Source of the DNA: a virus
Lineage: Duplodnaviria; Caudoviricetes
Strand: one strand, 5' to 3'
Virus record (IMG/VR): IMGVR_UViG_3300037067_015585
Coordinates: 170,377 to 234,376 of that record
Length of the DNA stretch: 64,000 nt
Shown: positions 1 through 64,000 of the stretch, piece after piece
How positions within the stretch are numbered: the stretch's first letter is position 1
Layout: every line of letters begins with the position of its first letter
Position numbers and translations under genes: made by a program
The notes under the pieces: generated by a model
What the model was told of the DNA's origin: nothing
Databases searched by the model: none
Seen by the model: the letters and a program-made list of their open reading frames with translations, nothing else

Positions 1-97
1 GATCCTCGCAAGAAGACTTCCGAAAGCTGTCTTACTTTTGGCATACAAACATTCCTTCGTGTGTATTAAAAAATCAGAAAATGAAAGGTAATTATTT

Positions 98-739
98 ATG
101 GCGAAATACTGCGACACACAAGTGCTAGAACGCAATTGGTTTGAATGGCTCGTTTCTAGCAATACTCCAGGCATTGAATCTCTACGTGCAAAAGGTGTGC
201 TGTGGACTCTCATCATAGGAATGATACCGAACAGTAAAATACAAGATCCGTGTTTCGAAACGCGACTCCATCGCATCATTCCTGGTAATATCCAATTTTG
301 CACCGTTGGTGATGATGTAAGTTGGATAATGACAGGCAATTTTAACACAGAGCAAACGAAAGATCAAGGATATTATCTTGAACCTACAACATCCCAGTCT
401 TGGCAAAATATGTTGCAAGACATTGCGAAGATGTGCAATGGTGTTGCTAGCAAGTTCAACCAGCAATCTGTAGAAGAAACAAACAATCTTGCTAGTGAGG
501 CACTTGTTCAGGTTATAAGCAAGATCGCTCGTGGCAAGCTGAAGTACACTCCAGGACGAGCACCTGTGTTCAATTTGTTGACTACAACAATCCATCGTTG
601 TATCTATAGTGTGCTAAGTAAGGATGCAAGGCAAAAAAAGAATTTCATCGCCTTTGCTGACAATCTGATCATCGAAGACTGCGATCGCCTGCTCACAAAT
701 AGAACAGGTTTGAGGTCTCGTGTCAATATAGATCATTAA
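98..739 (+). CDS. Putative phage sigma-like factor (T4 gp55/sigma region 2-like)
   Basis: C-terminal half (NLASEALVQVISKI...YTPGRAPVFNLLTTTIHRCIYSVLSK) resembles the region-2 helices of phage sigma factors; recognised by eye only. Confidence 0.5.
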   Translation: MAKYCDTQVLERNWFEWLVSSNTPGIESLRAKGVLWTLIIGMIPNSKIQDPCFETRLHRIIPGNIQFCTVGDDVSWIMTGNFNTEQTKDQGYYLEPTTSQSWQNMLQDIAKMCNGVASKFNQQSVEETNNLASEALVQVISKIARGKLKYTPGRAPVFNLLTTTIHRCIYSVLSKDARQKKNFIAFADNLIIEDCDRLLTNRTGLRSRVNIDH

Positions 740-813
740 AAGAGCGATATATTGCCACATTCGCCACTGGAAAATATTTTAGATTTATTCCTATCTGGTG
801 GGGATTAGCAACA

Positions 814-1746
814 ATGAATGTAAGTTTAAGAGTTAGACCGATCAATACCGTCAAGCACGAAATAGTTTTACCACGTGCTGCTCGATCTGTCGTTGTCAAA
901 CAGCAACGTTCTGTGACGAAGACTTTACGCGCAGTAATGCGAGCTAAGCCTACAATACAGATGCCGCAGCAGGTATACAAACAACCAGCAGTTACCCCAA
1001 AGAAGGGTGGTGTCGCAAGACAATCGGTCGGCGTAAAGCCAACCGTCAAAATCATAACACGTGATCCGCCAGAAGCAAGCGTGAAAAAGATACGTGAACT
1101 ACGTAATTCGTGTGTCGGAAGAACATTAGTTATTATAGGAAACGGCCCTAGCATTTTAGAAATCGATACGGCTTTGTTAGTTGGTAAACCATATATAGAT
1201 ATTATGTCTATAAATAAACCAGACATGAGGGTATGGCCCACAAAATATTGGTTGTTCTGTGATATTTCTCAATTGAAACGCCACCACGATTTATGGGATA
1301 ATTATAATGGCTGCATCTTCAATTCTACTATGATTGCTGATTCCAGACCAGGCACTATATTTATAAAGAACAAACCTGGATTTGGATTTAGTTTAGATCT
1401 AACAAGCGGTTTTCATATTGGTAGGTCTAGTGTATATGCAGCAATGCAAGTATCTAATTGGCTTGGTTATGACAAAACCTATATTCTTGGTATCGATATG
1501 GGTGCTGTCAAAATAGATGGAAAAGAAACACTACATTTCTACGGTGTGAATCCAGATTGCCCAGTTGATAACCGAAAAAAGAGGTTCGAAGATGAAGTGA
1601 AATATTATGATGATGCAGCACACTCTTTGCCAGAAGAGATTAGGAAGAAATTCTATTTCTGCAGTTCATATAATAAATTCAGATTTCTAGATAGTTTTCA
1701 CAGACTAGATCACAAACAAGCTATCCAAGAGATTTGTAGTATTTGA
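814..1746 (+). CDS. DUF115/GT29-like glycan-modifying protein with basic N-terminal extension
   Basis: LVIIGNGPSI, SSVYAAMQ, YILGIDM and HFY motifs. Confidence 0.6.
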   Translation: MNVSLRVRPINTVKHEIVLPRAARSVVVKQQRSVTKTLRAVMRAKPTIQMPQQVYKQPAVTPKKGGVARQSVGVKPTVKIITRDPPEASVKKIRELRNSCVGRTLVIIGNGPSILEIDTALLVGKPYIDIMSINKPDMRVWPTKYWLFCDISQLKRHHDLWDNYNGCIFNSTMIADSRPGTIFIKNKPGFGFSLDLTSGFHIGRSSVYAAMQVSNWLGYDKTYILGIDMGAVKIDGKETLHFYGVNPDCPVDNRKKRFEDEVKYYDDAAHSLPEEIRKKFYFCSSYNKFRFLDSFHRLDHKQAIQEICSI

Positions 1747-1770
1747 GCTAAATTGAGGCGTAAATAATTT

Positions 1771-2388
1771 ATGCTGACTCAAGAAATAACTTGTCCATAT
1801 TGCAATTCAGATTTCACAGCGGCCGTATGGGTCGATGGCAGTTGCGAGAAATGTGGTGGTAATTATTATTGGTCTATGGAATTCAATAATGATTTAACTG
1901 ATGGATGGCACGCTATTGAGTGGGATAGAAGTAGATCGATTTATATAGCTTCAACATTATCAAACTGGAAACGAGCCAGATCATTTATTGACTACTTTAA
2001 ATCGTTTGATATACCAATAGCTTTTGATTGGACAATTTGGGGTGAAGAAATTTTTGCTACAAAAGCACCACGTGATCTAGACCCCGACTCATTGCGTGAG
2101 AAGGCTTTATGTGAATATAGTGGTGTATCAACTGCGTCTTATGTTCTCGTAATTATACCAACAGGATGTGGTACAAACTTTGAATATGGTGTTGCATATC
2201 AGAGATTGAAAGATGTTAATGCACCCATAATTACTATATTAGATGAGACAGAGCCTACTACACCAATTAGCTTTCATTATCTTCCGGGCGTTCGAAGATT
2301 AGATAATGTCAAAATGGTTATATCAGACATCTTTAAACATTTTGACATTGACAGCAAAGATATAAATGTCGATCAATTAACGTGCTAA
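1771..2388 (+). CDS. Zn-ribbon plus nucleoside 2-deoxyribosyltransferase-like domain
   Basis: CPYC...CEKC followed by IYIAS and GTNFEYGVA motifs. Confidence 0.55.
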   Translation: MLTQEITCPYCNSDFTAAVWVDGSCEKCGGNYYWSMEFNNDLTDGWHAIEWDRSRSIYIASTLSNWKRARSFIDYFKSFDIPIAFDWTIWGEEIFATKAPRDLDPDSLREKALCEYSGVSTASYVLVIIPTGCGTNFEYGVAYQRLKDVNAPIITILDETEPTTPISFHYLPGVRRLDNVKMVISDIFKHFDIDSKDINVDQLTC

Positions 2389-2642
2389 ACACAGTCTAAC
2401 TACTGTGAAAGCAGCCAACGAGGTGCCTATGTTAGAACAGAACAAAATGCCATCAAAGCCGATAACGCCAGATGGTACAAAAAGCAAAAAGACATTTGCT
2501 GGCCCACACGGTGGTGGAACCGCTTATAATCAGCTTTCAGTTGGCAATAGCTTTGCCGTCCATGATTCGATTCCTGGGCACACCCAGAAGAAAAACGTCG
2601 AAATCATAAAGCCAAAATAGTGTTAGAGATAAGACGAGTAAA

Positions 2643-2681
2643 AACAAGAGCCGTCAGGTTCAAAGTCTGACGGCTCTTGTT
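2643..2681. terminator. Inverted repeat, likely intrinsic terminator
   Basis: AACAAGAGCCGTCAG...CTGACGGCTCTTGTT, 15-bp perfect stem in an intergenic region. Confidence 0.7.
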
Positions 2682-2744
2682 GTATAAACTACGAAGATAA
2701 CGTTATGTATTTAAATAACGTCATCTTCAAATAAAGGACATGCG

Positions 2745-3434
2745 ATGCTATACTATATAAGCCAAAAACTTGAATTAGATGTGATGCAGGCCAGCGAATT
2801 AAACGAAGCTATGGAAATGGCTCACGTTTATAAGATGGGTGCTATTGTTGTTCATCCCGATTTAGTCTCAGACGCAGCAGTACAGCGTGCCAAAAGACAG
2901 GCAAAATGTCAAATCTTGACAACTGTTGATTGGCCGAAAGGAGACAAAACAGGAATAGCTAAGCTTCACAATATGTCCATCCATTCTCTATCATGTGATG
3001 GATTTGAAATAGCACTTGGCACAAAAACACAGGGCGAAACAAAGGCAGAAACGCTAGCTATTACAGAATTTATTAGGAAGCATCTACCACAAGTGCAAGA
3101 AATTAGGTTTGTGTTGGGTTGCCTGTCTAAAGAGCAAACCGATATAAACAATTTATGTTTGGCGATCAAAGAAATACCAGCGCCAAATTTGTTACGCACC
3201 GACATTAATTTGCGGTGTGCACAAGCGAAAGCGAATATTAGCGCACACAATGCATTATTAGATGCGATACATGTATGTATTAATAGACCAATTAAACTAT
3301 GTGGCAATATTAATTCTGCTAAGATAATAGCATCATGCAAGGCGCATAGGTATGGTGTCAGTTTAAAGCAAGCTCAAACTATAATAAAAGAGCTAAGAGA
3401 AAATCCAGCAAAAATCGAAAAGATTTTCAAATGA
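2745..3434 (+). CDS. DeoC-like (class I aldolase TIM barrel) protein, divergent
   Basis: TTVDWPKG resembles TVIGFPLG and IKLCGNI resembles VKASGGI; the Schiff-base KTSTG motif appears as RTDIN. Confidence 0.55.
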   Translation: MLYYISQKLELDVMQASELNEAMEMAHVYKMGAIVVHPDLVSDAAVQRAKRQAKCQILTTVDWPKGDKTGIAKLHNMSIHSLSCDGFEIALGTKTQGETKAETLAITEFIRKHLPQVQEIRFVLGCLSKEQTDINNLCLAIKEIPAPNLLRTDINLRCAQAKANISAHNALLDAIHVCINRPIKLCGNINSAKIIASCKAHRYGVSLKQAQTIIKELRENPAKIEKIFK

Positions 3435-3637
3435 ATAGTAGTGCTATCAAAATTGGGATGTTGGTACGCATCTACAATCAAGAGCACATCTGGCACGACG
3501 AAATAGGTATTATTCGTGCTATTGGTAATGGATTTTGCAGGATTGAATTATTAGGTAAGCTTGTGTGGATGCCTAACCATTGGCTATTAGAAATAGAAGA
3601 GACTGAGAGTAATAGGTCCAATGACGGGGAGAAATAA
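3431..3637 (+). CDS. Small KOW/SH3-like hypothetical protein
   Basis: IKIGMLVRI...GIIR pattern; start overlaps the upstream stop. Confidence 0.4.
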   Translation: MNSSAIKIGMLVRIYNQEHIWHDEIGIIRAIGNGFCRIELLGKLVWMPNHWLLEIEETESNRSNDGEK

Positions 3638-4027
3638 AATGATCGAATTCGACATCATTGACGAATTGGGTGATAACGCTGATTTATTAACAAAATCTGA
3701 TACTTGGCTGTCGATATTGGAATCAAGACTAGGGCAGAAACTGACCTTTTTGCTGCATGACTTAGAACAGGTCCAGACAGCAATCAAAATTAAACAACGC
3801 CTACAACAAAATAATAGAGTCGCAGTGAAACGCCCTGCTCATAATGGCGCAATGTTAGGCGAAACCATCGAGATTATGTCGCTCCCAAAGGCGGTTAAGG
3901 TGGCCAACCAAACTAATTGCAATGACCAGATCAATATATGGGCCGCTGATGGTTATGATATTGCAACTGTCCAAATGGTCTAATCCGTATTGTAAATAAT
4001 GAATTAATAATTACGGCGGCAGCATCG

Positions 4028-4039
4028 TCGTGCTATAAT
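4028..4039 (+). promoter_or_regulatory. Extended -10 promoter, class A (TCGTGCTAYAAT)
   Basis: TCGTGCTATAAT upstream of an AGGAG RBS and the ATG at 4061; the motif recurs across the window. Confidence 0.7.
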
Positions 4040-4060
4040 ATTCAACACACAGGAGATAGT

Positions 4061-5212
4061 ATGAGGAGTTTTCAAACAAATGCGACTGGTGGTATGGTCG
4101 TCGTCACAACAGATGGTGGGGCTGGTTCATCTGGCAAGGGATCTCTAAATTCTTGGCTAGCCGACAAACACGGCTTTCACCTGGCCACCAACAATTGGAT
4201 GACAAATGCCGGACATTACACAGAGCTTGATGATGGCACTAGGATACTAGTCCAGCACATCCCATCTGCGTTTATTAATCCGAATACGCAACTATACATC
4301 AATGCTGGTGCAGCAATTGACTTGAAAACACTATTTAGCGAGGTCGCTAACCTAGAATCACTAGGATTCACTATTAGAGATAGGCTTACGATACACCCGC
4401 TCGCAAATGTGATTACTGAAGAGAATAAACAGTATGAAAGAGAGACGATAAAAACTGGCAGTACATTCAAGGGTTGTGGTGCAGCAATAGCAGCCAAGGC
4501 TATGCGCCTTGAAAAACAAAGACTAGCAAGAGATTATGAAGAATTACATACATTCTGTACAATTAAAGATTTAACTATGGAGTTGAATCTTGGTGTTGCC
4601 CAAAGGGGAATGCGGGTATTAGTAGAGGGATCGCAAGGTATCGATCTCGACCTCAATTTTGCAGAATATCCATATTGCACATCACGCCAGACGCATCCGA
4701 CGCAGCTTGTCGCTGATGCAGGGTTGCCTTGTCAAGCTGTTACAAATGTTATCATCAATCTGCGAACCAATCCAATTCGTATTAGCAATGAATCAGCGGC
4801 TACCGGCGAACAGTGCTATACTGGGAATTATTGGGAAGCTAAAGAGATCGGCTGGGAAGCCGTAGCAAAACAAGCGGGCTACGACAATTTTGACGAGTTT
4901 GTCGAAGAATACAAATACGCAATGATGACATCTGTTACTAAGAAGGTCAGACGCATATTTGAATTCCCAGTAGAAAGAGTGAAATATGTCAACGCATTAG
5001 CTGGTGGTCTTTTACCTGCCAGCAATCTGTTATATAGCCTTAATTTCATAAACTTTGTTGATCGAACTGTGAAGGGTGCTACGACAGTAAGAGAGGTAAT
5101 GACGCCTAAGGTAAGACAATGGTTGGCCGATAACATTTTCGATGCAATTGATTATAGACAATTGCAATGGATAAGAACCGGCGCAAAACATAGCCAGATT
5201 GTTGAGTTATGA
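4061..5212 (+). CDS. purZ: PurZ-like adenylosuccinate synthetase paralog
   Basis: GSSGKG (Ser in place of the PurA Asp), NAGH, GSTFKGCGAA, EGSQG, YPYCTSR, RTNPIRI, TSVTKKVRRIF, NFIN. Confidence 0.75.
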   Translation: MRSFQTNATGGMVVVTTDGGAGSSGKGSLNSWLADKHGFHLATNNWMTNAGHYTELDDGTRILVQHIPSAFINPNTQLYINAGAAIDLKTLFSEVANLESLGFTIRDRLTIHPLANVITEENKQYERETIKTGSTFKGCGAAIAAKAMRLEKQRLARDYEELHTFCTIKDLTMELNLGVAQRGMRVLVEGSQGIDLDLNFAEYPYCTSRQTHPTQLVADAGLPCQAVTNVIINLRTNPIRISNESAATGEQCYTGNYWEAKEIGWEAVAKQAGYDNFDEFVEEYKYAMMTSVTKKVRRIFEFPVERVKYVNALAGGLLPASNLLYSLNFINFVDRTVKGATTVREVMTPKVRQWLADNIFDAIDYRQLQWIRTGAKHSQIVEL

Positions 5213-6018
5213 GCATTAAATTAGCTGCCTATCTTGACGAAATTCACGACGATCCAGATAAAGCTGGTGAGGTGCTAGTATCAAAGAAGATCACTGGTGT
5301 CTGCTTACGTCGTGCCTGGTGCCGCGATATATCTAGTATGCCAGATAATGCAATAGGTATACTGGGCGGTATATTGTCGAAACACAACTTGACACCCGTT
5401 TTATTGCATACTGATATTGGTTGTGTCGATCCAGAAAAACTAGCTGCAGAAGAGCCAAAAATTGTAAGAGCTATGCAGATTTGCAAGTTCTTAAAATGCA
5501 GATCTATTCGTGTAGGATTTGGTATATCAACAACAAAGAATGTCATAGAGCAAGTCCAATCATGGTCTTCTGCCGTTTCTAGACTTAGCATATCATATGA
5601 TATGATGGTGCTCTTTGAACCAGACAATAACAGCTATTATAATCAACCAGCTGCAGTTGCTATATTTCTTAATAAGCACAAACGAATCAATTTATTGTTC
5701 GATCCAGCGATGTTAGTAATGCAATCGAAAATAAATCCATTTGTTAAATTCTGGTCACTTTTGAAATCGAGGGTCGATTCTATCGATATCCACGATTTCA
5801 AAAGTAGAGTCTCGGCGAAACCAGCTGGGATTGGCGATGCTCAACTTGATATTATTGTAGCTGATGCTATATCCTCAAATTTTACGGGGTGGTTTTGTTT
5901 AGAGCCTGGGCTCGGCAGACGCTATGGTGATGCCACAACAAAAGAAAAAACATTCGAATGTGCTTTCGATGCATTCGAATCGCTATTAAAAAGAGTACAA
6001 TTACCTAAGATACTTTAA
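5209..6018 (+). CDS. Xylose-isomerase/AP-endonuclease-2-like TIM barrel protein
   Basis: AYLDEI start, LFEP, LLFDPA, IHDFK, GIGDA, FTGWFCLEP. Confidence 0.65.
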   Translation: MSIKLAAYLDEIHDDPDKAGEVLVSKKITGVCLRRAWCRDISSMPDNAIGILGGILSKHNLTPVLLHTDIGCVDPEKLAAEEPKIVRAMQICKFLKCRSIRVGFGISTTKNVIEQVQSWSSAVSRLSISYDMMVLFEPDNNSYYNQPAAVAIFLNKHKRINLLFDPAMLVMQSKINPFVKFWSLLKSRVDSIDIHDFKSRVSAKPAGIGDAQLDIIVADAISSNFTGWFCLEPGLGRRYGDATTKEKTFECAFDAFESLLKRVQLPKIL

Positions 6019-6027
6019 AGGATCGTT

Positions 6028-6246
6028 ATGGCAATAAATATCTCAGAAGCGATAATGGCTATGCGTAAAGCTGGTCCAAGGGGCATAAGAACGATGCCGA
6101 TGCCAGGGCAGGATATCAATTCGGGGATGTATAAAATCGAAATTTTTCGTGGTGTTGGTCAATGGGATTGTCTGTTAGAAGGACTTCCAAAATCAACAGC
6201 GGAGAGCTTGATTAGTCAGGCAACTTCTAGGGTGCTAATGGAATAG
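6028..6246 (+). CDS. Hypothetical protein
   Basis: ORF in operon order with RBS. Confidence 0.5.
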   Translation: MAINISEAIMAMRKAGPRGIRTMPMPGQDINSGMYKIEIFRGVGQWDCLLEGLPKSTAESLISQATSRVLME

Positions 6247-6603
6247 ATGAGTGAACAAACTGATGCTAGAATAGTGTGGCTTCGCGAAAGACTCGCTAAG
6301 AACTCATCGATCCCAGATTGCTTAGCCGAACTTGTTGGCGTATATGATTTTACTTCTAGAACTATAACAATATCTCTCGTCATCACAATAGACGGCACTG
6401 AATATAGAGCCGTCAGATGTCACGAACAAGTAGCTTTAGGGCAAGTCGACGATGAAATAGCCGAATTACGCATTATGCATCGCAATATGATTGCATACAT
6501 GATACAGACCTACGGCAACGAAGAATGGTCTGTTATTATTAGAAAATTTCTAAAATGGTCAACAAATCCGACGCACAAAGCAGTCATGCAGCGATGGGTT
6601 TAA
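6247..6603 (+). CDS. Hypothetical protein
   Basis: ORF abutting the upstream stop. Confidence 0.5.
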   Translation: MSEQTDARIVWLRERLAKNSSIPDCLAELVGVYDFTSRTITISLVITIDGTEYRAVRCHEQVALGQVDDEIAELRIMHRNMIAYMIQTYGNEEWSVIIRKFLKWSTNPTHKAVMQRWV

Positions 6604-6865
6604 CTTTTACGAGATTTTCTAACAGCTTTTGTAGCTTTCTTCTCTGATACTGGCTTAACTTGGTTGATTGTCTTGTTAACGACAATCCTCTGCTGTGCTG
6701 GCGAGCCAATAAAACCAGATCCAAATAAAACGTTTGCAGGTCTCATAATTCAGTTCCGTCAGTTTGTTTATCACTACTTAAGAATGCTATTACACCACAC
6801 TACAGTAAGGGGTTGTTGCAAAAAGAGTTCTGTGGTAAAATTTGTAGCAACGTATTTAATTCATC

Positions 6866-7249
6866 ATGCCAAAAACATCGTTAAAAACACCATTTTTCAC
6901 TGTAACCTACAGTACAAAGAAATTGTTGTCTGTAGACGACGAAAACGGAATAAGTACATTGCCACTTTTTACGAAAGCTGAGACAGCAGAAAAGTATCGA
7001 CGATATTTCGCGAGGCATTTTGATTTGAAGTTGCAGGTCTGTATTGTCGACAAATTAATCAATGGGTTCAATTTGCTTGAATGTGCCTCTCTAGCTTGCA
7101 AGGATCTACAATATGTTGCTATCGATCCGCAACCATCTCCAGAAGATATAAAATCGAAAGCGGTCCCAATTAAAACAGTAATCATGTCTCTTCTGAATCG
7201 GTGTCGGCGTCAAAAGGGGCATAATCGTCAGAATCTTCGTAAGAAATAG
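6866..7249 (+). CDS. Hypothetical protein
   Basis: ORF preceded by GTATTTAA class-B motif. Confidence 0.5.
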   Translation: MPKTSLKTPFFTVTYSTKKLLSVDDENGISTLPLFTKAETAEKYRRYFARHFDLKLQVCIVDKLINGFNLLECASLACKDLQYVAIDPQPSPEDIKSKAVPIKTVIMSLLNRCRRQKGHNRQNLRKK

Positions 7250-7328
7250 GTACTTTCGGTGTGTTTTTTGGTTGGTCGTCAATCTCATCATCGAGAGGTA
7301 TTTCCTCTTCTTCACCAATATAATCCAT
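7182..7328 (-). CDS. Small acidic protein (48 aa, not in ORF track)
   Basis: AAGGAG RBS; MDYIGEEEEIPLDDEIDDQPKNTPKVPISYEDSDDYAPFDADTDSEET. Confidence 0.45.
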   Translation of the reverse strand: MDYIGEEEEIPLDDEIDDQPKNTPKVPISYEDSDDYAPFDADTDSEET

Positions 7329-7607
7329 GCCTAATACTCCTTATCCAAGCTATCCACCTAATATGTCGGTTGTCACTAAAGTGGGTGGATTCGATCGCAC
7401 TTGTCTTGTAGTTGATTTATATACAGCTGAACCGTTAACGTCGGCACAGATAGCACTTATTGAGGACCAAATTGGATTGGTATTATCTAAAATGCAAATA
7501 ATATATCGATCTGATGTCGTTGGCCCCAATAGGTTTATCACACCATTAAAAGCTGCTCTACGATTAAAATAATTATTTCATAGTATTTAACAAAAAGAAG
7601 GAACGAC

Positions 7608-8294
7608 ATGCAAGTACGGCTAATGACACCAAATGGAGATGTTTCGAGTGATACCTATGAAATAGTTGGGCCTGCAGACAGAAAAAATTGTGTTTTTGTG
7701 TCTGCGACGGATGGCGCAAATAAAGGTAAGCAGCTAAGAGTACATAAAGAACGGATATTACCAGAAAATGCACTTGGTAAATCTGTCGCAGTTGTGATCG
7801 GTGGCAAACTGAAAACGGTTTGCCCTACTTGCTCTAGATTTTTGATTGTAGATAAAAATATTGCCGAGTGCCCAGTTCACGGCAGAATAAAAATAACAAG
7901 TCACGAGCACTTAAACAATCCGGACAGCACGTCCATAGTACAGCAGGAAACTAAAATGTCAAAGACAGACACGATTACCATGGTAGATTTCACAGTTGTC
8001 GCACAATACGGTGAATTGTGGACAAAGCAGCAGTTGAAATTCAGCGATCCGCACACTGACGTACAATCACACGTCTTGCTCGCAGACAATCCTTCACGTA
8101 AGTTGTGCTTCAATACTTACAACGGAGCACTCGGCAAGAAAAAATCGAATACAGACGAAGTGTTTATATCGCAGCTAGAAGCATTCAAGAATAATGTTGC
8201 CCCTGCTGTATCGGGGGCATCAGTCTATTCGTTGAAGGGCACTCTTGATGACGCCCGCAAGCGATTAGAGAAATCTGGCTACGCCAAGAAATAA
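7608..8294 (+). CDS. Hypothetical protein with CxxC...CxxH Zn ribbon
   Basis: CPTC...CPVHG; class-B motif and AAGGA RBS upstream. Confidence 0.55.
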   Translation: MQVRLMTPNGDVSSDTYEIVGPADRKNCVFVSATDGANKGKQLRVHKERILPENALGKSVAVVIGGKLKTVCPTCSRFLIVDKNIAECPVHGRIKITSHEHLNNPDSTSIVQQETKMSKTDTITMVDFTVVAQYGELWTKQQLKFSDPHTDVQSHVLLADNPSRKLCFNTYNGALGKKKSNTDEVFISQLEAFKNNVAPAVSGASVYSLKGTLDDARKRLEKSGYAKK

Positions 8295-8342
8295 TACACT
8301 ACTAATAGTGCATTTGGTGCCAATACGACAAGGATTGTTATT

Positions 8343-8573
8343 ATGTTAGTATTATCTCGTAAGAAGAACGAGACTATTGTTATCGGAGATGACATCACCA
8401 TCACCGTTGTAGAACTGCGTGGTGATAAGGTGCGCCTTGGTATAGAGGCACCAAAAGATGTACCAGTTCATCGCCGCGAGATCTTCGACGCAATACATCG
8501 CGGAGACCCAAAGCCAGACTCAAAGCCAGATCCACAATTAGCAGTGATGGATAAGTGCATATTTGAAAATTAA
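8343..8573 (+). CDS. csrA: Carbon storage regulator CsrA
   Basis: MLVLSRKKNETIVIGDDITITVVELRGDKVRLGIEAPKDVPVHRREI. Confidence 0.95.
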   Translation: MLVLSRKKNETIVIGDDITITVVELRGDKVRLGIEAPKDVPVHRREIFDAIHRGDPKPDSKPDPQLAVMDKCIFEN

Positions 8574-9160
8574 GCATTTATCTGCCAATTCTCCCACACA
8601 AATTCGTAATCATACGTCAAGTGGTGTGTTTGCTGTAGAGAGGTTCTAATATTTTCACGCCTCTCTGCAGCATGATCCACAAACTGGTGAAACTGAATTT
8701 GTATGTCATCGATCATGCTTACGATCGATGAGTTCAGCATATGATCCAATAAATCATATTCGGCACCTTCAATATTAATCTTCATAAGACGTATGTGGGA
8801 TAATGAGTTGTCCCTAATCATATCGTCAATAGACACAATATTGACTTGCTCGACAGATTCAGAATGTTTTATTATACTAGATGCGCAGCCGTTCACAGAT
8901 ATATTACATGCTTCGTTAAACGGTCCAATTCCGACGTTAAAAACTAGTGCACCAGTATGAACTAATGCTTGTTTTGCGATTTTATAATATGCTTCTATTG
9001 GTTCAAATGCTAGTATTCTACAATGGTATCGATCATATATACTACGACTCCAAGACCCATAGTAGGCACCGCAATCGACAACAATATCTTGTTTATCGAT
9101 TTGATAATCTAATCTTAATGTCTCATCACCATGATCGGCAAACCAACGATCAAATTCCAT
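8570..9160 (-). CDS. FkbM-family methyltransferase
   Basis: VDCGAYYG, AFEP, KINIEGAE, IQFH; start taken at MEFD. Confidence 0.85.
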   Translation of the reverse strand: MEFDRWFADHGDETLRLDYQIDKQDIVVDCGAYYGSWSRSIYDRYHCRILAFEPIEAYYKIAKQALVHTGALVFNVGIGPFNEACNISVNGCASSIIKHSESVEQVNIVSIDDMIRDNSLSHIRLMKINIEGAEYDLLDHMLNSSIVSMIDDIQIQFHQFVDHAAERRENIRTSLQQTHHLTYDYEFVWENWQINA

Positions 9161-9162
9161 CT

Positions 9163-9897
9163 TCAATCTTTCAAGTGTAAATCTGTAATATTTGTTCCGC
9201 AATTGGTTTTGTCTACTAATCTTGGCCAGTTGCCTTCAACAAAATCAACATCTTGCATTCCAAGTCGATTTTCTACTACCGGACTGAAAGCTTTGCCGTC
9301 GCCTAATACATTAGCCCACCAGCTAAATGACGAGTTGGCACGTAAAATATTGTTAGCGTTCACTAACAACATAAAATCTTCTAAGAACGGTACACCAAGA
9401 TCAAGCAGATCTTGCGATTGTTTACGAGATCCCTCTTTAATCCAATGAATATTATTCGGATCTAAACCAAATTTCCCGCATGCAACAACATATGAGGCTT
9501 CACTGACTAAACAATATATATTACTAAAATTGGCATAATCTCCACGTCGCAGATGTGCTGCGATATGAAAGTTGGTATTAAACCTTGCCCTCCACTTATT
9601 CTTAAAACAAAACCACGTTTTCAGCTTAGCCCTAGATAAAAAATTAATAGCGTCTTGGAATTGGAAATATCCGTTTAAAATGATGTTAACTCTGCCGTTC
9701 GGAATCTCATCAAAACCAGATCGTGGTAAATCATGATTCAATGGCTGGTCGGATATTGAAAATATTTTTTGTCCAATCCAATCTGGAGTTAATAATGTGG
9801 CGTTGTGTGATTCCGCATAAGCACGTGCAAATGCATATTGAAAGAGTTGATTTCCAAAGCCACCAGAAAATGTTACGCCTATTGTTGGACGACTCAT
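9163..9897 (-). CDS. GT11 alpha-1,2-fucosyltransferase-like protein
   Basis: GGFGNQLFQYA, GYFQ, HLRRGDY, NSSFSWW. Confidence 0.9.
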   Translation of the reverse strand: MSRPTIGVTFSGGFGNQLFQYAFARAYAESHNATLLTPDWIGQKIFSISDQPLNHDLPRSGFDEIPNGRVNIILNGYFQFQDAINFLSRAKLKTWFCFKNKWRARFNTNFHIAAHLRRGDYANFSNIYCLVSEASYVVACGKFGLDPNNIHWIKEGSRKQSQDLLDLGVPFLEDFMLLVNANNILRANSSFSWWANVLGDGKAFSPVVENRLGMQDVDFVEGNWPRLVDKTNCGTNITDLHLKD

Positions 9898-10523
9898 TAT
9901 CTACCTAGTACTCTATCAATATTCGGCCTCAAATCGAAACTACATTTACACCCAAGTATATCAGACATACCACTCGATTGCCGAAAAAGCATAGGATAAA
10001 TACCATACGCTTTAATGTTTGATAGCTGCCTGGCATATACGACATCTATCGGTATACCAGAGCCGATAGATGCTTTTACACTTTGTATTAAACTTTCAAG
10101 ATATTTTCCATTAACGGCGTATGCATGTGTAGTCAATGCATCGTTTAGCTGCAATATGTTCGGAGTAATAAAGATTGGTGCTATACAAGAGAGCGGATCG
10201 AGATTATATCCAAGATATAGCATATCCCAGTCATCTTTTAATTGCCCGTTACCGACAGCGCTTTGCCATATTGATTGCCAATCATGATAAAGCTCTGCAT
10301 CATCTTCCATAATAAGGATGTTTCTGACATTAGATTCAAGTGCTTTTTGTAACATGGCTAGATGTGACTCATAACATCCAACCCATCCTGGAGTTTTTTC
10401 TATAGCTGGAAATCTAACAGCTTTCGTTATACACACTTGTTGTAACTGAGTCTGTATACTAGTCCATCTATCGCGGCGTCTATCCAAATTTAGTATATAT
10501 ATGTGGTCGAAAAAACTTTGCAT
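9897..10523 (-). CDS. GT25 glycosyltransferase
   Basis: YILNLDRRRDR, GCYESH, IMEDD, WDMLYLG, THAYAV. Confidence 0.9.
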   Translation of the reverse strand: MQSFFDHIYILNLDRRRDRWTSIQTQLQQVCITKAVRFPAIEKTPGWVGCYESHLAMLQKALESNVRNILIMEDDAELYHDWQSIWQSAVGNGQLKDDWDMLYLGYNLDPLSCIAPIFITPNILQLNDALTTHAYAVNGKYLESLIQSVKASIGSGIPIDVVYARQLSNIKAYGIYPMLFRQSSGMSDILGCKCSFDLRPNIDRVLGR

Positions 10524-10546
10524 GTTGTTAATAGATTTTTTAAACC

Positions 10547-11155
10547 ATGATTGACAAACTGTCTGCCAGGACGAAATTTCCATTAATAGTTACCGCCTAT
10601 ACTACAACAAGCCATCTGGGTGATTATTACAAAAGATGTGTCACAAGATTGGTGCATAGCTGTATTAAATTCGATTTGTCCCATCTAGTTTTACCGCTAG
10701 AAAAACAAGACGGTTGGGATGCTGGATGTGCTACAAAAATAATAGTTATTCAGCAATTATTGCAACAACTACACAGGCCATTATTGTGGTTGGATGCAGA
10801 TGCTGAAATCTTCCAATACCCAAGCATATTTGAAACAATTGATTGTGAAATGGCATTAGCATCAGTGACGGGGCATTGGTTAACCGGCACGTTATATTTT
10901 ACACCTAGTGCTTTACCATTTATAGAGCTTTGGAAGCAACGTACTGGGCCGGTCGTTGACGAAGTAGCATTATCGCAGCTCTATCATGCTTCATTACATA
11001 ATAGACCACGCCTAACAATGTTGCCTGATTCATATAATACTGCAATTTATGCGTCGAGCAACATGGCTAATGTTGTAATAGGTCACCATATGCGTCCAGA
11101 CATAGCGCCGACAAGAGGTGTAGTGGCTAATCCGATTCCAGAATGCAATTTTTAA
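10547..11155 (+). CDS. Nucleotide-diphospho-sugar transferase-like protein
   Basis: LLWLDADA DxD motif, TGTLYF, LPDSYN. Confidence 0.7.
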   Translation: MIDKLSARTKFPLIVTAYTTTSHLGDYYKRCVTRLVHSCIKFDLSHLVLPLEKQDGWDAGCATKIIVIQQLLQQLHRPLLWLDADAEIFQYPSIFETIDCEMALASVTGHWLTGTLYFTPSALPFIELWKQRTGPVVDEVALSQLYHASLHNRPRLTMLPDSYNTAIYASSNMANVVIGHHMRPDIAPTRGVVANPIPECNF

Positions 11156-11484
11156 TTACTAACTTGCTTCCAATAAGCAACTACTACTGGTTTATTTGAA
11201 ACAATCATCTTACGCTTCAGTATATTACTAGAGGTGTTATAGTAATACCAATTACGATATGTGGACGCATCAGGCTCAAACGGAGTCATTTCTACAACGT
11301 GTCCACCATACATTTCTATACCAAAGCGATTTGCGTTTCCGGACACAGTTATAGCCCCACGACGGATCATAAGATCTTCAAGGAACGCATTTGTGTTTTG
11401 TAGGTTACCTAACATTATTTTATTATTGCTATTATATGTTTGTAAAAGATACTATGTAACTTCGCTTGGATTGGGAGATATATT

Positions 11485-12198
11485 TTGAATACGAAAGTTA
11501 TTGCGTCGTTGACTGCGGACAATATGGATGTTTCCATAGAACAGCTGCTACAGCAATTTATATCAAACAACGAAAATATTTACTATGAATCGTTTGACAA
11601 ATTCTGCAGAGAGAATGGCGTTATCATCGAATATAACGAATTCATAGATTTACTTAGCATTAATCAAACGCACGTGTTCAACGAATACTCTGATAAAACC
11701 GGCCACTATTGGGTGCCATCGATATTTGAAGGATATGTATCTAATTCGTTGCCAGGAGATTGGGATGATTTTGGAGACGACCAGATTGAGGGAATAACAA
11801 ATCCATCACTTGGCGATGGCGATCAACAACAACCCATAGACTTCGCACCATTATCAAATAATCAGATATTAGATGAACCTGAATCAGATGCTGAAGAAAT
11901 TCCAGATGTGGGAATAGAAGAGCCAGATTTGCCAGATTTTGATATGAGAGAACGACATAGACCAAGTAGAAGTGTTAAAGAATTAGAAGGCAAAGAACCA
12001 GATACCGGGTTAATAACCGAAGGCGTAATACACACCAATCAATTGGCAATAATTCTAAATTCATGTCATTCACGGATGACGATTGCCACAGAAATCAGCC
12101 GTAAGATGGAGCCACATGAAGCACGTGAGTTCCTGAGAACTGTATTCGGAGATAGTGTAGATTACAGAATAGCATTAACATCATTACAAGATAAATAG
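11485..12198 (+). CDS. Acidic hypothetical protein
   Basis: GGGAG RBS, TTG start, D/E-rich middle region. Confidence 0.55.
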   Translation: MNTKVIASLTADNMDVSIEQLLQQFISNNENIYYESFDKFCRENGVIIEYNEFIDLLSINQTHVFNEYSDKTGHYWVPSIFEGYVSNSLPGDWDDFGDDQIEGITNPSLGDGDQQQPIDFAPLSNNQILDEPESDAEEIPDVGIEEPDLPDFDMRERHRPSRSVKELEGKEPDTGLITEGVIHTNQLAIILNSCHSRMTIATEISRKMEPHEAREFLRTVFGDSVDYRIALTSLQDK

Positions 12199-12412
12199 CA
12201 CCAAGTTGACAACCATGGATCAATATGGTCAGGCCAACGATTCGTTACTTTCTAAGTTATATGGAATAGTTAATTCGTGGCAAAATGGAGTAATAGATCG
12301 ATCAACTTTCGAACAAGAAATACACAAAATGTCATCCGAACCAACGCTTAAAAATAGTGATATAGATATTTGGGCGATGGTACAAAAAATTCTAGCAATC
12401 AGAGCTCTAAGA

Positions 12413-13183
12413 TCACTTCCCAATTAATTTTAGTGCCTCTTGATGCCTGCGATCATCCGACGTTTTTAACATATCGAGCATCATATCTTGTCTCGCAGAC
12501 AATTTCGAACTATTCTCAACCGTTTTCGACACGAATTCTAATCGCCATGTGCGAAACTCTTTTAAAATTTCGGCGATTTTTTCATTGTAGTCGCTCGTAT
12601 TTTTATCTAGCATAGCTACCTTAGCATCAGTAGTTTGCTGCATTAACGTCATTTCCCGCTGCAGACTCTTTTCAATTGTAGTTAAATGGGTACTTGTCTC
12701 TGCTGCAAAAGCGTCCGATTTGCCCTTTTCGTATTGGCTTTGAAACATGCGCTCCGTGATGACCGCAGTATCTCTTTTCAAATTTGCCACATTCTCTGAT
12801 TGTCCAGACATTATCAATGCAACAACGGCACCTGCCATACCTAGTAATGTTATTGCAAGAGCAGCAAAGGCGCTAATCGTCTGCCATTGTGGTTTTGCCG
12901 ATTGAGTTAATCTATCGGTAACTAAGTTTAATTGGTTAGTAGAATCATCTCGCATTCTTGCGAGAGCATTACCTATTGTTTCCCTAAAATCGCCCAATTC
13001 CTTATTCATCATGCCGATATTCTGTGATACTTCCTGAATATCGTGCGTCAATGATTCTACTACACCTTCCAGCCGCCCGACACGTGTGTCTATCATACGA
13101 TCACGTTCGTTAGTCTTTTCAGACTTCTCTGGGAAAACGATATCTCTGAAAGGACAATCGTCGTGTTTATTGATTGGCGGCAT
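12413..13183 (-). CDS. Coiled-coil protein with a single transmembrane helix
   Basis: Heptad-rich regions flanking ISAFAALAITLLGMAGAVVALIM. Confidence 0.6.
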   Translation of the reverse strand: MPPINKHDDCPFRDIVFPEKSEKTNERDRMIDTRVGRLEGVVESLTHDIQEVSQNIGMMNKELGDFRETIGNALARMRDDSTNQLNLVTDRLTQSAKPQWQTISAFAALAITLLGMAGAVVALIMSGQSENVANLKRDTAVITERMFQSQYEKGKSDAFAAETSTHLTTIEKSLQREMTLMQQTTDAKVAMLDKNTSDYNEKIAEILKEFRTWRLEFVSKTVENSSKLSARQDMMLDMLKTSDDRRHQEALKLIGK

Positions 13184-13281
13184 TGCTTAACCCCATATTG
13201 CGTGTCTATGACGGACCACAATATAATTTTAATTGGAAATGTGGGATTAAGAAACATCTGCCACCCGATAAATAGCAGACA

Positions 13282-13587
13282 CTATGCTACAATATTGATT
13301 GCCGCAAGAAGTAATTCTGGCCCGTCTGCGTACCAGTTGTGCTCGGCAATTAAGAGTGCTAAATCTTCAATATCTTGTGACGAAGCAATAACGAACCCCG
13401 TCTTCGATCTCAATATTATCGTCGTTTTCTCTTTGAATGCGCCTAGTGTACCAGAAAGTTGATTGGGAGTATAGATTTCAACCTCTGTTCCTTGCGGCAC
13501 ACGAGCGATATTGCGCTCAATGACGTAGAATGATGTCTCAGGACGGACTAACTGTCTGTTGGTCGGTTTGGTGTCGTACTGTATCAT
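13282..13587 (-). CDS. Hypothetical protein
   Basis: ORF in a minus-strand run. Confidence 0.45.
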   Translation of the reverse strand: MIQYDTKPTNRQLVRPETSFYVIERNIARVPQGTEVEIYTPNQLSGTLGAFKEKTTIILRSKTGFVIASSQDIEDLALLIAEHNWYADGPELLLAAINIVA

Positions 13588-14016
13588 TTATCGCTTCTTT
13601 CTTGACGTGCTCAACCATATAGGCACAAGGTGCATCACCATCTAGGGGGGTGAATTTAATCCCGATCTTCCTCTTCTTTCGCCGAGATTCGATCTTGGAC
13701 AATGCCTTTTGTCTTTTTGCACATCTATCGAGATATTCCTGCTTCTCTGGCGTGATCGGTTTGATTGTTTTCTGCAATTTGCTCATTATTATTCCTGATG
13801 GTAAGAAGTATCGGTAAACATTTAATACTATCAGGAATTCCTGACTATCATAGCACCAATTGGTATACCAGTTAATTATGTATTTTATTGATGCTAACAT
13901 ACCAAATGAGGTCGTAGACGCTTTCCTTGGTATTTTCCTTGTCATCTCGGCAGAATTTAGGGTGACAAAAGGTGTGCTAAGAGAACAAACAAAGAAATAT
14001 AAAGGGACGCAAGAAA

Positions 14017-14298
14017 ATGCAATCTTTCGATAACAAGGAATTTATGCAATGGGCGAAAGACAAGAAATTATCTTTCATATCTCAAGTAAGCTGGCCCAAT
14101 GCTATTAGTCTACTCCCCGCTGACGAAGTGGCTACTAAGGTTGCTACATCAGCAGAGGCGACATCAAATACGATGTCGAACGCCAACCTTTATATCAATC
14201 CGAAGAAGGAATTATTTCTGACTATAAATATCACGTCAGATGGTAACGCATCAAATTCACTAATTCTTGTATTTAAGCAGTTAACCGTCCTGAAATAA
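14017..14298 (+). CDS. Hypothetical protein
   Basis: ORF with purine-rich leader. Confidence 0.45.
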   Translation: MQSFDNKEFMQWAKDKKLSFISQVSWPNAISLLPADEVATKVATSAEATSNTMSNANLYINPKKELFLTINITSDGNASNSLILVFKQLTVLK

Positions 14299-14866
14299 CA
14301 ACTACAAAGGAATGTGCTATGTCTGATTCAGAACAAATTGAGAAGTGCCATACATTATTAGATAATATTAATATTCCCCAAGATACCGATGGTGAAACAA
14401 GAGCAGAGGAATTATTCAACCGGCTTTCGACATATATTGGAATAGAACACATGATCAACGATTTAGTAACACATACGCATTAATGATCGATCATTTGCCA
14501 TCACAAAAGGCCGAAGTCTGCAGCCGCTGGTTGAGTTCAGATAAAGCCAATTTTATGAGTGTATTAGAGTTAGGGCGATTTTTAATTGCTCTAGATGACG
14601 TAGAGACACAAGAGCAATTAAAAGATTTAGAAACCAGATGGTTAAAATCGAACGATCTAAAGTCGGCAAATATGACTGGGAGATAGATGTATTTCAACAG
14701 CACTGCATCGCACCATTCTTATCTTTCTGTGCTATAGCAGAGCGTTCAGAACCTGGTAAGAGATGGGTAATTAACGCTGAAGGAAGAACATCAGAAGAAG
14801 CCTTAAACAATTTACGTGTTCGTATTAAGGGATCGAGGTTCAATCAATAATTATTGGAGGTGTATC

Positions 14867-15061
14867 ATGCCTGTGCGAGATATCGAGAACGAACTTGTTG
14901 ATGAAGATTTAGACGAAGACGAATTCGACGACGAAGATGACGATGAATTCGACGACGACGATTGGGACGACGACGAAGACGAAGACGAATTCGACGATGA
15001 TTGGGACGACGACGACGAGTTCGACGACGACGACGAACTCGACGATGAAGATTTAGATTGA
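14867..15061 (+). CDS. Extremely acidic 64-aa protein
   Basis: GGAGGTG RBS; MPVRDIENELVDEDLDEDEFDDEDDDEFDDDDWDDD... Confidence 0.7.
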   Translation: MPVRDIENELVDEDLDEDEFDDEDDDEFDDDDWDDDEDEDEFDDDWDDDDEFDDDDELDDEDLD

Positions 15062-15088
15062 CGCCATGGTCAAAAATAGCTTTCAATC

Positions 15089-15253
15089 ATGAAAAAGCTA
15101 TGGCGTATTTGGGCTAAGGCATTAGGCGAAAAAGCTGGCAAATCAGACTTTGAATCTGATGTTATTGCGACCGTACGATCGGTAATAGTAATAACTTACC
15201 TAATTACCAACCTAATTATAATGGCTGGTATTTTTCGTCACTGGAACGATTAA
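15089..15253 (+). CDS. Small membrane protein of a type seen in T4-like phages (54 aa, not in ORF track)
   Basis: MKKLWRIWAKALGEKAG...ITNLIIMAGIFRHWND. Confidence 0.6.
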   Translation: MKKLWRIWAKALGEKAGKSDFESDVIATVRSVIVITYLITNLIIMAGIFRHWND

Positions 15254-15990
15254 CGTCTGCTAGAGAGGTATTCAGAAATTTCTCTAGCCAATCGTTTCTG
15301 ATATGTCTCAGCTGTGAACACGCCCTTTGGAATATTCTTCATTGTACGGTTCAATGGCTTCAGCCTGCCTTCACAAATGTGAAGAATTGCGCCGGTCACA
15401 CTTGGCTCAGCGACTGCATCCCATGTAACAAATCGATAACCTTCTGTTACATAATATGTCTCTTGACCGCCTTGGTCTCGAACATCCATATCACCAATAC
15501 CACGTGAAGAAATACCGATAGTTCCGCGTTTGATTAGAGTCTTCAATTGATGGCCGAATGGAAGCTCATCAATGATTTCTGCTTCACCATAAACATTCTT
15601 GCCTTCCATCCATATCTTGGTTAGAAGGTGCGAGATTCTATCAAGGTGAATTTTGGCGTCTGCTGGGTGATCAAATTCACCCCAAACAGATCGACCAGCT
15701 AAATCCTCCTGGATAGCCTCAACTGCCTCTCTGACAACTGGCCGTGGGTAGATTCGGCCATTCGCATTCATATCATCGGCGACTTGGAAAATACCAGTGA
15801 TTCGTGTTATTGGGGCTCCACCAAGAGCACCTTCACCAATGACCTGTTTAGTGTCAAGAATCTTAAGTGGCCAAACATCCTGTAGTAATTGCTGACCCTC
15901 TGGCATAAAACCAGTTTGTGCAACAAGACCACGGTTAAAGCTCGTTCTCGGATTATATCGGCCAATTCTGTTTGCTCTTGTCACTAACAT
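15250..15990 (-). CDS. Prohead core protease (T4 gp21-like)
   Basis: NANGRIYP, GEFDHP, ISH, GISSRGIG, WDAVAEPS. Confidence 0.92.
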   Translation of the reverse strand: MLVTRANRIGRYNPRTSFNRGLVAQTGFMPEGQQLLQDVWPLKILDTKQVIGEGALGGAPITRITGIFQVADDMNANGRIYPRPVVREAVEAIQEDLAGRSVWGEFDHPADAKIHLDRISHLLTKIWMEGKNVYGEAEIIDELPFGHQLKTLIKRGTIGISSRGIGDMDVRDQGGQETYYVTEGYRFVTWDAVAEPSVTGAILHICEGRLKPLNRTMKNIPKGVFTAETYQKRLAREISEYLSSRR

Positions 15991-16046
15991 AGCATACTCC
16001 AGTTCTAGTACTAATACTACTATATATCTTTGATGACAGACATAAG

Positions 16047-16082
16047 CAAACGGGTAGTTCTATTGCTAGAACTACCCGTTTG
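16047..16082. terminator. Inverted repeat terminator
   Basis: CAAACGGGTAGTTCTA...TAGAACTACCCGTTTG just after the SPFH gene. Confidence 0.75.
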
Positions 16083-16103
16083 TGAGTATGCTAAACAGTA
16101 ACA

Positions 16104-17381
16104 TTATTGCGGTGCCGGTGTTGGCTGACCCTTAATCTTCATTTTTGGATTCATATCGAGCGATAAATCCTTAGCAGCCTTAATTGTCAACAGACTAATG
16201 AGATCTGTCGCACCGCTACCAGAAGCCTGTTGAGCGTTGCCGCCCATAATGATCGATGGGACCCAAGCACCCTCATGCTTGGCGATAGCATCAGCATAGA
16301 ATTTATTGACTTCAATATATGCCTCAATTTTCTTCTCTAAGGCACCATCGGCCTCCATTACGAGCTTACGGCGAGCGGCTTCACCTTCTCCCTTAAGAGT
16401 TTCAGCGAGCTTGAATTGCTCTGCAGCTTTCGTATCAAGTGTTGCAACAGCTAGTCTTTGCTGAGCAAGAGTTTCCGCAACTTTCTTGTCCTGTTCAGCC
16501 TTCGTTACTTCTTTAGCCATAATGGTCTTTTGTTCCCATTCGGCGCGTGCCGCATTGGCCTCACCTTGTTTTTTGGAAGTCAACGCATCTTGCTCAGCCT
16601 TTTTAGCGTCAGCCATTGCAATTTGCACTTGCATAGTTAGCTGCTGCTGCTGGTTGATTTGATCTTCAACTTGTTTGTCGTATACGACGTCATTTATGCT
16701 CAAGTTAAAGACTTTAATACCGAATTCCTTTAGCGGGCTTTCTTCTGCTCTCTTTGGTGCGCCAGTTTTGTCGAGAACAAGCTCAACCCTTGCAATCGTC
16801 TTTTCTTGGCCGGTTAAAGAATCGACAGTTTTATCCTGAACTGTACGTGTGAGATATACGCCATTCTGGATTTGATCCTCAATCAGATTTAGCAGTTCAT
16901 TGCGTCGTTCAGCATACGATTCCTTAGAACTCATTGTTGGACCGGTCATATAGATCGACTTCTGTACGATCGTTTTCACCAGCTGTTGTTCAACAGCCAA
17001 AGTGCTTCCAAATTTCTGGTGTATCGCGGTTAAATGCTCATTATCTAATGGCATTTCCCAACTAATACCGCCAGAAATTGTGGCGTGTCCGCCATCGTTG
17101 AATCTGATTTTTATTGATTCGTCGGCACTCGTCCCCTGGTCCTTTTTCGAAGAGAACCAAAATTGTGATCGGCGTTCGTACTTTGTGACCTTACCGAACA
17201 TCTGTACCTTAACACCAGATGTCACATACCAATCATAATTGCCACTAACAGGAGCCTGGATCACCATAATTTGACTGGCATCCAAATTTTCGAACAGGCT
17301 GTTCAGAGACAGCAGCAGGCTTATTAGTACAATGCCCGCTAACACAAGCGCGATGATTCTTTTGTTAGTCATCTTTTTCAC
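16104..17381 (-). CDS. SPFH/band 7 domain membrane protein
   Basis: N-terminal TM helix, IRFNDGG, long Ala/Glu/Lys coiled coil. Confidence 0.85.
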   Translation of the reverse strand: MKKMTNKRIIALVLAGIVLISLLLSLNSLFENLDASQIMVIQAPVSGNYDWYVTSGVKVQMFGKVTKYERRSQFWFSSKKDQGTSADESIKIRFNDGGHATISGGISWEMPLDNEHLTAIHQKFGSTLAVEQQLVKTIVQKSIYMTGPTMSSKESYAERRNELLNLIEDQIQNGVYLTRTVQDKTVDSLTGQEKTIARVELVLDKTGAPKRAEESPLKEFGIKVFNLSINDVVYDKQVEDQINQQQQLTMQVQIAMADAKKAEQDALTSKKQGEANAARAEWEQKTIMAKEVTKAEQDKKVAETLAQQRLAVATLDTKAAEQFKLAETLKGEGEAARRKLVMEADGALEKKIEAYIEVNKFYADAIAKHEGAWVPSIIMGGNAQQASGSGATDLISLLTIKAAKDLSLDMNPKMKIKGQPTPAPQ

Positions 17382-17613
17382 TTTCTTCTTTTAGGGTTTT
17401 AGCTGTTTTCTTTAAACTCTTCAATTTACGTTTAGCGGTATTAATAACCACTTCTTCACGAACTTCTGATAATTCCTCTTCCACTCTAACCAGTTTCTTA
17501 CGAAATATTGGGAATATTCTATCTCCTTTCCATAGTGGCATGAATATTTGTGTTGCAAATACTAATATGATTATGGCTGCAATAAGCCATTGCATTACCT
17601 CAAGGAAGACCAT
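17365..17613 (-). CDS. Small membrane protein coupled to the SPFH gene
   Basis: TM segment plus coiled coil; overlaps the SPFH start. Confidence 0.6.
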   Translation of the reverse strand: MVFLEVMQWLIAAIIILVFATQIFMPLWKGDRIFPIFRKKLVRVEEELSEVREEVVINTAKRKLKSLKKTAKTLKEESEKDD

Positions 17614-18069
17614 AGTAATTCTCCATCATCAGATTGTGTTGTATGGACATTATTAGCGTCTGAAACTGGGATACTCACGTCTGCATCCCAACCACCCCAG
17701 CTATTGCAATACGATTCAGATGTTCCCTTAATTTCGTGCAATTTATTGGCGATTAGTGATTTATCTGTAGCGTGCCCCCACCAATAGAACCCATGTAATT
17801 CGCAGGTCATAGCTTCGTTTAAATTATTCAGTTCAACTAACATCACCTATAAAATACAGCAATGCCGATATGGTATTTAACACAATATTATGAGTAATAA
17901 ATGGACACCAGAATTTGAAGAAATGTGGCGGTGCAGACTTAGAGAGATGAATGACGACAAACAGCCGTTTCGGAAATTTATCGAAGCATTAGTGGAGTCT
18001 GAAATATTAGACGCATTCAAATTAGCTCTTGACGAAATAGAGCGTCTACGTAGAGTGTCGCCAACTTGA

Positions 18070-18330
18070 TCACTTGGCAGTCGGCCCTGTAGCTCCAGTT
18101 GCGCCAGTAGTAGTTGTTTTCTGAAATCTTGTTATTAAATCCTGAACCAATACTGTTCCGACTGAGAAGACAGAGAAAAACCATACGGCACTAAGGCCAA
18201 ACGCCTTCAATATATTCCTAATTGGTTGATTAGGATTAGCTACCTTAGTCGTCGTATAAAATGGCGCAGCTGATGCTACCCAGCCACCGAAGTACGCGGC
18301 AATTAATAATCTTAGCATAATATCCCTCAC
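18070..18330 (-). CDS. Small two-TM membrane protein
   Basis: Two hydrophobic segments and a GAT-repeat tail. Confidence 0.5.
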   Translation of the reverse strand: MRDIMLRLLIAAYFGGWVASAAPFYTTTKVANPNQPIRNILKAFGLSAVWFFSVFSVGTVLVQDLITRFQKTTTTGATGATGPTAK

Positions 18331-18367
18331 TTTCTACTTTATATTTCACCGGCAACGTACGTAGATT

Positions 18368-19186
18368 ATGCTTGAATTTCCACCAGTAATACGAATCGAA
18401 ACAACTAATGCGTGCAATGCAAAATGCATTATATGTCCGCATAGTAATATGCAGCGACAGGTACGTATTATGCCTGATATACTACTTGAGAAAATAGTAG
18501 AGGAATGTGCAATAAACAGACCAAGAGAGATACATTTGCACAACTTTGGTGAACCGTTATTGGATGCTGATTTGGAAGACAGAATTAGATTTATAAAGAA
18601 AAAGTGTAGAGTTTATGTTAAAATCTTCACAAATGGCTCCCTGCTAACTACCGACAGAATAGAAAAACTATTAGCTAGTGGTATAAACGAAATCAAAATA
18701 AGTGTCGATGGATCGACACCAAAAGAATACGAGAGAATTAGACCTCCACTAAAATGGGATGAGATCTTAAACAATATTAAAAATCTCATAAAAGCACGTG
18801 ACACATTAAAGTCAAGAACTAAAATTTATGTTACATGTTGCACAGACAAAAGCGCATCGTTGTTATTAAGCGATCTTCCAATACAATCAATACAATATGC
18901 AATGGGGCCAAAGCATAATTGGGGCGGGCAACATGGCAATAAAGTGAAGGGTAAGTTCATAAAATGTAATCGATTATGGCGAACTTTCACAATTTTAGTC
19001 GATGGCATGGTAGTTCAATGCCATGCTGATGTTCATGGGAAATATAACCTTGGCAATATTTATACACAAACCATTAAAGAGATTTGGAATAGCCCAGAAT
19101 ATAATACTATAAGAGCTATGCACGAGCAGTCAAAACAAGCTGATTTAAATTTATGTCGCGATTGTTCTCAATGCAGAAGATTATAG
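18368..19186 (+). CDS. Radical SAM/SPASM domain protein
   Basis: CNAKCIIC, GEPLL, TNG, C-terminal Cys cluster. Confidence 0.92.
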   Translation: MLEFPPVIRIETTNACNAKCIICPHSNMQRQVRIMPDILLEKIVEECAINRPREIHLHNFGEPLLDADLEDRIRFIKKKCRVYVKIFTNGSLLTTDRIEKLLASGINEIKISVDGSTPKEYERIRPPLKWDEILNNIKNLIKARDTLKSRTKIYVTCCTDKSASLLLSDLPIQSIQYAMGPKHNWGGQHGNKVKGKFIKCNRLWRTFTILVDGMVVQCHADVHGKYNLGNIYTQTIKEIWNSPEYNTIRAMHEQSKQADLNLCRDCSQCRRL

Positions 19187-19612
19187 ATTAGCTACTGATA
19201 GTTTAAACTCTGGCTTGTTAAATTTGTGACGCATTCCACTTTCTCTATGACCCATGAAATATTCAATTCTTGGGTGTAATTTTGCTATTTGAGCGAGTAG
19301 CTGTCTTAAGTTTGTATGGCCTGGAGACGGAGCATTACTGTTTCGGCGATTTGAACCTTTGCCAATCCAGTCTATCCATGCTATGCCAGTTGAATTGTTG
19401 ATTATTAACTCTACTCTAGCATCAATTCCAAATTTCGAACCAGTTTCGCGTGTTGACTCTAAGAACGCTAAATATGTGATAAATTCAAGCTCATTGCCCT
19501 TTTTGGCATTAGTCTCACTATGCATATAAGTATCGTTAGGCGACATCTCTTTATACGATTCAATAACGTCTAATTTCCAATCAGTTGATTCTGATATTAG
19601 TGATAATCGCAT
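19181..19612 (-). CDS. Hypothetical protein with MRLSLISE leader
   Basis: ORF in a minus-strand operon. Confidence 0.5.
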   Translation of the reverse strand: MRLSLISESTDWKLDVIESYKEMSPNDTYMHSETNAKKGNELEFITYLAFLESTRETGSKFGIDARVELIINNSTGIAWIDWIGKGSNRRNSNAPSPGHTNLRQLLAQIAKLHPRIEYFMGHRESGMRHKFNKPEFKLSVANL

Positions 19613-19615
19613 GCA

Positions 19616-20050
19616 CTATTTTTGCACATCTACCATAGCCGATCTAATGCGGTCTTCAACATCATAGATACGTGTGAATGACGATTCTGACCAATTAGCA
19701 CCACGTGTGTTTTTGCGTCTAGCAGATATAATTTGTTGGTCATTATCGCGATCGTTTCTCAGCCAATATAGACCTGGCAGGCCAATAATGGTATAAATGT
19801 TGCGACCAACAAAAGTCATCGCTGTGTTTTCAGCAACCGGTAAATTAGATATATCGGTTTTGTCTTTTGTCTTGACCATACTTCTCAGACTTATTATTTC
19901 ATCGGATGCACCGATCATCAGATTATAGATCAAACACATCTCACATATATGGCCAACTGAAATATCACATTTGCACCCATATTTATTTGAAAAGAGTTTT
20001 GCCATCTCTTTTAAATCTTCTGGAAGCTGTTCTTTATTGTTGCCAAGCAT
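19616..20050 (-). CDS. Hypothetical protein
   Basis: ORF in a minus-strand operon. Confidence 0.5.
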   Translation of the reverse strand: MLGNNKEQLPEDLKEMAKLFSNKYGCKCDISVGHICEMCLIYNLMIGASDEIISLRSMVKTKDKTDISNLPVAENTAMTFVGRNIYTIIGLPGLYWLRNDRDNDQQIISARRKNTRGANWSESSFTRIYDVEDRIRSAMVDVQK

Positions 20051-20060
20051 AATCGTGATC

Positions 20061-20417
20061 CTATAGATTTAAATTTAGTAATCCGATGCCGACGAGTAGA
20101 TGTATTAACTGATCTATTGCAATGCGATTCCAAAACTGCTTCTCATCATATGGATTTTCGGTTTTCGGCTTGAATGTACTCCATACAATATGATCTTGAC
20201 CACCATGTAACATGCCATATACGACAGCGACAATGACTGCTTGATTTATATTGTAAACACACATACTAGCTATTATAAATCCAAATGTTACTATGAAAGC
20301 GTGAAAAAGCAATGCAAACAAATTATGCGATTTATTAACAGCTATCCATCTAGGCTGTAAAATCCAATCGAACACAAAATGCTGTGTAATTAAAACTGCA
20401 ACACTAACTGTTGTCAT
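20061..20417 (-). CDS. DUF3307-like membrane protein
   Basis: HFVFDWILQ, HxxxD, DQLIH motifs. Confidence 0.75.
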   Translation of the reverse strand: MTTVSVAVLITQHFVFDWILQPRWIAVNKSHNLFALLFHAFIVTFGFIIASMCVYNINQAVIVAVVYGMLHGGQDHIVWSTFKPKTENPYDEKQFWNRIAIDQLIHLLVGIGLLNLNL

Positions 20418-20832
20418 TTGTATCGCCTAGTATTTCATCCCGCACCCAACGCGCAGCCCAATTGGTGTTTTCTTGTGTCTCAGGCTCTACTTCTTTGTCG
20501 TCTTGTCTGTAGCATCCTGCACATACAATATCTACTGGTTTACCATGTAACCCATCAGAAAGAACGATTCCACCACCAAGTAGCAACTCACCACACCTAT
20601 CGCACTTAGGGCATGTCTTTTCTGCAAAATTGAACAACACTTGCATTATCGCCACAGCTTCATCGATGAATTCAGATTCACTTGTTGGTGCCCAGTTCAT
20701 ACCGTGGCCATTACCATCATCGCCGTGACAATTACATTGGCAACAAGGCTCTAAGCTGCCACATTCTGTGCAAGTGTGTTTGGCATCAGACCAAGATTTT
20801 AAACGTTCAATGAATTTTGGTATATCCATCAC
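20404..20832 (-). CDS. Cys-rich hypothetical protein
   Basis: Multiple CxxC motifs. Confidence 0.5.
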   Translation of the reverse strand: MMDIPKFIERLKSWSDAKHTCTECGSLEPCCQCNCHGDDGNGHGMNWAPTSESEFIDEAVAIMQVLFNFAEKTCPKCDRCGELLLGGGIVLSDGLHGKPVDIVCAGCYRQDDKEVEPETQENTNWAARWVRDEILGDTNDNS

Positions 20833-21033
20833 AGTCTTATCCTTATGAGTTCATTTAGACATATAGGTTTATCTGAATCGCGTGGCAAAACAACCCACTC
20901 ATCGTGTAGGCTTTTTGATAACAGATAGGACCGATATAAGTGCAAAGCTTTCTTAATTGTAACATCTTCATTTAGTCCTGTCAATCCACAAAGTCGTTTG
21001 ATTTCCTCATCGATATCGTGGTTGGTCGTCATT

Positions 21034-22170
21034 TTACGCCCAATTTTCTGGGTGAAAGTACCTTTTTCGGACACCTACGTACGCACTTTGATCTGCACCA
21101 TCATGAAACTGTCCGTTGCCAAGCTTTGACGCTGAAGCGTAATGACTATCCTTCATTGATTTTGGTACTTCGACACGAATGCCATGTCTTACATCTTCGA
21201 CCGCAGCACGAATCGCATCATGTGATGTCTTATCTCGTTTACTAGTAGCAATAAGACATGTTGCTTGTGCTAGGACTAAATCGCATTCTGGACGCCCAAT
21301 TTCGCATGCTGCTACATATGCCGCGTGTGCTACCGCAGTACATATCGGGTTCGAATAAGCATCTTCAGCTGCAGCGACGAGCAACCTGCGTGCTATATAT
21401 CGAGGATCTTCGCCAGATTCTAACCAAGCAGCTAAAGCATAGATTGCTCCATCAGGATCGGACGCTTGAATCGAACCCTGAAACCAGCTAGCATAGTCAT
21501 ACTTGTCATCTTCTGAACGTCTGTAATATTTAGATGGCGCGATTTTCTTAGCGTTCTTTAAATTTATGTCGCAGTCATAATTGTAAATGGCTTCAAGAAT
21601 GGAAACAGCTTTTCTAGCATCACCACAGACAATTCTCGAAATATATAATATCGCATCCTTTTTTATGTTAACAAGATCGTCTGATTGTTTTAAATGCTTC
21701 ACGCATCTGATAATAAGTTTAGTTATATCTATTTCTTTTAGCGGCTCAAGTGTGAATATTTGACAACGAGACAATAATGATGCCCGCAACGTTAAGAACG
21801 GATTGTCAGCAGAAGCACCAATGAAACGCACCTTACTAGTTTCAAGATATGGTAGCAACACATCACTTTGTGTGGCCGTCAAACGATAACAATCATCTAT
21901 AAAGACAATAGTATCCTCTACTGAATCCAAAGTTTTGCGTAATTCTTTGACAGTAAATGTCGTAGCGTTGAACTTATGGACTTTATAAGATTGTTCGATG
22001 ACATTTATTATACTAGTCTTCCCACAGCCAGGCGGACCATATAATACGAAACTGCCAAATTTATTATCGTCTATTATTCTTCTAAAAGCGGCATCTTTAC
22101 CAGTTAGATGCTCTTGTCCTATAATGTCGTCGAAAGTCTTCGGACGCATTCTTATCGTTAATGGTTCCAT
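21034..22170 (-). CDS. rarA: Replication-associated recombination protein RarA/MgsA (AAA+)
   Basis: RMRPKTFDDIIGQEHL, GPPGCGKT, LLSRC, GDAR, GEDPRYIARRL. Confidence 0.92.
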   Translation of the reverse strand: MEPLTIRMRPKTFDDIIGQEHLTGKDAAFRRIIDDNKFGSFVLYGPPGCGKTSIINVIEQSYKVHKFNATTFTVKELRKTLDSVEDTIVFIDDCYRLTATQSDVLLPYLETSKVRFIGASADNPFLTLRASLLSRCQIFTLEPLKEIDITKLIIRCVKHLKQSDDLVNIKKDAILYISRIVCGDARKAVSILEAIYNYDCDINLKNAKKIAPSKYYRRSEDDKYDYASWFQGSIQASDPDGAIYALAAWLESGEDPRYIARRLLVAAAEDAYSNPICTAVAHAAYVAACEIGRPECDLVLAQATCLIATSKRDKTSHDAIRAAVEDVRHGIRVEVPKSMKDSHYASASKLGNGQFHDGADQSAYVGVRKRYFHPENWA

Positions 22171-22202
22171 ATTGGTTAAATACTGCTCAAATATAATGTA
22201 CT

Positions 22203-22607
22203 ATGAAATTGTCTAGCCTTAATGCACAGCATCCAATCGTCGAAGCTAAGAAAAAACATTGGGGATTCCACCTAATGTTAGATATTGCTGGCTGCAACGA
22301 TGGTATTGAAAACAAGGACGATTTGAAGAAATTTATCAAGAAGCTAGTCAAAGCCATAGATATGAAGGCTGTCGGAGAACCAATCATAAAGTACCTGCTT
22401 CCTGGCGACCCGAAAGAAGGTTACTCCGTCTTACAACTAATTGAAACATCTAGCATAACATTCCATTTAATCAACAAAACAAAAACCGCATATTTAGATG
22501 TATTCTCTTGTAAAGATTTCGACCAAGACGTAGTTGTAGATATGGTCAAAGAGACGTTCGGTGCGAAACATATCAAGAAACAATTCCGCTACCGAGATGC
22601 TGAATAA
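22203..22607 (+). CDS. speD: S-adenosylmethionine decarboxylase proenzyme-like
   Basis: WGFHLMLD, LIETSSITFH, YLDVFSCKDF. Confidence 0.85.
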   Translation: MKLSSLNAQHPIVEAKKKHWGFHLMLDIAGCNDGIENKDDLKKFIKKLVKAIDMKAVGEPIIKYLLPGDPKEGYSVLQLIETSSITFHLINKTKTAYLDVFSCKDFDQDVVVDMVKETFGAKHIKKQFRYRDAE

Positions 22608-22609
22608 AT
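22546..22609 (+). repeat. Direct repeat copy 1 (3' end of speD)
   Basis: TCAAAGAGACGTTCGGTGCGAA...CGAGATGCTGAATAAAT, repeated at 23934-23993. Confidence 0.85.
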
Positions 22610-22613
22610 TGCT

Positions 22614-23933
22614 ATGAAACTATTCTTGCTTTGTGAAGATGCTGCACTGAAGATACCTTTCTTAGCTAATAAATATAAATTACCTGAAAACCAAATACAA
22701 AAGCTGCTTGAATTCGATCCAACACCAAACAAGAAATTTCTTGATTGGATCTGCAAACAATACAACAAGAAAAATATCTCTCCAGACGATAAAGACAAAA
22801 TAAACAAACAACTAGGACAATTTGAAAACATCAAGAACAAACAAGAGTTTAAATTACACCACCAAACAGATATAAACAAATACGATCCTGCTAAGTTGTA
22901 TGATGTATTATCTGGATATGGACAAGAATCTGGCAGACACGAAAAGAAAGTAGGAAGAGCAGGGGGTGTAGTACTTCCAGTCGGATCTGAGTTGGTGCTT
23001 GATGAGCTACCATTTAAAGCGGTAAAGATAACAGATCCGAAAGCATCCGAAATATTATGCAGCGGAACTAATTGGTGTACTGCGAACGCAAGAACAGCTA
23101 ATAAATATTTAAAAGACGGCCCATTATATTTAATTTATAAAGATGATAAGCGTATATGCCTAATACATTATGAATCAGATCAATTTAAAGAACCAAACGA
23201 TAGTGAAGTTAATCAAGCCACAAAATTCAAGTTAGTAGATTTATTATCTGATGTTACTGGCATAACAAAAGAGAATGACGCACAACTTGCATATCGTTAT
23301 GCAAGCGATGTCGCAAAAGGGCGTTTCCCAGAAGGAGAAGCGGCAATAGCAAGTAATCCAAGTGCTGCCTTTAATTACGCTAAATATTTTGTTAAAGGGC
23401 GATGGCCAGAAGGTGAGGCAGCAATAGCAGGAGAAGCAAGAGAATCATATCACTATGCTAAAGACATCATTAACGGGCGATGGCCAGAAGGCGAGGCAGC
23501 AATTGTAGATGATCCAAATATTGCTTATTTATATGCCGCATCTGTTATCGGTAACAGATGGCCAGAAAGCGAAAAGACGATAGCAAGAAGCTCTGAATAT
23601 TCATATTTATATGCTAAAGACGTTATTCACGGACGCTTTCCTGAAGGCGAGAAAGCAATAGCAAGAGGAGCAAAACAAGCATATTATTATGCAAGAGATA
23701 TTATTAAAGGGCGATTTCAAGAAGGCGAAAAAGCAATATCAAAAAATCCAGCACGTTCATATCAATATGCTAAAGACGTTATTAAGGGCAAATGGCCAGA
23801 AGGAGAAGCAGCGATACTTAAAGATAATAATCGCATAGTGCAATACATCAAACGTGTTATAAAGGGTCGATGGCCAGAGGGTGAAAAGATATTAAATGAT
23901 TCTCCATTTTACCGTGATCAGTGGATGTGGTGA
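22614..23933 (+). CDS. Protein with N-terminal DPT/WCT domain and about nine ~25-aa tandem repeats
   Basis: Repeated YAKDVIKGRWPEGEAAIA-type units. Confidence 0.8.
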   Translation: MKLFLLCEDAALKIPFLANKYKLPENQIQKLLEFDPTPNKKFLDWICKQYNKKNISPDDKDKINKQLGQFENIKNKQEFKLHHQTDINKYDPAKLYDVLSGYGQESGRHEKKVGRAGGVVLPVGSELVLDELPFKAVKITDPKASEILCSGTNWCTANARTANKYLKDGPLYLIYKDDKRICLIHYESDQFKEPNDSEVNQATKFKLVDLLSDVTGITKENDAQLAYRYASDVAKGRFPEGEAAIASNPSAAFNYAKYFVKGRWPEGEAAIAGEARESYHYAKDIINGRWPEGEAAIVDDPNIAYLYAASVIGNRWPESEKTIARSSEYSYLYAKDVIHGRFPEGEKAIARGAKQAYYYARDIIKGRFQEGEKAISKNPARSYQYAKDVIKGKWPEGEAAILKDNNRIVQYIKRVIKGRWPEGEKILNDSPFYRDQWMW

Positions 23934-23993
23934 TCAAAGAGACGTTCGGTGCGAAGCATATCAATAATTCCGTTATCGAGATGCTGAATAAAT
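23934..23993 (+). repeat. Direct repeat copy 2 (degenerate speD 3' end)
   Basis: Matches 22546-22609 with a small deletion and a few substitutions. Confidence 0.85.
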
Positions 23994-24633
23994 GAACTTT
24001 GGGATAGTCATAGGTACCTTCGGATCTCCAGCATATATATCATTGCAACTAGAGAGTATCAAAAGATTTACTCCGAATACTAATGTTCTTCTGCATGACG
24101 ATTGCAGTAATAACCCTAGATTGAAACTTATCGCAGAACATTATAATATCGATTTCACTAGTACCTCGCAGCATTTGCAGCATCGCAATGGAGATGCGCG
24201 TGTTTTTGCTGCAGGCTTACGATGGGCACAACAAAATAAACTAGATTATCTTGTGAAGATTAGCAGGAGGTTTATCCCAGTTAAAAACTGGGTGTCTAGC
24301 TTTTGTGAAGGCTTTGGACATATGACCATCGCCAAAATAAACGAAATGCCTCAGATTCAAACGCAGTTCATAGGCTTAGAAGTATCGAAATGGTTACCAT
24401 TACTTTCCACCTTTGATAGCTATAACGCAAATCCAACGATGGAACGTCTCATTGGTGCACTTTCTACTGACACAGTTGCTTGGAATTTTCTTGCCGACTC
24501 TGGATTTCAGAACAACGGAAATTATCTTTGGTGGCCGTTTACGACACCAGCACAGTATTGCAAACAGGCACACATTTGGAATCTAGATTGTAGTGTTCAA
24601 GATTTTAAGTTGAATAGTCATGGCGCTTCATAA
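23992..24633 (+). CDS. GT-A fold glycosyltransferase-like protein
   Basis: IVIGTF, LLHDDCS, YLVKI. Confidence 0.55.
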   Translation: MNFGIVIGTFGSPAYISLQLESIKRFTPNTNVLLHDDCSNNPRLKLIAEHYNIDFTSTSQHLQHRNGDARVFAAGLRWAQQNKLDYLVKISRRFIPVKNWVSSFCEGFGHMTIAKINEMPQIQTQFIGLEVSKWLPLLSTFDSYNANPTMERLIGALSTDTVAWNFLADSGFQNNGNYLWWPFTTPAQYCKQAHIWNLDCSVQDFKLNSHGAS

Positions 24634-25031
24634 GTAACAACTTCTTTATTCTCTCTATATAGAAGAATCCAACCAAATAATCGCGTGGCAAGATATAGCG
24701 GATATGTTATTAGCCTAGGAACACCGTCTTCTAAGCATAGCTTTTTGAATGTGCGATCTACAAGAATGCGGTTTGTTGAAGGATCTAAAGCACCAAGCCG
24801 CATTAATTGATATAATGTATCATGAACTAATGATGCTCTTAATAGCATTTTGGGCGTCATCGGAAAGCCAGTGGCACCATCCCATGTATATCCCTGTCTT
24901 ATTGAGAGCTGACCAGATGACAACAACTCCATATACTTATATGTCAAATCATTTGGTGGACATATATCGATTTTGACAACATAGTCGGACATCACCATAT
25001 ACTTATACCATGTCAGTTTTCGATATTCCAT
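24618..25031 (-). CDS. DUF1353-like protein
   Basis: GYTWDGAT, ASLVHDTLY, RLFG. Confidence 0.75.
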   Translation of the reverse strand: MEYRKLTWYKYMVMSDYVVKIDICPPNDLTYKYMELLSSGQLSIRQGYTWDGATGFPMTPKMLLRASLVHDTLYQLMRLGALDPSTNRILVDRTFKKLCLEDGVPRLITYPLYLATRLFGWILLYRENKEVVTYEAP

Positions 25032-25827
25032 AAGCTAATCCAGCAAAATGTTTGATGATTTCTGAATTTGCTCTGACTCTGAGATCGAAATCTGCCTTAC
25101 CGCCAGTTTCTGTTGTAGCGGTAAATGATATTCCAGAGCGGTGCATATAGTCTTCATATGATCCATCTAAAACGTTCAATACAAGACCTTGTTCTTTGAC
25201 GACATCTGTTGGTTTTTGGTCATTTTTAAGTTGCCCTTCCTCACCATTATTAAGAGCACCAACTGTAGCCGATTTTCCAAAGAAGCCAGCGCCAAATGTT
25301 CTCAAACTCTCTGAAAATTTAGATGGCTTATCTGAGTTCTCATATGCGAAGATGTGAAATGTTGTTTTGTCGTTATCTTCATGTAACGATAAGAACCCAT
25401 CGCGAGCTAGATCTTTTAACAAATCGTCATATTGTAATAATATTTTACCTTCATCTGAAACTGGTTTAGAACCGTCAAATCCTCTATTTGGGTCACGCCC
25501 ATCGCGACCCTCACGCTTATTTTTATCGAATCCAACTGGATTAACTAATGGCAAAAACGATATGTTGATTTTCGGCACATAATGTGTCAAGAATTGTAGT
25601 ACTCCAAAAGGTCCTGCCTGCTCATCGCCATGAAACCCAGCGGCAACCAGTAAGTTGGGTCCTGGTTTCTTATTCTTCTGTGTTAACAATATTATTGGCT
25701 TGTCTTTTGGCCCGAGGATTTGTTGTGTATATCCTTTGATTGTTTTCAGACCAGAATAAATCTCATCTGAAGTATGGCTCTTCGATAAAGCATCTTCTAA
25801 TAGATGATTAAAATGTAGCGAATGCAT
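25003..25827 (-). CDS. M14-family metallopeptidase / succinylglutamate desuccinylase-like
   Basis: AGFHGDEQAG, VNPVG, DPNRGF, SLHED, TTET; start taken at MHSL. Confidence 0.85.
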   Translation of the reverse strand: MHSLHFNHLLEDALSKSHTSDEIYSGLKTIKGYTQQILGPKDKPIILLTQKNKKPGPNLLVAAGFHGDEQAGPFGVLQFLTHYVPKINISFLPLVNPVGFDKNKREGRDGRDPNRGFDGSKPVSDEGKILLQYDDLLKDLARDGFLSLHEDNDKTTFHIFAYENSDKPSKFSESLRTFGAGFFGKSATVGALNNGEEGQLKNDQKPTDVVKEQGLVLNVLDGSYEDYMHRSGISFTATTETGGKADFDLRVRANSEIIKHFAGLAYGISKTDMV

Positions 25828-25883
25828 AATATATATTTGGCTAATTATCAAAGATAATACAGACACTAACCAACAGGTGCAAT

Positions 25884-26645
25884 ATGTCAAATAGAAAATT
25901 TGGTAAAAAGCCTCCAAGAAACGACAAAAGAACACTCAAACTAGAAAAGTATATCGACCCAAGCATTATTCCACCACCGTCTGCCGACTGGGCATCAGAT
26001 GTCAGAATCTGGCCAGTAATGAAGAATGACGAAGTGGCTGACTGCACTATGGCTGGTGCTGGCCATTTGATTGAAGGTTGGACGACATATGAAACCAAAA
26101 CCACAGTAATCTTGCCAGATGATGTAATTCTTGATGCATATAAATCTGTAAGCGGCTGGAATGGAGTATTAAATGATGCAAGCGATACTGGGTGTGTATT
26201 GCTTGATGTGTTGAATTATTGGCGTAATGTCGGTATCGGTGGGCACAAAATCGGTGCGTACGCCAAGGTTAGAATATCAGACATGAAACGCACCAGATTG
26301 GGTGTATGGATGTTTGGTGGATTATACACCGGATTTGCATTGCCTGATTATACAAATGGCATTAAGATTGATGAAGCACCAAACTGGATGGGAGTGCCAA
26401 CACAAGACCCCAGAACTTGGAAAAAACAAGACAACGGCCATTGTGTCCCAATTGTATATTATAACGATAAAATAGTGAAGGTTATTAGCTGGGGCGAAGT
26501 CATCGATGTATCATGGCAATTCTATGGTGCATATTGTGATGAAGCTTATGCCATATTATCTCTTGACTGGGATACTGATGGGAAAAGCCCGAGTGGATTT
26601 TCTAAAGAGGTACTACTCGAAGACTTGAAAATTGTGTCTCGCTAG
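25884..26645 (+). CDS. Papain-like (C1-type) cysteine peptidase
   Basis: NDEVADCT, GHCV, ISWG. Confidence 0.7.
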   Translation: MSNRKFGKKPPRNDKRTLKLEKYIDPSIIPPPSADWASDVRIWPVMKNDEVADCTMAGAGHLIEGWTTYETKTTVILPDDVILDAYKSVSGWNGVLNDASDTGCVLLDVLNYWRNVGIGGHKIGAYAKVRISDMKRTRLGVWMFGGLYTGFALPDYTNGIKIDEAPNWMGVPTQDPRTWKKQDNGHCVPIVYYNDKIVKVISWGEVIDVSWQFYGAYCDEAYAILSLDWDTDGKSPSGFSKEVLLEDLKIVSR

Positions 26646-27071
26646 TTATTCTAGCCAGGCTACGCAATCAACAGTTTCACATTTTCCGGCAGTATGTCCA
26701 TTGTAGGCGACATGCGACATGTGCAATTTGCCACCACAAATTGGGCAAATTTCTATGCCCGTCCAGTCTTTTCCCTTATACTTCGTTTTTATTCGATTTA
26801 CCAATGGATCGATTTTCTCCATTCTTTCAATCGATTTATTTATTTCAGATTCTATGCTATCAATATATTCTTCGTCTGGCATCTCACATTTACTACACGA
26901 TGATTTCCAATTATCTCCATTACGAATACATTGGAGATTTTTTGTATTTGGATAAATTACACCAGCCCTGCAAACATCATTCATAATACCATTAAAATGG
27001 ATACATCTGTCTGCGATTTGATCGTGTGATGATTTCATTATCACTCCTGTAATGCAAATAATAAAATACAA
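26646..27071 (-). CDS. Cys-rich hypothetical protein
   Basis: CIHFNG, CPICGG, C-terminal Cys residues. Confidence 0.55.
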   Translation of the reverse strand: MYFIICITGVIMKSSHDQIADRCIHFNGIMNDVCRAGVIYPNTKNLQCIRNGDNWKSSCSKCEMPDEEYIDSIESEINKSIERMEKIDPLVNRIKTKYKGKDWTGIEICPICGGKLHMSHVAYNGHTAGKCETVDCVAWLE

Positions 27072-27096
27072 GGTAATCTAGTATTAAGAGGAGCAA

Positions 27097-27678
27097 ATGC
27101 AGCTAAACGAATTGTCGAGATCGACCAGAAAGATAATAGAATTTCCTGAACGACAGCAGGTTTATCGGTATGATTGCGTATCATGCTGTTTGGTTTGTAT
27201 TCTTGTTGCTGATAATATCGTAGTTGACGAGAGTGAGATTATAAAGATTTCTGGTGCAACAAGTAAGAATGGTACAGATCCAGATGGTGTTTATAAAGTT
27301 TTAAAGCAATATAAAGTACCATACCGAGCCGGTCGCATAACGATACAACAAATTTATGATGCGATCGACAATGACCACCCTGTACTATTGATGCTGCAAG
27401 CATATCGAGATAATCCTAAGACGTCATATCGTGATTGTTGGAACGATGGACATGGTGTTGTTTGTATTGGCTACGACGCAAATAAATTCATATTCGAAGA
27501 TCCAGCCAGCCCGACCAGAACTTGGCTTGATGATGCATCATTGTCGGAAAGATGGCATGACACCAACGCATCTGGTGACAAACTAATTAACTGGGGTTGC
27601 GAGATTCTAAGGAAGCCCAATTTCAAGCCAGGTAGATCTGTTCCAATGGAATCGAGAGGAATCCATGCGATTATATAA
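27097..27678 (+). CDS. C39-family cysteine peptidase
   Basis: QVYRYDC, GT, GHGVVCIGYD, EDP. Confidence 0.8.
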   Translation: MQLNELSRSTRKIIEFPERQQVYRYDCVSCCLVCILVADNIVVDESEIIKISGATSKNGTDPDGVYKVLKQYKVPYRAGRITIQQIYDAIDNDHPVLLMLQAYRDNPKTSYRDCWNDGHGVVCIGYDANKFIFEDPASPTRTWLDDASLSERWHDTNASGDKLINWGCEILRKPNFKPGRSVPMESRGIHAII

Positions 27679-28081
27679 GCTATCTGGGATACTCTCTGAG
27701 TCTATTAGAAATCTTGAAGTATTCCATGGCGGCTCTTCTTCAAAGGGGAAAATAGTAACCTATTACACAACATCCATAGAAATGGCAAAGAGCTATGCAG
27801 AAATGCATAATGACCGCTTTGGCTCCGGCAGCATACACAAATCAGCGATAACTATTAACAATCCAGCACCGACGAATATAGTAGATTTAGAGGCAAAGAA
27901 AATTGGAATCGATAATGAACATTATACGCCAGCCAGCGTTTTCGATCACAATCTTCACGGAGAGAAAGAAATAATAACCTTAGTCAGATCACTAAAGAAG
28001 CTTGGGTATGACGGTGCAGTATTAGAAGATATTGGCTACGGCGTTGAAGCTGCAGGCAAAGTTTACATAGTATTCACTTAA
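27665..28081 (+). CDS. ADP-ribosyltransferase-like protein
   Basis: VFHGG, YYTTSIEMAKSYA, GYDGAV, YIVF. Confidence 0.5.
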   Translation: MRLYKLSGILSESIRNLEVFHGGSSSKGKIVTYYTTSIEMAKSYAEMHNDRFGSGSIHKSAITINNPAPTNIVDLEAKKIGIDNEHYTPASVFDHNLHGEKEIITLVRSLKKLGYDGAVLEDIGYGVEAAGKVYIVFT

Positions 28082-28134
28082 TAGCTACTTTTCTTCGTGC
28101 TATAATCAATAAGACAGTGTATTTCATAGATATT

Positions 28135-28662
28135 ATGAATACACCAAGTCAAAAGCAAATCGAAGAACAAAGTTGGGATGCTTGTCTTGCAGGTGATTAT
28201 GTCACCGTCCAGGATCAGATCTATGCTTTGCGTGCTAAGATGATACGCGACTACGCTGCTGCACACAAGGCGGGAGTAGAGCCAGTAGCACAAGAGTCGG
28301 AGGCATGGGCAATAATGACGTCGTTTTTAGACGGCAAACAAAACCCAGAGATGAAAAAAGCTATCAGTGATGAATCGATGGTTAATATTGATGGATTAAT
28401 ATTGCAAGAAGCCATCCAAAATGTTCTAATAGAACCATTACGAGATGAAATAAAGAGGCTACAGAAAGCATTAGATGTAGCTAATAGATACAAACAAGCA
28501 ATAGAGCTAATAGAAAAAGGACCAGTATCGTCAGTTTCCGCACTCGAATTTGGCGGACATAATATAACAATAAGATTAAATAACATGTTCATGTCAATGG
28601 AGTATAACGGTACCCCGTTGGTTGATTCAATAATATCAGCTTCTAAGTCCAGTATGAGTTAA
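28135..28662 (+). CDS. Hypothetical protein
   Basis: Preceded by both promoter motif classes. Confidence 0.55.
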   Translation: MNTPSQKQIEEQSWDACLAGDYVTVQDQIYALRAKMIRDYAAAHKAGVEPVAQESEAWAIMTSFLDGKQNPEMKKAISDESMVNIDGLILQEAIQNVLIEPLRDEIKRLQKALDVANRYKQAIELIEKGPVSSVSALEFGGHNITIRLNNMFMSMEYNGTPLVDSIISASKSSMS

Positions 28663-28681
28663 GTTCGTTCCCAGGTGATAT

Positions 28682-29164
28682 ATGTATGATTGTAGTGAAT
28701 TCGGTTTATATTCAGGTCAGCCAGTTAATAAGAAGCTTCTCGTTCTAGGTAAATCGGCGGCGAGTGAGTTTACCTACAGCAAACCGTGGGCTTGTATATC
28801 GATTGGCACAGAAGTTGGTGATTGGCCCAAAATCAACAAATGCCAGCTGGTTGATCTTCTACAAGTAGCTTTCTATGATCTCGACAAAATGCCATCAGAG
28901 CAGTTCCTTAATTCTCACGACAAATCCAAAATAGTCTTATTTAGTGAGAATCACGCTCAGCAAATATGGAAATTTGTTGAATCTGTCTGGGATAAAGTCG
29001 ATTTGTTAATGGTGCACTGCCTAGCTGGTGCATGTAGATCTCCTGCCGTCGCTGCGGCCATCGCCAAGATTAAATATGGCGATGATCAGTTCTATTTTGA
29101 CAATTATATGCCAAATATGCTCGTGTTCAGAACTATGTTAGCGTGTGCTACGAAAGGTGAATAA
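28682..29164 (+). CDS. Protein-tyrosine/dual-specificity phosphatase-like
   Basis: VHCLAGACRS (CX5R), PN motif. Confidence 0.85.
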   Translation: MYDCSEFGLYSGQPVNKKLLVLGKSAASEFTYSKPWACISIGTEVGDWPKINKCQLVDLLQVAFYDLDKMPSEQFLNSHDKSKIVLFSENHAQQIWKFVESVWDKVDLLMVHCLAGACRSPAVAAAIAKIKYGDDQFYFDNYMPNMLVFRTMLACATKGE

Positions 29165-29453
29165 TGGACGATATTGGTGAAGATTGGCGCAACGAACAGA
29201 TAACGAAAGAAGATCTAACACCTGGTACTCTCGAGCATCCAAAGGAGTTTGGTATTTGGGATATAGAAAACCAAACCTGGATGGGAACTACCGAGTGTGC
29301 GTTTACTTTCAGTAAGCGTGTTGTGGCACAGGCGATGGCGCAGGTGCTAGCTATAAGAATTGAGGTGCCAGAAACACAGATGCGTGTCATACCTTTTACT
29401 AGTGCCAATGTTAGAGTTGAAGATATCAATCCAACAATATCGTTTGAGCAAGC

Positions 29454-30257
29454 GTGGAAGAAAGTTGCTGGCGAAGAATGTTAGATAATATCATACCATA
29501 TAAAAAAGAAAATGTCGCAACCGACCAACCATGGCTTATTGAAGCTGATTCTGAACTGATCGACAAGTTTGACGATTTCATTATAACACCAGATACTGAT
29601 CCGTGCATTGTGTCAGATTTGAAAATCAGGGCGGATGAGGGCGATCAATACGCTTTCCAGCAGCTTTATCCTTTCCCGCATTTTATATTGACCGAAGACT
29701 ACAGAATCGTTCAAGAGCCTAACTTTTATCGATGGGGTATCTTTTTGGAAAGATGCAAACATCGGATAATCGACAGAACAGATATATGTTCTGGAATGCC
29801 GCAAGAAACAGTTACTTTCAATAGACATTATCCTATAAGAGATCGAGACATACCGCTATGTAAAATCCAGGAAACACACGTTTCGACAGTGTTTATTGGT
29901 GCTATGGAGAATGAACTGTTTGAGACAATGATTTTTGGTGGGCCATTACACCAAAATTTTTGGCGTCATAGTACCATATTGGACGCCAAAACTCGGCACT
30001 GGAAAGCGGTTAATTTAGCACACGAAGCCAAGCGATATATTAAAAAGCACGGAAGGTCCTATAAAAAGAATTGGCTGAGGTTAAAGAGAGTCTACAAGCA
30101 AATGGATTCACGAAATCTCAATTGGGTCAATAAACACTCAGCTATGATCGAATCTTTGTTCGATAGGCTTAATCGAACACCAGGGCCTCTACCATTCCCA
30201 CAACCAAACATCATGTGCGATATAGCACAAATGATCACACCAAGGGAGCCGTTATAA
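29454..30257 (+). CDS. Hypothetical phage protein
   Basis: VSTVFIG...FETMIFGG motif; true start probably downstream of the called one. Confidence 0.55.
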   Translation: MEESCWRRMLDNIIPYKKENVATDQPWLIEADSELIDKFDDFIITPDTDPCIVSDLKIRADEGDQYAFQQLYPFPHFILTEDYRIVQEPNFYRWGIFLERCKHRIIDRTDICSGMPQETVTFNRHYPIRDRDIPLCKIQETHVSTVFIGAMENELFETMIFGGPLHQNFWRHSTILDAKTRHWKAVNLAHEAKRYIKKHGRSYKKNWLRLKRVYKQMDSRNLNWVNKHSAMIESLFDRLNRTPGPLPFPQPNIMCDIAQMITPREPL

Positions 30258-30557
30258 TGTTTGAAGTCACATTCACATATGGAGAGGGTTTGGTTACTCG
30301 TAATAGTAAGTGTGGTCCTGTTAGCACGCAAGAGGCAGCAGAAAGTTTGTTGATGGTTGTGATAGCTAAGCCTAATGTAACAAAGGCAGAAATTGTTAAT
30401 GACCACCCAAAAGATAAAATGCCAACGCTACGCACAAACTTTTTGCATGCCCACGATCACACGCCACCAAATGAAGACCATGAACACGTTATTGTAGATC
30501 GCGCAGACTGGGAAGAGGCGATGCGAATTTTATTTCAAGGAAAGGAACCACCTGTAG

Positions 30558-31166
30558 TTGATGCACCACTTCACGGCTGATCTACATATCGATCACAAAA
30601 GCATATTAAAGCATACGCCAGAGCGGGCTAAAGCTTTTGCAAGTCTTGATGAAATGAATGATCATTTCATCAATGAGATCAACCGTGTAGTAAAGCCAAA
30701 TGACGAATTGCATGTTATTGGCGATGTGTTTTGGAATGCACAGCGATATGGATATTATCGCTCGAAGATTAAAGTTAGAAAACTACATATCATTTGCGGC
30801 AACCATGATAGCAACTCTTTATCTGCGTATGTATCGTCTTTTAAAGAGATTAGCTACGTCAAAATCGATGGCATCAGGTTTCATTTACTTCATTTTCCGA
30901 TGTTCTCTTGGAGAGGTCGAGAGAAGGCCAAGTCGATCCACTTATATGGCCATTCTCACGGTAGAAGCGAAGATTTCTTGAATCTACATTTTCCAGGACG
31001 CAGAGCAATGGATGTGGGTATTGACAATGCTTTTAGACTATTAGGCGAATGGCGACCGTTTTCGCTCGACGAGATTTTACAAATATTAAAAATTGAACGT
31101 TGCCCGTCGTGTGGATGGATAGATCCAAGACACAAAAAACTATGTCCTATATGTAAGGGTGCATAA
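30558..31166 (+). CDS. Calcineurin-like metallophosphoesterase
   Basis: ADLH, GD, GNHD, HFP, GHSH, DVGID. Confidence 0.9.
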   Translation: MMHHFTADLHIDHKSILKHTPERAKAFASLDEMNDHFINEINRVVKPNDELHVIGDVFWNAQRYGYYRSKIKVRKLHIICGNHDSNSLSAYVSSFKEISYVKIDGIRFHLLHFPMFSWRGREKAKSIHLYGHSHGRSEDFLNLHFPGRRAMDVGIDNAFRLLGEWRPFSLDEILQILKIERCPSCGWIDPRHKKLCPICKGA

Positions 31167-31550
31167 TGGAAAAGCAAAGAGCGTTCAGAATTGCGACTAC
31201 TCTGCTCGACGCATTCAAAAATTGCGGTGAGTTTGAAGGTTGTCTAGAGGATGAATTCATTACGATCGATGAATTTGATGAAGCACTTGACATACTAATC
31301 AAAGAAGCAAACGAGTCATAATGTTTAATTTCCTCTCTAATTTATGTAAACCAAAGCTTAAGATATACGCCATTTACGAAGCTGGCGGAATTTGGAGTAA
31401 AGTGGTGGTGTATAAAAAACCACGAGTAATAGTCGGTGATTATCTCGTCGGTCCATTCAGATCAGAAGTTGATTGTGAAGAATTTTGTGATCGTGAAAAT
31501 AGTACATGTTGCAGACATCCAACCGTGCAATTTTATAACGCACAAAGACA

Positions 31551-31916
31551 ATGAGTACGAAAATCGGATCGAGAGTTGGTGCTGTTTGTTCTGCTGACAA
31601 GGACACAGTGCGTCTATATGGATATGGTGTATATGAGGGCGACTTTATACGGCCAGACGACACACGAACACCGTTTGGTACCATAACAGAGGTCCAGAAG
31701 GCGTTCATAGAATATCATAAATATCCAGAGGGCACAACAGCCGATCAGATCTCAGAAGAACACAAGAAAGCATTAAACTCTCTGCTATCAAATCCGAGAA
31801 TCCGACTTGACAACGGCGACGTTGTTTGGGGTTGTCAGTGCTGGTGGGGGTCGGTCGATCGCGTAAAAGGAATGATAGGAGACAGGAAGGTCGAGATAGT
31901 CCCAGTTGAAAAATAA
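31551..31916 (+). CDS. Hypothetical phage protein
   Basis: GYGVYEGD...NPRIRLDNG..VWGCQCWW. Confidence 0.6.
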   Translation: MSTKIGSRVGAVCSADKDTVRLYGYGVYEGDFIRPDDTRTPFGTITEVQKAFIEYHKYPEGTTADQISEEHKKALNSLLSNPRIRLDNGDVVWGCQCWWGSVDRVKGMIGDRKVEIVPVEK

Positions 31917-31932
31917 TAATGTATTTTAATGA

Positions 31933-32006
31933 TGCGGGATGGAGCAGCCTGGTAGCTCATAAGCCTCATAAGCTTAAGATCGCTGGTTCAAATCCAGCTC
32001 CCGCCA
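31933..32006 (+). tRNA. tRNA-Met(CAU), initiator-like
   Basis: Cloverleaf with fMet-type D arm (GGAGCAGCCTGGTAGCTC), 1:72 mismatch, CT-CAT-AA loop, TTCAAAT T loop. Confidence 0.9.
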
Positions 32007-32010
32007 CTTT

Positions 32011-32084
32011 GGGCCCGTAGCTCAGTTGGTTAGAGCAGCAAACTCATAATTTGACGGTCGTTCGTCCAAGTCGAACCGGGCCTA
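32011..32084 (+). tRNA. tRNA(CAU), probably Ile2 (or elongator Met)
   Basis: GGGCCCG/CGGGCCT acceptor stem, CAT anticodon, variant T loop TCCAAGT. Confidence 0.85.
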
Positions 32085-32090
32085 CATATT

Positions 32091-32226
32091 ACATAACAAT
32101 GGAACAAGAGGCACTTCTCGTAGAAAAACGGAATTAAATGGCCGTCTGTGTACCGTGAATGAGCGGGCAAGCATAGGAAGTTGTGGGTTGAAACCCCATC
32201 ATAGAAAACTTGTTCTATTGTTGTGT
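32091..32226 (+). ncRNA. Candidate structured ncRNA
   Basis: 18-bp terminal stem with two G-U pairs (ACATAACAATGGAACAAG/CTTGTTCTATTGTTGTGT) enclosing several hairpins. Confidence 0.55.
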
Positions 32227-32750
32227 TAGTTATGTCAATCGATCTTCTTCAACGATTCGAGTGCATCGTCATCGAGGTTCGTGAGGACTGTGTTGATGTT
32301 GAGATGTATGATTTGACGAATCCATCAAATCCAATCGAGTTTGCATCAATCTATCTATCCAAATTCGATGCCAATGACGTAAAGCTATTGTGTGAAGGTG
32401 CCGTTTTCTACTGGAATATTGGGAACGAGACGAAAGATAGCGGGCAGATAATTCGATATTCAGAATTTGTATTTAAGTAGTCCTTAGTTTCACTAACCCC
32501 ATTGATAGGAAGAAAATGGCAAAAGCAAAAAGAGAAGTTAAGCCCGACCGATGTACACTGCAGAAGTGAAGTCTTTGCAACGGTAGATTCTATCGACGAA
32601 GGATATGTTAATCGTCTCAATACAAAATCTATAAAAATTTTAAAATATAAGATGTGGGCTAAAATCGGAATGCTTGATTTCTTTTCAAGCGCCAGGACTA
32701 GACAAAGCACAAGCCCATCAAGGGGCAAAAATAGAGCCAAGTAGTACTAA

Positions 32751-32823
32751 GCCGGTGTAGCTCATTTGGTAGAGCATCTGATCTGTAATCAGACGGTAGT
32801 GGGTTCAATTCCCTCCACCGGCT
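32751..32823 (+). tRNA. tRNA-Thr(UGU)
   Basis: GCCGGTG/CACCGGC acceptor, TCTGA/TCAGA anticodon stem, loop TC-TGT-AA. Confidence 0.88.
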
Positions 32824-33457
32824 CATTTTTCCAGCATTCAATCCAAGTTAATATTCTGTGTGATAGTTTATAATTACTGAATCTCAAATAACAAGTGCCG
32901 TGCGTACATCGGCGTAGTTTGTGATTCTTTCTCACTTCAATCCTTTTTACTTCTACACCAATCTTATTCTCCCAAAATGTTCTCATTTCTTCAGGGTCTA
33001 GATCATCATATATGATGATGTTGCAATAATACCTATTATTAGAACTTAACCTATCGAAGCATCTTTTACATTTTATGATAACACTAGGATCACTATTTGC
33101 GATGCCAACCTGCGATGTCCTGTGTCCTCTAGCTATCTTCGTTCCTTCTCCCCAGTACAATCCTAAAAAGCCCATTAACTCCGGATCATTCTTAACAACT
33201 TTCCATTCTTTCTTTGCGTCATTAATAACAGCTTCAACGGCATTATTCCATTTTTCCTCAGCACGTCTAGATGCATTCTTTGCATTATCGCGAATGCTTC
33301 GATCGATCATGCTTCGATCTGCTATCTCTATATCTCTTGAGTATAAGCCAGCAGTTGACTTAGCACATCCAACAATTTTCACGATGCTTTTGAGACTATG
33401 CCCTTTCCGCCGTAATTCAACGATTCTGTCTTTGAACACACTCTTTGATTCACTCAT
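32789..33457 (-). CDS. HTH plus LAGLIDADG-like endonuclease-fold protein
   Basis: N-terminal HTH (LRRKGHSLKSIVKIVGCAKST), GLYWGEGTK, ANSDP, FWENKIG. Confidence 0.65.
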   Translation of the reverse strand: MSESKSVFKDRIVELRRKGHSLKSIVKIVGCAKSTAGLYSRDIEIADRSMIDRSIRDNAKNASRRAEEKWNNAVEAVINDAKKEWKVVKNDPELMGFLGLYWGEGTKIARGHRTSQVGIANSDPSVIIKCKRCFDRLSSNNRYYCNIIIYDDLDPEEMRTFWENKIGVEVKRIEVRKNHKLRRCTHGTCYLRFSNYKLSHRILTWIECWKNEPVEGIEPTTV

Positions 33458-34373
33458 ATTGGACCTCCGATTTTGTATTTTATCTACTTTTGGTCGTGAG
33501 TTCGAAAAATGAGTAAAACTATTTGGTCTAAAGAGTGGCCGACGAATCCTGGCAGATACTGGCTGTATGGCTGGACGTCAAATTACTTCAAAAGCAAAAA
33601 CAAAAATAAGCCAGAGCTGATATACGTCGATGTTCGTGAAATAGGAACAGAAAAAACATCATCATTAGCCTTTATATGTAAAGGCGGGTTCATCTATAAG
33701 AGAGATGGTGCTGACGGCTTATGGGCACCAATTGATCTGCCAGAATTACCACCAGAGCAAGAATTATGTATGTAATATGTTGGTCCGATGGCAATGGCAG
33801 AGAATTTAAGGCACAGACAGAAGACGTCTATAGTGCTTGGGAAATCTACTGGTATGTTAAGCACGAAGCTGAAATCTCCGTACCAAAATTCAATATTTGG
33901 ATATCTATTTATAGAATAGTAAATACGAACGACAGCCCAATTCATGTTGATCCAAGACAAGGAATCACAGATGACGGCAATTTACATCCGATGGCAAAAG
34001 GCAAATCGCCAAAAATCGTCATGAAAATAGGATTAGACGAGCCATTGCCATGCAATTATATAAACATGTCTTTCGTGCTATAATATGGCAGAAACACCCT
34101 TTGCAATATACCAAAATAAAGATGGCCGAGATGAATTCTTTGTCGAGTTGCGATACTTAATGTCGATATTGACGGCCACATTGGAAGGGTTTACCGAAGA
34201 AATAGTCACTTTTCCAGAGAGTAAAGGAAAAACATTATACATCCCGATCGATCTTGCTATCGCGTGGATTGAAAAAGAAATGGATGATGATCCACAATGC
34301 CTAGAGGGCAAAGGTTTAGAGGTCGAGTGTTCGTTGAAGATAGCAAAAGAAAAGTTCGAATCGGAGTGTGTAG

Positions 34374-34655
34374 ATGGCAAGTATACCGGATGTCATTAAT
34401 GGTGCGTTTGAGTTACTAGGCGGTTTTATGATCGCCAAAAACTGTTGGAATCTTCACCGAGATAAAGAGTTAAAGGGCGTCAGTCTATTACCGATGACGT
34501 TCTTTAACTTGTGGGGATTTTGGAACCTGTACTTTTATCCGCATTACGACGCTTGGTGGAGTTTCGCTGGTGCTCTCGGAATAGTTATCGCTAATACGAC
34601 GTGGGTCATTCAAGCAATATATTACATCCACAAAAATGAACATAAGACAGGCTAG
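34374..34655 (+). CDS. PQ-loop/SemiSWEET-like small membrane protein
   Basis: Three hydrophobic segments, KGVS motif. Confidence 0.5.
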   Translation: MASIPDVINGAFELLGGFMIAKNCWNLHRDKELKGVSLLPMTFFNLWGFWNLYFYPHYDAWWSFAGALGIVIANTTWVIQAIYYIHKNEHKTG

Positions 34656-35069
34656 AAAAATAGTTGGCTCTGGTAGCAAACAACACAAGCATATTACAAA
34701 GACGTCCAATGGGACATTTTTGAAGGCACGAAGAGTTAAGCATAGCCATACGTCCCGCTACTATAAAGTACACAGTCAGTGGCCGACAATCAACGGATAT
34801 GTTGTTCTGCTTGGCGGCGCATCTATCAGAGTTGATATGTATGCGCTTCTTGGTGGCGACGGTCCTGCACTTGAAGAATTCAAGAGGACCCACTAATATG
34901 GTTGGTTATACAGTACACTCACTTCTCGATCCGACTTCGATGTGTTCTAATCCACGTAATTTCATCGATACGCCGACAAAAGACGGACGTATTCGAACCA
35001 CCTGCAAAGTCTGTGGTGATTTTATTGGCTACAGACCGATAGTCGAAGAAACAAAGAAACGAGGAAAAA

Positions 35070-35627
35070 ATGGCAAAAAAGTCTAAGGCGAAACGCTCCG
35101 ATACGTTCAAACGTGGGGCGTATTTTGTCATGCACAGCTATCTATGCTTGCTGCTCGATACTATAACGTGTGCGGCACTCGGTGAGTGCATTACCAGTAG
35201 CAATACGGATAGTGATGCTCTTCTAGCGTTTGGTACTCAGCTTAACAAGTTCAAGAGCACCAGTAAGCAGCAAATGAAAGATGACAAGCGCATTAAATGC
35301 AAGAGAATTGACCCTGAAATCATGGAAGAACTCGAACGAATAAATAAGACCGCGTTCCTGAGGATCGGATGCCTTAACGAATATACTACACCAATCTTAC
35401 TGGACGAAGACTTCTGCATCGTTCTTGGCAAATTCATCGAAGCGAATGGTAGTGATAATGCGAGCATTAGGAGAATCGGACGCCGGTTACTCAAAGCCAA
35501 AGAATACAATGTGAAGCGCACCATTAAATGGGTGAAGGCCAGAAGGAAGAATGGCGAATCATTTAAACACATCAGTAAAGAGCTTGGGATTTCAGTTTCG
35601 ACCGCATCGAAATATAGCAAGCTATAA
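35070..35627 (+). CDS. Hypothetical protein with C-terminal HTH
   Basis: [21 protein letters not shown]. Confidence 0.6.
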
Positions 35628-36251
35628 ACAAATCAATAATAGACAAAGAAGCAAATGACCGACATAGACGATGAATTTATGGAATGCAAGGAATGTAGTA
35701 AAAAGCCTGGTACACCGATACTGTGCAAGAGTTGTCAACACAACCGTGTCTTAATTGAAATATTGCAAGAAAAGGTCAATCATATGTCAATCGACAATCA
35801 TCCAAATTTTCATGCTTCAAACTTCGCAGTCCACATAACAGCGGCTTTTTATGAGTCACTGCGTGGAGGTGCGACCGCGAAAAACACACCGGATATATCA
35901 AACGAAGTGATCGAATTCATATGTAAAATCGAGGATATGGTCGATCGGGCAGTAGAGTCGGCAGACGCACGCCCATTAAAGGGGTATGCCGAAAGGCGTG
36001 AGATACACGATAAGGATGTAAAATAGTGTTAAGCAGAGAAGACATTGATGCTCGCATGGAAGCATATGACGAAGCGATTGGACATTTAGATCAGATAATG
36101 GATATACCGCCAAATCTTCCGCTTGATGAACAAGGTCAAGCAGTACGTGAGCGAAATCAACGAAGATGGCTTGCAAAGCATTTGAGGAAAGAAGCTGACG
36201 ATTGGTATAAGGAGATAATGAGACGGTGTGAGATAAGAATTTAAACAAAAC

Positions 36252-36324
36252 GTGTCAGTAGCTCAATGGATCGAGCAATGGACCTCTACTCCATCGGTTG
36301 GGAGTTCGACTCTCCCCTGACACA
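36252..36324 (+). tRNA. tRNA-Arg(UCU)
   Basis: GTGTCAG/CTGACAC acceptor, A20, ATGGA/TCCAT stem, loop CC-TCT-AC, TTCGACT T loop. Confidence 0.85.
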
Positions 36325-37525
36325 CTTGATTAGAAGACAGTGATCTTCAATATGGTTACAGAATATCCACAAGTTATTGGTGAATTATTGCAGTTACTCA
36401 ATTGCACATTAGACTTGGCGGGATGCCGTCAAGCGATGGAAATGATTCATTCGAGAGAAGCTACGCAGATCGTAATCAAGGGCGGATCTTTTGCTGGTTG
36501 CTATGATAGCGAAGAGATTGACCGGCAAATCGGAAACGCCGTTTTGCAGCAATATCCACAATTAAAACCATTGGTAGTTGGTTTGAAAGAGGAGGGTAGC
36601 GGATTTTATGGTATTGCTGCTTGGTTAAATGATTTTGTGGAGAGCATTGCTCTTTTGAGCGGCAATAGGCCACTTCCAACAGACAAATTCTCATTCGTTA
36701 AGGGTGAAAAAGGTCATGGAATCATCTTTTTCGAAGCCGGATATTATTCGATTATGTTGAAAGATCCGAACAGGATTTTAACATACCAAACTGCTTTCGA
36801 TGCGGCATTAGATGGTTGGAGCATAGACTAAATACATGAATATTTCTAAGGCATACTGGTATTATTGCAGTAAGCTTGGGTGTCGCTTATATTACATAGC
36901 ATCACCACGATATCAAAAAAGACCTGTTATTAATGTTGAAATCTGGTGTCCTGCTGTCGATTCTCATGTAAAAATCGTTCTGGTTGGAGTTGGACAAGAC
37001 GGTGCGAAAGAATTCAACTGGATGCCAACTTTCCCTGTCGATCTATATCATAGACCATACAAGCTTGATCCATACGTATCAAAAACATGTAATCAAAATA
37101 TGATCGATGAATGGGAATGTTTAATAGCGTCTAAGAAGAGAGAACTACAATAAAATGACATTTGAGGTACTATTATGGAAGAATTAAGTTGTGTGGCTAT
37201 TTATGGTAGTGAGTGGACAACCAGATTCATGCAGGACGCCGACTGTTTTGAGCGGTTTAAGGTTATAGCAGAACCGGTAAAATTCGTATTGACGCTCAAA
37301 CCTGATTGCTCAAAAGAGCGTGCACTCAACGATTTGAAGATGCTGCTGGAGAAGTCTGGTAATCGTGTCGTTGCGATATTTGCACCAAACGTCAAAGAAG
37401 GTGCGTATGTCGATGAATCGATCAAAGTGATTAGCAACGGTACACAATGGTGTATGTTAAAGGACGTGCTTGAAGCATATGGTTATACGGGTCAAGGCAC
37501 AACTTGTGCCGTCAAAACATAAAAT

Positions 37526-37612
37526 GGACAGTTGGCCGAGTGGATTATGGCTGCAGTCTTGAAAATTGCCGTAGGTGAAAGCCTACCGGGTGTTCGAATC
37601 ACCCACTGTCCG
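37526..37612 (+). tRNA. tRNA-Ser(UGA)
   Basis: GGACAGT/ACTGTCC acceptor, CT-TGA-AA loop, long variable arm, G73. Confidence 0.92.
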
Positions 37613-37891
37613 CTTAAGAAAGACATTATGAAAGATTCTGTTTATCGGACGAGAACACGATTTAAGGTATTTTTTGAACGCACTGACTCTCCGCATTGCG
37701 AAGAAGCAATGAATAAGTTGCTGGAGCGCGTTGATGATTGGGCATCAGAAGGTAATAAAACTGTTCTGGCATGGCAATGGAAGCATAAAGTCGAAAACAT
37801 GGGGAAACAGTTATATGTTGACATTGAGGTCATATATAGTGAAATCATCGAAGAGAGTTAATGATATATGATTCTCGTGCCATAATATAGT

Positions 37892-38473
37892 ATGATCAAA
37901 TCTGTCGAATTCAAAGTCGATTGGCGAACATTCAAGGCTGGCGATCGGTTTGAATTTACCCCTGGTATAAATCTTCTAGTGGGGGATCAGGGAGCCGGAA
38001 AGAGTTCTCTAATAACTCTGTTCAAATGGGCACTAAATGATAATAAGGAATTTGAAAGAATTGCCCATATATCGGTCGAAGGCAAGATACAGTTACGCCT
38101 ATTCGACTTTGAAGCAGATAATCCAAGAACAAGAAGCTATTGTCAGCACGCAGCGGATGTGTATATGAGATTCCAGGCCCACGGCAATTGCGTTCTGGCC
38201 ATACTTGACGTACTTGGCGAGGAAATAGATACGGTCAAAGCGTTTGTACTCGATGAACCAGATATGGCTCTGAGTATCAGATCGATAAATAAATTAGTAG
38301 GTATTTTAAAATCCACAAAGCATCAGGTCATATCATCAGCGCACAATCCACTATTAATCCAGTCGTTCGATAATGTTTTGTCGATAGAGCATAAAAAGTG
38401 GATGAAGTCGAAAGAATTTATTGAAAGTCAGATGACAGATGGCGAAGAAGCGCAAACCGACAGCAAAACCTAA
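37892..38473 (+). CDS. ABC/AAA-type ATPase
   Basis: GDQGAGKS Walker A, VLDEPD Walker B, SAHNP. Confidence 0.85.
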   Translation: MIKSVEFKVDWRTFKAGDRFEFTPGINLLVGDQGAGKSSLITLFKWALNDNKEFERIAHISVEGKIQLRLFDFEADNPRTRSYCQHAADVYMRFQAHGNCVLAILDVLGEEIDTVKAFVLDEPDMALSIRSINKLVGILKSTKHQVISSAHNPLLIQSFDNVLSIEHKKWMKSKEFIESQMTDGEEAQTDSKT

Positions 38474-38744
38474 ACTTTCTTCTGGCTCATTTAGTTCATT
38501 CAAACAAACATTCTCGTTCGATCTAGATTCCGTCGTGTTTATGTCTGTGTTGGGTTGGATGATAAGAAAGGAAATCGAGCAGACTTCTCTTGACATGTCG
38601 GAAAACAAGATGTGCGTTCCGAAAGATACAATTATTAAGGCGATTAAGAAGATCGGCCTTGGCAACTGGGTCAGCAAGGTAGAGAAATCTATTGCCGACT
38701 CTATAATCGAAGATGCTCGAGAAGAGCTTGCGAACAAAAAATGA
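38439..38744 (+). CDS. Hypothetical protein
   Basis: ORF directly upstream of array 1. Confidence 0.5.
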   Translation: MAKKRKPTAKPKLSSGSFSSFKQTFSFDLDSVVFMSVLGWMIRKEIEQTSLDMSENKMCVPKDTIIKAIKKIGLGNWVSKVEKSIADSIIEDAREELANKK

Positions 38745-38755
38745 ATTAATATAAT

Positions 38756-39190
38756 GGTGTGGCCTGGTGAGGTCCGGCTAGGCATGGCGGGGTTTGGTGG
38801 GGTAGGGTACGGTCAGGTCTGGGTGCCAATGGCACATTTACAAATCAAGAGCAATGTGGTGAGGTGAGGTGAGGTATGGTGTGGCGCGGTGCGGTGTGGC
38901 CTGGTGCGGTCGGGCCTGGCGAGGTGCGGTAAGGTTTGGGTGCCAATGGCACATTTACAAATCAATACTAGTGATATGGCTAGGCGAGGCGCGGTCTGGT
39001 AAGGTAAGGTCTGGTGCGGTGCGGTGTGGCGTGGTAAGGTTTGGGTGCCAATGGCACATTTATAAATCAAGAGTGATGGCCGGGCGAGGTGCGGTGTGGT
39101 TTGGTCGGGTCAGGTCTGGTGTCGTGCGGTTTGGTGTGGTAAGGTAAGGTGTGGTAAGGTTTGGGTGCCAATGGCACATTTACAAATCAA
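38756..39190 (+). repeat. GGY-NN array 1: four (GGYNN)13-17 tracts, each ending in a 29-nt palindromic repeat; putative guide-RNA array
   Basis: TGGGTGCCAATGGCACATTTAYAAATCAA at 38820, 38937, 39042 and 39162; strict 5-nt GGY periodicity in the tracts. Confidence 0.9.
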
Positions 39191-39202
39191 TACTAGTGAA
39201 TT

Positions 39203-40081
39203 ATGAGCTTAACAATATCAATAATCGGCAAGAATGAGGAAGATAATCTTAGTCGCTGTATCAAGTCAGTGCTTCCAATTGCTGATTTGATCGTCTACGC
39301 TGATACTGGTAGTACTGATTCGTCAATTGAAATTGCTGGATCACTCGGATGTACTATTCGGAACATCAAATTTGAAGATTTTGCACAAGCACGCAACGAC
39401 GCGAAGGAAGGCATTCCTGATGACTGGATCTTGCAAATCGACGCCGACGAAGTGTTATTGAATGCCGAAAAACTGCTACCATGCCTCGAATCAGATTATT
39501 ATGAGGCATATCTGTCATCGCAAGAACATCTAATGATCGGTGGCAACAAAACATCGATCGCTATGCGATTGTTTAGAAATCGTGAACATTATAAGTATGT
39601 TGGATGCATTCACGAAATGCCAGAGGATATGAATGCAAGTGGTCCTGACAAGGCCATCTCACCATATATGTTCACGAAGGATTGGGGGTTCGCACATTAT
39701 GGATGTGTTGACGAACCGCTGCGGCGAGTGAAAGTATCTGAGCGTAATCTAAAACTATTAATCAAGGATCTGCATGTTAATCCATATAGGTCTTATAATA
39801 AATACTTGATGATACGCGATTACCTCAATATCTATAAATGGAGAACAGAAGCGAACGGATTTAGGTGTAAGTTTGGATCTATCGAGCACAACCTTTTGTG
39901 TGCAGTAATAAGAGACTACGACAAATACAAAAAAGACATATTATCGCGTTATCGTGATCTAGCAAACGAAGTTTTTGAATCAGCCCAATCTGTGCTATCA
40001 CAACAGGATTATCAATATATTGAAACGAATATGTCGCCAATCGAATTGCTATCATTAGGGTTGAGTGATGCCAGCGCATAA
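39203..40081 (+). CDS. GT2 glycosyltransferase
   Basis: IIGKNEE, DTGSTD, DFAQARN, IDADE, IHE, HYG. Confidence 0.9.
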   Translation: MSLTISIIGKNEEDNLSRCIKSVLPIADLIVYADTGSTDSSIEIAGSLGCTIRNIKFEDFAQARNDAKEGIPDDWILQIDADEVLLNAEKLLPCLESDYYEAYLSSQEHLMIGGNKTSIAMRLFRNREHYKYVGCIHEMPEDMNASGPDKAISPYMFTKDWGFAHYGCVDEPLRRVKVSERNLKLLIKDLHVNPYRSYNKYLMIRDYLNIYKWRTEANGFRCKFGSIEHNLLCAVIRDYDKYKKDILSRYRDLANEVFESAQSVLSQQDYQYIETNMSPIELLSLGLSDASA

Positions 40082-40262
40082 AGTGATAGCAACAAGCCTC
40101 GATCAGATAATTGGGCAGACTTTTATTGACTATGAACACAGTACAGAAGACGAATCTGTTTCCGGCAGTGATGAGGTTATATTGCATTTTTCTGGTGGTA
40201 GCGAGATTTTAATTTATTTCCACCAGCACGAAAAATGTGTAAAGGTCGAGGGAGATTAATAG

Positions 40263-40898
40263 ATGCCAGCACCCAAAGTAATCTGTAGCATTTGCGGACA
40301 AGAGGTCAACAAAGCACAAACGACGCATATAGGTGGTGGTAAACGGGCTTGCCGTTCTCATGAAGGCGTAGTAGAGGCAGGCAAACGTGAGCATGAAAAT
40401 GCTGAGCAGAAAAGACGCGCAGCATTAGAGTCGATGCAAAAGAAGCACCACACACACGACGACATAGACCTAAAGCCAAGATGTATGATCTGTAATAGGA
40501 CTGGCATGCATCAAGTAGAATGGTTTGCTCGTGCAGCAATCGAATTAAAGAAGCGAGAAATATTGCGTGATAGTGGTGCTGCTGCAGCAAAGCCAGATAA
40601 TTCTTTGCTGAATATACCATGTTTATATCAAGTAGCTTGGCATAACAAAAATGTTCAAATCAAGATTCCACATGAGACCTATGAATTTACGCTATTTCAA
40701 CGATCGCTTGGTTTAGATGTTCCAGTGCTTTTGGTTTGCCAAGAATGCGTCGATGAGAGAGGATTAATCACAACGCTCCAGGAAAGACTTGATAACATTG
40801 ATCCCGAAATGTTCGTGAGGATAGCACAAACCGTAGGTGCTATTATGAAATCAGAAGTTGAGCAGGTGGCGATGCGAGAGATAATCGAGTCGAATTAG
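40263..40898 (+). CDS. Cys-rich hypothetical protein
   Basis: CSIC...CRSH, CMIC...CQEC. Confidence 0.55.
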   Translation: MPAPKVICSICGQEVNKAQTTHIGGGKRACRSHEGVVEAGKREHENAEQKRRAALESMQKKHHTHDDIDLKPRCMICNRTGMHQVEWFARAAIELKKREILRDSGAAAAKPDNSLLNIPCLYQVAWHNKNVQIKIPHETYEFTLFQRSLGLDVPVLLVCQECVDERGLITTLQERLDNIDPEMFVRIAQTVGAIMKSEVEQVAMREIIESN

Positions 40899-40905
40899 GT
40901 GTGAT

Positions 40906-41655
40906 ATGAGAATAAAATCAGACTTTCATGATTACTACGATAGCATCCAATCATTTGGGCAAGATCAGTCACTTATCTATATTCGCAAGAAGATCGATTT
41001 CCCAGTTGCGACGGAATTAAAAACAAAGAAGCTGCCATTTCCATCGGTTAGTTTAGACCGCGATCATTCGTTCGCGAGGCATGGCGATCTACCGACCAGT
41101 GCGCGATTTTATGTTATTGGATTTGCCGGAAAAGTCTATCCATTGTTTGAACTCATTTGGTGTTATGATTATCCATATGAAAAAAGATCAGAGTTCTGCT
41201 ATAGCATGGTAGACATAGACAGGACTATTGAGAAGCATTGCAATAAAAAAGCACAAGAGAGTTATAATGAGTTCGTACTACGTAAAAAACGTAGCCGCGA
41301 CTATTGGCGTTGGCGTAACATTGCAATTAAGAGAGCAACATTCGTAGAATTTTTCGACATATGGGGACAAGAAGATCAAACAATAAAAGCTGCGCCGTTG
41401 TTTGAGAAATATCCTGTGTGGGTCATTGAAGAGCGACGTGATGGATGGTATGTTTGCTACAATTGCAATCTAAAGCCATTTAAATTCTTCAAAGTAAAAG
41501 ACCCAATGACCGCGTACCAGGAAATCAATATGTTCTTGAGCAACATAGCAGTGCCACAAAAGCCAATCCCGGTACCATCTGATAAAGATATGGTCAGTAT
41601 TAAAGGGTTTGATAAATTTAGTTTTCGCAAAGAGCCAAGCAAGAAGAAAAAATGA
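40906..41655 (+). CDS. Conserved hypothetical phage protein
   Basis: FHDYYD start, DPMTAYQEI, GFDKFSFRK end. Confidence 0.65.
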   Translation: MRIKSDFHDYYDSIQSFGQDQSLIYIRKKIDFPVATELKTKKLPFPSVSLDRDHSFARHGDLPTSARFYVIGFAGKVYPLFELIWCYDYPYEKRSEFCYSMVDIDRTIEKHCNKKAQESYNEFVLRKKRSRDYWRWRNIAIKRATFVEFFDIWGQEDQTIKAAPLFEKYPVWVIEERRDGWYVCYNCNLKPFKFFKVKDPMTAYQEINMFLSNIAVPQKPIPVPSDKDMVSIKGFDKFSFRKEPSKKKK

Positions 41656-42066
41656 AAGATAGACTCTTCCAGAAAATCACAGAAGACAATCTACCGGTCG
41701 CGTTAACGTTGTACATTACACGTGATGATATTGAATATCACGATTGGGATGAAATTGGTACATGGCGATTTATTAGTGGTATCGATAAGAGGCATCCATA
41801 TAGATCAGCGTCATGTACATTCGTAGAGGCTGTAGCGGCTTTTTTGATGGGTGAAATCGCCGGATACTATGGTGAATGGATAGATCATATAATTGAAGAA
41901 GTCCCAAACTACAACAATGGCAAGGTACTCAAGGTTGAGAATTCACAGATCCAACACAGAAACGTTTGCCCATTATCAAGGGCTGAGTTGGATATACTGG
42001 TGGTTAATGGTTTCAAACCAATTGGGTATACGCCAGATAACACAACAAAACCGCTATTTTAATTGA

Positions 42067-43104
42067 ATGAAAAGAGACACAATGAAGCTGAGCGACTTAG
42101 AAACGCTATTAAAATCCGCTAAAACAGCACACGAACTTTTTGGCGATGATGTCGATGAAACCTATCGCGGATTTGCGATGATTTGCCATCCTGATCGTTT
42201 CGCTACTGATACAGATGAAATCAAGGAACACGCCAAAGAAGTCTTCCAACTTCTTGAGACTCGATACAATGAATTAAAGAAACCACCGGTAGTTTGGGCG
42301 TCATCTGAATATGGCTACCATCTCGGTCGGCAAATCGGCAAGGGCGAAATCTCAAATATTTATCTCGCTTCGCAGATTAGCGACAAGTTTGTACCAAAGG
42401 GTACGAGCAGACCTATGATTTTAAAGGTCGCACAAGCAAAAGAAGCGAACGAATATATCGACAAAGAAGCCAAGATATTAACGGATCTGCGTATCCAATC
42501 TGGAGATAGAAAATACAGCGATTATCTACCAAAACCAGTTGAAATATTTGTTCATGATGGCTTGCATGTAGCCGTACAACATCATTACGATAGATTTTTC
42601 ACGCTCAGTGAGATCATGGCTAGGCATACTAATGGTCTCAGTGGTCGGCATGTCGCGTGGATGTTTAAGCGGATTCTTACTATTATAGGATTCGCACACA
42701 CAGCGAATTACATCCACTGTGCAGTATTCCCAATGCATATTATGTTTAATGCCGATAATCATGGCTGCAAGCTAATAAGCTGGGCTGGCTGCGTTCGCTC
42801 TGAGCAGAAATTGACGGTGGTGCCAATGGCTTATAAGCCGTGGTATCCAAAGAAAGAAATTACTAAACAATATCCAGCAACACCAAGCTTGGATATTTTC
42901 TTGGCTGCGAAGTCGATGCTTGAACTGGTTAAGCTCGATAAAGAAAAAAGCATGACGCCGCAACCACTTTTGACATTTTTAGAATCATGCGTCGTTGAAA
43001 ATCCTTTACAAAGGCCACAAGACGCGTGGAAGCTGTTGGATGAATGGGATACGCTTCTTAAAAAAGTGTATGGCCCTTCAAAATACGTTATTTTGGATAT
43101 GTGA
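42067..43104 (+). CDS. J-domain plus protein-kinase-like fusion
   Basis: CHPD J-domain motif; IGKGEIS, ILKV, IHCAVFPMHIM as degenerate kinase motifs. Confidence 0.75.
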   Translation: MKRDTMKLSDLETLLKSAKTAHELFGDDVDETYRGFAMICHPDRFATDTDEIKEHAKEVFQLLETRYNELKKPPVVWASSEYGYHLGRQIGKGEISNIYLASQISDKFVPKGTSRPMILKVAQAKEANEYIDKEAKILTDLRIQSGDRKYSDYLPKPVEIFVHDGLHVAVQHHYDRFFTLSEIMARHTNGLSGRHVAWMFKRILTIIGFAHTANYIHCAVFPMHIMFNADNHGCKLISWAGCVRSEQKLTVVPMAYKPWYPKKEITKQYPATPSLDIFLAAKSMLELVKLDKEKSMTPQPLLTFLESCVVENPLQRPQDAWKLLDEWDTLLKKVYGPSKYVILDM

Positions 43105-43130
43105 TTTCCTTTTACCTTGGAGTTATTATT

Positions 43131-44111
43131 ATGGGTGGTACATGTTGGTCTAATGACCATTATAAAGATCGTGCTACTATGCGTGCGGCAACGCACACAC
43201 CGACATTCGCTTACGACGACGCGATGAAGTCGGCTCCCGCCAGTGATCGAAAAGTTCACGATACTTTGAATCCGTTTGGCGTCAAGTTTCGCGAAAGCCG
43301 CGACAGTGAAGCTCACCCGACAAGTCTCGCTATCGGCGTCTTGTTTGATGAAACAGGATCTATGGCGAGCGTCCCCGTCAAGTTTCAGCAAGCTCTGCCA
43401 CAATTGATGGGGTTGTTGATGCGAAAGGGTGTTGTTGAACATCCTCAAATCCTGATGGGTGCATTCGGCGATGCCAGTGGCGGCAGCGAGATTGCTCCGC
43501 TGCAGATCGGACAATTCGAGTCAGGTATCGAGATGGAAGATTGTTTGACCAATATCTATCTCGAAGGCATGGGTGGCGGTCAGAACACCGAGAGCTATGA
43601 ACTGGCTATGTACTTCATGGCCCGCCATACCTCAATCGACTGCTTCGAAAAGAGAAACAAGCGTGGTTATCTCTTCTTGACCGGCGACGAGTTGTATTAT
43701 CCGGAAGTCAAAGCCGATGAGGTCAAGCGGGTGATTGGTGATACGCTCCAGGGCAATATCTCAATCGAAACCATCGTTGAAGAAGTTCAACGTCTTTATG
43801 ACGTGTATTTCTTGATTCCGGCTGGGACCAGCCACTACGACTCCAGATGGCTGCTTGAAGGATGGCAAAAGATTCTCGGCCAGCAAGTTCTCCGTTTGGA
43901 TGATCCGACTGCAATCAGCGAAGTCGTTGCCAGCACGATTAGCCTTGCTGAAGGTTATGATCTTGATACCGTCGCTCGAAACCTCGACGACGCCGGTGTC
44001 TCATCAGATCGTCGTATGTCGATTACGAAGGCGTTAGTACCTCTGGCTGACACTGCTGGTCGGAAAATCGCCAAAGGGTCCGTGTCTGGGACCGGCTTGG
44101 CGATGGTTTAA
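43131..44111 (+). CDS. vWA domain protein
   Basis: FDETGSM, GD, GGGQNTESY, TGDE; start taken at MGG. Confidence 0.85.
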   Translation: MGGTCWSNDHYKDRATMRAATHTPTFAYDDAMKSAPASDRKVHDTLNPFGVKFRESRDSEAHPTSLAIGVLFDETGSMASVPVKFQQALPQLMGLLMRKGVVEHPQILMGAFGDASGGSEIAPLQIGQFESGIEMEDCLTNIYLEGMGGGQNTESYELAMYFMARHTSIDCFEKRNKRGYLFLTGDELYYPEVKADEVKRVIGDTLQGNISIETIVEEVQRLYDVYFLIPAGTSHYDSRWLLEGWQKILGQQVLRLDDPTAISEVVASTISLAEGYDLDTVARNLDDAGVSSDRRMSITKALVPLADTAGRKIAKGSVSGTGLAMV

Positions 44112-44123
44112 CAACTACCTTCG

Positions 44124-44167
44124 TCGTGCTATAATCCCAAGTCCAGCCACATGGCTGGACTTGGGAT
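44124..44167 (+). promoter_or_regulatory. Class A promoter overlapped by a 16-bp inverted repeat
   Basis: TCGTGCTATAAT (44124-44135) followed by ATCCCAAGTCCAGCCA-CA-TGGCTGGACTTGGGAT (44134-44167). Confidence 0.6.
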
Positions 44168-44186
44168 GTTTTATAACGGAGATGCC

Positions 44187-45380
44187 ATGACGAGTCGCGC
44201 TGTCATTACTGTTGGTTTAGGATTCGGTGACTGCTGCAAAGGCGCGACTGTAGACTATCTATGCAGAGAATTAAAGGCTGATTTAATTGTTCGATATAGT
44301 GGCGGCTGCCAAGCTGCGCACAACGTCATGCTCCCATCTGGAGTATCACATACTTTTAGTCAATTCGGCTCTGGAACATTTAATCATGTCCAAACATATC
44401 TCGGGCCAGATGTAATTGTTTCGCCATTATTCATGATGAATGAGGCGAATCATCTCATTCAATTAGGTTATCGGCCATACAAGCTTCTCAAAGTAGACAA
44501 GGAATGTCTAATCACAACACCATACCATCAATCATTAAACCGATTCCAAGAATTAAAAAGAGGCGATGGACGTCATGGCTCTTGTGGTATGGGTATAGGT
44601 GCCACACGCGAATATTCTTTACTCTACCCTGAGTACGCACTCAGGATGAAAGATTTACACCCGCATCATCACAATAGACTCGCTACCATTTATAAACTGC
44701 AAAAAATCAAGCAGTGGGTCAACGAAACAGCCGGTGTTGGGATTACAAATTATATAGATGTCGATGATATATATAACCATCTATATAATGCATCATGGGG
44801 TATCAACGTTGTAGACGAGATGCCAGAATTCAAGATGGCTGTCTTCGAAGGAGCACAGGGTATTCTACTAGATGAAAACTACGGCTATCACCCACATACC
44901 ACATGGTCAACGGTGAATACGAAACGTGCGTGGGAATTGCTTCAAAATAAAGATGTTGAAGTTCATGTGATGGGATGCACAAGGCCATATATGACGCGAC
45001 ATGGTGCTGGTACATTTCTTTCGTATGATGAAGGGCTATCTAACAGACTATCCGTAATAGCTGATGCCGAGAATCCAAAAAATGAATGGCAAGGGCACGT
45101 ACGTTATGGATTATTAGATTTAAATGTATTGGCATACTCAAAGGCAGCGTTGGGTAGCAAGATGCATAGTGTATCTATGAGTTGTGTTGATCACATCGGA
45201 GAATCGATACCGATTATCGACACAGCAGAAGATGCAATTGAAACCGATCAAGCTGAATTGGGCAAAAGAATTGAACAAGTGCTTGCTCCGATTTCAGTTA
45301 TAGGCGCAGGTAAAAGCTACGCAGATCGCAGCATGACTCAACTGTCATGGCATAGTTTGAAAGATACAATAGAGGAATAA
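44187..45380 (+). CDS. Adenylosuccinate synthetase-like protein (Asp-type P loop)
   Basis: GLGFGDCCKG, RYSGGCQAAH, HGSCGMGI, FEGAQG, TRHGAG. Confidence 0.85.
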   Translation: MTSRAVITVGLGFGDCCKGATVDYLCRELKADLIVRYSGGCQAAHNVMLPSGVSHTFSQFGSGTFNHVQTYLGPDVIVSPLFMMNEANHLIQLGYRPYKLLKVDKECLITTPYHQSLNRFQELKRGDGRHGSCGMGIGATREYSLLYPEYALRMKDLHPHHHNRLATIYKLQKIKQWVNETAGVGITNYIDVDDIYNHLYNASWGINVVDEMPEFKMAVFEGAQGILLDENYGYHPHTTWSTVNTKRAWELLQNKDVEVHVMGCTRPYMTRHGAGTFLSYDEGLSNRLSVIADAENPKNEWQGHVRYGLLDLNVLAYSKAALGSKMHSVSMSCVDHIGESIPIIDTAEDAIETDQAELGKRIEQVLAPISVIGAGKSYADRSMTQLSWHSLKDTIEE

Positions 45381-47807
45381 TAATGGCTAGAGATTTACGA
45401 TCATCACTCGCAAAAGCACGCGATATATGGCTTGAATCGGACGAAGGGCACCGATGCTGCGATGGGACACCAACGGGAGTATTTCTTAAAAACAGAATTG
45501 AAGCCGCCTTTTTGGCTGGTGCGACCACAGCAGAAACCGAAGCAAATGAAAAGATTGCAAAAGTCAAAGAACAAATAAAACTATTAGTTGATTCTCTATG
45601 ACTCCAGATGAATTATTTAAAGCTGCGAAGGCACTCGCTGAAACTGCCGAAACGTGGGCAGATTTATCGAATGAACTGTTCGACCCAGTTGATGGTTTGA
45701 TAACACAGGCATACCCAAGGAAAGAAGATCGTACTGCGTTCACAGAAACTAAAACATATCACGATATCAGATTGATTGTTGACGAAGTTATGGATCGTAC
45801 TGGTATCATCGAAGGCGCAACACCAAAGAAGAAAAATGGCAAATCATAATATTTTGCGTAAAGCTGCTTTGGATGCAATACAGGCAGTGTTTTCTGATCG
45901 ATCAGTATCTCAACGCGACACTTTGCATTCTTTGCGCGACATACGCGACGATCTTGAAATATTGATCGACGCCGTTGAATCAGATTTACGCAATAAGATA
46001 CAAGAGGAAGAATGATGCTATCTACATTACCAATTCTGACAGAACAGTTTCAGAGAGAAAAAATTGACGAATTATTGGCACAGTGCACGCCAAAGCAACA
46101 AGAACTATTCAAAAGGTGTTTTCCAGGTGGTATAAAAGAATATCAACTTGGAGACGCATATGCTTTATGTGAAAGAACTGTAAGGCAGAATAAACGTGAA
46201 GCTAAGACTGGCAATTAAAATCCAAAGGTTCTTCGAAGAACCAATCAAACGAAACGGTCGCCTCAGGCACAGGGGCATCTATTGCCCATACAACCATACA
46301 CAATACAAAAAATCTATTGTCGCCTGCAATCGGCGTTGGATGGATGATCGAATACCTTACATCCCGTCAGATAGAGAATTAGAAGAGCGTGAAGAAATGC
46401 AAATCTGTATGTTATCAGATCTATTGATCGATGATACAGATAAACGGGAAAAGTTCAAGGAAGATGCTCTAAAAGAACTTGACGATGCAAGACAATAGAA
46501 ATCCATTATATGATCCGAGACCTGGTGATATCGTCGAAGCGACGATCGATACGGAAGTCATGGTGCGTCTAGTCACAATGGTCATCGAAGATACGGTGCG
46601 ATTGGTCGTGTTCGACACATTTCAAGAGGGTAAGTTGTATTCGTCAGACAAATCGTCAATATTTTTATGGCGAGCGTGGTGTGAAGATAATGCTGCTATA
46701 GTCACACAATTGGGTGATCATGAGTAATATTTATGTTCTTGAGGGCTCGCAGCCGTATACAGCTACCGCACTGGTCTACGAACTAGATCTTGAAACGAAT
46801 AATTATCTATATTTAAAATCTTACGGTACCATTATTAAAAAGGCAAAGAACACACCTAACTTTAAATGGTATCGTTCTGAAGAAGAATTGCGGGTGGCGT
46901 GTAGAAAATGGATAGATGATACGATTGAGGCCATGGAAAACAAATTGACGCGCCTCCGTGCGATCAACGATATTAAAATCAATGAGGTGTCACCAAATAT
47001 TGGTGCACACAATCCGAAAGAGATCAAAGTATAATGCCGTCAGAAGCGTTTAATGCTCGACTAGAGGAACTCGTATTACAATCAACTGAAGAATCTTTGC
47101 GCAGATCTGCAGCTGATCGAGAAGCAGCAGAAATTGCGCGTGATACAGCTAAGATATGGATGGAATTGGCAAAGATTAAATCTGAGATTGATAAACTAGA
47201 GAGCGAGGAAAGACTAAAAATAACCCAAATGATGCATGAGGGGTACCGTGAATATCAGCGTCCATCGCGGCAATTAGGAGTAGAGATAAGACACGAAGAT
47301 GATTTGTGGATTGCTGAGCTTGGCGGTATAAAAGCTACCGGAGATACTCCAGCTATGGCTGCATCAGAATTTGACCACATTTGGGTATTCGGTGATGTAT
47401 GATCGGCGTCAGAGACCAATCAATATCTGATTATAAATGGTGGTTTTCTGAATTCGCTGAATTTGAAGATTTCGTTGGCATCGGTGAAGATCGTGCATTA
47501 ACTCTTGCTATTGAACTAGATAATGTTGGGTATCCGCAAGTGTGTATAGAAAGAATGCTTGTGGCCAATGGCTTAAGCGTTGATAATCTCATTAAATATT
47601 GCGACAGGTTGAGAAATGAAGATAAGCGAAATCAAAAAGGGTGAGACATATCTATGCACTAATGGGGCATATAGACGTATCCTGTTTACATGGCCGAACG
47701 GCGATGTTGCCTATGCAGCATGGATGAGGGATAAGGCTGGCCAGATGGTTCGCAAGACTTGGATAGCTGGCAATTGCACCATGAAACACTTTGCGCGATG
47801 GGCAGTA

Positions 47808-48725
47808 TCAAAAGTCTCCGGGTAATGCAGCCATTTCGCCTTCGCTTAGACCTTCAACGCCAGCGAACATAGCATATACATCTTCGTTGCTTTTTGAACC
47901 GCTATAGGCTTTCAAATAATCATCAAAATCGTTAACCAATAACGATAACATAACTTTATTTAATTCATTCTTAGATATTGATCTCTGACCTACTGTGTTG
48001 TTGTGTTCCCACTTTACACTGTTCAACCTACGAACAACATCATCAGCATCATCGTGAAATAGGTTTATGTAATAGTGTGATGTTGCTGACTGCGACAACT
48101 TGCGCGATGCCTTTCCAGCATACATACCGACCCTTCTGACGCAAAAATCTGCGTTTGCGCGGACTATGTTCGCAACATAAGAAAAGCCGACTGGTGCAAA
48201 GCGATCGGGCTTAGGTCGTGGTTCATACTTATTTTCCCAAATTTGAAACACCACAGGGACCTTCTGTACTTTATCATCGAGTAATGCGTTTTCTAATGGA
48301 ACGTCAACCTGTTTTATTAGATGATAATTTCGCGGCACTCTTTCTTGCATGCTTTCTTTCTTGTATGACAGCGGTAAGATAAAAGCGATTGTATCTGCAA
48401 ACTCACAGCATTTCTTGATAAATGCAAGTGCTAAAGAGCCATTTGGGCCGAAGGGCGGATTACCTATGCATAGTATATTTCTTCGGTTAACATCACCAGT
48501 ATAATGCATTTGTAGAAAATCAGCTTCAATGATTGAGTGATGCTTTGGGTGTATGTCGTATGCTTTACAGCCGTCGATTTGAATAGAAAAAGCACCATCG
48601 CCAGCTGAAGGTTCGATTATTAATTTAAATCTTGATAAATCACCAACCTCACCAATTAACTTCTCGGCTATCTCCGGCATAGTAAAGAAAGTACACTGTT
48701 CACTTTTTCTAATATGTATTCCCAT
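47808..48725 (-). CDS. DNA adenine methyltransferase (gamma-type order)
   Basis: IEPSAGDG motif I, GNPPFG motif IV, IAFILP. Confidence 0.85.
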   Translation of the reverse strand: MGIHIRKSEQCTFFTMPEIAEKLIGEVGDLSRFKLIIEPSAGDGAFSIQIDGCKAYDIHPKHHSIIEADFLQMHYTGDVNRRNILCIGNPPFGPNGSLALAFIKKCCEFADTIAFILPLSYKKESMQERVPRNYHLIKQVDVPLENALLDDKVQKVPVVFQIWENKYEPRPKPDRFAPVGFSYVANIVRANADFCVRRVGMYAGKASRKLSQSATSHYYINLFHDDADDVVRRLNSVKWEHNNTVGQRSISKNELNKVMLSLLVNDFDDYLKAYSGSKSNEDVYAMFAGVEGLSEGEMAALPGDF

Positions 48726-48743
48726 ATGTATTTAAATACATAT
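48724..48743. promoter_or_regulatory. 20-bp perfect palindrome made of two back-to-back class-B motifs (GTATTTAA)
   Basis: ATATGTATTTAAATACATAT between divergent start codons at 48725 and 48745. Confidence 0.65.
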
Positions 48744-50063
48744 CATGAAACATACAGCTACACCGTGGAAAGCGAAAAGCACAAAAACAGACAGCAGTTT
48801 CTCAGCTAATTGGCGAGAAATTTACGCTGGCAATAGGCCCATTGTTAGTGCCGCATCTTATGATTCTTACAATACAGGTGATGATGGTACAACATGTGGT
48901 GTTTGTATTAGCGAAGATGACGCTAATTTCATCACTCATGCTTGCAATTGCCATGAGGATCTGCTAAGATCACTCAAGCTACTTCTTAGTGATATTGAAG
49001 CCGATCCGATGTCATCGGCTTATTTTGATTTGCGTCATATCAAAGCAGCACAAGAAGCAGTCATGAAGGCGGATCAATAAACTCGAATTTTGATGTCAGT
49101 TTACCGTTGATTTTCACCTTCTCTGCTAGCATCACAGCAAATTGTATTGCTGGACTAACCAACAGTTTTCTACCAGTCGTATAGACAACCATTTGGTCTA
49201 TAATACCAGCATATTCTGCGATTCCGAGGACGGTATATATCACACCGTCTAGAGAGCGGTAGGTGCCGGTCTTGATTGCTGATCCACTGCCGACTAATTT
49301 CATCGTGTGTGATCCTCCAACTGATATTTGTTGGAGGTACACGTTTACTCCGTCGCTTTCACAATTTCATCAATATCGGCACGGTACCCAGGCAAATCGC
49401 CAGAAAGTGCCTTTAATATCTTACCAACTTTCATATCTTGATCATCATCCCAATAGCCAAACGCTTCTGCGGCGATGCTCTTAACAGATTGTAATAATCT
49501 TTTCTCTTCAGATTTTATATTTGTCATATCGATGATCTTCAACCATTTTGTTGTCAGATAGCGTTTGTGCGACCGTCTCCGACATAAATGCCCACTCATC
49601 ACGATTAAGTAATCGAGACCATTTATCCGATCGCATAGTTACGCTTGGGATATTATCTGTAGCGGAAATGATGATCTCAAACTTGCCAGCTTTCTTGGTT
49701 ACACCATCAGCCTTTAATATCGATAATTTCTGTTCAGCGAACGATTCACGACCAATTGAATCCTTTAGTGTAAGATATGCAATACCCTTTCTGATGGTAT
49801 TGATGTGCCCAAGTAGTACTGCCTGCTTAGGTTGAGATAATACTACTTCCTTTTGTGCACTCTCAGCGTCTTGATCTTCCTCATCTCGCTCTTCTTGTGT
49901 GTCGTCGTCATCAACATCATCATCGATACCAAAAAGCATCATAACTCCCTTGTTTAATTGTTGTTAATTCAAATACAGTCGCAGCATAACTGAAAAGAAA
50001 ATACTCTAGAAAATCGCTAGGTCATCATCAAACATAGTAAATAGTGGTGATTAGGAGCACATC

Positions 50064-50567
50064 ATGTACAAATTTTTTAATTGGCTTTGGCATGGACGTC
50101 ATAAACGGAGGGCTATGTGCTTTCGGTGGCATATTGGTCCTATCGAAACCTCACCGATTGGAGATTCTGTGATGTCATTGATATTAAAGGATACTCAGCG
50201 GGTAACAGTCACCGTGTCACCGATTGATGCCAAAGGCAATCCTGCGGTGCTCGATGCAGCCCCAGTTTGGGGAGTTGTTGGCCCATCAATTCTCACACTT
50301 GTTACGTCGGATGACGGGTTAACAACTGTCGCAACCGCAACAGGTGCACTTGGTACAACTCAAATTACCGTCACAGCCGATGCTGGTGATGGGACTATTT
50401 CTGGACTGTTGGATGTTCAGGTTGTTGGTAGCGATGCCGTTAGCCTGAACATTACCGCTGGTGTACCAGAAGAAGTTCCAACGCCGTCAGTTGCAGACAC
50501 GACACCAGTTGCAGACACGACTGCTGCGGACACGACACCTGCTGCGGACACGACACCATCAGCTTAA
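50064..50567 (+). CDS. Ig-like beta-sandwich protein with ADTTP repeat tail
   Basis: PIDAKGNP, Thr/Val-rich strands, four ADTT repeats. Confidence 0.6.
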   Translation: MYKFFNWLWHGRHKRRAMCFRWHIGPIETSPIGDSVMSLILKDTQRVTVTVSPIDAKGNPAVLDAAPVWGVVGPSILTLVTSDDGLTTVATATGALGTTQITVTADAGDGTISGLLDVQVVGSDAVSLNITAGVPEEVPTPSVADTTPVADTTAADTTPAADTTPSA

Positions 50568-50588
50568 TTAACTAGCTGGTATTAGCAT

Positions 50589-50619
50589 ACTGCCCCATTA
50601 GTATATCTCATGGGGCAGT
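50589..50619. terminator. Inverted repeat between convergent genes
   Basis: ACTGCCCCAT...ATGGGGCAGT. Confidence 0.65.
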
Positions 50620-51410
50620 TGCGTATCAGAATTCCATTGGTAGCTCGACAACGTTTTTACGTTTTGGGTGATCATATTCTTTGTGTTCTTTTGGCGGCAA
50701 TTTCGTAAACTGAACAGTAATACCAATTCTATCGCCCTTTTCAGGCAAGCGACCTTCCATAAATTGTTCGATAGAATATGATTGTTCGAGCAACTCGCCG
50801 TCGATTTCAAGAACTAATGTAACGTGGCTATTCGAAACATCTATGACCTCACCTTCACAAGATTCGACAAGGCATGTGCCTCGATCTAATAACTCACTCA
50901 TTATTTAGCCTCACTATAAGCCCAAGCAGCAAAATATTTTAAAGTGCATACGCCAGTATCTTGACTGTGGCGTATCTTTCGAGGATCACTATCTACAATC
51001 CGCCATTGAACATTCTCGCCAGTAATATGTTCAGCGAGTTTTTTCGTTCCATTGCATCCTTCGTAAATAATACCCTCTTTAATTGCCATCCACTTCATTA
51101 TTGCGCTCTCCATTTCAATTATAGCACAAGCAAACCTTCTTTGTAACCAGTACTACCAATGGTATTTTATCACTATGAGCGATACTACTGGATATTCTGC
51201 GAAAGATATTTTCAAACTCTCACAGTCATTGGCTGATGATCCAGAGTTGCGTAAAAAAGTAGAAGCTGAAATACAGGCTGAAATGGCAGATGGGGAGTCA
51301 TTTTATATCGACTCATATGGATACTGCCATACATATACACCAGTATTGCGGTCGAAAGTTGCCGATGGTCGGGTAGAAATTATAACCAACGATGTATTCA
51401 AGGGATAATT

Positions 51411-52220
51411 ATGAATTATTGGGAAATAGTTAAACCGACATATATCGAAAATTGGGAACCGGCGCTACATTCCTTAAGTATCGCATCGATAGATATACCA
51501 TTAACTGTGGATGATGCTAAGTGTCTTGGATCGAACATCATCGAGTATGGCGAAGCATTTGGTCGTATGTCTGACATATCAGGCATTAGCTCCAAGGTAT
51601 CTTCCGCTGTCGAGAAAATGCCATCTGGTGCTTTTGTCCGTTTGGGCAGCCGTTCTCCTAAAGACTCTTGGATGATGCACGAAGAAGGCGGGAAGGTGCT
51701 TCCTGGTGAAGATCCATTGCGTTTCATACTAGACTGCTCAGAACGCATTTATGAAGATTTAATATTATCGATACAACAATCATATAATCCCCATATTTGG
51801 GTGCGGCAGTGGGTCGATATTCCCAAATGGTCCGAGTTTCGATGCTTTATGCGGAATCGCAAATTGGCGGGAATTTCTCAGTATTATTATGACGAAGAAT
51901 TTCCAGAAATTGATGCCGATATGTTCGAATGGGCTATACAAGAGTTTTTTGATCTATTTCTAAAAGCCACGAAGATGGAATCTGTGGTATTTGATGTTTA
52001 TATCAAACTAAGAAAAGTGAGACCAAATATAAGAGATATCGAAGTAAAGCTCCTAGAAATTAATCCATTCTTCGAATTGACCGATCCATGTTTGTTCTCG
52101 TGGCACAATCAACAATCCTTTAATGGATCTTTCAAATATAAAAAGATAGAACGTGGTGCATCTGGACCATTTGACGGAGCTAACAATGGACATCATCGCT
52201 CGGCGTGTGGCGGACTATGA
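51411..52220 (+). CDS. CDC123/R2K-type ATP-grasp protein
   Basis: FVRLGSRSPKD, EFRCF, ISQY, VFDV, LLEINPF. Confidence 0.8.
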   Translation: MNYWEIVKPTYIENWEPALHSLSIASIDIPLTVDDAKCLGSNIIEYGEAFGRMSDISGISSKVSSAVEKMPSGAFVRLGSRSPKDSWMMHEEGGKVLPGEDPLRFILDCSERIYEDLILSIQQSYNPHIWVRQWVDIPKWSEFRCFMRNRKLAGISQYYYDEEFPEIDADMFEWAIQEFFDLFLKATKMESVVFDVYIKLRKVRPNIRDIEVKLLEINPFFELTDPCLFSWHNQQSFNGSFKYKKIERGASGPFDGANNGHHRSACGGL

Positions 52221-52720
52221 GCACCTAGAGAATCCTGGTGATTATATTGTTTATGACGAAGAGAACGTAAAGCAGATAACGTTCTTGTGTCCGTGCGGCT
52301 GTGGTGATCTTGGCAGTGTCAATATCAACCAATCTGACCCATATTGTTGGAAATGGAATGGTGATAAAGATAAACCAACGACGACACCGAGCATTAAACA
52401 ACTAAGCTGCGGTTGGCACGGCTATCTAACAGATGGTATCTTCAAGACAGTTTAGGTGATATATGTTGGTCGAGATACCAGATTTGCTTATTGCAAAACT
52501 GAGAAACAATGTTGGTATAATATCAGTCGAATCAGTTGAGTCTAATGCTGAACGAAGCTGGGGTGATTGTTCAGTATATTACAATAGTTTTCTGAAATTC
52601 AACGATCATATTGATACTGGAAGTAGCACAAATACAGATAGCTTGCAAGAAATAGCAAAGGCTATGAATCAATTAATAAAAATAATTGATTCAACAACGG
52701 TTGCAGATTATCAAATCTGA

Positions 52721-53386
52721 TTAGTGTGATTCGATTTGAATTACTGGTGCATTATTCTCAAGAAGGCTCTTTCCTTCTTGAAGCGATTTGACACCAATCT
52801 CATTAATGCGATGCAAGAAGAATGCCTCAACAGATGTTTTGGCATCGGTCGTCACCTTGTCCATCGACTCATTGAATTGGCTTTGAACAAACGGTAAGTT
52901 AGATGAGAGGTTCGTTGCCAGTCTTTGAAGAACTTCAATGAGATTCTTACAATCAGACTTTCTAATTGTTTTTTGATCCAGCAAATTGCGTGCTTCTTCA
53001 ACGAGATCATAAGCCGCTTTTGTTGATTCTTTGCATGTGTCGGCGAACTCGTCTTCAAACCGTTGTCGAACGGTTTCTTCCGGACAATCTTCAACGCCAT
53101 GATTGTTGATTCGGCGAATAGTGCACGGAATTCCATCGCCGACATTGAGCGTCGTTATGGCTTCTGCGAATTGCATCGGACTTAGTTCAATTTCGATGAG
53201 AGTTTCACCGCCGAAATAGTGATCATAATTCAAATCTCGCAATTTTGTGGCACGTTTGACGGTCATGACAACCGTATTTCGGTGCTTGACTGACGACCCA
53301 AACAGGTTGAGTCCGGGCGAATTTGAAGTTCGCGAGAAACCAAGCATACCAAAACTTTCATGTTCTTCTTGTGTTTTCTTTCCCAT
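52721..53386 (-). CDS. Conserved hypothetical phage protein
   Basis: LFGS, LSPMQFAEAIT, GDGIPCT. Confidence 0.65.
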   Translation of the reverse strand: MGKKTQEEHESFGMLGFSRTSNSPGLNLFGSSVKHRNTVVMTVKRATKLRDLNYDHYFGGETLIEIELSPMQFAEAITTLNVGDGIPCTIRRINNHGVEDCPEETVRQRFEDEFADTCKESTKAAYDLVEEARNLLDQKTIRKSDCKNLIEVLQRLATNLSSNLPFVQSQFNESMDKVTTDAKTSVEAFFLHRINEIGVKSLQEGKSLLENNAPVIQIESH

Positions 53387-55376
53387 TTTCTTTCCTGGTC
53401 AATCGTCTAAATAAATCGCTCGTATGTCGTCGTTCGCTGTTTGTGCGGTTTTAATTGTATTACGTTGATCCTCTAACCATCTATTGTGGCACAAAACGCT
53501 GCAGTATTGGGTATGACTGAATAGAATTTTTTCTGGATCATTAATTGATTGCAGCATTAAATTGTTGTGGAAATCGGGCGGTGCTGATGATGTTTCGTGT
53601 GTTGGTAGGTTGTCACCAATACGCAGCACTATCCATCTTTCATCTCGTCTTTTGTCGCACGCTGGGCTAGAAGAGTATAATTTACCAGTATTCGCATTAC
53701 GCTCTAAACTCCAAGAGCCATCGATGACACAAACGACGTCTCCAACTTCCATATCGAACCCTCTATTAACAAGCCCAGCATCCGAAGGTCGAATTCGGCT
53801 TTCCGCAGCAAACGGACGTCGCCACAGCACTGTTACAGGATTTAGAGTCTTTCACAGCCATCGATTCCTATGTACACTTGTTGTCGATGTTACTTGGCTA
53901 TGCTGGATGATTAGTCAAAATCGTCAAAACGGTGTTGATCGTCGAAATGATCATATTCTTCCATCATCTGACGCTCTTCCACACGCATCATCAATTCTTC
54001 ATTTGTAAGTGAGAAGTCGGGCACTTCTCCCTTTTCTCGTAATTCTTGGATTTCATCTCCGCTGTCAAAATACTTGGTCGTAGGACCCCAACTGCCATCA
54101 CTTTGAAGATAGCGATTAACGCGGTACCCGTCCGATCCAATATCGTTGGCAGAGCAATACCACTTACCACAACACTCGACAGAAAAGCACTTGCTATTTT
54201 CGGCGATTTGTCTTACGTTTATTTCCACGATTTGTTTTAGCACGACTAATCGGCTTTTTTAATTCTTTCTCTTCGTTATTCTTCTTAAGTGAATCCTTAA
54301 TTCTTTCTAGTGTCTTTCTAAATAGCCATCTACCCCTAGAAGCAGCATAAATAAACGATAGTTTATCCTCTGCACGATAAATATCACTCGATTTGATAAT
54401 ATCGTAACCGTTAAAAATAACTGCTTGAAAACCTCTGCCATTTACGTCGGCGACGTGTCGAACAGCAAGGCTGTGTTGACCAGATAACGCCAATACGTCT
54501 TCGGCGTATACAACGACATTGCCAATAGTGGGTATTTCATCTGGATGGATGTCATCACGCCACATTTCTGTTTGCTTCTTAGCTTGATTTTGTATCATGT
54601 TATTGGTTGGTGTTTGTCGTGCTATGACTAGAGTGATTCATTAAATACTATTAGTAATATGGTGTCAAGTATATAAGTGCATCATGGATTTCAAACGCAA
54701 AAAAGTAAAGGGACAGAGCCAAAAACACCGTAAAATGTGGCTGTCGACAGACAGATATCGAATCGTCTGGAGAGACGAATGTGATGGTATTGCAATACTT
54801 GCAAGATTTCAAGCCTCCGTCAGAATAATGCTGCCAGACGGCCGCGAAATGTGGGATTTTGTATCTAAAAGACATCTGTTCAAAACATTCAATGCCGCAA
54901 AAGAAGCCTGCGAAAAACATTACAGGCTATCAATGAAGAATAAACGATAATCACAATTCATCGCTATCGTTATATTGTTCGATCTTCTCTAAGATGCCAT
55001 CTAAAATTGGGGCTAGGTCACTATCGTCATCAAGCCCTTTGCGATATTCGATCAAGAATTTATCAAGATGCGATTCATTGGCTATTTGTTGTGCTTTTTC
55101 CAAATCGATATGTTCACCACCTTCGCCGGCTGGGATATTGTCTGCCAATGGCCCAATTATTAGTCTTGCACCAGTTAGTCCAGGTGTGATCCAAGCATCA
55201 TACTTATCAGACCACACGGCAATTCTCCTTGCTTGTGACGGGAAATCGTCGATATTTTTTGATGCTATAAATGACATCAAAATCTCAACATAGCCATCCT
55301 CTGTGTTAATTAGGATTGGGATGGCATTACTTGAGTCGATCCCATTTATTCTCATAGGGTCCATTGATTTGCTCAC

Positions 55377-56846
55377 CTAGACGAAACATTTGTTGAATTG
55401 CTGATGCTCTTTTAATACTACTCCCATCATTTCAGTGAGAGTACTACTATAAAGCTCGTCATGCCCAGACAGCCCTATAGCTCCGTGGACGAATTCGTGG
55501 AGAGCATCAGCTACAATCGCCCAACGTCCAGCAGCATTGAACTTTCGACGCTTTGCCATTGAGCGACTACCGCTTTCCTTTTGCTTAACGATTGTGATGG
55601 GGCTGACGTAATAAACATCGCCATATTCTCTATTGCATTCAAATTCCGCAGCACTATCGTCATCAAGAATGAAGCCGACAGAGAATGTTGCCTTGTGCTT
55701 GAAAATCTCGTGCAGCTTGAGTAGGACTTTTGTCCAAATCGTCGTCAGTTTTTGGCTGTATTCACTAAAATCGCTTGGTAAGTAATGAATAGGAATCTCC
55801 ATTCCGGTATTATTCTTGATGACGAATTCGTGCTTGAGCTTTGATTGTTTCGAGATTTCGTGGACCTGCGCTGTTTTAACTGGTGTCAAAAGCACCGCTT
55901 CATCAACTACCGCATTCTCAACTGCGCGATCGACACCAATAACAAATGGGACTGTGGCGTATGCATCAGCAAAAATCTTCATCATCGTTTCGTTCGCTCT
56001 TTCCTGTTGATTTGAAAAGAGCTTGTCGCCACTGTAATGGATATATCGTGGCTCGTCGTTGCGTAGTGCCGACAATTTGTTGATCGTTATGCTGTCAACA
56101 AAAGCATCAAGTTGTCCCTGATACTCCCACTTAAGAGCATCACGATTTGATTGTAAGACTTCCGAGTTCCCAGACTTCAACTCAACAACGATACATCGTC
56201 TGTTGGAGTCAACGTGGCGATAGAACATCGGAATTCCGTTAATTCGAACCACCATCCGATTTTGAATGGTTCTATTCGTGTAAACTGTGCACCATTCAAA
56301 TTCATCGCGTTTTGTGCCCTTGTTGAGTCTGCAATTGTAGTTTTCACCATTGATAGAGACGTGACCACGCCATTGCGACATAGATAAAAACGCTCTAAGA
56401 TTCGCAATAATCGAATTGGTATAATCACCTTCGATTGTGATCCTCGTCAATGTGCCAGGATAACGAATTTCACGCTCTTCAAGCGAGTAATTGCCACCAC
56501 TGCCGACGACGCGAAGATTTCCGGTGAGAATTTCATAATTAAGATGGCAAAAGAGAAGAATGAGTTTGGCGGCACCAAAACCGCCGACTGTTCCTTGGAA
56601 GTCTTTCCCCGATTCTCCGAGTGTCAGCAATTTTCCAACTAATTCCTCCTTGTTCATGGGGTCGCCATCATTCTCCCACATGAAAGAGGTATTACCATCT
56701 TTGCACTCTGTCCACGTCGTGATATTCTTGGAGTTGGGTGCATCCATACTGTTCTGCATGGCTTCTCTTGGCAATGCCCACAACCAATCACGATAATCAT
56801 TGAGTGATTTCTTAAAGAAGTTCGGTCCAATACCAACAGTAGACAT
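55377..56846 (-). CDS. GHKL ATPase with C-terminal HExxH domain
   Basis: REAMQNSMDA, NDGDPM, GGFGAAK, GT; HEFVH...GH. Confidence 0.8.
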   Translation of the reverse strand: MSTVGIGPNFFKKSLNDYRDWLWALPREAMQNSMDAPNSKNITTWTECKDGNTSFMWENDGDPMNKEELVGKLLTLGESGKDFQGTVGGFGAAKLILLFCHLNYEILTGNLRVVGSGGNYSLEEREIRYPGTLTRITIEGDYTNSIIANLRAFLSMSQWRGHVSINGENYNCRLNKGTKRDEFEWCTVYTNRTIQNRMVVRINGIPMFYRHVDSNRRCIVVELKSGNSEVLQSNRDALKWEYQGQLDAFVDSITINKLSALRNDEPRYIHYSGDKLFSNQQERANETMMKIFADAYATVPFVIGVDRAVENAVVDEAVLLTPVKTAQVHEISKQSKLKHEFVIKNNTGMEIPIHYLPSDFSEYSQKLTTIWTKVLLKLHEIFKHKATFSVGFILDDDSAAEFECNREYGDVYYVSPITIVKQKESGSRSMAKRRKFNAAGRWAIVADALHEFVHGAIGLSGHDELYSSTLTEMMGVVLKEHQQFNKCFV

Positions 56847-56892
56847 TATTGTCCTCCTGACTGTTGTAGCACGATTTTACGAGATTATTAAT

Positions 56893-59886
56893 CTATTCGT
56901 CGTCTTCACCATTTTCAGCAGGTGTATAGTCAATAATCATTCCTTTGACATCATTATAATACTTCACTTTATCTGCGTCGTTGCTATAGCCGTATTTGCG
57001 AGCCTCTTCAAGAAGCTTTTCTAATGTCCAGCCATTTATGTTGATTCCTCTCTCAATAACGTGCCCTGCAATATCTTCTATCCAGCTTGGGTACGTTCCG
57101 CCAGGAAAATCGAGACTCTCTTTATAATCGACCCATAGCAAATCGTCTTCATCGACATAATCATTAAGAAATTTTTTGTGTTGATCTTCAAGCCAAGCAT
57201 TCTTAATAAGCTCGTTGGCCTGACGTACGATAGCGTGGATCGGCTTGCTAAGCCTACGTTCTTCAATCTTCGCTTTTTTTACCTTGCTTTCTTCTGTGAC
57301 AGCCGATGCTATGTTGTCTTCAAAAATTGCAATAGCGTGTTCTTTCCATGGCGGGTTGGTAAGATTTAGCAAAAAGCCTCTGTAGCCTAATATCTGGAAC
57401 GTTAGACCATCCTGATTTCTATCCCATTGCACGACCACGCTGGCATATTCAGGATTTTCAGTACGTTTTGTCAGCAGCCGTTTTGTTATGGCCGCGTGAT
57501 ATTGAAGATAATAAAGAATAACCTTTTCTTTGTCTGATATGACTGCCAACGGACGCAACCACGATCTTCGTCCTCTTGTAGATCGCCAATCGATAAATGG
57601 CGAATGCTCGTCTACATTTTGATTTATAAAACATTCATGCAACGCATTTAACACATACTCGGAAGCTTGCTGCTTTTCAGGATCTGTCAAATGCTCTTGC
57701 TGTCTTGCTCCAACTACCCACTCTTTCCATCGTGGATGACCCCAAACTAATTGCCAGCTTTCATGGCGTTTATCAACAACAGACCATTCCTTGAATGATG
57801 TACGGCGTACAAACGCTCCGCAATCAAGTTGCACGATAAATTTACAATCTGCCGTTGCCAACACAGACCCCATTTGCGTATCAGCACACAGTTTCCATCT
57901 TTCTTCTTGAACAAAGATATTCTCATGGTTCTTAAATCGCAAAACCACATAACTGCGATCTGGGCGATAAAAAATTGCAAGCGTTTGATCTTCTTTGAGT
58001 TTTTCAGCAACTTGCTTATGAACCTCAATCAACGATTCGTCATCTAAGAGGTTTCGCCGCCCGAATTCATCGACAATCATCCTCAATGCCTTCGCATCAT
58101 CTGATATTAACGCTCTGTGGACTCGCGTCTTGAATTTCCACCATTTGATTAAAGCGTCAACATTTCTTTCGGCTCTTGCAATTGAGACATTATGAGTCTT
58201 GGCAATTTCGCCAATAAGCAACTGTCTAAATGGTGCTTCTTCTTCGAATTCAGTTTTTTTAATTGCTAATGCCGCTTTAAGAAGTGGGATCATCTTTATG
58301 TAATGATGCCGATTGGTGCGAGATTTGATATAGAATTCAATATCAGCAATCGTAATGCTGTCAATATTGACAATGAAGTCATCGTGTGTGTAGATCTGAA
58401 AACTTACACGCGGGCCATCAGGACTTCTCCACCGATGGTCAGACTTGTACAGAAACTTGAATCCGTCCTCACTAGATTTCTTGTCAATGATATAGATTGT
58501 ACGGTTGTCTGGTGCATACGAGTGTTTTGTGCCTTTTCGCGATTCTATCTCTCGAAACTGTGTGTGATAGCTGTCGAACTCGCCGATAATCCGGCATCCA
58601 ATCTCCAATTCATTATTCACAGCTTGTAGCCATTTATTGAAGTCTGGCCGTCCGTTGCCAAGCAAATTCTCAGCATCATATCGCAGTGTTATGTGTTTCT
58701 GGTTATCGAGATTGCACACATTGATTTGCTCATTTTGTGGCAATGGATGGAATACTTTGGTTCTGTCAACCAATCCTTGAATCAGAATGAGCACCGTATA
58801 GAAACGACGCTTTTTGGCTTCTGCTTTGTCCATCGCCTGCATATATTGTGCAGATCCTGGCGTCAACGGCTCTTTTACGGTTTCGTGTGTGTCCCAGTTG
58901 GTTTTCGTAGTATAAAAGAACGATTCGAATTCGTCCTTTCGTGGTAGCAGCACTTCTTCAACCCAAAGCGTCGTGAAGATTCTGAATAAGTTGTCACCGT
59001 TCCTGATAAGAAGATACAAGCACTTATTCTTTCTATTCAATTCGGCATTGACAAAGGGGTTGTCATCATAGAACTTATTGCTCCTACGTGCCCTTAATGC
59101 CACAACTCCCTTTCTTTCTGGTAACACTTGTTGCAGATGTTCCGGATCACACACCCACTTGTCGAATTCATCGACGTTCTGAAAATCGATTCCGCCACCC
59201 CTCGCTAACTCACCAGCCACAGCAGATTCTTCATCCATAAATAACACCTGCTGCCGAATAACGATTTTTTCGTTTTCGTCGGCTGGCACGCCGGTTTGTA
59301 ATCTGATGATTTCTTCGTCTTGCCCCAAATACGCATTAATCATATAAATCGCTTCTTGGGCGATTTCGATTTGTTTTGTGAGAAGCTCCGTTTTCGATTT
59401 CAATATTAACTCTTGCTCTTTGATAAGAGTTTGCAATGCTGAATATCGTTTTGCTATTTGGTTCTTCGTTATCGCGAAGACCGTCTTCACTTTTTTCAGA
59501 TTCTTAGCAGCAACCGCAGGATTAGCACGACTTGCCATTGCAACCAGTTCTGTGCTTGTCGGTTTGGCTGGTCGAGAATCGTCACCCAATAATTTCGGCG
59601 TCTTGGATGACTCAATGAGATTGTCTTGCCTATTTCCAACGTCATGCAGACCAGACATTAGGTTGATCATTTCACGCTGCCGCTCTTCGACTCCTTCTGG
59701 TGCGTATTCGAAATGATCTAGAAATGCTTCAAGCGAGAACACCCAAGTGCTTTCGCCTTTGACAAGCGATACTTCGTCTCCCTCAATTTCCATAAGATAC
59801 CACAGATCGCCGACAACGCATTTATCGGCATCTCTGTCGTCTTCTTTGCTCAATTCTTCGACGAGTCTATAATAACCTTGTTCCAT
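56893..59886 (-). CDS. Large hypothetical protein (997 aa) with N-terminal coiled coil
   Basis: Long ORF; no catalytic motif recognised. Confidence 0.7.
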   Translation of the reverse strand: MEQGYYRLVEELSKEDDRDADKCVVGDLWYLMEIEGDEVSLVKGESTWVFSLEAFLDHFEYAPEGVEERQREMINLMSGLHDVGNRQDNLIESSKTPKLLGDDSRPAKPTSTELVAMASRANPAVAAKNLKKVKTVFAITKNQIAKRYSALQTLIKEQELILKSKTELLTKQIEIAQEAIYMINAYLGQDEEIIRLQTGVPADENEKIVIRQQVLFMDEESAVAGELARGGGIDFQNVDEFDKWVCDPEHLQQVLPERKGVVALRARRSNKFYDDNPFVNAELNRKNKCLYLLIRNGDNLFRIFTTLWVEEVLLPRKDEFESFFYTTKTNWDTHETVKEPLTPGSAQYMQAMDKAEAKKRRFYTVLILIQGLVDRTKVFHPLPQNEQINVCNLDNQKHITLRYDAENLLGNGRPDFNKWLQAVNNELEIGCRIIGEFDSYHTQFREIESRKGTKHSYAPDNRTIYIIDKKSSEDGFKFLYKSDHRWRSPDGPRVSFQIYTHDDFIVNIDSITIADIEFYIKSRTNRHHYIKMIPLLKAALAIKKTEFEEEAPFRQLLIGEIAKTHNVSIARAERNVDALIKWWKFKTRVHRALISDDAKALRMIVDEFGRRNLLDDESLIEVHKQVAEKLKEDQTLAIFYRPDRSYVVLRFKNHENIFVQEERWKLCADTQMGSVLATADCKFIVQLDCGAFVRRTSFKEWSVVDKRHESWQLVWGHPRWKEWVVGARQQEHLTDPEKQQASEYVLNALHECFINQNVDEHSPFIDWRSTRGRRSWLRPLAVISDKEKVILYYLQYHAAITKRLLTKRTENPEYASVVVQWDRNQDGLTFQILGYRGFLLNLTNPPWKEHAIAIFEDNIASAVTEESKVKKAKIEERRLSKPIHAIVRQANELIKNAWLEDQHKKFLNDYVDEDDLLWVDYKESLDFPGGTYPSWIEDIAGHVIERGININGWTLEKLLEEARKYGYSNDADKVKYYNDVKGMIIDYTPAENGEDDE

Positions 59887-60117
59887 ATTATCGTGTGTAA
59901 GATATGAGTGCGCTGGTGTTTGAATCTATTTGTTCTTTGGGACGCAGTGTTATATCGATCCCACCATACGGTATCTTACCAAGTCCACAAATACGCAGGA
60001 TGCTGCACGTTTTGTAGACTTTGAGTGTTTCTGGATCGGATGTGTGGAAGTAAATAACTCCACGTTCGCGATCGATCTCTAAAACGCCTGGGATTTGCAT
60101 AATGTCTCCTCTGAAAT

Positions 60118-60171
60118 ATTGTAGCACGAATTTATTCTACAATTAATTAACAGACAGATTCGTGCTACAAT
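60118..60171. promoter_or_regulatory. Divergent pair of class A promoters
   Basis: TCGTGCTACAAT on both strands (60118-60129 minus, 60160-60171 plus). Confidence 0.7.
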
Positions 60172-60176
60172 AAGAT

Positions 60177-60557
60177 ATGGAAGAAGAAATATATACCTAT
60201 TTTATATGCGATAGATGTAGATCGTTTTCGGACCACCAAAAGGTTTGGTGTCCGTCTTGTGGCCAGAAACTACGCTACGAGAAAGACAGGAGAAGCGAAC
60301 TAGAAGCAAAGGGGTTTGAAAGCACATACGATCTTGCTTTTTATAAGCGTGAGGGTGGTAGATTTGAGGCGTTTATAAGAACTCCCAAGACATTCATTGG
60401 GGCTATCAACACGGAAGCTGAATGTACTCTACATATCATAGTCCGGGCGTCACGGAAGAGTGAAGCCATAGAAAAGGCCAGTAAATATGGTAGAATAAAC
60501 AACATCCATGCCCTACGCATTGATGATAATGGTAGGGGCGGACCTGAACTAACTTAA
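60177..60557 (+). CDS. Zn-ribbon hypothetical protein
   Basis: CDRC...CPSCG. Confidence 0.55.
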   Translation: MEEEIYTYFICDRCRSFSDHQKVWCPSCGQKLRYEKDRRSELEAKGFESTYDLAFYKREGGRFEAFIRTPKTFIGAINTEAECTLHIIVRASRKSEAIEKASKYGRINNIHALRIDDNGRGGPELT

Positions 60558-61945
60558 TTGTTGTTCGATTCCATCATCGCAACAAACTTCAAGAAATTCT
60601 CGGACCAACCAGAAATTTCAGCTGTCCAGATTCCCTGATAATTGACGCCATGTGATTCAGATGAGACGTCGATAATGTAGTTTCTTTGGCCGTGCGGTCT
60701 CGGCTGTCCTCTTCCAGGTAAATCACAATCTTGTGAATCACTGAAAATAAGCAACCGATCCGGCGATTCAATCTTATCGCGAATATAGTCACACACCTGA
60801 CGTGTAAAAATTCCACCGCCACCCATATTATCATATGCATCCGTGATATGATCGGCGAGCGAGAATCCACGTGTTGCTTCAACTTTTCTTGTGGCGTGCT
60901 TTCGTTGGTGATCGCTACCAGCAGTCACATAAACAGAAACGTGATCGCAGCACTCTGCCGCAAGCACGGCCATTGAAGCCGCCGCATCAATTCGAGTGAA
61001 CTCTGATTTGCTCGACAGATTGCTGTGCATCGATCCAGACACATCGATAACTAGTGTCGTGAATCCGGCAAGTCTCGGCCATGATTTCGCACACCGATAC
61101 ATCAAATCCTCGATTTCACGTGTCCAATCAGGAGCATATTTGCGAGCTTTAAGAAAATCGATCGGTAATAACATATCTGATTTGCACGTGTCGAATGCTT
61201 TCGCCATCGACGAACGTGAAATCTTTACTTCCTGCATATTTCGCAGATTTTTCAAAAATACGTATGCTGGCAGTTTACCTTCATCAATCAATCGCTCCCA
61301 TACTCCACGCTTTTCATCGGTGTTCTTCGCCGCCGACATACCGACTTCCCAAGTATCAGGAGTAGCCAATTCATTGTACAACAGTTTCTTATATAATGAA
61401 TTGCGATCGCCTGCCGGTTTCGCATGTACGAGACGCATAGCATCACGAAGCTTGATGTCTTTATCCATCTGCTTGTATTTAGCAAGCTGATACTCATCAA
61501 ACTTATCGAACGCAGCCGCCAAACCTCTCTTTACGGCTGCTGGCAATGATTTCTTTTTATCATTGTCGGACCAATAAAGAGATATAAATTCAGTTATCTC
61601 ATCTGGACGCTTACAGATCTTGGTCAGCGTCTCAGCGACACCGGGCATGTGATTGCGAGCCATTTCACGAACGATCAACAGCGGAACATGCCGTAGTTTC
61701 TGATCGTATCTGGCCTCAATAGCAATATCGGCAACATTCGGAACCAACGGCACCAAACTCTTGATCTTATTGACGACTTCTTGGCCATCGCAATATGCGT
61801 TTTTCTCCCACAAGAGGCAAGACATAACAAGGCGACGAAGAGTAGCCTCGTCTCCCTGTTTGGCTGCTCTCGGGCCATATCCACCAGCAAGGTGCTTGTC
61901 AGCGTAAACGTGTGATTTCTTAGTCTTTTTGTTTGTCGTCGCCAT
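60554..61945 (-). CDS. Ro60/Rsr TROVE-domain RNA-binding protein
   Basis: SCLLWE, LRHVP, FDEYQLAKY, TPDTWE, KNLRN, vWA DVSGSM, SDSQ, GWSE. Confidence 0.92.
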   Translation of the reverse strand: MATTNKKTKKSHVYADKHLAGGYGPRAAKQGDEATLRRLVMSCLLWEKNAYCDGQEVVNKIKSLVPLVPNVADIAIEARYDQKLRHVPLLIVREMARNHMPGVAETLTKICKRPDEITEFISLYWSDNDKKKSLPAAVKRGLAAAFDKFDEYQLAKYKQMDKDIKLRDAMRLVHAKPAGDRNSLYKKLLYNELATPDTWEVGMSAAKNTDEKRGVWERLIDEGKLPAYVFLKNLRNMQEVKISRSSMAKAFDTCKSDMLLPIDFLKARKYAPDWTREIEDLMYRCAKSWPRLAGFTTLVIDVSGSMHSNLSSKSEFTRIDAAASMAVLAAECCDHVSVYVTAGSDHQRKHATRKVEATRGFSLADHITDAYDNMGGGGIFTRQVCDYIRDKIESPDRLLIFSDSQDCDLPGRGQPRPHGQRNYIIDVSSESHGVNYQGIWTAEISGWSENFLKFVAMMESNNN

Positions 61946-62243
61946 AATCGTCACCCAGCAGTTTCTTATCAAACCAAACTGGCCAATTAGTTTTTAGGAG
62001 ATCCTCTTTGATCTCCTCGGTTACTAAAATGTCTTGAAATTTTACTAGCGGATTAACGTGATAAAATAAATCACGCATCAGAGAACAAACACCAGTTGCT
62101 CTATATCTCCATCCAATTATTTCTTCTGGCATACCCTCTCTAGTCAGTGAACATGCTATACACAGAGCGATCTCTTCAAGGAAGTAATTCCTTAGTTTCT
62201 CACTGTCCGCTAAGAATTCTCTGGATTTCATAATTGCAACCAT
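61920..62243 (-). CDS. Hypothetical protein between the Y RNAs and Ro60
   Basis: ORF overlapping the Ro60 start. Confidence 0.5.
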   Translation of the reverse strand: MVAIMKSREFLADSEKLRNYFLEEIALCIACSLTREGMPEEIIGWRYRATGVCSLMRDLFYHVNPLVKFQDILVTEEIKEDLLKTNWPVWFDKKLLGDDYGDDKQKD

Positions 62244-62252
62244 CTAATATAG

Positions 62253-62357
62253 AGGCGGTTACAGCGGGAAAAGTCTCACACAGTCCTTAATACTGAGTCC
62301 CTTTTTGAGAGGGGCTGTTTCGAAGTATCTGTGCGATGCGCCACACTGTAACCGCCT
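62253..62357 (-). ncRNA. Y-RNA-like RNA lacking the tRNA module
   Basis: Terminal stem AGGCGGTTACAG/CTGTAACCGCCT; shares GTGGCG, TACTTCG and TTTTCCCGC motifs with its neighbours. Confidence 0.65.
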
Positions 62358-62367
62358 TATATTAAAA

Positions 62368-62506
62368 GTGTTGCGGGAAAAAGCGAAACGGGCTATTTTA
62401 AGCGCTCTGCCAACTGAGCTACACCCGAATTGCTCGGATGGTTGGACTCGGACCAACGACCTCTCGCTCCAATTGCGAAGTAACCCATCTCTGCGCCACG
62501 CAACAC
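62368..62506 (-). ncRNA. YrlA-like Y RNA (permuted tRNA mimic), copy 1
   Basis: Terminal stem enclosing a T arm (GTTGG-TCCGAGT-CCAAC), a closed acceptor-like stem and a D arm (TAGCTCAGTTGGCAGAGC). Confidence 0.85.
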
Positions 62507-62572
62507 AGTTTTATAGGGATATGATTCGCTGTAAGTCAAAAGCCTGCAGGTTCACATATCCTTTTATTTTTA

Positions 62573-62715
62573 AAGTTGCTGCGGGAAAAAGCGAAGTAGG
62601 TAACGTTAGCGCTCTGCCAACTGAGCTACACCCGATTGCTCGGATGGCTGGACTCGGACCAGCGACCTCTCGATTAGCATTCGAAGTAACCCACTTCTAC
62701 GCCACGCAGCAACTT
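62573..62715 (-). ncRNA. YrlA-like Y RNA, copy 2
   Basis: Paralog of copy 1 with a different terminal stem; class-B motif about 10 nt upstream. Confidence 0.85.
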
Positions 62716-62742
62716 ATAAAATACATATTGAATTATCCCCAC

Positions 62743-62994
62743 TTAACATACACCGTGGCATTTAGGGCCCGGCATTTCTGCCAAAACTATGCCGTCATCG
62801 TGAGCAAAACCACTATGGAGTTCACTTTTACTTGCACCAACGCGGTCCACGACACTCAACTGATCGCCAGCGGTCATAAGCTCAAGTCGCTCTGGACACG
62901 CTTCCAGGCACCGCTTCAAACGGTAAACCCATAGACGTTCTTCTCGCGTAAGAGGAGGAACTTTTAATTCGGAAGGTTTAATAATTTTAAACAC
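62743..62994 (-). CDS. Hypothetical protein
   Basis: ORF in a minus-strand run. Confidence 0.5.
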   Translation of the reverse strand: MFKIIKPSELKVPPLTREERLWVYRLKRCLEACPERLELMTAGDQLSVVDRVGASKSELHSGFAHDDGIVLAEMPGPKCHGVC

Positions 62995-63006
62995 GATATC
63001 CCCATA

Positions 63007-63522
63007 TTACATAATGATCGGTGGACGTTGTATAACATCTGTCCTTGAACTGTGTTCTGTCGTACGCATCTGCCGATCTAGTTCAGTCATATTCGCGTGC
63101 AACATCTCCATTTGTGCAGCCATGAATTTGCCCTCGCGATCGTTGACCTTCGCCGACTTATCGTTACTGAGGCACATCAATGATTGGAGGTTGGCTTTAT
63201 GTTGGTGCTTTGCACGTTTTATACGCTTCTTCGATACCAGATAGATCTGTTCGTGCTCGGTCATCATCCTAAGACCAACGTCGCGATATGACCAAAGTTG
63301 AATACCACGTTCGTCTTGCATTCTCTGGACAAACCGCTTCATGATATAGCCACCATTTGCAGTATTGTTCTGGTAGGCTAATTCCGTGCGGCTAAATCCG
63401 CTCACACTCTCCAATTCTTCCCACGTCAGAATATCGCCACGGCATTTCGGCACAGCGAATTGCATAAGTCGATCGACTGCTGCTTGTGATGCTGGGTTAA
63501 ATTCAAATGCTCGTCTAATCAT
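63007..63522 (-). CDS. Hypothetical protein directly downstream of GGY-NN array 2 (candidate accessory factor)
   Basis: GAGGA RBS; winged-helix-like pattern GDILTWEELE...GIQLWSYRDVGLRM followed by a helical tail. Confidence 0.6.
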   Translation of the reverse strand: MIRRAFEFNPASQAAVDRLMQFAVPKCRGDILTWEELESVSGFSRTELAYQNNTANGGYIMKRFVQRMQDERGIQLWSYRDVGLRMMTEHEQIYLVSKKRIKRAKHQHKANLQSLMCLSNDKSAKVNDREGKFMAAQMEMLHANMTELDRQMRTTEHSSRTDVIQRPPIIM

Positions 63523-63575
63523 AATGTCCTCTTTGTAATGATGATTGAATTATACCAGATTGTAGCATGAAAACA

Positions 63576-64000
63576 GTGATTTGTAAATGTGCCATTGGCA
63601 CCCAGACCATACCAGACCCAGCCAAACCAGACCTCGCCACACCCGACCTCACCTCACCGGGCCGTACCATGCCTTATTCGTCTTGATTTATAAATGTACC
63701 ATTGGTACCCAAACCCGACCCCACCAAACCCGGCCCAACCACACCCTACCACACCTGACCTGACCGTACCGAGCCACTTCTTGATTTGTAAATGTGCCAT
63801 TGGCACCCAGACCAGACCAAGCCGCGCCACACCTTACCGTACCCGACCCCACCGTGCCATACCGCACCGCACCAGATCTATTGGCTTGTAAATGTGCCAT
63901 TGGCACCCAGACCTCACCCCGCCAGACCCCGCCGCACCATACCTCGCCGCACCTCGCCGCACCTCGCCGCACCACGCCCCATCGCTCTTGATTTATAAAT
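63576..64000 (-). repeat. GGY-NN array 2 (truncated by window end)
   Basis: Reverse complement of the same 29-nt repeat at 63576, 63683, 63781, 63881 and 63988 (partial); RCC-NN periodic tracts on the + strand. Confidence 0.9.

What the first reader, a model, noticed from the sequence alone, without database searches (positions are those of the whole stretch)
38756..39190. CRISPR-like array whose spacers are an alternating constant-GGY / variable-NN code
Seen: four units, each with 13-17 GGY-NN pentamers (one CGT variant) followed by a conserved 29-nt repeat containing the dyad GTGCCA-A-TGGCAC and ATTT-AY-AAAT. The GGY scaffold is fixed while the NN string differs in every unit, which is not what satellite slippage produces. 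The array is G-rich in an AT-rich genome and intergenic, and the same repeat recurs 24 kb away on the other strand. Inference: it is transcribed and processed at the repeat into ~100-120 nt guide RNAs, with GGY bound by a repeating protein subunit and NN displayed for target pairing. This fits my recollection of recently reported phage GGY/NN guide systems (VIPR, with a RAMP/Cas7-like protein); that link needs checking.
Basis: partly seen in the sequence, partly recalled or inferred. Interest (0 to 1): 0.95.

Follow-up and report, generated by a model that had tools for sequence, protein, structure and literature searches.

The report
VIPR guide-RNA arrays in jumbo phage
The two G-rich repeat arrays encode guide RNAs of a VIPR system, a CRISPR-related, phage-borne RNA-guided DNA-silencing system first described in 2026, so this is a real new example of a known kind, although the gene for the guide-binding protein lies off this incomplete contig.

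Summary
Array A (38756-39190, +) has four units of 13, 16, 13 and 17 GGY-NN pentamers. Each unit ends in an invariant 28-nt tail. Array B (63576-64000, -) has four more units plus a fifth tail cut by the contig end.

Of 113 pentamers, 112 are GGY, and the NN positions are near maximal entropy. The tail forms a 5-bp hairpin supported by compensatory changes.

This matches vrRNAs of VIPR systems (bioRxiv 10.64898/2026.04.26.720920, .720927 and 2026.10.15.759431). The gene just downstream of array B is a distant Vap1-like winged-helix protein. In four relatives the order is vipr, array, vap, and three of them carry the same tail.

No vipr gene lies in the 234-kb contig, and the profile search had a working positive control. 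The contig breaks inside array B, exactly where vipr is expected, so vipr's presence is inferred, not shown.

Array A is a second, detached array 24 kb away, with its own promoter-like site.

No targets were found and there is no self-targeting. No RNA data exist for this DNA.

This scan has already met VIPR arrays on many other genomes. Verdict: new member of a known kind, of moderate interest.

The parts
38728..38755 (+). Sigma-70-like promoter site TTGCGA-16-TATAAT, ending one base before the first GGY of array A
   Evidence: This is a consensus match only; 3 sites were found in the region against 1.9 expected.
38756..38848 (+). vrRNA unit A1: 13 GGYNN pentamers (38756-38820) plus the 28-nt tail (38821-38848)
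38858..38965 (+). vrRNA unit A2: 16 pentamers (38858-38937) plus tail (38938-38965)
38978..39070 (+). vrRNA unit A3: 13 pentamers (38978-39042) plus tail (39043-39070, T variant at the Y position)
39078..39190 (+). vrRNA unit A4: 17 pentamers (39078-39162, with one CGTGC at 39123-39127) plus tail (39163-39190). A GT2 glycosyltransferase gene starts 12 nt later.
63988..64000 (-). 3' part of a further tail (ATTTATAAATCAA), cut by the end of the contig. Array B therefore continues beyond the window.
63881..63978 (-). vrRNA unit B1: 14 pentamers (63909-63978) plus tail (63881-63908, 2 mismatches)
63781..63873 (-). vrRNA unit B2: 13 pentamers (63809-63873) plus tail (63781-63808)
63683..63775 (-). 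vrRNA unit B3: 13 pentamers (63711-63775) plus tail (63683-63710) with a compensatory stem change (GUACC/GGUAC)
63576..63673 (-). vrRNA unit B4: 14 pentamers (63604-63673) plus tail (63576-63603)
63559..63587 (-). Promoter-like site TTTACA-17-TACAAT with an upstream TG. It overlaps the last tail and points at vap.
   Evidence: consensus match only
63007..63522 (-). vap1-like accessory gene of 171 aa. The model shows a winged-helix-like N-terminal domain and a long helical hairpin.
   Evidence: - Homologs lie directly downstream of arrays in L015 (41% identity), L021 (P0002, 71-72%), L023/L024 (P0097, 70%) and L016.
- hhalign against SUSP1 Vap1: E 2.6e-4 over 87 columns.
- Family members hit phrog_5926, the PHROG of SUSP1 Vap1.
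- AF2 model pLDDT 81. Foldseek rows are mostly winged-helix regulators with E >= 0.03.

Best explanation
Both arrays encode VIPR guide RNAs (vrRNAs) of a type II-like VIPR system carried by an uncultivated jumbo phage.

Each unit would yield an RNA of roughly 100-120 nt. It consists of a tract of 13-17 GGY-NN pentamers followed by an invariant tail, which is a 5-bp hairpin plus the single-stranded stretch AUUUAYAAAUCAAGAG.

By analogy with SUSP1 (shown there, inferred here), one Vipr (minimal Cas7-like RAMP) protomer binds each pentamer through GGY. The protomers form a helical filament capped by the tail. The NN pairs read double-stranded DNA with one skipped base per pair, so a 13-unit guide specifies 26 bases over 38 bp. 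Binding then silences transcription of a competing mobile element, helped by the winged-helix Vap protein encoded next to array B.

The vipr gene is not in the contig. I infer that it lies just upstream of array B, beyond the assembly break.

Array A is a detached second guide bank with its own promoter-like site, and I infer that the same Vipr uses it because the tail is identical.

Shown here: the anatomy, the conservation pattern, the tail hairpin covariation, the vap homolog and the vipr-array-vap order in relatives. Inferred: transcription, processing, Vipr loading, DNA silencing, the identity of the targets and the location of vipr.
For: Anatomy:
- It matches published vrRNAs, described as 9-16 YNNGG repeats with conserved GGY, hypervariable NN and an invariant structured 3' tail (paper text; my counts).
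- The tail hairpin is paired in 100% of 120 cells. Two of its five pairs show compensatory changes, and 0 of 500 shuffles reach the observed covariation score. With the 3' partner slid, only 23-58% of cells pair.

Genes:
- The Vap homolog sits directly downstream of array B.
- Four relatives show vipr, then array, then vap. L015/G001, L017 and L021 carry the same tail; L016 has a covarying stem.
- The relatives' Viprs hit phrog_4652, the PHROG of SUSP1 Vipr, at E 1e-8 to 6e-18.
- Their only PDB sequence hit is SUSP1 Vipr, entry 36pp.
- They share the G-x-GDWRP loop that contains the residues shown to be essential in SUSP1.
- The Vipr model's top 50 Foldseek hits are all Csm3/Cmr/Cas7 RAMPs.

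Guides:
- No guide is shared between this phage and its relatives.
- There is no self-targeting: the best NN match is at most 0.69, the same as shuffled guides. The papers report the same.
- The NN pairs fit sense-strand codon positions 1-2 (log2 LR +13.9, with all five other registers negative). This agrees with the published finding that the skipped base falls on the wobble position.

Assembly and samples:
- The contig ends inside a tail. Three other assemblies also break in these arrays.
- The sample that best holds this stretch also holds a complete vipr about 88% identical in DNA to L017's.
Against: - No vipr gene lies in the 234,376-bp contig. This was tested by phmmer, by phrog_4652 in six frames and by a clade profile. 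The same phrog_4652 search finds vipr in the relative. The system's defining protein is therefore not shown for this phage.
- No target was found for any guide in IMG/VR, in species genomes, in the 388-kb relative or in the phage's own contig.
- No RNA data exist for this DNA.
- Homology of Vap to SUSP1 Vap1 is weak (hhalign probability 42%; the window protein itself has no PHROG hit).
- The tail is a plain hairpin, not the pseudoknot of the SUSP1 clade. An outer stem proposed by MFE folding is not conserved.
- The VIPR cassette is not at the position it occupies in the relatives.
Confidence: 0.85

Rival explanations
1. The arrays are solo (orphan) vrRNAs in a phage that lacks vipr. The phage keeps guides and vap but has lost vipr. 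Its RNAs would load onto the Vipr of a co-infecting relative or resident element, either redirecting that machinery or using it as 'guns for hire', as described for VIPR-null SUSP1-like phages and satellites.
For: - No vipr lies in 234 kb, despite a working positive control.
- Array A stands alone, 24 kb from any VIPR gene.
- Solo vrRNAs are documented in 346 phages (paper text).
- Several vipr variants co-occur in the same metagenomes.
- The cassette is not at the relatives' position.
Against: - The contig is incomplete (CheckV 64%) and stops inside array B, at the spot where all four relatives have vipr.
- Published VIPR-null phages lost vipr and vap1 together, whereas vap here is intact and has its own promoter-like site.
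- All 54 pentamers of array B's four complete units keep GGY perfectly.
Confidence: 0.12
2. The arrays are canonical CRISPR arrays, or some other non-VIPR repeat such as a G-quadruplex-forming satellite, with no guide function.
For: - The direct repeats of 28 nt are separated by stretches of 70-92 nt that differ from unit to unit.
- GG runs spaced by 3 nt could form two-tetrad G-quadruplexes (my inference).
Against: - The 'spacers' have a strict 5-nt GGY scaffold, which CRISPR spacers never show.
- No cas gene was seen among the flanking ORFs.
- Slippage satellites do not hold three positions fixed while two positions reach about 1.9 bits of entropy.
- The arrays always co-occur with vipr and vap in relatives.
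Confidence: 0.02
3. The tracts are translated as glycine- and tryptophan-rich repeat proteins.
For: - Frames of up to 94-103 codons stay open through the arrays on both strands.
- Gene callers have called such ORFs in other assemblies (P0005).
Against: - The periodicity is 5 nt, not 3 (self-identity 0.65 against 0.27).
- Unit periods of 100, 98 and 107 nt in array B break any reading frame.
- Every frame has 2-11 stop codons.
- Conservation follows RNA structure, shown by compensatory stem changes.
Confidence: 0.01

Closest known systems
Type II VIPR system of Escherichia phage SUSP1 (vipr agp039, vap1 agp038, four vrRNAs; bioRxiv 10.64898/2026.04.26.720920 and .720927; PDB 36pp)
   Same: - The guides are GGY-NN pentamers of about 100 nt with an invariant 3' tail that begins GGGT.
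- A small Vap1-like DNA-binding gene lies beside the array.
- The relatives' Vipr belongs to the same PHROG (phrog_4652) and has the same GDWRP G-loop.
- The system is phage-borne, and there is no self-targeting.
   Different: - The tail is a simple 5-bp hairpin with a 3-nt loop, not an H-type pseudoknot.
- Gene order in the clade is vipr, array, vap. In SUSP1 it is vrRNA, vipr, vap1, then three vrRNAs.
- The arrays are longer: at least 5 units in array B here and about 10 in the relative.
- There is a second array 24 kb away.
- The host genome is a jumbo phage from groundwater and landfill metagenomes.
- Vipr is about 21% identical to SUSP1's, and Vap is only marginally similar to Vap1.
- vipr is not on this contig.
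Solo (orphan) vrRNAs of VIPR-null phages and F5 satellites (bioRxiv 10.64898/2026.10.15.759431)
   Same: Array A is a vrRNA array with no vipr or vap next to it, and its tail is identical to that of a VIPR locus.
   Different: - Published solo loci carry 1-2 vrRNAs left at the site of a vipr-vap1 deletion, whereas array A has four units at a separate site.
- The same genome keeps a vap-linked array.
- No targets in vipr genes, vrRNAs or satellites could be shown.
Class 1 CRISPR-Cas effector backbones (Cas7/Csm3 filaments on crRNA)
   Same: - A repeat-derived handle caps a variable guide.
- A RAMP protomer binds the guide at a fixed period, and the model of the relatives' Vipr matches Csm3/Cmr/Cas7.
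   Different: - The period is 5 nt, with three of the five bases fixed and unpaired.
- The target code is gapped.
- There are no cas1/cas2 genes, no adaptation module and no nuclease.
- The system is carried by a virus.

Membership tests
VIPR system (type II-like) | vrRNA variable region of tandem GGY/NN (YNNGG) pentamers, with GGY conserved and NN hypervariable | tested here: met
   Eight complete units of 13-17 pentamers. 112 of 113 are GGY. NN entropy is 1.85 and 1.91 bits. No guide is shared with the relatives.
VIPR system (type II-like) | Invariant, structured 3' tail capping each vrRNA | tested here: met
   The 28-nt tail is conserved in 8 copies. The hairpin is 100% paired with compensatory changes. 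It is a hairpin, not the SUSP1-clade pseudoknot, and the outer stem is not conserved.
VIPR system (type II-like) | vipr gene (minimal RAMP with a G-loop and thumb) in the locus | tested here: inconclusive
   It is absent from the 234-kb contig, and the same search finds it in the relative. However, the contig is 64% complete and breaks inside array B, where L015, L016, L017 and L021 all have vipr.
VIPR system (type II-like) | vap accessory gene; in type II, a predicted DNA-binding protein | tested here: met
   The 171-aa gene at 63007-63522 (-).
- hhalign against SUSP1 Vap1: E 2.6e-4.
- Family members hit phrog_5926.
- The model is winged-helix-like.
Homology is weak, but the position is conserved in five relatives.
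VIPR system (type II-like) | Processed RNAs of about 100 nt that co-purify with Vipr | not testable with these tools
   No RNA run holds this DNA. Unit periods of 98-120 nt are compatible.
VIPR system (type II-like) | Guides match DNA of competing mobile elements under the 1-nt-skip rule, without self-targeting | tested here: inconclusive
   No self-target was found. No external target was found, but collection scans required exact 11-unit matches and the search of the relative allowed at most 3 mismatches.
CRISPR-Cas | Identical repeats separated by unique spacers without internal scaffold, plus cas genes (cas1/cas2 and effector) | tested here: not met
   The inter-repeat tracts are GGY-scaffolded. 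There are no Cas domains in the ORFs flanking either array.
VIPR-null solo vrRNA locus | The genome lacks both vipr and vap1, and 1-2 vrRNAs remain at the deletion site | tested here: not met
   vap is present and intact next to array B. Whether vipr is absent from the whole genome cannot be decided from an incomplete contig.

The most novel reading that the evidence does not exclude
The phage runs two physically separate guide banks. Array A sits 24 kb from the VIPR genes, behind its own promoter-like site and 12 nt upstream of a glycosyltransferase gene. It could be expressed on a different schedule from the vap-linked array B. Alternatively, if the closed genome proves to lack vipr, both arrays could be solo guides that commandeer a rival jumbo phage's Vipr. 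Either case would extend the 'guns for hire' logic from Enterobacteriaceae phages to environmental jumbo phages.
Probability: 0.12. Interest if true: 0.55.

Novelty: new member of a known kind. Interest (0 to 1): 0.35.

Why it matters
VIPR was described only in 2026, and experiments so far cover the SUSP1 and Pseudomonas fulva systems. This locus adds several things.

- It adds a clade from uncultivated jumbo phages in groundwater and landfill metagenomes. The Vipr family behind it has at least 87 cluster representatives, nearly all unnamed.
- The clade has long arrays and a simpler hairpin tail.
- The genome carries a second, detached array.

It is useful as comparative material for questions such as which tail features Vipr needs, how guides turn over and how cassettes move. 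It also gives a practical warning that these arrays break metagenome assemblies, so vipr and its guides often end up on different contigs. It does not change what is known about the mechanism.

Tried and rejected
DNA similarity and vipr searches:
- megablast of both array regions against 50,697 phage records gave no match.
- Searches for vipr in the contig were empty: phmmer with SUSP1 Vipr, phrog_4652 in six frames, and a 3-sequence clade profile.

Target searches:
- All 8 guides against the phage's own contig at skips of 0-3 nt found only the guides' own genes, at skip 3.
- My guides against the relatives' loci and SUSP1 gave nothing at 0.75 or above. Only one of 12 relatives' guides exceeded its shuffled controls on my contig (28 of 44, 0.64), well below the 0.8 threshold.
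- Exact 11-unit 1-nt-skip scans of IMG/VR for A1, A3, A4, B2, B3 and B4 gave nothing.
- The same scans of species genomes for B4 and A1 gave nothing.
- Seven guides with up to 3 mismatches against the complete 388-kb relative gave nothing.

Attempts to reach beyond the contig end:
- The window's exact Vap is not on record elsewhere.
- P0003, P0005, P0006 and P0093 could not be fetched.
- A search with the array-spanning ORF found no near-identical copy.

Sequencing runs:
- No RNA holder is listed for this stretch.
- Run X4 gave no cover when laid on L017.

Structure and folding:
- The outer stem GGUUUG/CAAAUC proposed by MFE folding is rejected, because its middle pairs are broken in most sequences.
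- The whole-unit fold is no more stable than shuffles (z = 0.13).
- BLASTP of Vap against SUSP1 Vap1 is not significant.
- The Vap PDB sequence search gave no meaningful hit.
- The idea that guide B3 spells the Vipr G-loop (RFGRF) is not supported by scanning SUSP1 or the relatives' vipr genes.
- The small ORF upstream of vipr in L017 has no homolog at the start of my contig.

Full report
**Observation**

The window is the last 64 kb of a 234,376-bp IMG/VR viral contig. The contig has 40.5% GC, is linear, and CheckV rates it 64% complete.

At 38756-39190 (+) there are four units.
- Each unit is a run of 13, 16, 13 or 17 GGYNN pentamers, with one CGTGC variant.
- Each run is followed by GGGTGCCAATGGCACATTTAYAAATCAA.
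- This 28-mer occurs 4 times on the + strand and 4 times, with 0-2 mismatches, on the - strand at 63576-63908. Shuffles give 0.

Array B (-) has units of 14, 13, 13 and 14 pentamers. The contig ends inside a fifth tail, so the array is truncated by the assembly.

Of 113 pentamers, 112 are GGY. The two N positions carry 1.85 and 1.91 bits of entropy. Self-identity is 0.65 at period 5 and 0.27 at period 3. Nowhere else in the contig is there a run longer than 5-6 defective units.

**What the literature says**

The library holds three 2026 preprints on VIPR systems. They report the following.
- A minimal RAMP protein, Vipr, binds vrRNAs of about 100 nt. These consist of 9-16 YNNGG repeats plus an invariant structured tail.
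- The NN pairs read double-stranded DNA with one skipped base per pair.
- Binding silences transcription of competing phages or satellites.
- Loci usually hold vipr plus one accessory gene (vap).
- SUSP1 and a Pseudomonas fulva prophage exemplify type II.

The October preprint adds solo vrRNAs and VIPR-null phages that lost vipr and vap1 together.

**The reference locus**

In SUSP1 (NC_028808) I located the locus from its GGY-NN tracts.
- agp039 (195 aa, with a CGVGDWRPRFGRF loop) is Vipr and belongs to phrog_4652.
- agp038 is Vap1 and belongs to phrog_5926.

**Genes here**

Pfam and PHROGs find no RAMP beside either array. No vipr exists anywhere in the contig by phmmer, by phrog_4652 in six frames or by a clade profile. 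The phrog_4652 search finds exactly one vipr in the relative at E 3e-11, so the negative result is real for these 234 kb.

The 171-aa gene directly downstream of array B (63007-63522, -) is the best match to SUSP1 Vap1 among 1,045 ORFs, at E 0.01.
- Its family aligns collinearly with Vap1 by hhalign: E 2.6e-4, 87 columns, probability 42%.
- Two family members hit phrog_5926 weakly.
- Its AF2 model (pLDDT 81) has a winged-helix-like domain and a long helical hairpin.
- Foldseek rows are weak (E >= 0.03) but are mostly winged-helix regulators.

**Relatives**

The same tail occurs in a 388,105-bp jumbo-phage contig that is 99% complete (G001; loci L013-L015) and in a 1.46-kb contig (L017).
- G001: a 226-aa ORF that hits SUSP1 Vipr (E 7e-9) lies directly upstream of about 10 units. 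These are followed by a homolog of my Vap (41% identity, E 2e-42).
- L017: vipr, then an array. The contig breaks in a tail.
- L021: the 3' end of vipr, a hairpin, two units, then a Vap 71-72% identical to mine.
- L016: a high-GC element with the same order and a tail stem of different sequence.

All these Viprs share G-x-GDWRP and hit phrog_4652 at E 1e-8 to 6e-18. The L017 protein's only PDB sequence hit is 'SUSP1 Vipr protein', entry 36pp. Its model (pLDDT 60) matches only Csm3/Cmr/Cas7 RAMPs in the top 50 Foldseek rows, each with E >= 0.007. The clade has at least 87 cluster representatives, nearly all unnamed.

**Where is vipr?**

My contig stops inside array B, at the position where vipr lies in all four relatives. 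Three other assemblies also break in such arrays.

The DNA run that best holds my stretch (a groundwater metagenome) contains an 841-bp contig covering a whole vipr at about 88% DNA identity to L017's. This shows co-occurrence, not linkage.

The cassette's neighbours in the relatives have homologs at the start of my contig, at C1:5704-15355 on the minus strand. These neighbours are gene X upstream of vipr, and LemA and the next gene downstream of vap. Array B and vap are at the other end of my contig. Either the cassette moved, or the two contig ends adjoin with vipr in the gap. I could not decide between these.

I put about 0.7 on vipr lying just beyond the end of the contig, and 0.12 on a vipr-less phage with solo arrays.

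**The tail**

In 24 distinct tails the stem GUGCC/GGCAC is paired in all 120 cells. It shows compensatory changes G-C to A-U (unit B3 and L021), and G-C to C-G and U-A to C-G (L016). No shuffle reaches the observed covariation score.

An outer stem suggested by MFE folding is not conserved. The 3-nt loop leaves no room for the SUSP1-type pseudoknot. The stretch AUUUAYAAAUCAAGAG after the hairpin is conserved in sequence.

**Guides**

No guide is shared with any relative. The closest pair is B3 and a G001 guide, which share one run of four NN pairs.

Read as a set, the NN pairs fit sense-strand codon positions 1-2 (log2 LR +13.9), while all five other registers score negative.

No self-target exists. 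No target was found in any collection I could search. Those searches needed exact or near-exact matches, so they do not show that targets are absent.

**Expression**

A site TTGCGA-16-TATAAT ends one base before array A. A site TTTACA-17-TGcTACAAT overlaps the last tail of array B and points at vap. Both are consensus matches only. No RNA run holds this DNA. The papers I read name no processing enzyme for type II arrays.

**Verdict**

This is a VIPR guide-RNA locus, closest to type II. Its distinguishing features are:
- a jumbo-phage carrier;
- a plain hairpin tail;
- the order vipr, array, vap in the clade;
- a second, detached four-guide array;
- a defining protein gene that falls off the contig.

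The kind is already published, and this scan has met it on many other genomes. It is therefore a new member of a known kind, of moderate interest.

Noticed in passing
window 60554-62687 (-): A TROVE/Ro60-like gene lies at 60554-61972 (PF05731 E 8e-17; phrog_850 'RNA-binding protein'). Upstream of it are two full-length but sub-threshold YrlA (Y RNA-like, RF02553) matches at 62585-62687 and 62377-62499 (E 4e-5 and 1.6e-4). This looks like a phage Ro60 plus Y-RNA module immediately downstream of the VIPR vap gene.
   Followed up: partly
P0004 (173 aa, 1-kb JGI contig): This is a chimeric protein. About 43 N-terminal residues of Vipr are joined in frame to Vap from about residue 44. That would delete most of vipr, the whole array and the start of vap. 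It is either a natural deletion or an assembly chimera.
   Followed up: no
G000:C1:5704-15355 (-) versus window 63007-64000 (-): In the relatives the VIPR cassette's neighbours are gene X, LemA and the next gene. Their homologs lie at the start of this contig, while array B and vap lie at its end. Either the cassette moved, or the two contig ends adjoin in the real genome with vipr in the gap.
   Followed up: partly
L017, L023, L024 and the end of the window: Four independent assemblies break inside these arrays. vrRNA arrays fragment metagenome assemblies, so vipr, the guides and vap often end up on different contigs.
   Followed up: partly
window 31933-37613 (+): A cluster of five tRNA genes (Met, Met, Thr, Arg, Ser) lies upstream of array A. 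The relative's detached array (L014) sits in the same neighbourhood but at a different junction, between homologs of window 30558-31163 and 34724-35083.
   Followed up: partly
window 39203-40081 (+): A family 2 glycosyltransferase gene starts 12 nt after the last tail of array A. No terminator-like site lies between them, so the array may sit in that gene's 5' leader.
   Followed up: no
window 63711-63775 (-) and L015 6880-6943: Guide B3 and one guide of the 388-kb relative share the NN run CA GT AG GT (0.75 identity over at least 16 positions). This is the only hint of common descent or a common target among 20 guides.
   Followed up: no
window 23392-23816 and 14911-15051: There is a 78-nt tandem repeat (5.4 copies, 67% matches) and an acidic GAC/GAA-rich repeat tract. 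Both are probably inside coding sequence.
   Followed up: no
window 37892-38473 (+): A short (193 aa) ABC/SMC-type ATPase-like ORF (AAA_21, AAA_23, SMC_N) lies two genes upstream of array A. It looks like a truncated or minimal form.
   Followed up: no

What the first reader, a model, noticed from the sequence alone, without database searches (positions are those of the whole stretch)
38756..39161. NN dinucleotides of array 1 decode as codon positions 1-2 of plausible proteins, including a DNA methyltransferase motif I
Reading each NN as NNx. Unit 1: GT CT GA CC TA AT GG TT GG AG AC CA = V L [DE] P Y [MI] G [FL] G [SR] T [HQ], closely resembling the VLDPFxGxGST SAM-binding motif of DNA MTases. 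Unit 2: [DE][DE][DE][IM]VAAVLARL[DE]A[KN]. Unit 3: Y[DE]AL[KN][KN]LAAVV[KN]. Unit 4: R[DE]AV[FL]R[HQ]LVA[FL]V[KN][KN]V[KN]. Units 2-4 look like amphipathic helices. Inference: the guides recognise gapped targets that skip every third (wobble) base, so synonymous mutations would not allow escape.
Basis: partly seen in the sequence, partly recalled or inferred. Interest (0 to 1): 0.95.

Follow-up and report, generated by a model that had tools for sequence, protein, structure and literature searches.

The report
Jumbo-phage VIPR guide-RNA arrays

Summary
Array 1 (38756-39190, +) holds four units. Array 2 (63576-64000, -) holds four more plus a fifth cut by the contig end. Each unit has 13-17 strictly phased GGYNN pentamers and a conserved tail with a covarying 5-bp hairpin.

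This is the architecture of VIPR vrRNAs (bioRxiv 10.64898/2026.04.26.720920, .720927 and 10.64898/2026.10.15.759431). In those systems a Cas7-like Vipr filament hides each GGY. The NN pairs bind dsDNA while skipping one base, usually the wobble base.

The window carries no vipr gene, because the 234-kb jumbo-phage contig ends inside array 2. A 388-kb relative and a 2.3-kb metagenome contig both show the order vipr, array, then a homologue of the window's 171-aa gene.

NN composition fits sense codon positions 1-2. Unit 1 fits DNA-methyltransferase motif I; none of 2,000,000 random guides did.

This scan has already found VIPR loci in at least seven other genomes. Verdict: new member of a known kind, of modest interest.

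The parts
38728..38755 (+). Sigma-70-like promoter match (TTGCGA, 16-nt spacer, TATAAT) ending 1 nt before the first pentamer of array 1
   Evidence: This is a consensus match only: 2 sites were found against 1.4 expected in shuffles.
38756..38848 (+). vrRNA unit A1u1: 13 GGYNN pentamers (38756-38820) plus tail. The NN decode as VL[DE]PY[IM]G[FL]G[RS]T[HQ], which resembles methyltransferase motif I.
38858..38965 (+). vrRNA unit A1u2: 16 pentamers (38858-38937) plus tail
38978..39070 (+). vrRNA unit A1u3: 13 pentamers (38978-39042) plus tail
39078..39190 (+). vrRNA unit A1u4: 17 pentamers (39078-39162, with CGTGC at 39123 breaking GG) plus tail. The glycosyltransferase gene starts 13 nt downstream.
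63985..64000 (-). 3' part of the tail of a further array-2 unit, cut by the end of the contig
63881..63978 (-). vrRNA unit A2u1: 14 pentamers (63978-63909) plus tail
63781..63873 (-). vrRNA unit A2u2: 13 pentamers (63873-63809) plus tail
63683..63775 (-). vrRNA unit A2u3: 13 pentamers (63775-63711) plus tail. Its hairpin carries a compensatory G-C to A-U change (GTACC/GGTAC).
63576..63673 (-). vrRNA unit A2u4: 14 pentamers (63673-63604) plus tail. It is the last unit before the 171-aa gene.
63007..63522 (-). 171-aa gene (P0001) directly downstream of array 2: candidate Vipr-accessory protein (vap). Its homologues hold the same position after vipr-linked arrays in two relatives.
   Evidence: The fold is unresolved apart from a C-terminal helical hairpin.

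Best explanation
**What it is.** Both arrays encode VIPR guide RNAs (vrRNAs) of about 100 nt each.

**How it works (taken from the published SUSP1 work).**
- One Vipr protomer (a small Cas7-like RAMP) binds each pentamer.
- The protomers form a helical filament that sequesters G1, G2 and Y3 and presents N4 and N5.
- The 12-16 NN pairs base-pair with one strand of double-stranded DNA while one target base per step is flipped out.
- The recognised site therefore reads NNxNNx..., with x usually the codon wobble base.
- Binding forms an R-loop triplex and blocks transcription of a gene of a rival phage or satellite.

**Inferred for this phage.**
- The tail hairpin caps each guide.
- The identical tails of array 1 and array 2 mean one Vipr loads both arrays.
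- The vipr gene lies just beyond the contig end, upstream of array 2.
- The 171-aa gene after array 2 is the accessory gene.

**Shown here.**
- The RNA architecture and the tail covariation.
- The order vipr, array, vap in two relatives.
- G001's Vipr has a RAMP fold and conserved GGY-contact residues, in a family that includes L088's partial Vipr.
For: **RNA architecture.**
- The pentamer architecture is within or just above the published 9-16 repeats.
- The guide tract is not more structured than shuffles, z = +0.9 to +1.1.
- The tail hairpin is paired in 100% of cells across 13 distinct rows, and 2 of 5 pairs carry compensatory changes.

**Link to a vipr gene in relatives.**
- The tail motif was found in only one other viral contig, a 388-kb phage (G001) rated 99% complete.
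- There the ORF just upstream of the array (P0005) hits PDB 36pp 'SUSP1 Vipr protein' at E = 3.3e-6.
- Its AlphaFold2 model has pLDDT 91, and its top Foldseek hits are CRISPR RAMPs (Csm and type VII Cas7 complex chains; best E = 5e-5).
- SUSP1 residues H17, K33, R138, D177, W178 and R179 align with P0005 H23, K38, R164, D203, W204 and R205. All but K38 are invariant in 35 homologues.
- L088 shows the vipr 3' end, then 2 units, then a gene 72% identical to P0001.
- L081 shows GGYNN units on both sides of a 53%-identical vipr.

**Self-targeting.** No site in the phage's own contig reaches 80% NN identity; the best is 71%. The papers report the same.
Against: - No vipr homologue exists on the 234-kb contig. 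The effector is inferred from relatives.
- No natural target was found for any of the 8 guides.
- No RNA data are available.
- Vap candidate P0001 has no detectable similarity to the gene next to vipr (tootiki_15) in Escherichia phage tootiki (Felixounavirus).
- The tail differs from the tail in phage tootiki, and SUSP1-clade tails are described as pseudoknots.
Confidence: 0.85

Rival explanations
1. The phage is vipr-null, and the arrays are solo (orphan) vrRNAs. They would hijack or redirect the Vipr protein of a co-infecting rival, as described for satellites and SUSP1-like phages.
For: - No vipr is on the contig.
- Array 1 lies 24 kb from array 2 and is flanked by unrelated genes.
- Solo vrRNAs are documented.
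- One metagenome protein fuses a Vipr N-terminus to a vap-like body, which hints at vipr-array deletions in this clade.
Against: - The contig is only 64% complete and ends inside array 2.
- In both relatives with this tail, vipr sits exactly where the contig stops.
- None of the guides matches relatives' vipr genes or arrays.
Confidence: 0.1
2. The tracts are protein-sponge or scaffold RNAs, like the TRAP-binding (G/U)AG repeats or CsrB. Only the GGY triplets at 5-nt spacing would matter, and the NN would carry no information.
For: The 5-nt period with a fixed triplet and a 2-nt spacer resembles TRAP sites (my own knowledge). No target was found.
Against: - The NN composition is non-random and codon-like.
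- Unit 1 matches a methyltransferase motif.
- Every unit is unique.
- The linked protein is a Vipr/RAMP with demonstrated NN-programmed targeting in homologous systems.
Confidence: 0.03
3. The region is protein-coding or low-complexity repeat DNA, or an assembly artefact.
For: ORFs of 85-103 aa overlap the arrays.
Against: - A period of 5 is incompatible with coding.
- The same architecture recurs in independent samples.
- Three runs from three separate studies hold the stretch or part of it.
Confidence: 0.01

Closest known systems
VIPR systems, type II of Escherichia phage SUSP1 and the Pseudomonas fulva prophage (bioRxiv 10.64898/2026.04.26.720920 and 10.64898/2026.04.26.720927; PDB 36pp)
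   Same: - vrRNAs are GGY/NN pentamer tracts followed by a structured 3' tail.
- The locus is phage-borne, with the order vipr, array, small accessory gene (seen in relatives).
- The Vipr homologue keeps the GGY-contact residues.
- There is no self-targeting.
   Different: - Vipr is only about 21% identical.
- The tail is a simple GUGCC-AAU-GGCAC hairpin plus AUUUACAAAUCAAGAG; the SUSP1 clade is described with a pseudoknot tail.
- The accessory protein is unrelated in sequence.
- The host is a jumbo phage from groundwater and landfill samples.
- A second array lies 24 kb from the main one.
- The VIPR type could not be assigned, because the papers' tables are not held.
Solo or orphan vrRNAs of satellites and vipr-null phages (bioRxiv 10.64898/2026.10.15.759431)
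   Same: Array 1 stands apart from any vipr gene, and the contig itself carries no vipr.
   Different: - Array 1 has four units with the same tail as the main locus of the same genome. The published solo loci hold 1-2 vrRNAs that replace a deleted vipr-vap1.
- No match was found to relatives' vipr genes or vrRNAs.
Class 1 CRISPR-Cas crRNA on a Cas7 backbone
   Same: A RAMP filament sits on a guide RNA, bases are flipped periodically by a thumb, and units form an array with a conserved handle.
   Different: - There are no CRISPR repeats or spacers, and no cas1, cas2 or other cas genes.
- Three of every five guide bases are hidden, and the target is read with a 1-nt gap.
- In CRISPR every sixth base is flipped on both strands.
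TRAP-binding RNA: (G/U)AG triplets with 2-3 nt spacers
   Same: A fixed triplet recurs with a period of about 5 nt and is bound by an oligomeric protein.
   Different: It has no guide function, no RAMP protein and no array of unique units with tails. This comparison comes from my own knowledge and was not tested.

Membership tests
VIPR system | vrRNA made of tandem GGYNN (YNNGG) repeats, 9-16 per guide, with invariant GGY and hypervariable NN | tested here: met
   - There are 8 complete units of 13-17 pentamers.
- G is present in 104 of 105 and 105 of 105 pentamers at positions 1 and 2, and Y in 105 of 105 at position 3.
- All 16 NN dinucleotides are used.
VIPR system | Invariable, structured 3' tail after the repeat tract | tested here: met
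   - A 28-nt tail is conserved in all 8 units.
- Its 5-bp hairpin is 100% paired, with compensatory changes in 2 of 5 pairs across the window, G001, L081 and L088.
- A SUSP1-type pseudoknot was not looked for.
VIPR system | A vipr gene (single-RRM RAMP with G-loop and thumb) in the locus | tested here: inconclusive
   - The gene is absent from the contig, which ends inside array 2 and is 64% complete.
- It is present directly upstream of the same-tailed array in G001 (P0005) and in L088.
VIPR system | Vipr residues that read G1, G2 and Y3 (SUSP1 H17, R138, D177, W178, R179) | tested here: met
   - They align with H23, R164, D203, W204 and R205 of the relative's Vipr.
- All five are invariant in 35 homologues.
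- This was tested on the relative's protein, not on a protein of the window.
VIPR system | Small accessory (vap) gene next to vipr and the arrays | tested here: inconclusive
   - P0001 homologues follow the array in G001 (41% identity) and in L088 (72% identity).
- No Pfam or PHROG family matches.
- No convincing fold match was found.
- There is no similarity to the gene next to vipr (tootiki_15) in phage tootiki.
VIPR system | Natural targets that match the NN string with a 1-nt skip (at least 80% NN identity), mostly in codon phase | tested here: inconclusive
   - Exact 9-12-NN patterns for all 8 guides gave no full-length target.
- The best hits, 27 of 30 (L066) and 21 of 24 (L082), have flanks at chance level.
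- Only exact-pattern scans were possible on the large collections.
VIPR system | No self-targeting at 80% NN identity or more | tested here: met
   The best 1-nt-skip match of any guide on its own contig is 71%, equal to the shuffled controls.
VIPR system | Expression as roughly 100-nt RNAs bound by Vipr | not testable with these tools
   No RNA run holds the stretch.
CRISPR-Cas | Direct repeats of 23-50 nt separated by unique contiguous spacers, with cas genes nearby | tested here: not met
   - The variable part is itself a 5-nt-periodic tract.
- The Pfam scan of 14 window ORFs flanking the two arrays matched no Cas family.
- Rfam found only 4 tRNAs.

The most novel reading that the evidence does not exclude
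Guide A1u1 may be aimed at the SAM-binding motif I (hLDP[FY]xGxG[ST]T) of beta-class N4/N6 DNA methyltransferase genes of rivals. That would mean VIPR guides can be set on conserved catalytic motifs, where both synonymous and most non-synonymous escape is blocked. In addition, jumbo phages may keep dispersed guide arrays tens to hundreds of kb from vipr, all served by one Vipr through a shared tail.
Probability: 0.3. Interest if true: 0.45.

Novelty: new member of a known kind. Interest (0 to 1): 0.3.

Why it matters
- It extends VIPR to uncultivated jumbo phages of groundwater and landfill (234 kb or more; the relative is 388 kb).
- This Vipr clade is large: 888 proteins matched at E <= 0.001, none carries a Pfam family, and the sources that name them say only 'hypothetical protein'.
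- The clade has its own tail and accessory protein, and the genomes carry a second array far from vipr.
- It shows that the gapped, wobble-skipping code can be read from raw sequence alone.
- The methyltransferase-motif guide is a concrete lead on what such phages fight over.
- The mechanism itself is already published, so the gain is annotation and breadth, not a new principle.

Tried and rejected
**Searches that found nothing useful.**
- Rfam at gathering thresholds gave only 4 tRNAs.
- Pfam found nothing for P0001, P0002 or P0005. PHROGs gave only phrog_4652, of unknown function, for P0005.
- No RNA holder is listed among the sequencing runs.

**Local target scans.**
- All guides were scanned at gaps of 0-3 against the phage's own contig and the 388-kb relative. 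Nothing rose above the shuffled-NN controls.
- Scans against relatives' vipr genes and arrays, and against 128 Vipr, vap and other proteins at amino-acid level, also found nothing.

**Exact-pattern scans of the large collections.**
- Viral contigs: A1u1, A1u2 and A2u4 at 12 NN gave 0 hits.
- Viral contigs: 9-NN cores gave 1, 0, 0 and 3 hits for A1u3, A1u4, A2u2 and A2u3. Flanks matched at chance level or the frame contained stops.
- Metagenomes: the A1u1 10-NN core gave 0 hits.
- Metagenomes: the A1u2 10-NN core gave 41 in-frame hits. About half share a conserved C-terminal motif (CDRIVAAVLARL) with two hit proteins that Pfam identifies as ECF sigma factors, on high-GC (60-75% G+C) contigs. 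This is a shared conserved motif, not the target.
- Genomes: the A2u4 10-NN core gave 7 in-frame chance hits.

**Other attempts.**
- The look-up of encoding contigs found no record for P0007, P0127 or P0129.
- The best guide-to-guide similarity between the two phages is 14 of 18, which is not significant after 136 comparisons.
- The VIPR type could not be assigned, because no supplementary tables are held.
- My first idea, a TRAP-like sponge RNA, was dropped once the VIPR papers and the Vipr homologue turned up.

Full report
**Where the window lies.** The window is the last 64 kb of a 234,376-bp IMG/VR virus contig that CheckV rates 64% complete. Three sequencing runs hold the stretch or part of it, from groundwater and landfill metagenomes. 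None is an RNA run.

**The observation.** From 38756 the plus strand reads as strictly phased pentamers GG-Y-N-N.
- Array 1 has four tracts of 13, 16, 13 and 17 pentamers.
- Each tract is followed by the same tail, GGGTGCCAATGGCAC ATTTACAAATCAA.
- Array 2 lies on the minus strand at 63576-64000. It has four units of 14, 13, 13 and 14 pentamers and the tail fragment of a fifth unit cut by the contig end.
- Over 105 informative pentamers, position 1 is G in 104, position 2 is G in all, and position 3 is T (76) or C (29). Positions 4-5 use all 16 dinucleotides.
- Runs of 5 or more GGYNN occur nowhere else in the contig and never in shuffles.
- The tail motif occurs 8 times, against 0 expected.
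- The last pentamer of every unit is GGTCT or GGTTT, so it probably belongs to the handle.

**What it is.** A full-text search found three 2026 preprints on VIPR systems.
- vrRNAs are 9-16 YNNGG repeats followed by a structured tail.
- One Vipr protomer, a minimal Cas7-like RAMP, binds each repeat, hides GGY and presents NN.
- The NN pairs bind double-stranded DNA with one skipped base per step. That base usually falls on the codon wobble position.
- Binding silences genes of rival phages and satellites.

The arrays here have that architecture.
- The guide tracts fold no better than shuffles, z about +1, as expected for a protein-bound single strand.
- The tail hairpin GUGCC-AAU-GGCAC is paired in all 13 distinct sequences compared.
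- Two of its five pairs carry compensatory changes: G-C to A-U in window unit A2u3 and in L088, and U-A to C-G in L081.

**The protein partner.** No vipr homologue is on the contig. The evidence comes from three other contigs.
- *G001.* The tail motif occurs in only one other viral contig, a 388-kb phage rated 99% complete, with 9 units at 9.0-10.0 kb and at least 2 more at 218 kb.
  - The ORF directly upstream of its main array (P0005, 226 aa) matches PDB 36pp 'SUSP1 Vipr protein' at E = 3.3e-6, collinear over both halves.
  - It is 21% identical to the Vipr of Escherichia phage tootiki (Felixounavirus), E = 2e-11.
  - Its AlphaFold2 model has pLDDT 91 and pTM 0.87, and its top Foldseek hits are CRISPR RAMPs (Csm, Cmr and type VII Cas7 complexes), best E = 5e-5.
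  - The SUSP1 residues that read the repeat (H17, R138, D177, W178, R179) and K33, which contacts the backbone next to the skipped base, align with H23, R164, D203, W204, R205 and K38. All but K38 are invariant in 35 homologues.
  - The gene just downstream of the G001 array is 41% identical to the window's 171-aa gene P0001, which directly follows array 2.
- *L088.* This 2.3-kb metagenome contig shows the whole order at closer range: the vipr 3' end, two units with this tail, then a gene 72% identical to P0001.
- *L081.* This independent contig has GGYNN units on both sides of a 53%-identical vipr.

From these I infer that array 2 and P0001 are the 3' part of a vipr-array-vap locus and that vipr lies just beyond base 64000. 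Array 1, 24 kb away between an ABC-type ATPase-like gene and a glycosyltransferase, has the same tail and would be served by the same Vipr. P0001 has no family and no convincing fold match, apart from a C-terminal helical hairpin. It is also unrelated in sequence to the gene next to vipr (tootiki_15) in phage tootiki. The P0005 family has 888 members at E <= 0.001 in the metagenome protein collection. None of those listed has a Pfam family, and the sources that name them say only 'hypothetical protein'.

- The 105 NN fit a sense codon-position-1-2 model 14.7 bits better than bulk composition. No simulation out of 200,000 reached that value.
- They fit it at least 16 bits better than any other phase or strand, and 7 of 8 units agree.
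- The effect is accounted for by base frequencies at the two positions, chiefly 48% G at N4. The relative's guides do not show it.
- It therefore fits sense-strand coding targets rich in GNN codons but does not prove them.
- Stop-compatible TA and TG are depleted (4 of 105, P = 0.001).
- Unit A1u1 alone meets [VIL][VIL]DP[FY]xGxG[ST]T, the motif I pattern of N6_N4 methyltransferases.
  - None of 2,000,000 random guides from the same NN pool met it.
  - The relative's own PF01555 enzyme reads ILDPFGGTATT and is not matched by the guide.
  - The motif was chosen after seeing the data, so I treat it as a good lead, not a result.

- No guide matches the phage's own contig or the relative above shuffled controls at any gap from 0 to 3. 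The best self match is 71%, in line with the papers' finding of no self-targeting.
- No guide matches relatives' vipr genes or arrays, a target class reported for solo vrRNAs.
- On the large collections only exact patterns can be searched.
  - Three 12-NN patterns found nothing in viral contigs.
  - Four 9-NN cores gave four hits in all, with chance-level flanks or stops.
  - The methyltransferase-like 10-NN core found nothing in 241 million metagenome records.
  - The A1u2 core found 41 in-frame hits. About half share the C-terminal motif CDRIVAAVLARL[DE] with two hits that Pfam identifies as ECF sigma factors, on high-GC contigs; the best overall match is 27 of 30.
  - The A2u4 core found 7 in-frame hits with failing flanks.
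- None of these is a credible natural target.

**Rival explanations.**
- *Solo vrRNAs in a vipr-null phage* cannot be excluded until the sequence beyond the contig end is seen. One metagenome protein fuses the first 43 residues of a Vipr to a vap-like body. Synteny in two relatives argues against this rival.
- *A TRAP-like sponge RNA*, my first guess, is made unlikely by the Vipr link and the non-random NN.
- *Coding sequence or an artefact* is excluded by the 5-nt period and by recurrence in independent samples.

**Verdict.** This is a new member of a known kind. This scan has already reported VIPR loci in at least seven other genomes, including one where guides appeared aimed at methyltransferase motifs. 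Three things are mildly new here: the jumbo-phage setting, a distinct tail and accessory protein, and a second array far from the main locus.

Noticed in passing
window 60554-61972 (-): A 472-aa protein with a TROVE (Ro60) domain (E = 8e-17) and a vWA domain lies 1 kb downstream of the candidate vap gene. Another first-reader note reports Y-RNA-like elements beside it.
   Followed up: partly
protein P0128 (JGI, 1,012-bp contig; not in the window): A chimeric protein: residues 1-43 are 81% identical to a Vipr N-terminus (P0007), and the rest is 71% identical to P0001. It is either a natural deletion of the vipr body plus the array, or an assembly collapse.
   Followed up: partly
G001 (L011 8988-10004; L021, at G001 217938-218226): The relative's guides are much more degenerate, with several pentamers lacking GG and with some indels. 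Their NN composition is not codon-position-1-2-like, unlike the window's guides.
   Followed up: partly
L031-L071 (metagenome hits of the A1u2 core): About half of the 41 hits share a conserved C-terminal motif, CDRIVAAVLARL[DE], with two hit proteins that Pfam identifies as ECF sigma factors, on high-GC (60-75% G+C) metagenome contigs. The flanks do not match the guide.
   Followed up: yes
L079 (NCBI MAG contig JAWVGW010000237.1): A Vipr homologue (49% identity to P0005, 256 aa) has no strict GGYNN run of 5 or more within 5 kb on either side. It may use one of the alternative repeat consensuses mentioned in the paper.
   Followed up: no
window 37892-38473 (+): A short (193 aa) ABC/SMC-type ATPase-like protein (AAA_21, AAA_23) lies upstream of array 1, separated from it by a 101-aa ORF that it overlaps. 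It is not conserved next to the relative's arrays.
   Followed up: no
window A2u3 (63775-63711, -) versus G001 unit at 9100: The two guides share 14 of 18 NN bases at one offset (AC-xA-CA-GT-AG-GT). This could mean a common target, but it is not significant after 136 comparisons.
   Followed up: yes
L010 2092-2616 (-) in G001: A 174-aa ORF with CxxC...HH...CxxCH spacing, HNH-like by eye with no Pfam hit, sits next to the relative's second array.
   Followed up: no

Follow-up and report, generated by a model that had tools for sequence, protein, structure and literature searches.

This locus raises two questions: what two blocks of five-nucleotide repeats in a large phage genome encode, and at which DNA their variable positions are directed. 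We analysed a 64,000-nt window (positions 170,377 to 234,376 of the IMG/VR record IMGVR_UViG_3300037067_015585). The window contained array A on the plus strand (38756–39189), with four units, and array B on the minus strand (63577–64000), with four full units and, at the contig end, a fifth tail of which only the last 12 nt remain. In each unit, 13–17 GGYNN pentamers stood in perfect 5-nt register ahead of a conserved 27-nt tail. GGY was present in 112 of the 113 in-register pentamers of the eight units, and the remaining one carried CGT; the third base was T in 84 pentamers and C in 29. The NN dinucleotides varied from unit to unit and were also unlike those of G001, a 388-kb relative with the same tail. 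Between the two arrays, the span 38756–64000 also includes ordinary genes (about 24.4 kb), which lie outside the feature.

In array A, unit A1 (38756–38847) contained 13 pentamers (38756–38820) and a tail (38821–38847). Unit A2 (38848–38964) had a 10-nt leader, 16 pentamers (38858–38937) and a tail (38938–38964); unit A3 (38965–39069) had a 13-nt leader, 13 pentamers (38978–39042) and a tail with one C>T change (39043–39069). Unit A4 (39070–39189) had an 8-nt leader, 17 pentamers (39078–39162), including the deviant CGTGC, and a tail (39163–39189). Array B, read on the minus strand, began with the 12-nt remnant of the fifth, upstream unit, B0, and the 10-nt leader of B1 (together 63979–64000). 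Because the B0 tail was cut by the contig end, array B must run on past the record. Unit B1 (63882–63978) followed with 14 pentamers (63978–63909) and a tail with two changes (63908–63882), then unit B2 (63782–63881; 8-nt leader, 13 pentamers at 63873–63809, tail at 63808–63782), unit B3 (63684–63781; 6-nt leader, 13 pentamers at 63775–63711, tail at 63710–63684) and unit B4 (63577–63683; 10-nt leader, 14 pentamers at 63673–63604, tail at 63603–63577).

The tail was kept in all eight units with 0–3 changes each, and could fold into a hairpin with a 5-bp stem and a 3-nt loop. Across 25 tails from four sources, 125 of 125 cells were paired; four compensatory cells, in two of the five pairs, gave a covariation score that was reached by none of 500 shuffles. 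The B3 stem carried such a compensatory change (GTACC/GGTAC). This plan matches that of the Viral Interference Programmable Repeat (VIPR) system, with which phages silence DNA under the guidance of RNA, as set out in three 2026 bioRxiv preprints (10.64898/2026.04.26.720920, 10.64898/2026.04.26.720927 and 10.64898/2026.10.15.759431). Its vrRNAs carry 9–16 YNNGG repeats and an invariant 3' tail, and pair with the target through NN alone, one target base being skipped per repeat (10.64898/2026.04.26.720920). Two units here, with 16 and 17 repeats, were at or above the published upper figure. The two blocks are very probably VIPR vrRNA arrays.

A CRISPR array was rejected: the conserved tail alternates with 65–85-nt tracts that are themselves 5-nt periodic, with no plan of 24–40-nt repeats and contiguous spacers. 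Searches with Pfam and PHROGs found no cas families among the 36 ORFs of the interval 35070–63522.

The blocks might instead act as DNA, as tandem promoters, N4-type hairpin promoters, protein-binding iterons or G-quadruplex tracts. Both arrays lie just upstream of co-directional gene blocks: unit A4 is followed by a glycosyltransferase-like gene starting at 39203, and array B directly by a gene for a 171-aa protein (63007–63522, minus strand). A sigma-70-like promoter candidate (38728–38755, plus strand; TTGCGA, 16-nt spacer, TATAAT) stops one base ahead of the first pentamer of array A; it is a consensus match only, at 10 of 12 positions, and shuffles of the region held on average 1.9 such promoter-like sites. 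A second candidate, likewise a consensus match only at 10 of 12 positions (63559–63587, minus strand; TTTACA, 17-nt spacer, TACAAT), precedes the 171-aa gene and has its first, −35-like hexamer inside the last array B tail. Furthermore, a palindrome would covary also as the binding site of a dimer. However, the internal units lacked a −10 element at the right spacing, and published experiments directly explain the exact GGY/NN plan combined with a Vipr gene in relatives. A role as DNA-level elements is very improbable.

No vipr homologue was found in the 234,376-bp record, in which the best local hmmsearch hit had an E value of 1.4 and the best tblastn hit one of 1.6. A profile search of the genome gave no matches; as a positive control, the same profile recovered the gene of G001 (E = 5e-69). 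The record is linear, about 64% complete, and ends within array B. In G001 a Vipr-like gene (L006:2159–2836) lies directly upstream of the array corresponding to array B; such a gene also stands directly upstream of a same-tail array in L198, and a Vipr C-terminus does so in L207. A profile of 13 Vipr-like proteins matched PDB 36pp, annotated as 'SUSP1 Vipr protein', over its full length (E = 3.4e-29). The G001 protein alone matched it at E = 3.3e-6 with the GDWRP loop aligned, in which D177, W178 and R179 contact GGY according to the structural work on SUSP1 VIPR (10.64898/2026.04.26.720920; 10.64898/2026.04.26.720927). The genes after array B and after the G001 array are homologous, and array A is the positional match of the G001 array that comes after tRNA genes. 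In addition, P0004, which shares 71% identity (over 77% of its length) with the gene that follows array B, starts with a Vipr-like N-terminus, which indicates that close relatives of this locus have or had an adjacent vipr. By analogy with the 388-kb relative, vipr most likely lies upstream of array B, just past the point where the contig stops.

The phage may, however, carry solo ('orphan') arrays, with no vipr of its own and with guides that load onto the Vipr of a co-infecting same-tail relative, redirecting or exploiting the machinery of a rival. The zero vipr matches in 234 kb agree with this, as do array tails that are almost identical to that of G001, which has vipr. In run X1, where this phage also occurs, one contig end resembled the junction between the last unit and the next gene in G001, so both phage types may co-occur. 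There is also precedent: one preprint describes solo vrRNAs in 346 VIPR-null phages, and such exploitation of rival machinery by satellites and VIPR-null SUSP1-like phages (10.64898/2026.10.15.759431). Against it, the record stops inside array B at the very side where vipr stands in G001, L198 and L207, and P0004 places vipr beside this locus in close relatives, now or formerly. We consider solo arrays unlikely, and a vipr gene beyond the contig end the better account.

A candidate for a vap-like VIPR accessory gene is the 171-aa gene that follows array B. Its homologues lie directly after same-tail arrays in G001 (40% identity) and L207 (24%). The protein had no Pfam or PHROG match and no match among GenBank phages. 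In an AlphaFold2 model (mean pLDDT 78.2), the N-terminal ~85 residues were predicted to be winged-helix-like and to be followed by two long helices; Foldseek gave only weak matches to this model (E no better than 0.05), for the most part with winged-helix DNA-binding domains.

We then consider what the NN encode. With the final pentamer, next to the tail, left out of every unit, 105 of the 113 NN remained. A recount agreed one for one with the 16 dinucleotide counts of the preliminary description, which had proposed that the NN mirror codon usage of a GC-richer genome. The NN were non-uniform (lnL −291.1 for a uniform and −265.7 for a saturated model; G about 51, 15 df), and the two N positions were statistically independent (chi-square 13.6, 9 df, p = 0.14). 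Of the six phase/strand models, sense codon positions 1–2 gave the best fit with the codon tables of the phage itself (lnL −285.8; runner-up −299.9), and seven of the eight guides individually favoured sense over antisense. Sense 1–2 was clearly best also with the G001 and the 45–55% GC tables. For 3656 NN from other IMG/VR arrays, it was the top single model in all tables built from at least 43 genes; the exception was the >62% GC table, of six genes only, in which antisense 2–3 was best. Codon positions 1–2 are also what the published rule specifies: for xNN targets, the skipped base is 'overwhelmingly' the codon wobble position, as stated in 10.64898/2026.04.26.720920.

The composition also pointed to a GC-richer source. 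NN GC was 0.543 (guide-level bootstrap interval 0.49–0.60), compared with 0.443 at codon positions 1–2 of the phage's own genes (P = 0.003). The own sense 1–2 table was rejected (G = 40.2, P = 0.0006), whereas a table from 55–62% GC viral genes, built from only 43 genes (36 kb), was not (G = 21.7, P = 0.15; sense 1–2 lnL −276.6). The lnL gain of 9.2 over the own table was reached in none of 20,000 simulations under that table. The excesses of CT over TT and CG over AG, on which the GC-richer source had originally been argued, were each significant against the phage's own ratios (p = 0.012 and 0.020). In a set of 111 other loci, NN GC rose with flank GC (r = 0.43), and the trend predicted 0.367 for a 40.5% GC phage. 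The NN composition is thus what would be expected for guides from the sense strand of coding genes in DNA of about 55–62% GC.

Composition did not settle the codon phase. The comparison with other phases and strands favoured sense 1–2 when own tables were used, but antisense 2–3 of GC-rich genes tied with it (lnL −277.1 versus −276.6), and a fitted independent-position model with six free parameters did at least as well, its lnL of −272.6 being the best of the non-saturated models. The outcome that the preliminary description had named as refuting, an equally good fit of other models, thus occurred in part. Nor did the tracking of codon phase extend to the closest relative: no phase fitted the 109 NN of G001 better than the uniform model. 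We weighed whether the NN bias might say nothing of targets and come from position-wise base preferences of RNA or protein, or from a history of duplicated units. The independence of the two positions and the good fit of the independent model speak for this, as do NN runs common to some units (GC/GA alternation in B1; similar 3' ends of A3 and A4). However, the NN make-up of G001 differed significantly from that of this phage despite the same tail (chi-square 47.5, 15 df, p = 3e-5), with G at position 4 in 48 of 103 cases here and 19 of 109 in G001, which argues against a scaffold constraint. The correlation of NN GC with flank GC also opposes an uninformative bias, and by AIC the zero-parameter GC-rich sense 1–2 table (553) was preferred to the six-parameter fit (557). 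Moreover, NN alone set specificity according to the VIPR preprints (including 10.64898/2026.04.26.720920). We regard an uninformative bias as unlikely.

Real guides could also have another aim, such as antisense phase 2–3, intergenic or regulatory DNA, host repeat 'decoy' sites or other VIPR loci. The tie just described allows for this, and reported targets include both strands, other vrRNAs, vipr genes and host repeats in two preprints (10.64898/2026.04.26.720920; 10.64898/2026.10.15.759431). The clear preference for sense 1–2 in the own, G001 and 45–55% GC tables and the published placement of the skipped base at the wobble position stand against it, and no guide matched vipr genes or arrays in 222 loci (565 kb). 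Such other aims have a small chance of being correct. On codon statistics, we somewhat favour the view that the NN reflect sense codon positions 1–2 of GC-richer non-self genes.

No match to ORFs in the window had been noted at the outset, and this held for the whole 234,376-bp contig: for each of the eight guides, with skips of 0, 1 or 2, the best match did not exceed the best of 20 shuffles per rule. Nor were matches above shuffled guides found in G001 or in the 565 kb of other loci, natural targets being expected to match at 80% or more of NN under the 1-nt skip rule. Exact seeds of 10–12 NN from six of the eight guides (A1–A3 and B2–B4), each searched in one public collection, gave no matches; this negative is weak, because exact seeds miss imperfect matches and six guides only were covered. 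Self-targets are absent from other VIPRs too, according to 10.64898/2026.04.26.720920. The lack of a self match supports the proposal of non-self targets; its further part, that these are the host or competing elements, is only inferred, because no real target was found. Judging by composition only, the guides are most likely aimed at genes of a competitor, satellite or host with GC-richer DNA, and not at those of the 40.5% GC phage.

A narrower idea is that this is a lytic jumbo phage that aims its guides at GC-richer host genes rather than at rival elements. Sense-looking sequence in seven of eight guides, a fit to coding DNA of 55–62% GC and the failure to find a viral target would point this way. 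We regard it as a long shot. If true, it would mean programmable, wobble-proof silencing of host genes within host takeover. In a milder variant, vipr is absent and the protein is borrowed from the co-occurring 388-kb relative.

VIPR guide arrays in a large-phage fragment, directed against GC-richer non-self genes, are probably the best explanation overall. The steps of the mechanism were demonstrated by others for phage SUSP1 and are inferred for this phage. A unit of ~100–120 nt would be transcribed and then cut out; no RNA run was among those listed as containing this stretch. A ~20-kDa Cas7-like Vipr would place one protomer on each GGY, forming a helical filament in which GGY is hidden and the NN pairs are presented. 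These pairs would bind double-stranded DNA, skipping one target base per repeat; because of the skipped base, 13–17 repeats would read positions 1–2 of 13–17 consecutive codons and ignore the wobble position. Guide binding would then keep a rival mobile element from being transcribed. At the 3' end, the 27-nt tail and its hairpin would form a cap in place of the SUSP1 pseudoknot.

The preliminary description is thus partly supported: its observation was real, and its reading was correct in spirit and fits a known mechanism though no target was found. A reader given only the letters had reached a key feature of VIPR guides, that variable dinucleotides read codon positions 1–2 of foreign genes. 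The gain is incremental because this kind of system has already been published. The family gains an uncultured clade of jumbo phages, with a short hairpin tail for the pseudoknot and a second array by a tRNA cluster. The composition test, in which NN are compared with codon-phase tables of differing GC and other arrays serve as the control, can indicate the type of DNA targeted before a target is known, and should help with metagenomic phages whose host is not known.

The closest known system is the Type II VIPR of SUSP1 (Vipr, Vap1 and four vrRNAs). Both have a GGY/NN tract of similar length with an invariant structured 3' tail, several head-to-tail units, a small gene after the array with predicted DNA binding (here a candidate with weak winged-helix matches), a GDWR loop (here in the relatives' Vipr homologue), no self-targets and an NN composition resembling codon positions 1–2. 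Unlike SUSP1, with its pseudoknot, the tail here is a short 5-bp/3-nt hairpin with an A/U-rich stretch; the carrier is a groundwater jumbo phage of 234 kb or more; there is a second array in inverted orientation at a distance of 24 kb, next to a tRNA cluster; the longest unit has 17 repeats; the record contains no vipr; and a Vipr of this clade, compared singly, shows only distant similarity (E = 3.3e-6). The VIPR-null phages and satellites described in 10.64898/2026.10.15.759431 resemble this phage in having guides without vipr and a tail common to a vipr-bearing relative. There, the loss was mapped in complete genomes as a deletion of 1,114 bp that leaves one or two vrRNAs, whereas the record here is a fragment cut within an array of five or more units, so that its missing vipr need not mean loss. 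VIPR also resembles the crRNA and Cas7 backbone of Class 1 CRISPR, in which a polymerising RAMP protein coats the guide RNA and flips out bases at regular intervals, tandem units combine a variable guide with a conserved handle, and foreign DNA is targeted. It differs from Class 1 CRISPR in having no long direct repeat and no spacer acquisition module, in being encoded by phages, and in its non-contiguous guide, in which two of every five RNA bases read two of every three DNA bases.

Arrays A and B, the two blocks of guide units built on GGYNN pentamers with a variable dinucleotide (NN), lie at 38756-39189 (+ strand) and 63577-64000 (- strand), and their units share a tail core. This 25-nt core was common to both blocks, with eight copies in the window against none expected by chance; no further copy was found in the rest of the contig. 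Each unit consisted of a 6-13 nt leader, 13-17 GGYNN pentamers in perfect 5-nt register and a 27-nt tail containing a 5-bp stem and a 3-nt loop, and GGY was present in 112 of the 113 pentamers. Both arrays are directed into the intervening stretch of ~24.4 kb, with genes downstream of each on the same strand. The source record (234,376 bp, 40.5% GC), of which the window forms the final 64,000 bases, is classed as linear by IMG/VR, with a CheckV completeness of ~64%. Array B overruns its end: the first bases on the array's strand are the final 12 nt of another tail. Rfam at gathering threshold returned only four tRNAs in the window, a blastn search with the array and 8.3 kb beside it gave no match among GenBank phages, and no RNA run was listed among the public runs with the arrays' stretch. 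We are highly confident that the feature is a pair of arrays of vrRNAs, the guide RNAs of the phage RNA-guided DNA-silencing system VIPR.

Other readings of the arrays were considered. Promoter-like hexamers, which are consensus matches only, end one base before array A and, at array B, overlap the final tail. Tandem promoters of the sigma-70 or T4 type were dropped, as a -10 element was correctly spaced only at array B's last tail. N4-type hairpin promoters, a TRAP-like ring-binding RNA, Rho-loading sites on the C-rich strand, G-quadruplex tracts and translated repeats were also considered and dropped.

The tail stem was analysed over 25 tails from the window, the vipr-bearing relative G001 and two short contigs with same-tail arrays (L198 and L207). 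All 125 stem cells were paired, compensatory changes occurred in two of the five stem pairs (four cells), and the covariation score was matched by none of 500 shuffles. A palindromic protein site would covary alike; thus, the covariation supports a hairpin and is no proof of RNA. In L207, the AAT loop was kept in all four tails, and the stems varied by compensatory changes.

To find related loci, we scanned IMG/VR for ten consecutive GGYNN pentamers and obtained at least 137 loci, in contigs of 40-72% GC. Most of the listed loci were intergenic, shortly before a gene start, and many lay shortly after a gene with a terminal G-x-[FYW]-G-x-[FYW] motif. An HMM for the Cas7-like protein Vipr was built from the ORFs upstream of the arrays in these listed loci. 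It found a 226-aa gene in G001 (388,105 bp, GC 47.0%; E=3.5e-25), immediately before a 10-unit array that has the window's tail. A vipr-like gene and an array with the same hairpin tail were found in this same order in L198 (a 1.46-kb metagenome contig) and L207 (1.7 kb, 62% GC). A 13-protein profile matched PDB entry 36pp, 'SUSP1 Vipr protein', over its full length (E=3.4e-29), and the G001 protein alone matched this entry via its GDWRP loop (E=3.3e-6). The structural report describes one Vipr protomer per repeat, in which residues of the thumb and the G-loop (D177, W178 and R179 in SUSP1) hold the GGY (10.64898/2026.04.26.720927). Among GenBank phages, the G001 Vipr had only distant matches, in three records at 21-37% identity.

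The Vipr HMM gave no match among the ORFs of the 234,376-bp contig (best E=1.4). The 13-protein profile identified a single gene in G001 (E=5e-69) and nothing in the window's contig; tblastn and a genome search of the contig with the G001 protein as a single query agreed with the profile in finding no vipr. Such a result is what a phage truly without vipr would give, its guides being loaded onto the Vipr of a co-infecting relative, and solo vrRNAs have been described in satellites and in 346 VIPR-null phages (10.64898/2026.10.15.759431). On the other side stands the gene order in G001, which is vipr, array and a 173-aa gene; the last shares 40% identity with the 171-aa gene that follows array B. 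This order and the shared post-array gene place the expected vipr upstream of array B, exactly at the end of the record. We conclude that the vipr locus was cut by assembly, rather than that the phage is proven to be vipr-less, and consider a solo array improbable here. Among the short contigs from reads, none spanned the contig end upstream of array B.

G001 carries a second array of three units directly after its tRNA genes, in DNA with a match to the sequence preceding array A; in the window, array A likewise comes after five tRNA genes (Met, Met, Thr, Arg, Ser; 31933-37613, + strand). Another protein, P0004 (173 aa), is encoded on a 1,012-bp contig and is 71% identical to the 171-aa protein over 77% of the query, and it aligns with Vipr N-termini over its first ~44 residues. 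Judged from these alignments, P0004 appears to be the product of a deletion that removed the array and joined vipr to the gene after it. L207 has the order Vipr C-terminus, two vrRNAs, a 171-aa-like gene, two more vrRNAs and a further gene, and represents the same clade in compact form in GC-rich DNA.

The 171-aa gene after array B (63007-63522, - strand) had no Pfam or PHROG match and no match among GenBank phages, and among viral contigs its only relatives were in G001. The L207 gene at the same place was 24% identical. An AlphaFold2 model (mean pLDDT 78.2) comprised an N-terminal helix-strand-helix-helix-helix-strand-strand followed by two long helices. Foldseek returned nothing at E <=0.001; its weak matches (E 0.05 or worse) were mostly winged-helix DNA-binding domains. 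The model agrees with, but does not establish, a candidate like the 'predicted DNA-binding' accessory (vap) genes of VIPR.

The following observations were made on other genes of the window. On array B's strand, 1.6 kb downstream of the array, is a gene for a TROVE-domain (Ro60-like) protein of 472 aa (60554-61972, - strand; Pfam E=8e-17; PHROG 'RNA-binding protein', E=6e-29). An adenylosuccinate-synthetase-like gene (44151-45380, + strand; Pfam E=2e-43; best PHROG '2-aminooxy adenylosuccinate synthetase', E=2e-58) shares its block with a kinase-like gene and with glycosyltransferase-like genes, a possible nucleotide or DNA-modification module. At 51411-52455 (+ strand), a D123-family/ATP-grasp-like protein (PF07065, E=1e-24) extends over the start of a DUF6527 protein (E=7e-19). 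At 55377-59886 (- strand) are two large ORFs, of 997 and 489 aa, for which neither Pfam nor PHROG gave a match at E <=0.001. The segments 23392-23816 and 14911-15051 hold a 78-bp tandem repeat (5.4 copies) inside a 439-aa ORF and also a GAC/GAA-rich acidic tract.

The preliminary description had proposed that the NN mirror the codon usage of GC-richer, non-self genes. Its 16 dinucleotide counts were reproduced exactly over 105 NN, the tail-adjacent last pentamer of each unit being omitted. Position 4 of the pentamer was G in 50 cases, C in 23, A in 21 and T in 11, and position 5 was T in 36, A in 28, C in 24 and G in 17; the two positions were independent (chi-square 13.6, 9 df, p=0.14). The NN were far from uniform (lnL -291.1 for the uniform model and -265.7 for the saturated one), and a fitted independent-position model with six free parameters reached -272.6. 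We compared them with codon tables for positions 1-2, 2-3 and 3-1, sense and antisense, from 162 long ORFs of the contig, and from GC-binned sets of long ORFs taken from unrelated viral and metagenome loci. With the contig's own table, sense 1-2 was best (lnL -285.8), followed by antisense 1-2 (-299.9), sense 2-3 (-302.0), antisense 3-1 (-304.2), antisense 2-3 (-307.0) and sense 3-1 (-315.1). On fit, we rejected for the 105 NN the own-table phases 2-3 and 3-1 in either orientation, antisense 1-2 of the own table, genome dinucleotides and the uniform model.

Tables from GC-richer genes fitted better, and sense 1-2 of 43 genes at 55-62% GC gave lnL -276.6. In simulation, the own sense 1-2 table was rejected (G=40.2, P=0.0006) and the 55-62% GC table was not (G=21.7, P=0.15); the gain of 9.2 in lnL was reached by none of 20,000 own-table draws (maximum 7.6). 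The GC content of the NN was 0.543 (0.49-0.60 by bootstrap over the eight guides), as compared with 0.443 at own codon positions 1-2 (P=0.003) and 0.530 in the richer table. The excesses of CT over TT (10 and 6) and of CG over AG (7 and 2), which had been put forward as signs of targets in GC-richer DNA, did depart from the own ratios (p=0.012 and p=0.020). These results support a GC-richer source. The assignment to codon positions 1-2 held in part: it was the best phase in the own table, and seven of the eight guides individually favoured sense over antisense, but antisense 2-3 of the 55-62% GC bin (lnL -277.1) tied with sense 1-2.

Arrays at other loci served as controls. Across 111 listed IMG/VR loci (3,194 NN), NN GC rose with flank GC (r=0.43, p=3e-6); this fit predicts 0.367 at 40.5% GC, and the window exceeded the predicted value by 0.18 (1.9 residual SD). 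Sense 1-2 was the best single model for 3,656 pooled NN of listed loci with every table of at least 43 genes, and antisense 2-3 was best with the >62% GC table, which held six genes only. The NN make-up of G001 differed from that of the window (chi-square 47.5, 15 df, p=3e-5) despite the same tail, with G at position 4 in 19 of 109 and 48 of 103 NN, respectively, indicating that the window's bias is not imposed by the scaffold. Against the proposal, no codon phase beat uniform meaningfully for the G001 NN (best lnL -299.3, uniform -302.2); the G001 arrays show register slips.

The VIPR preprint describes pairing with double-stranded DNA by the NN only, with one target base skipped per repeat, the skipped base being 'overwhelmingly' the codon wobble; in rival phages and satellites, either strand may be targeted (10.64898/2026.04.26.720920). 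It reports no self-targets at >=80% NN match in VIPR systems (10.64898/2026.04.26.720920). Under the 1-nt skip, no guide of the window beat its own shuffles anywhere in the contig, in line with the earlier statement that no ORF in the window was matched. Nor did any guide rise above shuffles against the whole of G001, where one guide was also run with up to three mismatches, or against 222 loci (565 kb, other VIPR loci included). Exact seeds of 10-12 NN with the same skip gave no match in viral contigs for guides A2, B2, A3 and B3, and exact seeds gave none for B4 in metagenome contigs or for A1 in genome contigs. Exact seeds miss the imperfect matches accepted in the preprint, and six of the eight guides were covered, each in one collection, so these searches are weak negative evidence. 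Composition alone is no proof of codon positions 1-2, of a GC-richer source or of non-self targets. On balance, sense codon positions 1-2 of GC-richer non-self genes are the best-supported reading of the NN, and this reading is in agreement with the mechanism as published.

The window's last 2 kb was found in part in four public DNA runs from four studies (one groundwater, two landfill and one lake water). In three of them (X1-X3), at 63541-63808, the tails had far higher summed contig depth than the flanks, and several contig ends passed from the tail into different pentamer tracts, indicating that many different guides exist on the same tail in these samples. One contig end resembled the G001 junction of the last unit and the next gene.

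A system of the VIPR kind was already published in 2026. The additions made here are modest: an uncultured clade of jumbo phages, with a hairpin tail, that may already be covered in the supplements of the VIPR preprints; the Vipr of this clade, whose G001 copy is only distantly related to GenBank phage proteins; and a second array beside tRNA genes. The published system comprises a ~20-kDa Cas7-like Vipr and ~100-nt vrRNAs, in which 9-16 YNNGG repeats are followed by an invariant 3' tail (10.64898/2026.04.26.720920). The anatomy of arrays A and B matches this published plan point by point.

What the first reader, a model, noticed from the sequence alone, without database searches (positions are those of the whole stretch)
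63605..63987. Array 2 independently shows the same wobble-skipping code
Minus-strand NN strings: GT GC GA GC GA GC GA AT GC GG CT GG GA = VA[DE]A[DE]A[DE][IM]AGLG[DE]; GC GC AT AC GG CG AC AA GT GC TT CT = AA[IM]TGRT[KN]VA[FL]L; TC AC CA CA GT AG GT TG CG TT GG CG = ST[HQ][HQ]V[SR]V[WC]R[FL]GR; AT AC CC GA GA CG GT GA CT TT TG CT AT = [MI]TP[DE][DE]RV[DE]L[FL][WC]L[IM], which reads like a typical protein N-terminus (MTPEERVEL). A target at a start codon would fit transcriptional or translational silencing. Unit spacings of 107, 98, 100 and 107 nt are not multiples of 3, so the array is not one repetitive ORF.
Basis: partly seen in the sequence, partly recalled or inferred. Interest (0 to 1): 0.88.

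Follow-up and report, generated by a model that had tools for sequence, protein, structure and literature searches.

The report
Phage VIPR guide-RNA array

Summary
Window 63573-64000 (minus strand) carries four complete units plus the start of a fifth. Each unit has 14-15 pentamers Y-NN-GG followed by a conserved ~30-nt hairpin tail.

Array 1 (38756-39195, plus strand) has the same build. In all there are 120 pentamers, with GG kept in 119 and Y in 118.

This is the published anatomy of VIPR vrRNAs (bioRxiv 10.64898/2026.04.26.720920 and .720927). The Cas7-like protein Vipr holds each GGY, and the NN pairs read DNA while skipping every third base, mostly the codon wobble, to silence rival mobile elements.

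The 234-kb contig breaks inside the array and holds no vipr gene. Three related loci with the same tail have vipr directly upstream of the array. Two of them have a homologue of the window's 171-aa gene (distantly vap1-like) downstream.

One guide gives a candidate target. Eleven consecutive NN pairs match a DNA polymerase gene of an integrated element in a Pirellulaceae MAG, with the skipped bases on wobble positions. A seed hit of that size is expected by chance about once. No target was found for the "MTPEERVEL" guide.

This is a new member of a known kind. The scan has met VIPR arrays before in at least 20 other genomes.

The parts
63573..64000 (-). vrRNA array 2: four complete units (guide tract plus 3' tail) and the 3' end of a fifth tail; cut by the contig end
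   Evidence: same tail in relatives
63907..63981 (-). guide tract of unit 1 (15 Y-NN-GG pentamers; contains a GC/GA 10-nt internal repeat)
63807..63876 (-). guide tract of unit 2 (14 pentamers)
63709..63778 (-). guide tract of unit 3 (14 pentamers); the only guide with a candidate target (family-A DNA polymerase of an integrated element)
63573..63603 (-). 3' tail of unit 4 (hairpin GTGCC-AAT-GGCAC, then ATTTACAAATC...). Equivalent tails lie at 63680-63710, 63778-63808 and 63878-63908. The copy at 63680-63710 carries a compensatory G-C to A-U change.
63559..63587 (-). sigma-70-like promoter match (TTTACA, 17 nt, TG-n-TACAAT) whose -35 lies in the last tail; it could drive the downstream 171-aa gene
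   Evidence: consensus match only
63007..63522 (-). 171-aa gene directly downstream of array 2; probable distant vap1-like accessory gene
   Evidence: 40% identical to the gene after the array in G001 and 72% to the one in L158. phrog_5926 (the family of SUSP1 vap1) is the top hit at E 0.011, and at 3.5e-4 for the G001 copy. hhalign against SUSP1 vap1 gives probability 51%, E 1.5e-4.
38756..39195 (+). vrRNA array 1: four units of 13, 17, 14 and 18 pentamers with the same tail, about 24 kb from array 2 and in the opposite orientation
   Evidence: a matching second array in G001 lies in the same genome neighbourhood

Best explanation
Array 2, and array 1 at 38756-39195, are arrays of VIPR guide RNAs (vrRNAs).

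Inferred by homology with the characterised SUSP1 and P. fulva systems: each unit is transcribed in the G-rich sense and released as an RNA of about 100 nt. One Vipr (Cas7-like RAMP) protomer binds per pentamer and holds the GGY bases. The exposed NN dinucleotides pair with double-stranded DNA two bases out of three, skipping one base that usually falls on a codon wobble position. The filament stays bound and represses transcription of a rival phage, satellite or integrated element.

The hairpin tail caps the 3' end of each guide. The 171-aa gene downstream is probably the DNA-binding accessory (vap1-like).

The vipr gene itself is not on this contig. It is expected just past the contig end, which breaks inside the array.

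Shown here: the anatomy, tail pairing, synteny in relatives, and absence of self-targets. Inferred: expression, processing, Vipr binding and silencing.
For: (1) Anatomy matches the published definition: 9-16 YNNGG repeats with variable NN, then an invariant structured 3' tail. Here there are 13-18 repeats per unit, and GG/Y are kept in 119/120 and 118/120 pentamers.

(2) Tail hairpin: 2 of 5 pairs show compensatory double changes across 19 copies. Only 2 of 500 shuffles reach this. A further A-U/G-U variant is in L158.

(3) Both arrays are co-oriented with their flanking genes in the G-rich sense, and every tract is followed, not preceded, by a tail at the array ends.

(4) phrog_4652 is the Vipr family. 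It hits SUSP1 at 28489-29064 with E 2e-98, and that gene is flanked by GGY-NN tracts.

(5) The 99%-complete relative G001 (388 kb) has one such gene. BLASTP against SUSP1 Vipr gives E 1e-10. The GGY-reading residues H17, R138, D177, W178 and R179 are all conserved. That gene lies directly upstream of an array with the same tail, and a 40%-identical homologue of the window's 171-aa gene follows.

(6) The order vipr, array, vap-like gene is also seen in L158, whose vap-like gene is 72% identical to the window's. The order vipr then array is seen in L154/L155.

(7) A generic (GGYNN)x10 pattern finds more than 120 IMG/VR contigs. The largest family of proteins flanking those tracts is phrog_4652.

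(8) No guide matches its own contig or G001 above shuffled-guide background, as published for VIPR.

(9) Guide u3 matches a family-A DNA polymerase gene over 11 consecutive NN pairs (22/22 bases; 23-24 of 28 overall). The gene is part of a ParB, PolA, excisionase-like, integrase element. All skipped bases fall on wobble positions of the antisense ORF, and two homologous contigs differ in that stretch only at skipped bases.
Against: No vipr gene is present on the 234-kb contig: phrog_4652 gives nothing at E up to 10, and tblastn with the G001 Vipr gives E above 1. CheckV rates the contig 64% complete, so this is not decisive.

The single candidate target is not statistically secure. A 20-base gapped seed is expected about 0.5-1 time by chance in each of the metagenome and genome collections. 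The three flanking dinucleotides match no better than chance. Four other guides have no hit with up to 3 mismatches in the same 7.3-Mb MAG. None of the eight guides converges on the element.

The vap1 link is weak (E 0.011; hhalign probability 51%). No RNA data exist for this phage. No pseudoknot like the one in SUSP1 tails was found, only a hairpin.
Confidence: 0.9

Rival explanations
1. Orphan arrays: this phage has no vipr of its own. The arrays act as decoys or sponges for a competitor's Vipr (an RNA anti-VIPR), or borrow Vipr from a co-infecting relative.
For: No vipr on 234 kb of sequence. Array 1 sits about 24 kb from any candidate vipr position. RNA anti-CRISPRs that mimic repeats are a precedent (abstract listed).
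Against: The contig breaks inside array 2 at exactly the side where G001, L158 and L154 have vipr. G001 also has a remote second array served by a single vipr. The contig is only 64% complete.
Confidence: 0.05
2. A protein-wrapping RNA without guide function. The GGY triplets are binding sites for an oligomeric RNA-binding protein, as TRAP binds eleven (G/U)AG triplets spaced by 2-3 nt. The NN are neutral spacers that drifted.
For: Purifying selection on GGY with free NN would give the same pattern. Unit 1 shows slippage-like GC/GA repeats. The 5'-proximal and 3'-proximal dinucleotides are shared between units and between phages. No secure target was found.
Against: The associated protein family is the experimentally characterised Vipr, with its GGY-reading residues conserved. 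NN entropy is 3.64 of 4 bits, with different strings in every unit. There is one in-phase candidate target.
Confidence: 0.04
3. A CRISPR array, a coding pentamer or collagen-like repeat, or a DNA-level signal such as a packaging site or replication origin.
For: Repeat-spacer layout. The hairpin core is also a DNA palindrome.
Against: The 'spacers' are strictly 5-nt periodic, which captured foreign DNA is not. Unit lengths are not multiples of 3. Compensatory changes fit base pairing. No Rfam family matches the array.
Confidence: 0.01

Closest known systems
VIPR systems (Vipr + vrRNA + vap), type II exemplar Escherichia phage SUSP1 (bioRxiv 10.64898/2026.04.26.720920; structures in 10.64898/2026.04.26.720927)
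   Same: YNNGG pentamer tracts of 13-18 units with hypervariable NN. A conserved structured 3' tail. Tandem vrRNA units next to a two-gene vipr/vap-like locus in relatives. Phage-borne. No self-targets. The GGY-reading residues are conserved in the relative's Vipr.
   Different: Vipr of this clade is only about 20% identical to SUSP1 Vipr. The tail is a simple 5-bp hairpin plus an A/U-rich stretch, and no pseudoknot was found. There are two arrays about 24 kb apart in opposite orientation, in a jumbo phage from groundwater and landfill samples. vipr is not on the contig. The type (I-VII) was not assigned by phylogeny.
Class 1 CRISPR crRNA-Cas7 filaments
   Same: A RAMP protein polymerises along a guide RNA and a thumb breaks pairing periodically. 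The layout is an array of variable segments capped by a constant handle.
   Different: The period is 5 nt with 3 bases sequestered and 2 pairing, against a 6-nt period with 5 pairing. The variable part is not a captured protospacer. No cas adaptation genes or CRISPR repeats are seen.
TRAP-trp leader RNA of Bacillus (own knowledge, an analogy only)
   Same: Triplets repeated every 5 nt, each read by one subunit of a protein oligomer, with non-conserved 2-nt spacers.
   Different: TRAP is a closed ring, its spacers carry no information, and the proteins are not homologous.

Membership tests
VIPR (vrRNA) | Tandem YNNGG (GGY/NN) pentamers, about 9-16 per RNA, with GGY conserved and NN hypervariable | tested here: met
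   13-18 pentamers per unit. GG is kept in 119/120 and Y in 118/120. NN entropy is 3.64 of 4 bits. Zero comparable runs in shuffles.
VIPR (vrRNA) | Invariant, structured 3' tail after each repeat tract | tested here: met
   About 30 nt of tail with 93% mean column identity over 19 copies. The 5-bp hairpin has 2 compensatory pairs. The pseudoknot reported for the SUSP1 clade was not found.
VIPR (locus) | A vipr gene (minimal RAMP, phrog_4652 family) beside the vrRNAs | tested here: inconclusive
   Absent from the 234-kb contig. But the contig ends inside the array and is 64% complete. In G001, L154/L155 and L158 vipr lies directly upstream of arrays with the same tail.
VIPR (locus) | An accessory vap gene next to vipr and the vrRNAs | tested here: inconclusive
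   The 171-aa gene at 63007-63522 is syntenic in G001 and L158. Its similarity to SUSP1 vap1 is weak: phrog_5926 at E 0.011 (3.5e-4 for the G001 copy) and hhalign probability 51%.
VIPR (function) | Guides match other mobile elements by the 1-nt-skip rule at 80% or more NN identity, and do not match their own genome | tested here: inconclusive
   No self hit above shuffled background. One candidate for u3 (82-86% NN match, skip on wobble, in an integrated element). It is compatible with chance. The u4 seed and the 11-dinucleotide seeds of u2 and u3 gave nothing, as did the 10-dinucleotide u3 seed in viral contigs. u4, u2 and array-1 units 1 and 3 had no hit with up to 3 mismatches in the candidate host MAG.
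VIPR (function) | vrRNAs expressed as RNAs of about 100 nt that co-purify with Vipr and repress targets | not testable with these tools
   No RNA run holds the locus. This needs small-RNA sequencing and reporter assays.
CRISPR array | Spacers are captured foreign sequences without internal periodicity | tested here: not met
   Every 'spacer' is a strict 5-nt periodic tract. Presence of cas genes was not tested.

The most novel reading that the evidence does not exclude
This jumbo phage carries vrRNA arrays but no vipr of its own. It uses them as RNA decoys against a competitor's Vipr, or loads them onto the Vipr of a co-infecting relative. That would be an RNA-level counter-defence or parasitism layered on VIPR.
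Probability: 0.05. Interest if true: 0.7.

Novelty: new member of a known kind. Interest (0 to 1): 0.3.

Why it matters
It adds a well-resolved VIPR example from an uncultivated jumbo phage lineage found in groundwater and landfill samples. The example has two separate arrays, a simple hairpin tail, and a Vipr clade only about 20% identical to the characterised protein.

It also gives a testable lead on function and host. One guide may silence the DNA polymerase of an integrative element in a Pirellulaceae planctomycete. If that holds, it would extend VIPR-mediated conflict between mobile elements to Planctomycetota and suggest a host for the phage.

It shows that the gapped code can be read from sequence alone. 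The mechanism itself is already published.

Tried and rejected
**Other identities for the array**
- Rfam, at gathering threshold on the whole window and at E up to 1 on 61900-64000, has no family on the arrays.
- Pfam finds nothing for the 171-aa protein.
- A cyanobacterial host guessed from HIP1-like strings is rejected: GCGATCGC occurs 3 times against 3.6 expected.
- Before finding the literature I considered a TRAP-like wrap, a Rho-loading site and a G-quadruplex. These were dropped once the flanking protein family proved to be Vipr.

**Target searches that found nothing**
- Self and G001 scans are at shuffled background.
- Exact 11-dinucleotide seeds of u4, u3 and u2 in IMG/VR give 0 hits.
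- The u4 10-dinucleotide seed gives 0 hits in JGI metagenomes and 0 in GTDB genomes.
- The u3 10-dinucleotide seed gives 0 hits in IMG/VR.
- Exact seeds miss targets with mismatches, so these blanks are weak.

**Follow-up of the u3 candidate**
- Relatives of the target polymerase in IMG/VR: none.
- Homologues of the polymerase in G000 and G001: none.
- u4, u2 and array-1 units 1 and 3 in the Pirellulaceae MAG with up to 3 mismatches: none.
- The u3 core in 401 Pirellulaceae genomes with up to 2 mismatches gives only the MAG itself plus one hit. That hit lies in an unrelated PEP-CTERM-like ORF, and the reversed-pattern control also hit once, so it is chance.

**Extending the contig**
- The exact-protein look-up of the 171-aa protein found nothing.
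- The contigs of P0002, P0121 and P0126 could not be fetched.
- Laid contigs do not bridge the array.

**Expression**
- No RNA holder is listed for the locus.

**Not done**
- Structure prediction of Vipr or the vap-like protein was not run. Sequence links to the SUSP1 proteins were judged sufficient for Vipr and remain weak for vap.

Full report
**What is there**

The window is the last 64 kb of a 234,376-bp viral contig. Read on the minus strand, positions 63573-64000 hold four complete units and the first 15 bases seen of a fifth.

Each unit has a tract of 14-15 pentamers of the form Y-NN-GG, followed by a conserved tail. The tail starts with the hairpin GTGCC-AAT-GGCAC and continues with an A/U-rich stretch.

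The hairpin cores are 107, 98 and 100 nt apart, and 107 nt to the cut copy.

A second array at 38756-39195 on the plus strand has four units of 13, 17, 14 and 18 pentamers and the same tail. Over both arrays GG is kept in 119 of 120 pentamers and the pyrimidine in 118 of 120. NN has 3.64 of 4 bits of entropy.

Runs of eight or more such pentamers never arise in shuffles of the window or of the array's own composition.

**Which strand, and is the tail structured**

Both arrays are co-oriented with their neighbouring genes in the G-rich sense. At the ends of the arrays each tract is followed by a tail, and the first tract of array 1 is not preceded by one.

Across 19 tail copies from this phage and a relative, two of the five hairpin pairs carry compensatory double changes (G-C to A-U, C-G to U-A). 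Only 2 of 500 shuffles reach that, and slid registers pair poorly. A further variant in L158 keeps pairing through A-U and G-U. I found no support for a pseudoknot.

**Relatives**

The exact repeat occurs in one other IMG/VR record, a 388-kb contig that is 99% complete (G001). It too has two arrays.

A generic pattern of eleven GGYNN units hit more than 120 viral contigs with quite different separators. The largest family of proteins flanking those tracts (63 members by single linkage) is phrog_4652, of unknown function in PHROGs.

**Identification**

The scan's earlier notes pointed to VIPR systems. I read both preprints. They describe:
- Vipr, a minimal Cas7-like RAMP;
- vrRNAs made of 9-16 YNNGG repeats with hypervariable NN and an invariant structured 3' tail;
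- one Vipr protomer per repeat, holding GGY;
- pairing of the NN with double-stranded DNA while skipping one base per step;
- skip bases overwhelmingly on third codon positions;
- targets on either strand;
- transcriptional silencing of rival phages, satellites and prophages.

I checked the link myself. phrog_4652 hits Escherichia phage SUSP1 at 28489-29064 with E 2e-98. That gene is flanked by GGY-NN tracts on its own strand, and its product has H17 and the G-loop D177-W178-R179 at the published numbering.

G001 has one such gene (L001:1487-2167). BLASTP against SUSP1 Vipr gives E 1e-10 at 20% identity. H17, R138, D177, W178 and R179, the residues that read G1, G2 and Y3, are all aligned and conserved.

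**The missing protein**

The window's own contig has no vipr. phrog_4652 finds nothing at E up to 10, and tblastn with the G001 protein gives only E above 1.

But the contig is rated 64% complete and breaks inside array 2. In G001 the order is vipr, array, then a 173-aa gene that is 40% identical to window 63007-63522.

A 2.3-kb metagenome contig (L158) has the C-terminal part of a Vipr, a terminator-like hairpin, two units with the same family of tail, and then a gene 72% identical to the window's 171-aa gene. Two further short contigs (L154, L155) show vipr followed by the array.

So vipr is expected on the minus strand just past position 64000. This is inferred, not shown.

The 171-aa protein has phrog_5926, the family of SUSP1 vap1 (E 1e-75 for vap1 itself), as its top PHROG hit at E 0.011, and the G001 copy at 3.5e-4. 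A two-sequence profile aligns to vap1 over about 95 residues at hhalign probability 51%. I call it probably vap1-like. That would place the system nearest to type II, but I did not run the phylogeny that defines types.

**Targets**

[quoted passage not shown] That agrees with the published absence of self-targets.

Exact gapped seeds from u4 (the 'MTPEERVEL' guide), u3 and u2 found nothing in IMG/VR. The u4 seed found nothing in JGI metagenomes or in GTDB genomes.

A ten-dinucleotide seed of u3 hit two homologous metagenome contigs. The details of that hit are:
- Eleven consecutive dinucleotides (22 of 22 bases) match, and 23-24 of 28 bases match overall.
- The site is antisense to a conserved ORF.
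- Every skipped base falls on a third codon position.
- The two contigs differ in that stretch only at skipped bases.

The ORF is a family-A DNA polymerase in a ParB, PolA, excisionase-like HTH, integrase block. The block abuts housekeeping genes at the edge of a contig of a Pirellulaceae MAG, GCA_034408855.1.

This is the kind of target the preprint reports, but it is not secure. A 20-base seed is expected roughly 0.5-1 time by chance in collections of this size. The flanking dinucleotides match no better than chance. No other guide converges on the element or the MAG. A second hit in 401 Pirellulaceae genomes is chance. I put it at about even odds.

**Habitat**

Contigs from a groundwater metagenome and a landfill metagenome hold the locus. 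The repeat words there have 10-25 times the depth of the flanking gene, and many loose ends carry other pentamer strings, some identical to G001 units. The community therefore holds many more units than this contig shows.

**Verdict**

The finding is real.

The system is already described (two 2026 preprints), and the scan has flagged it in at least 20 other genomes. This is therefore a new member of a known kind, and of modest interest.

The open points are the unseen vipr gene, the weak vap1 link and the unproven target.

Noticed in passing
window 60554-61972 (-), 62377-62499 (-), 62585-62687 (-): A TROVE (Ro60-like) plus vWA protein gene (Pfam E 8e-17) is preceded by two full-length but sub-threshold matches to the Y-RNA-like family YrlA (33 and 31 bits against a gathering score of 69; E 7e-5 and 3e-4). 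The same stretch gave blastn hits to tRNA-Thr-like regions of Xanthomonas and Mycobacterium phages. It looks like a phage Ro / Y-RNA module next to the VIPR locus.
   Followed up: partly
window 37892-38473 (+) and 39203-40081 (+): Array 1 lies between a small AAA ATPase (AAA_21/AAA_23, AbiEii/SMC-N-like) and a family-2 glycosyltransferase. Neither is known as a VIPR partner.
   Followed up: no
L128:8950-10000 and L138:17860-18230 (G001 arrays): Several G001 units change pentamer register by one base inside a tract, which may correspond to the 'staggered' overlapping vrRNAs of the preprint. A degenerate, guide-less tail sits between vipr and the first unit, as it also does in L154.
   Followed up: no
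L154:1106-1170 and L158:342-390: A strong G+C-rich hairpin directly follows the vipr stop codon and precedes the array. This suggests that vipr and the vrRNAs are separate transcription units.
   Followed up: no
loci L005-L124 (IMG/VR): More than 120 viral contigs carry long GGYNN tracts with many different separators. Besides phrog_4652, a second family (phrog_15946, 16 members, about 160 aa) recurs next to the tracts and may be another vap type.
   Followed up: partly
window 63277-63598: In the groundwater run, two contig versions of the 171-aa gene differ at 30 of 322 positions, mostly spaced by multiples of three. This points to co-existing strains under purifying selection.
   Followed up: no
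window arrays 1 and 2: The first base of the NN pairs is G in 44% of the 120 pentamers (GT, GC, GA and GG lead). That would fit guides mostly copying the sense strand of coding targets, but it may simply reflect the G-richness of the RNA.
   Followed up: no
window 31933-32823 and 36252-36324 (+): Four tRNA genes lie in the variable region between the two arrays (Rfam, 59-65 bits).
   Followed up: no
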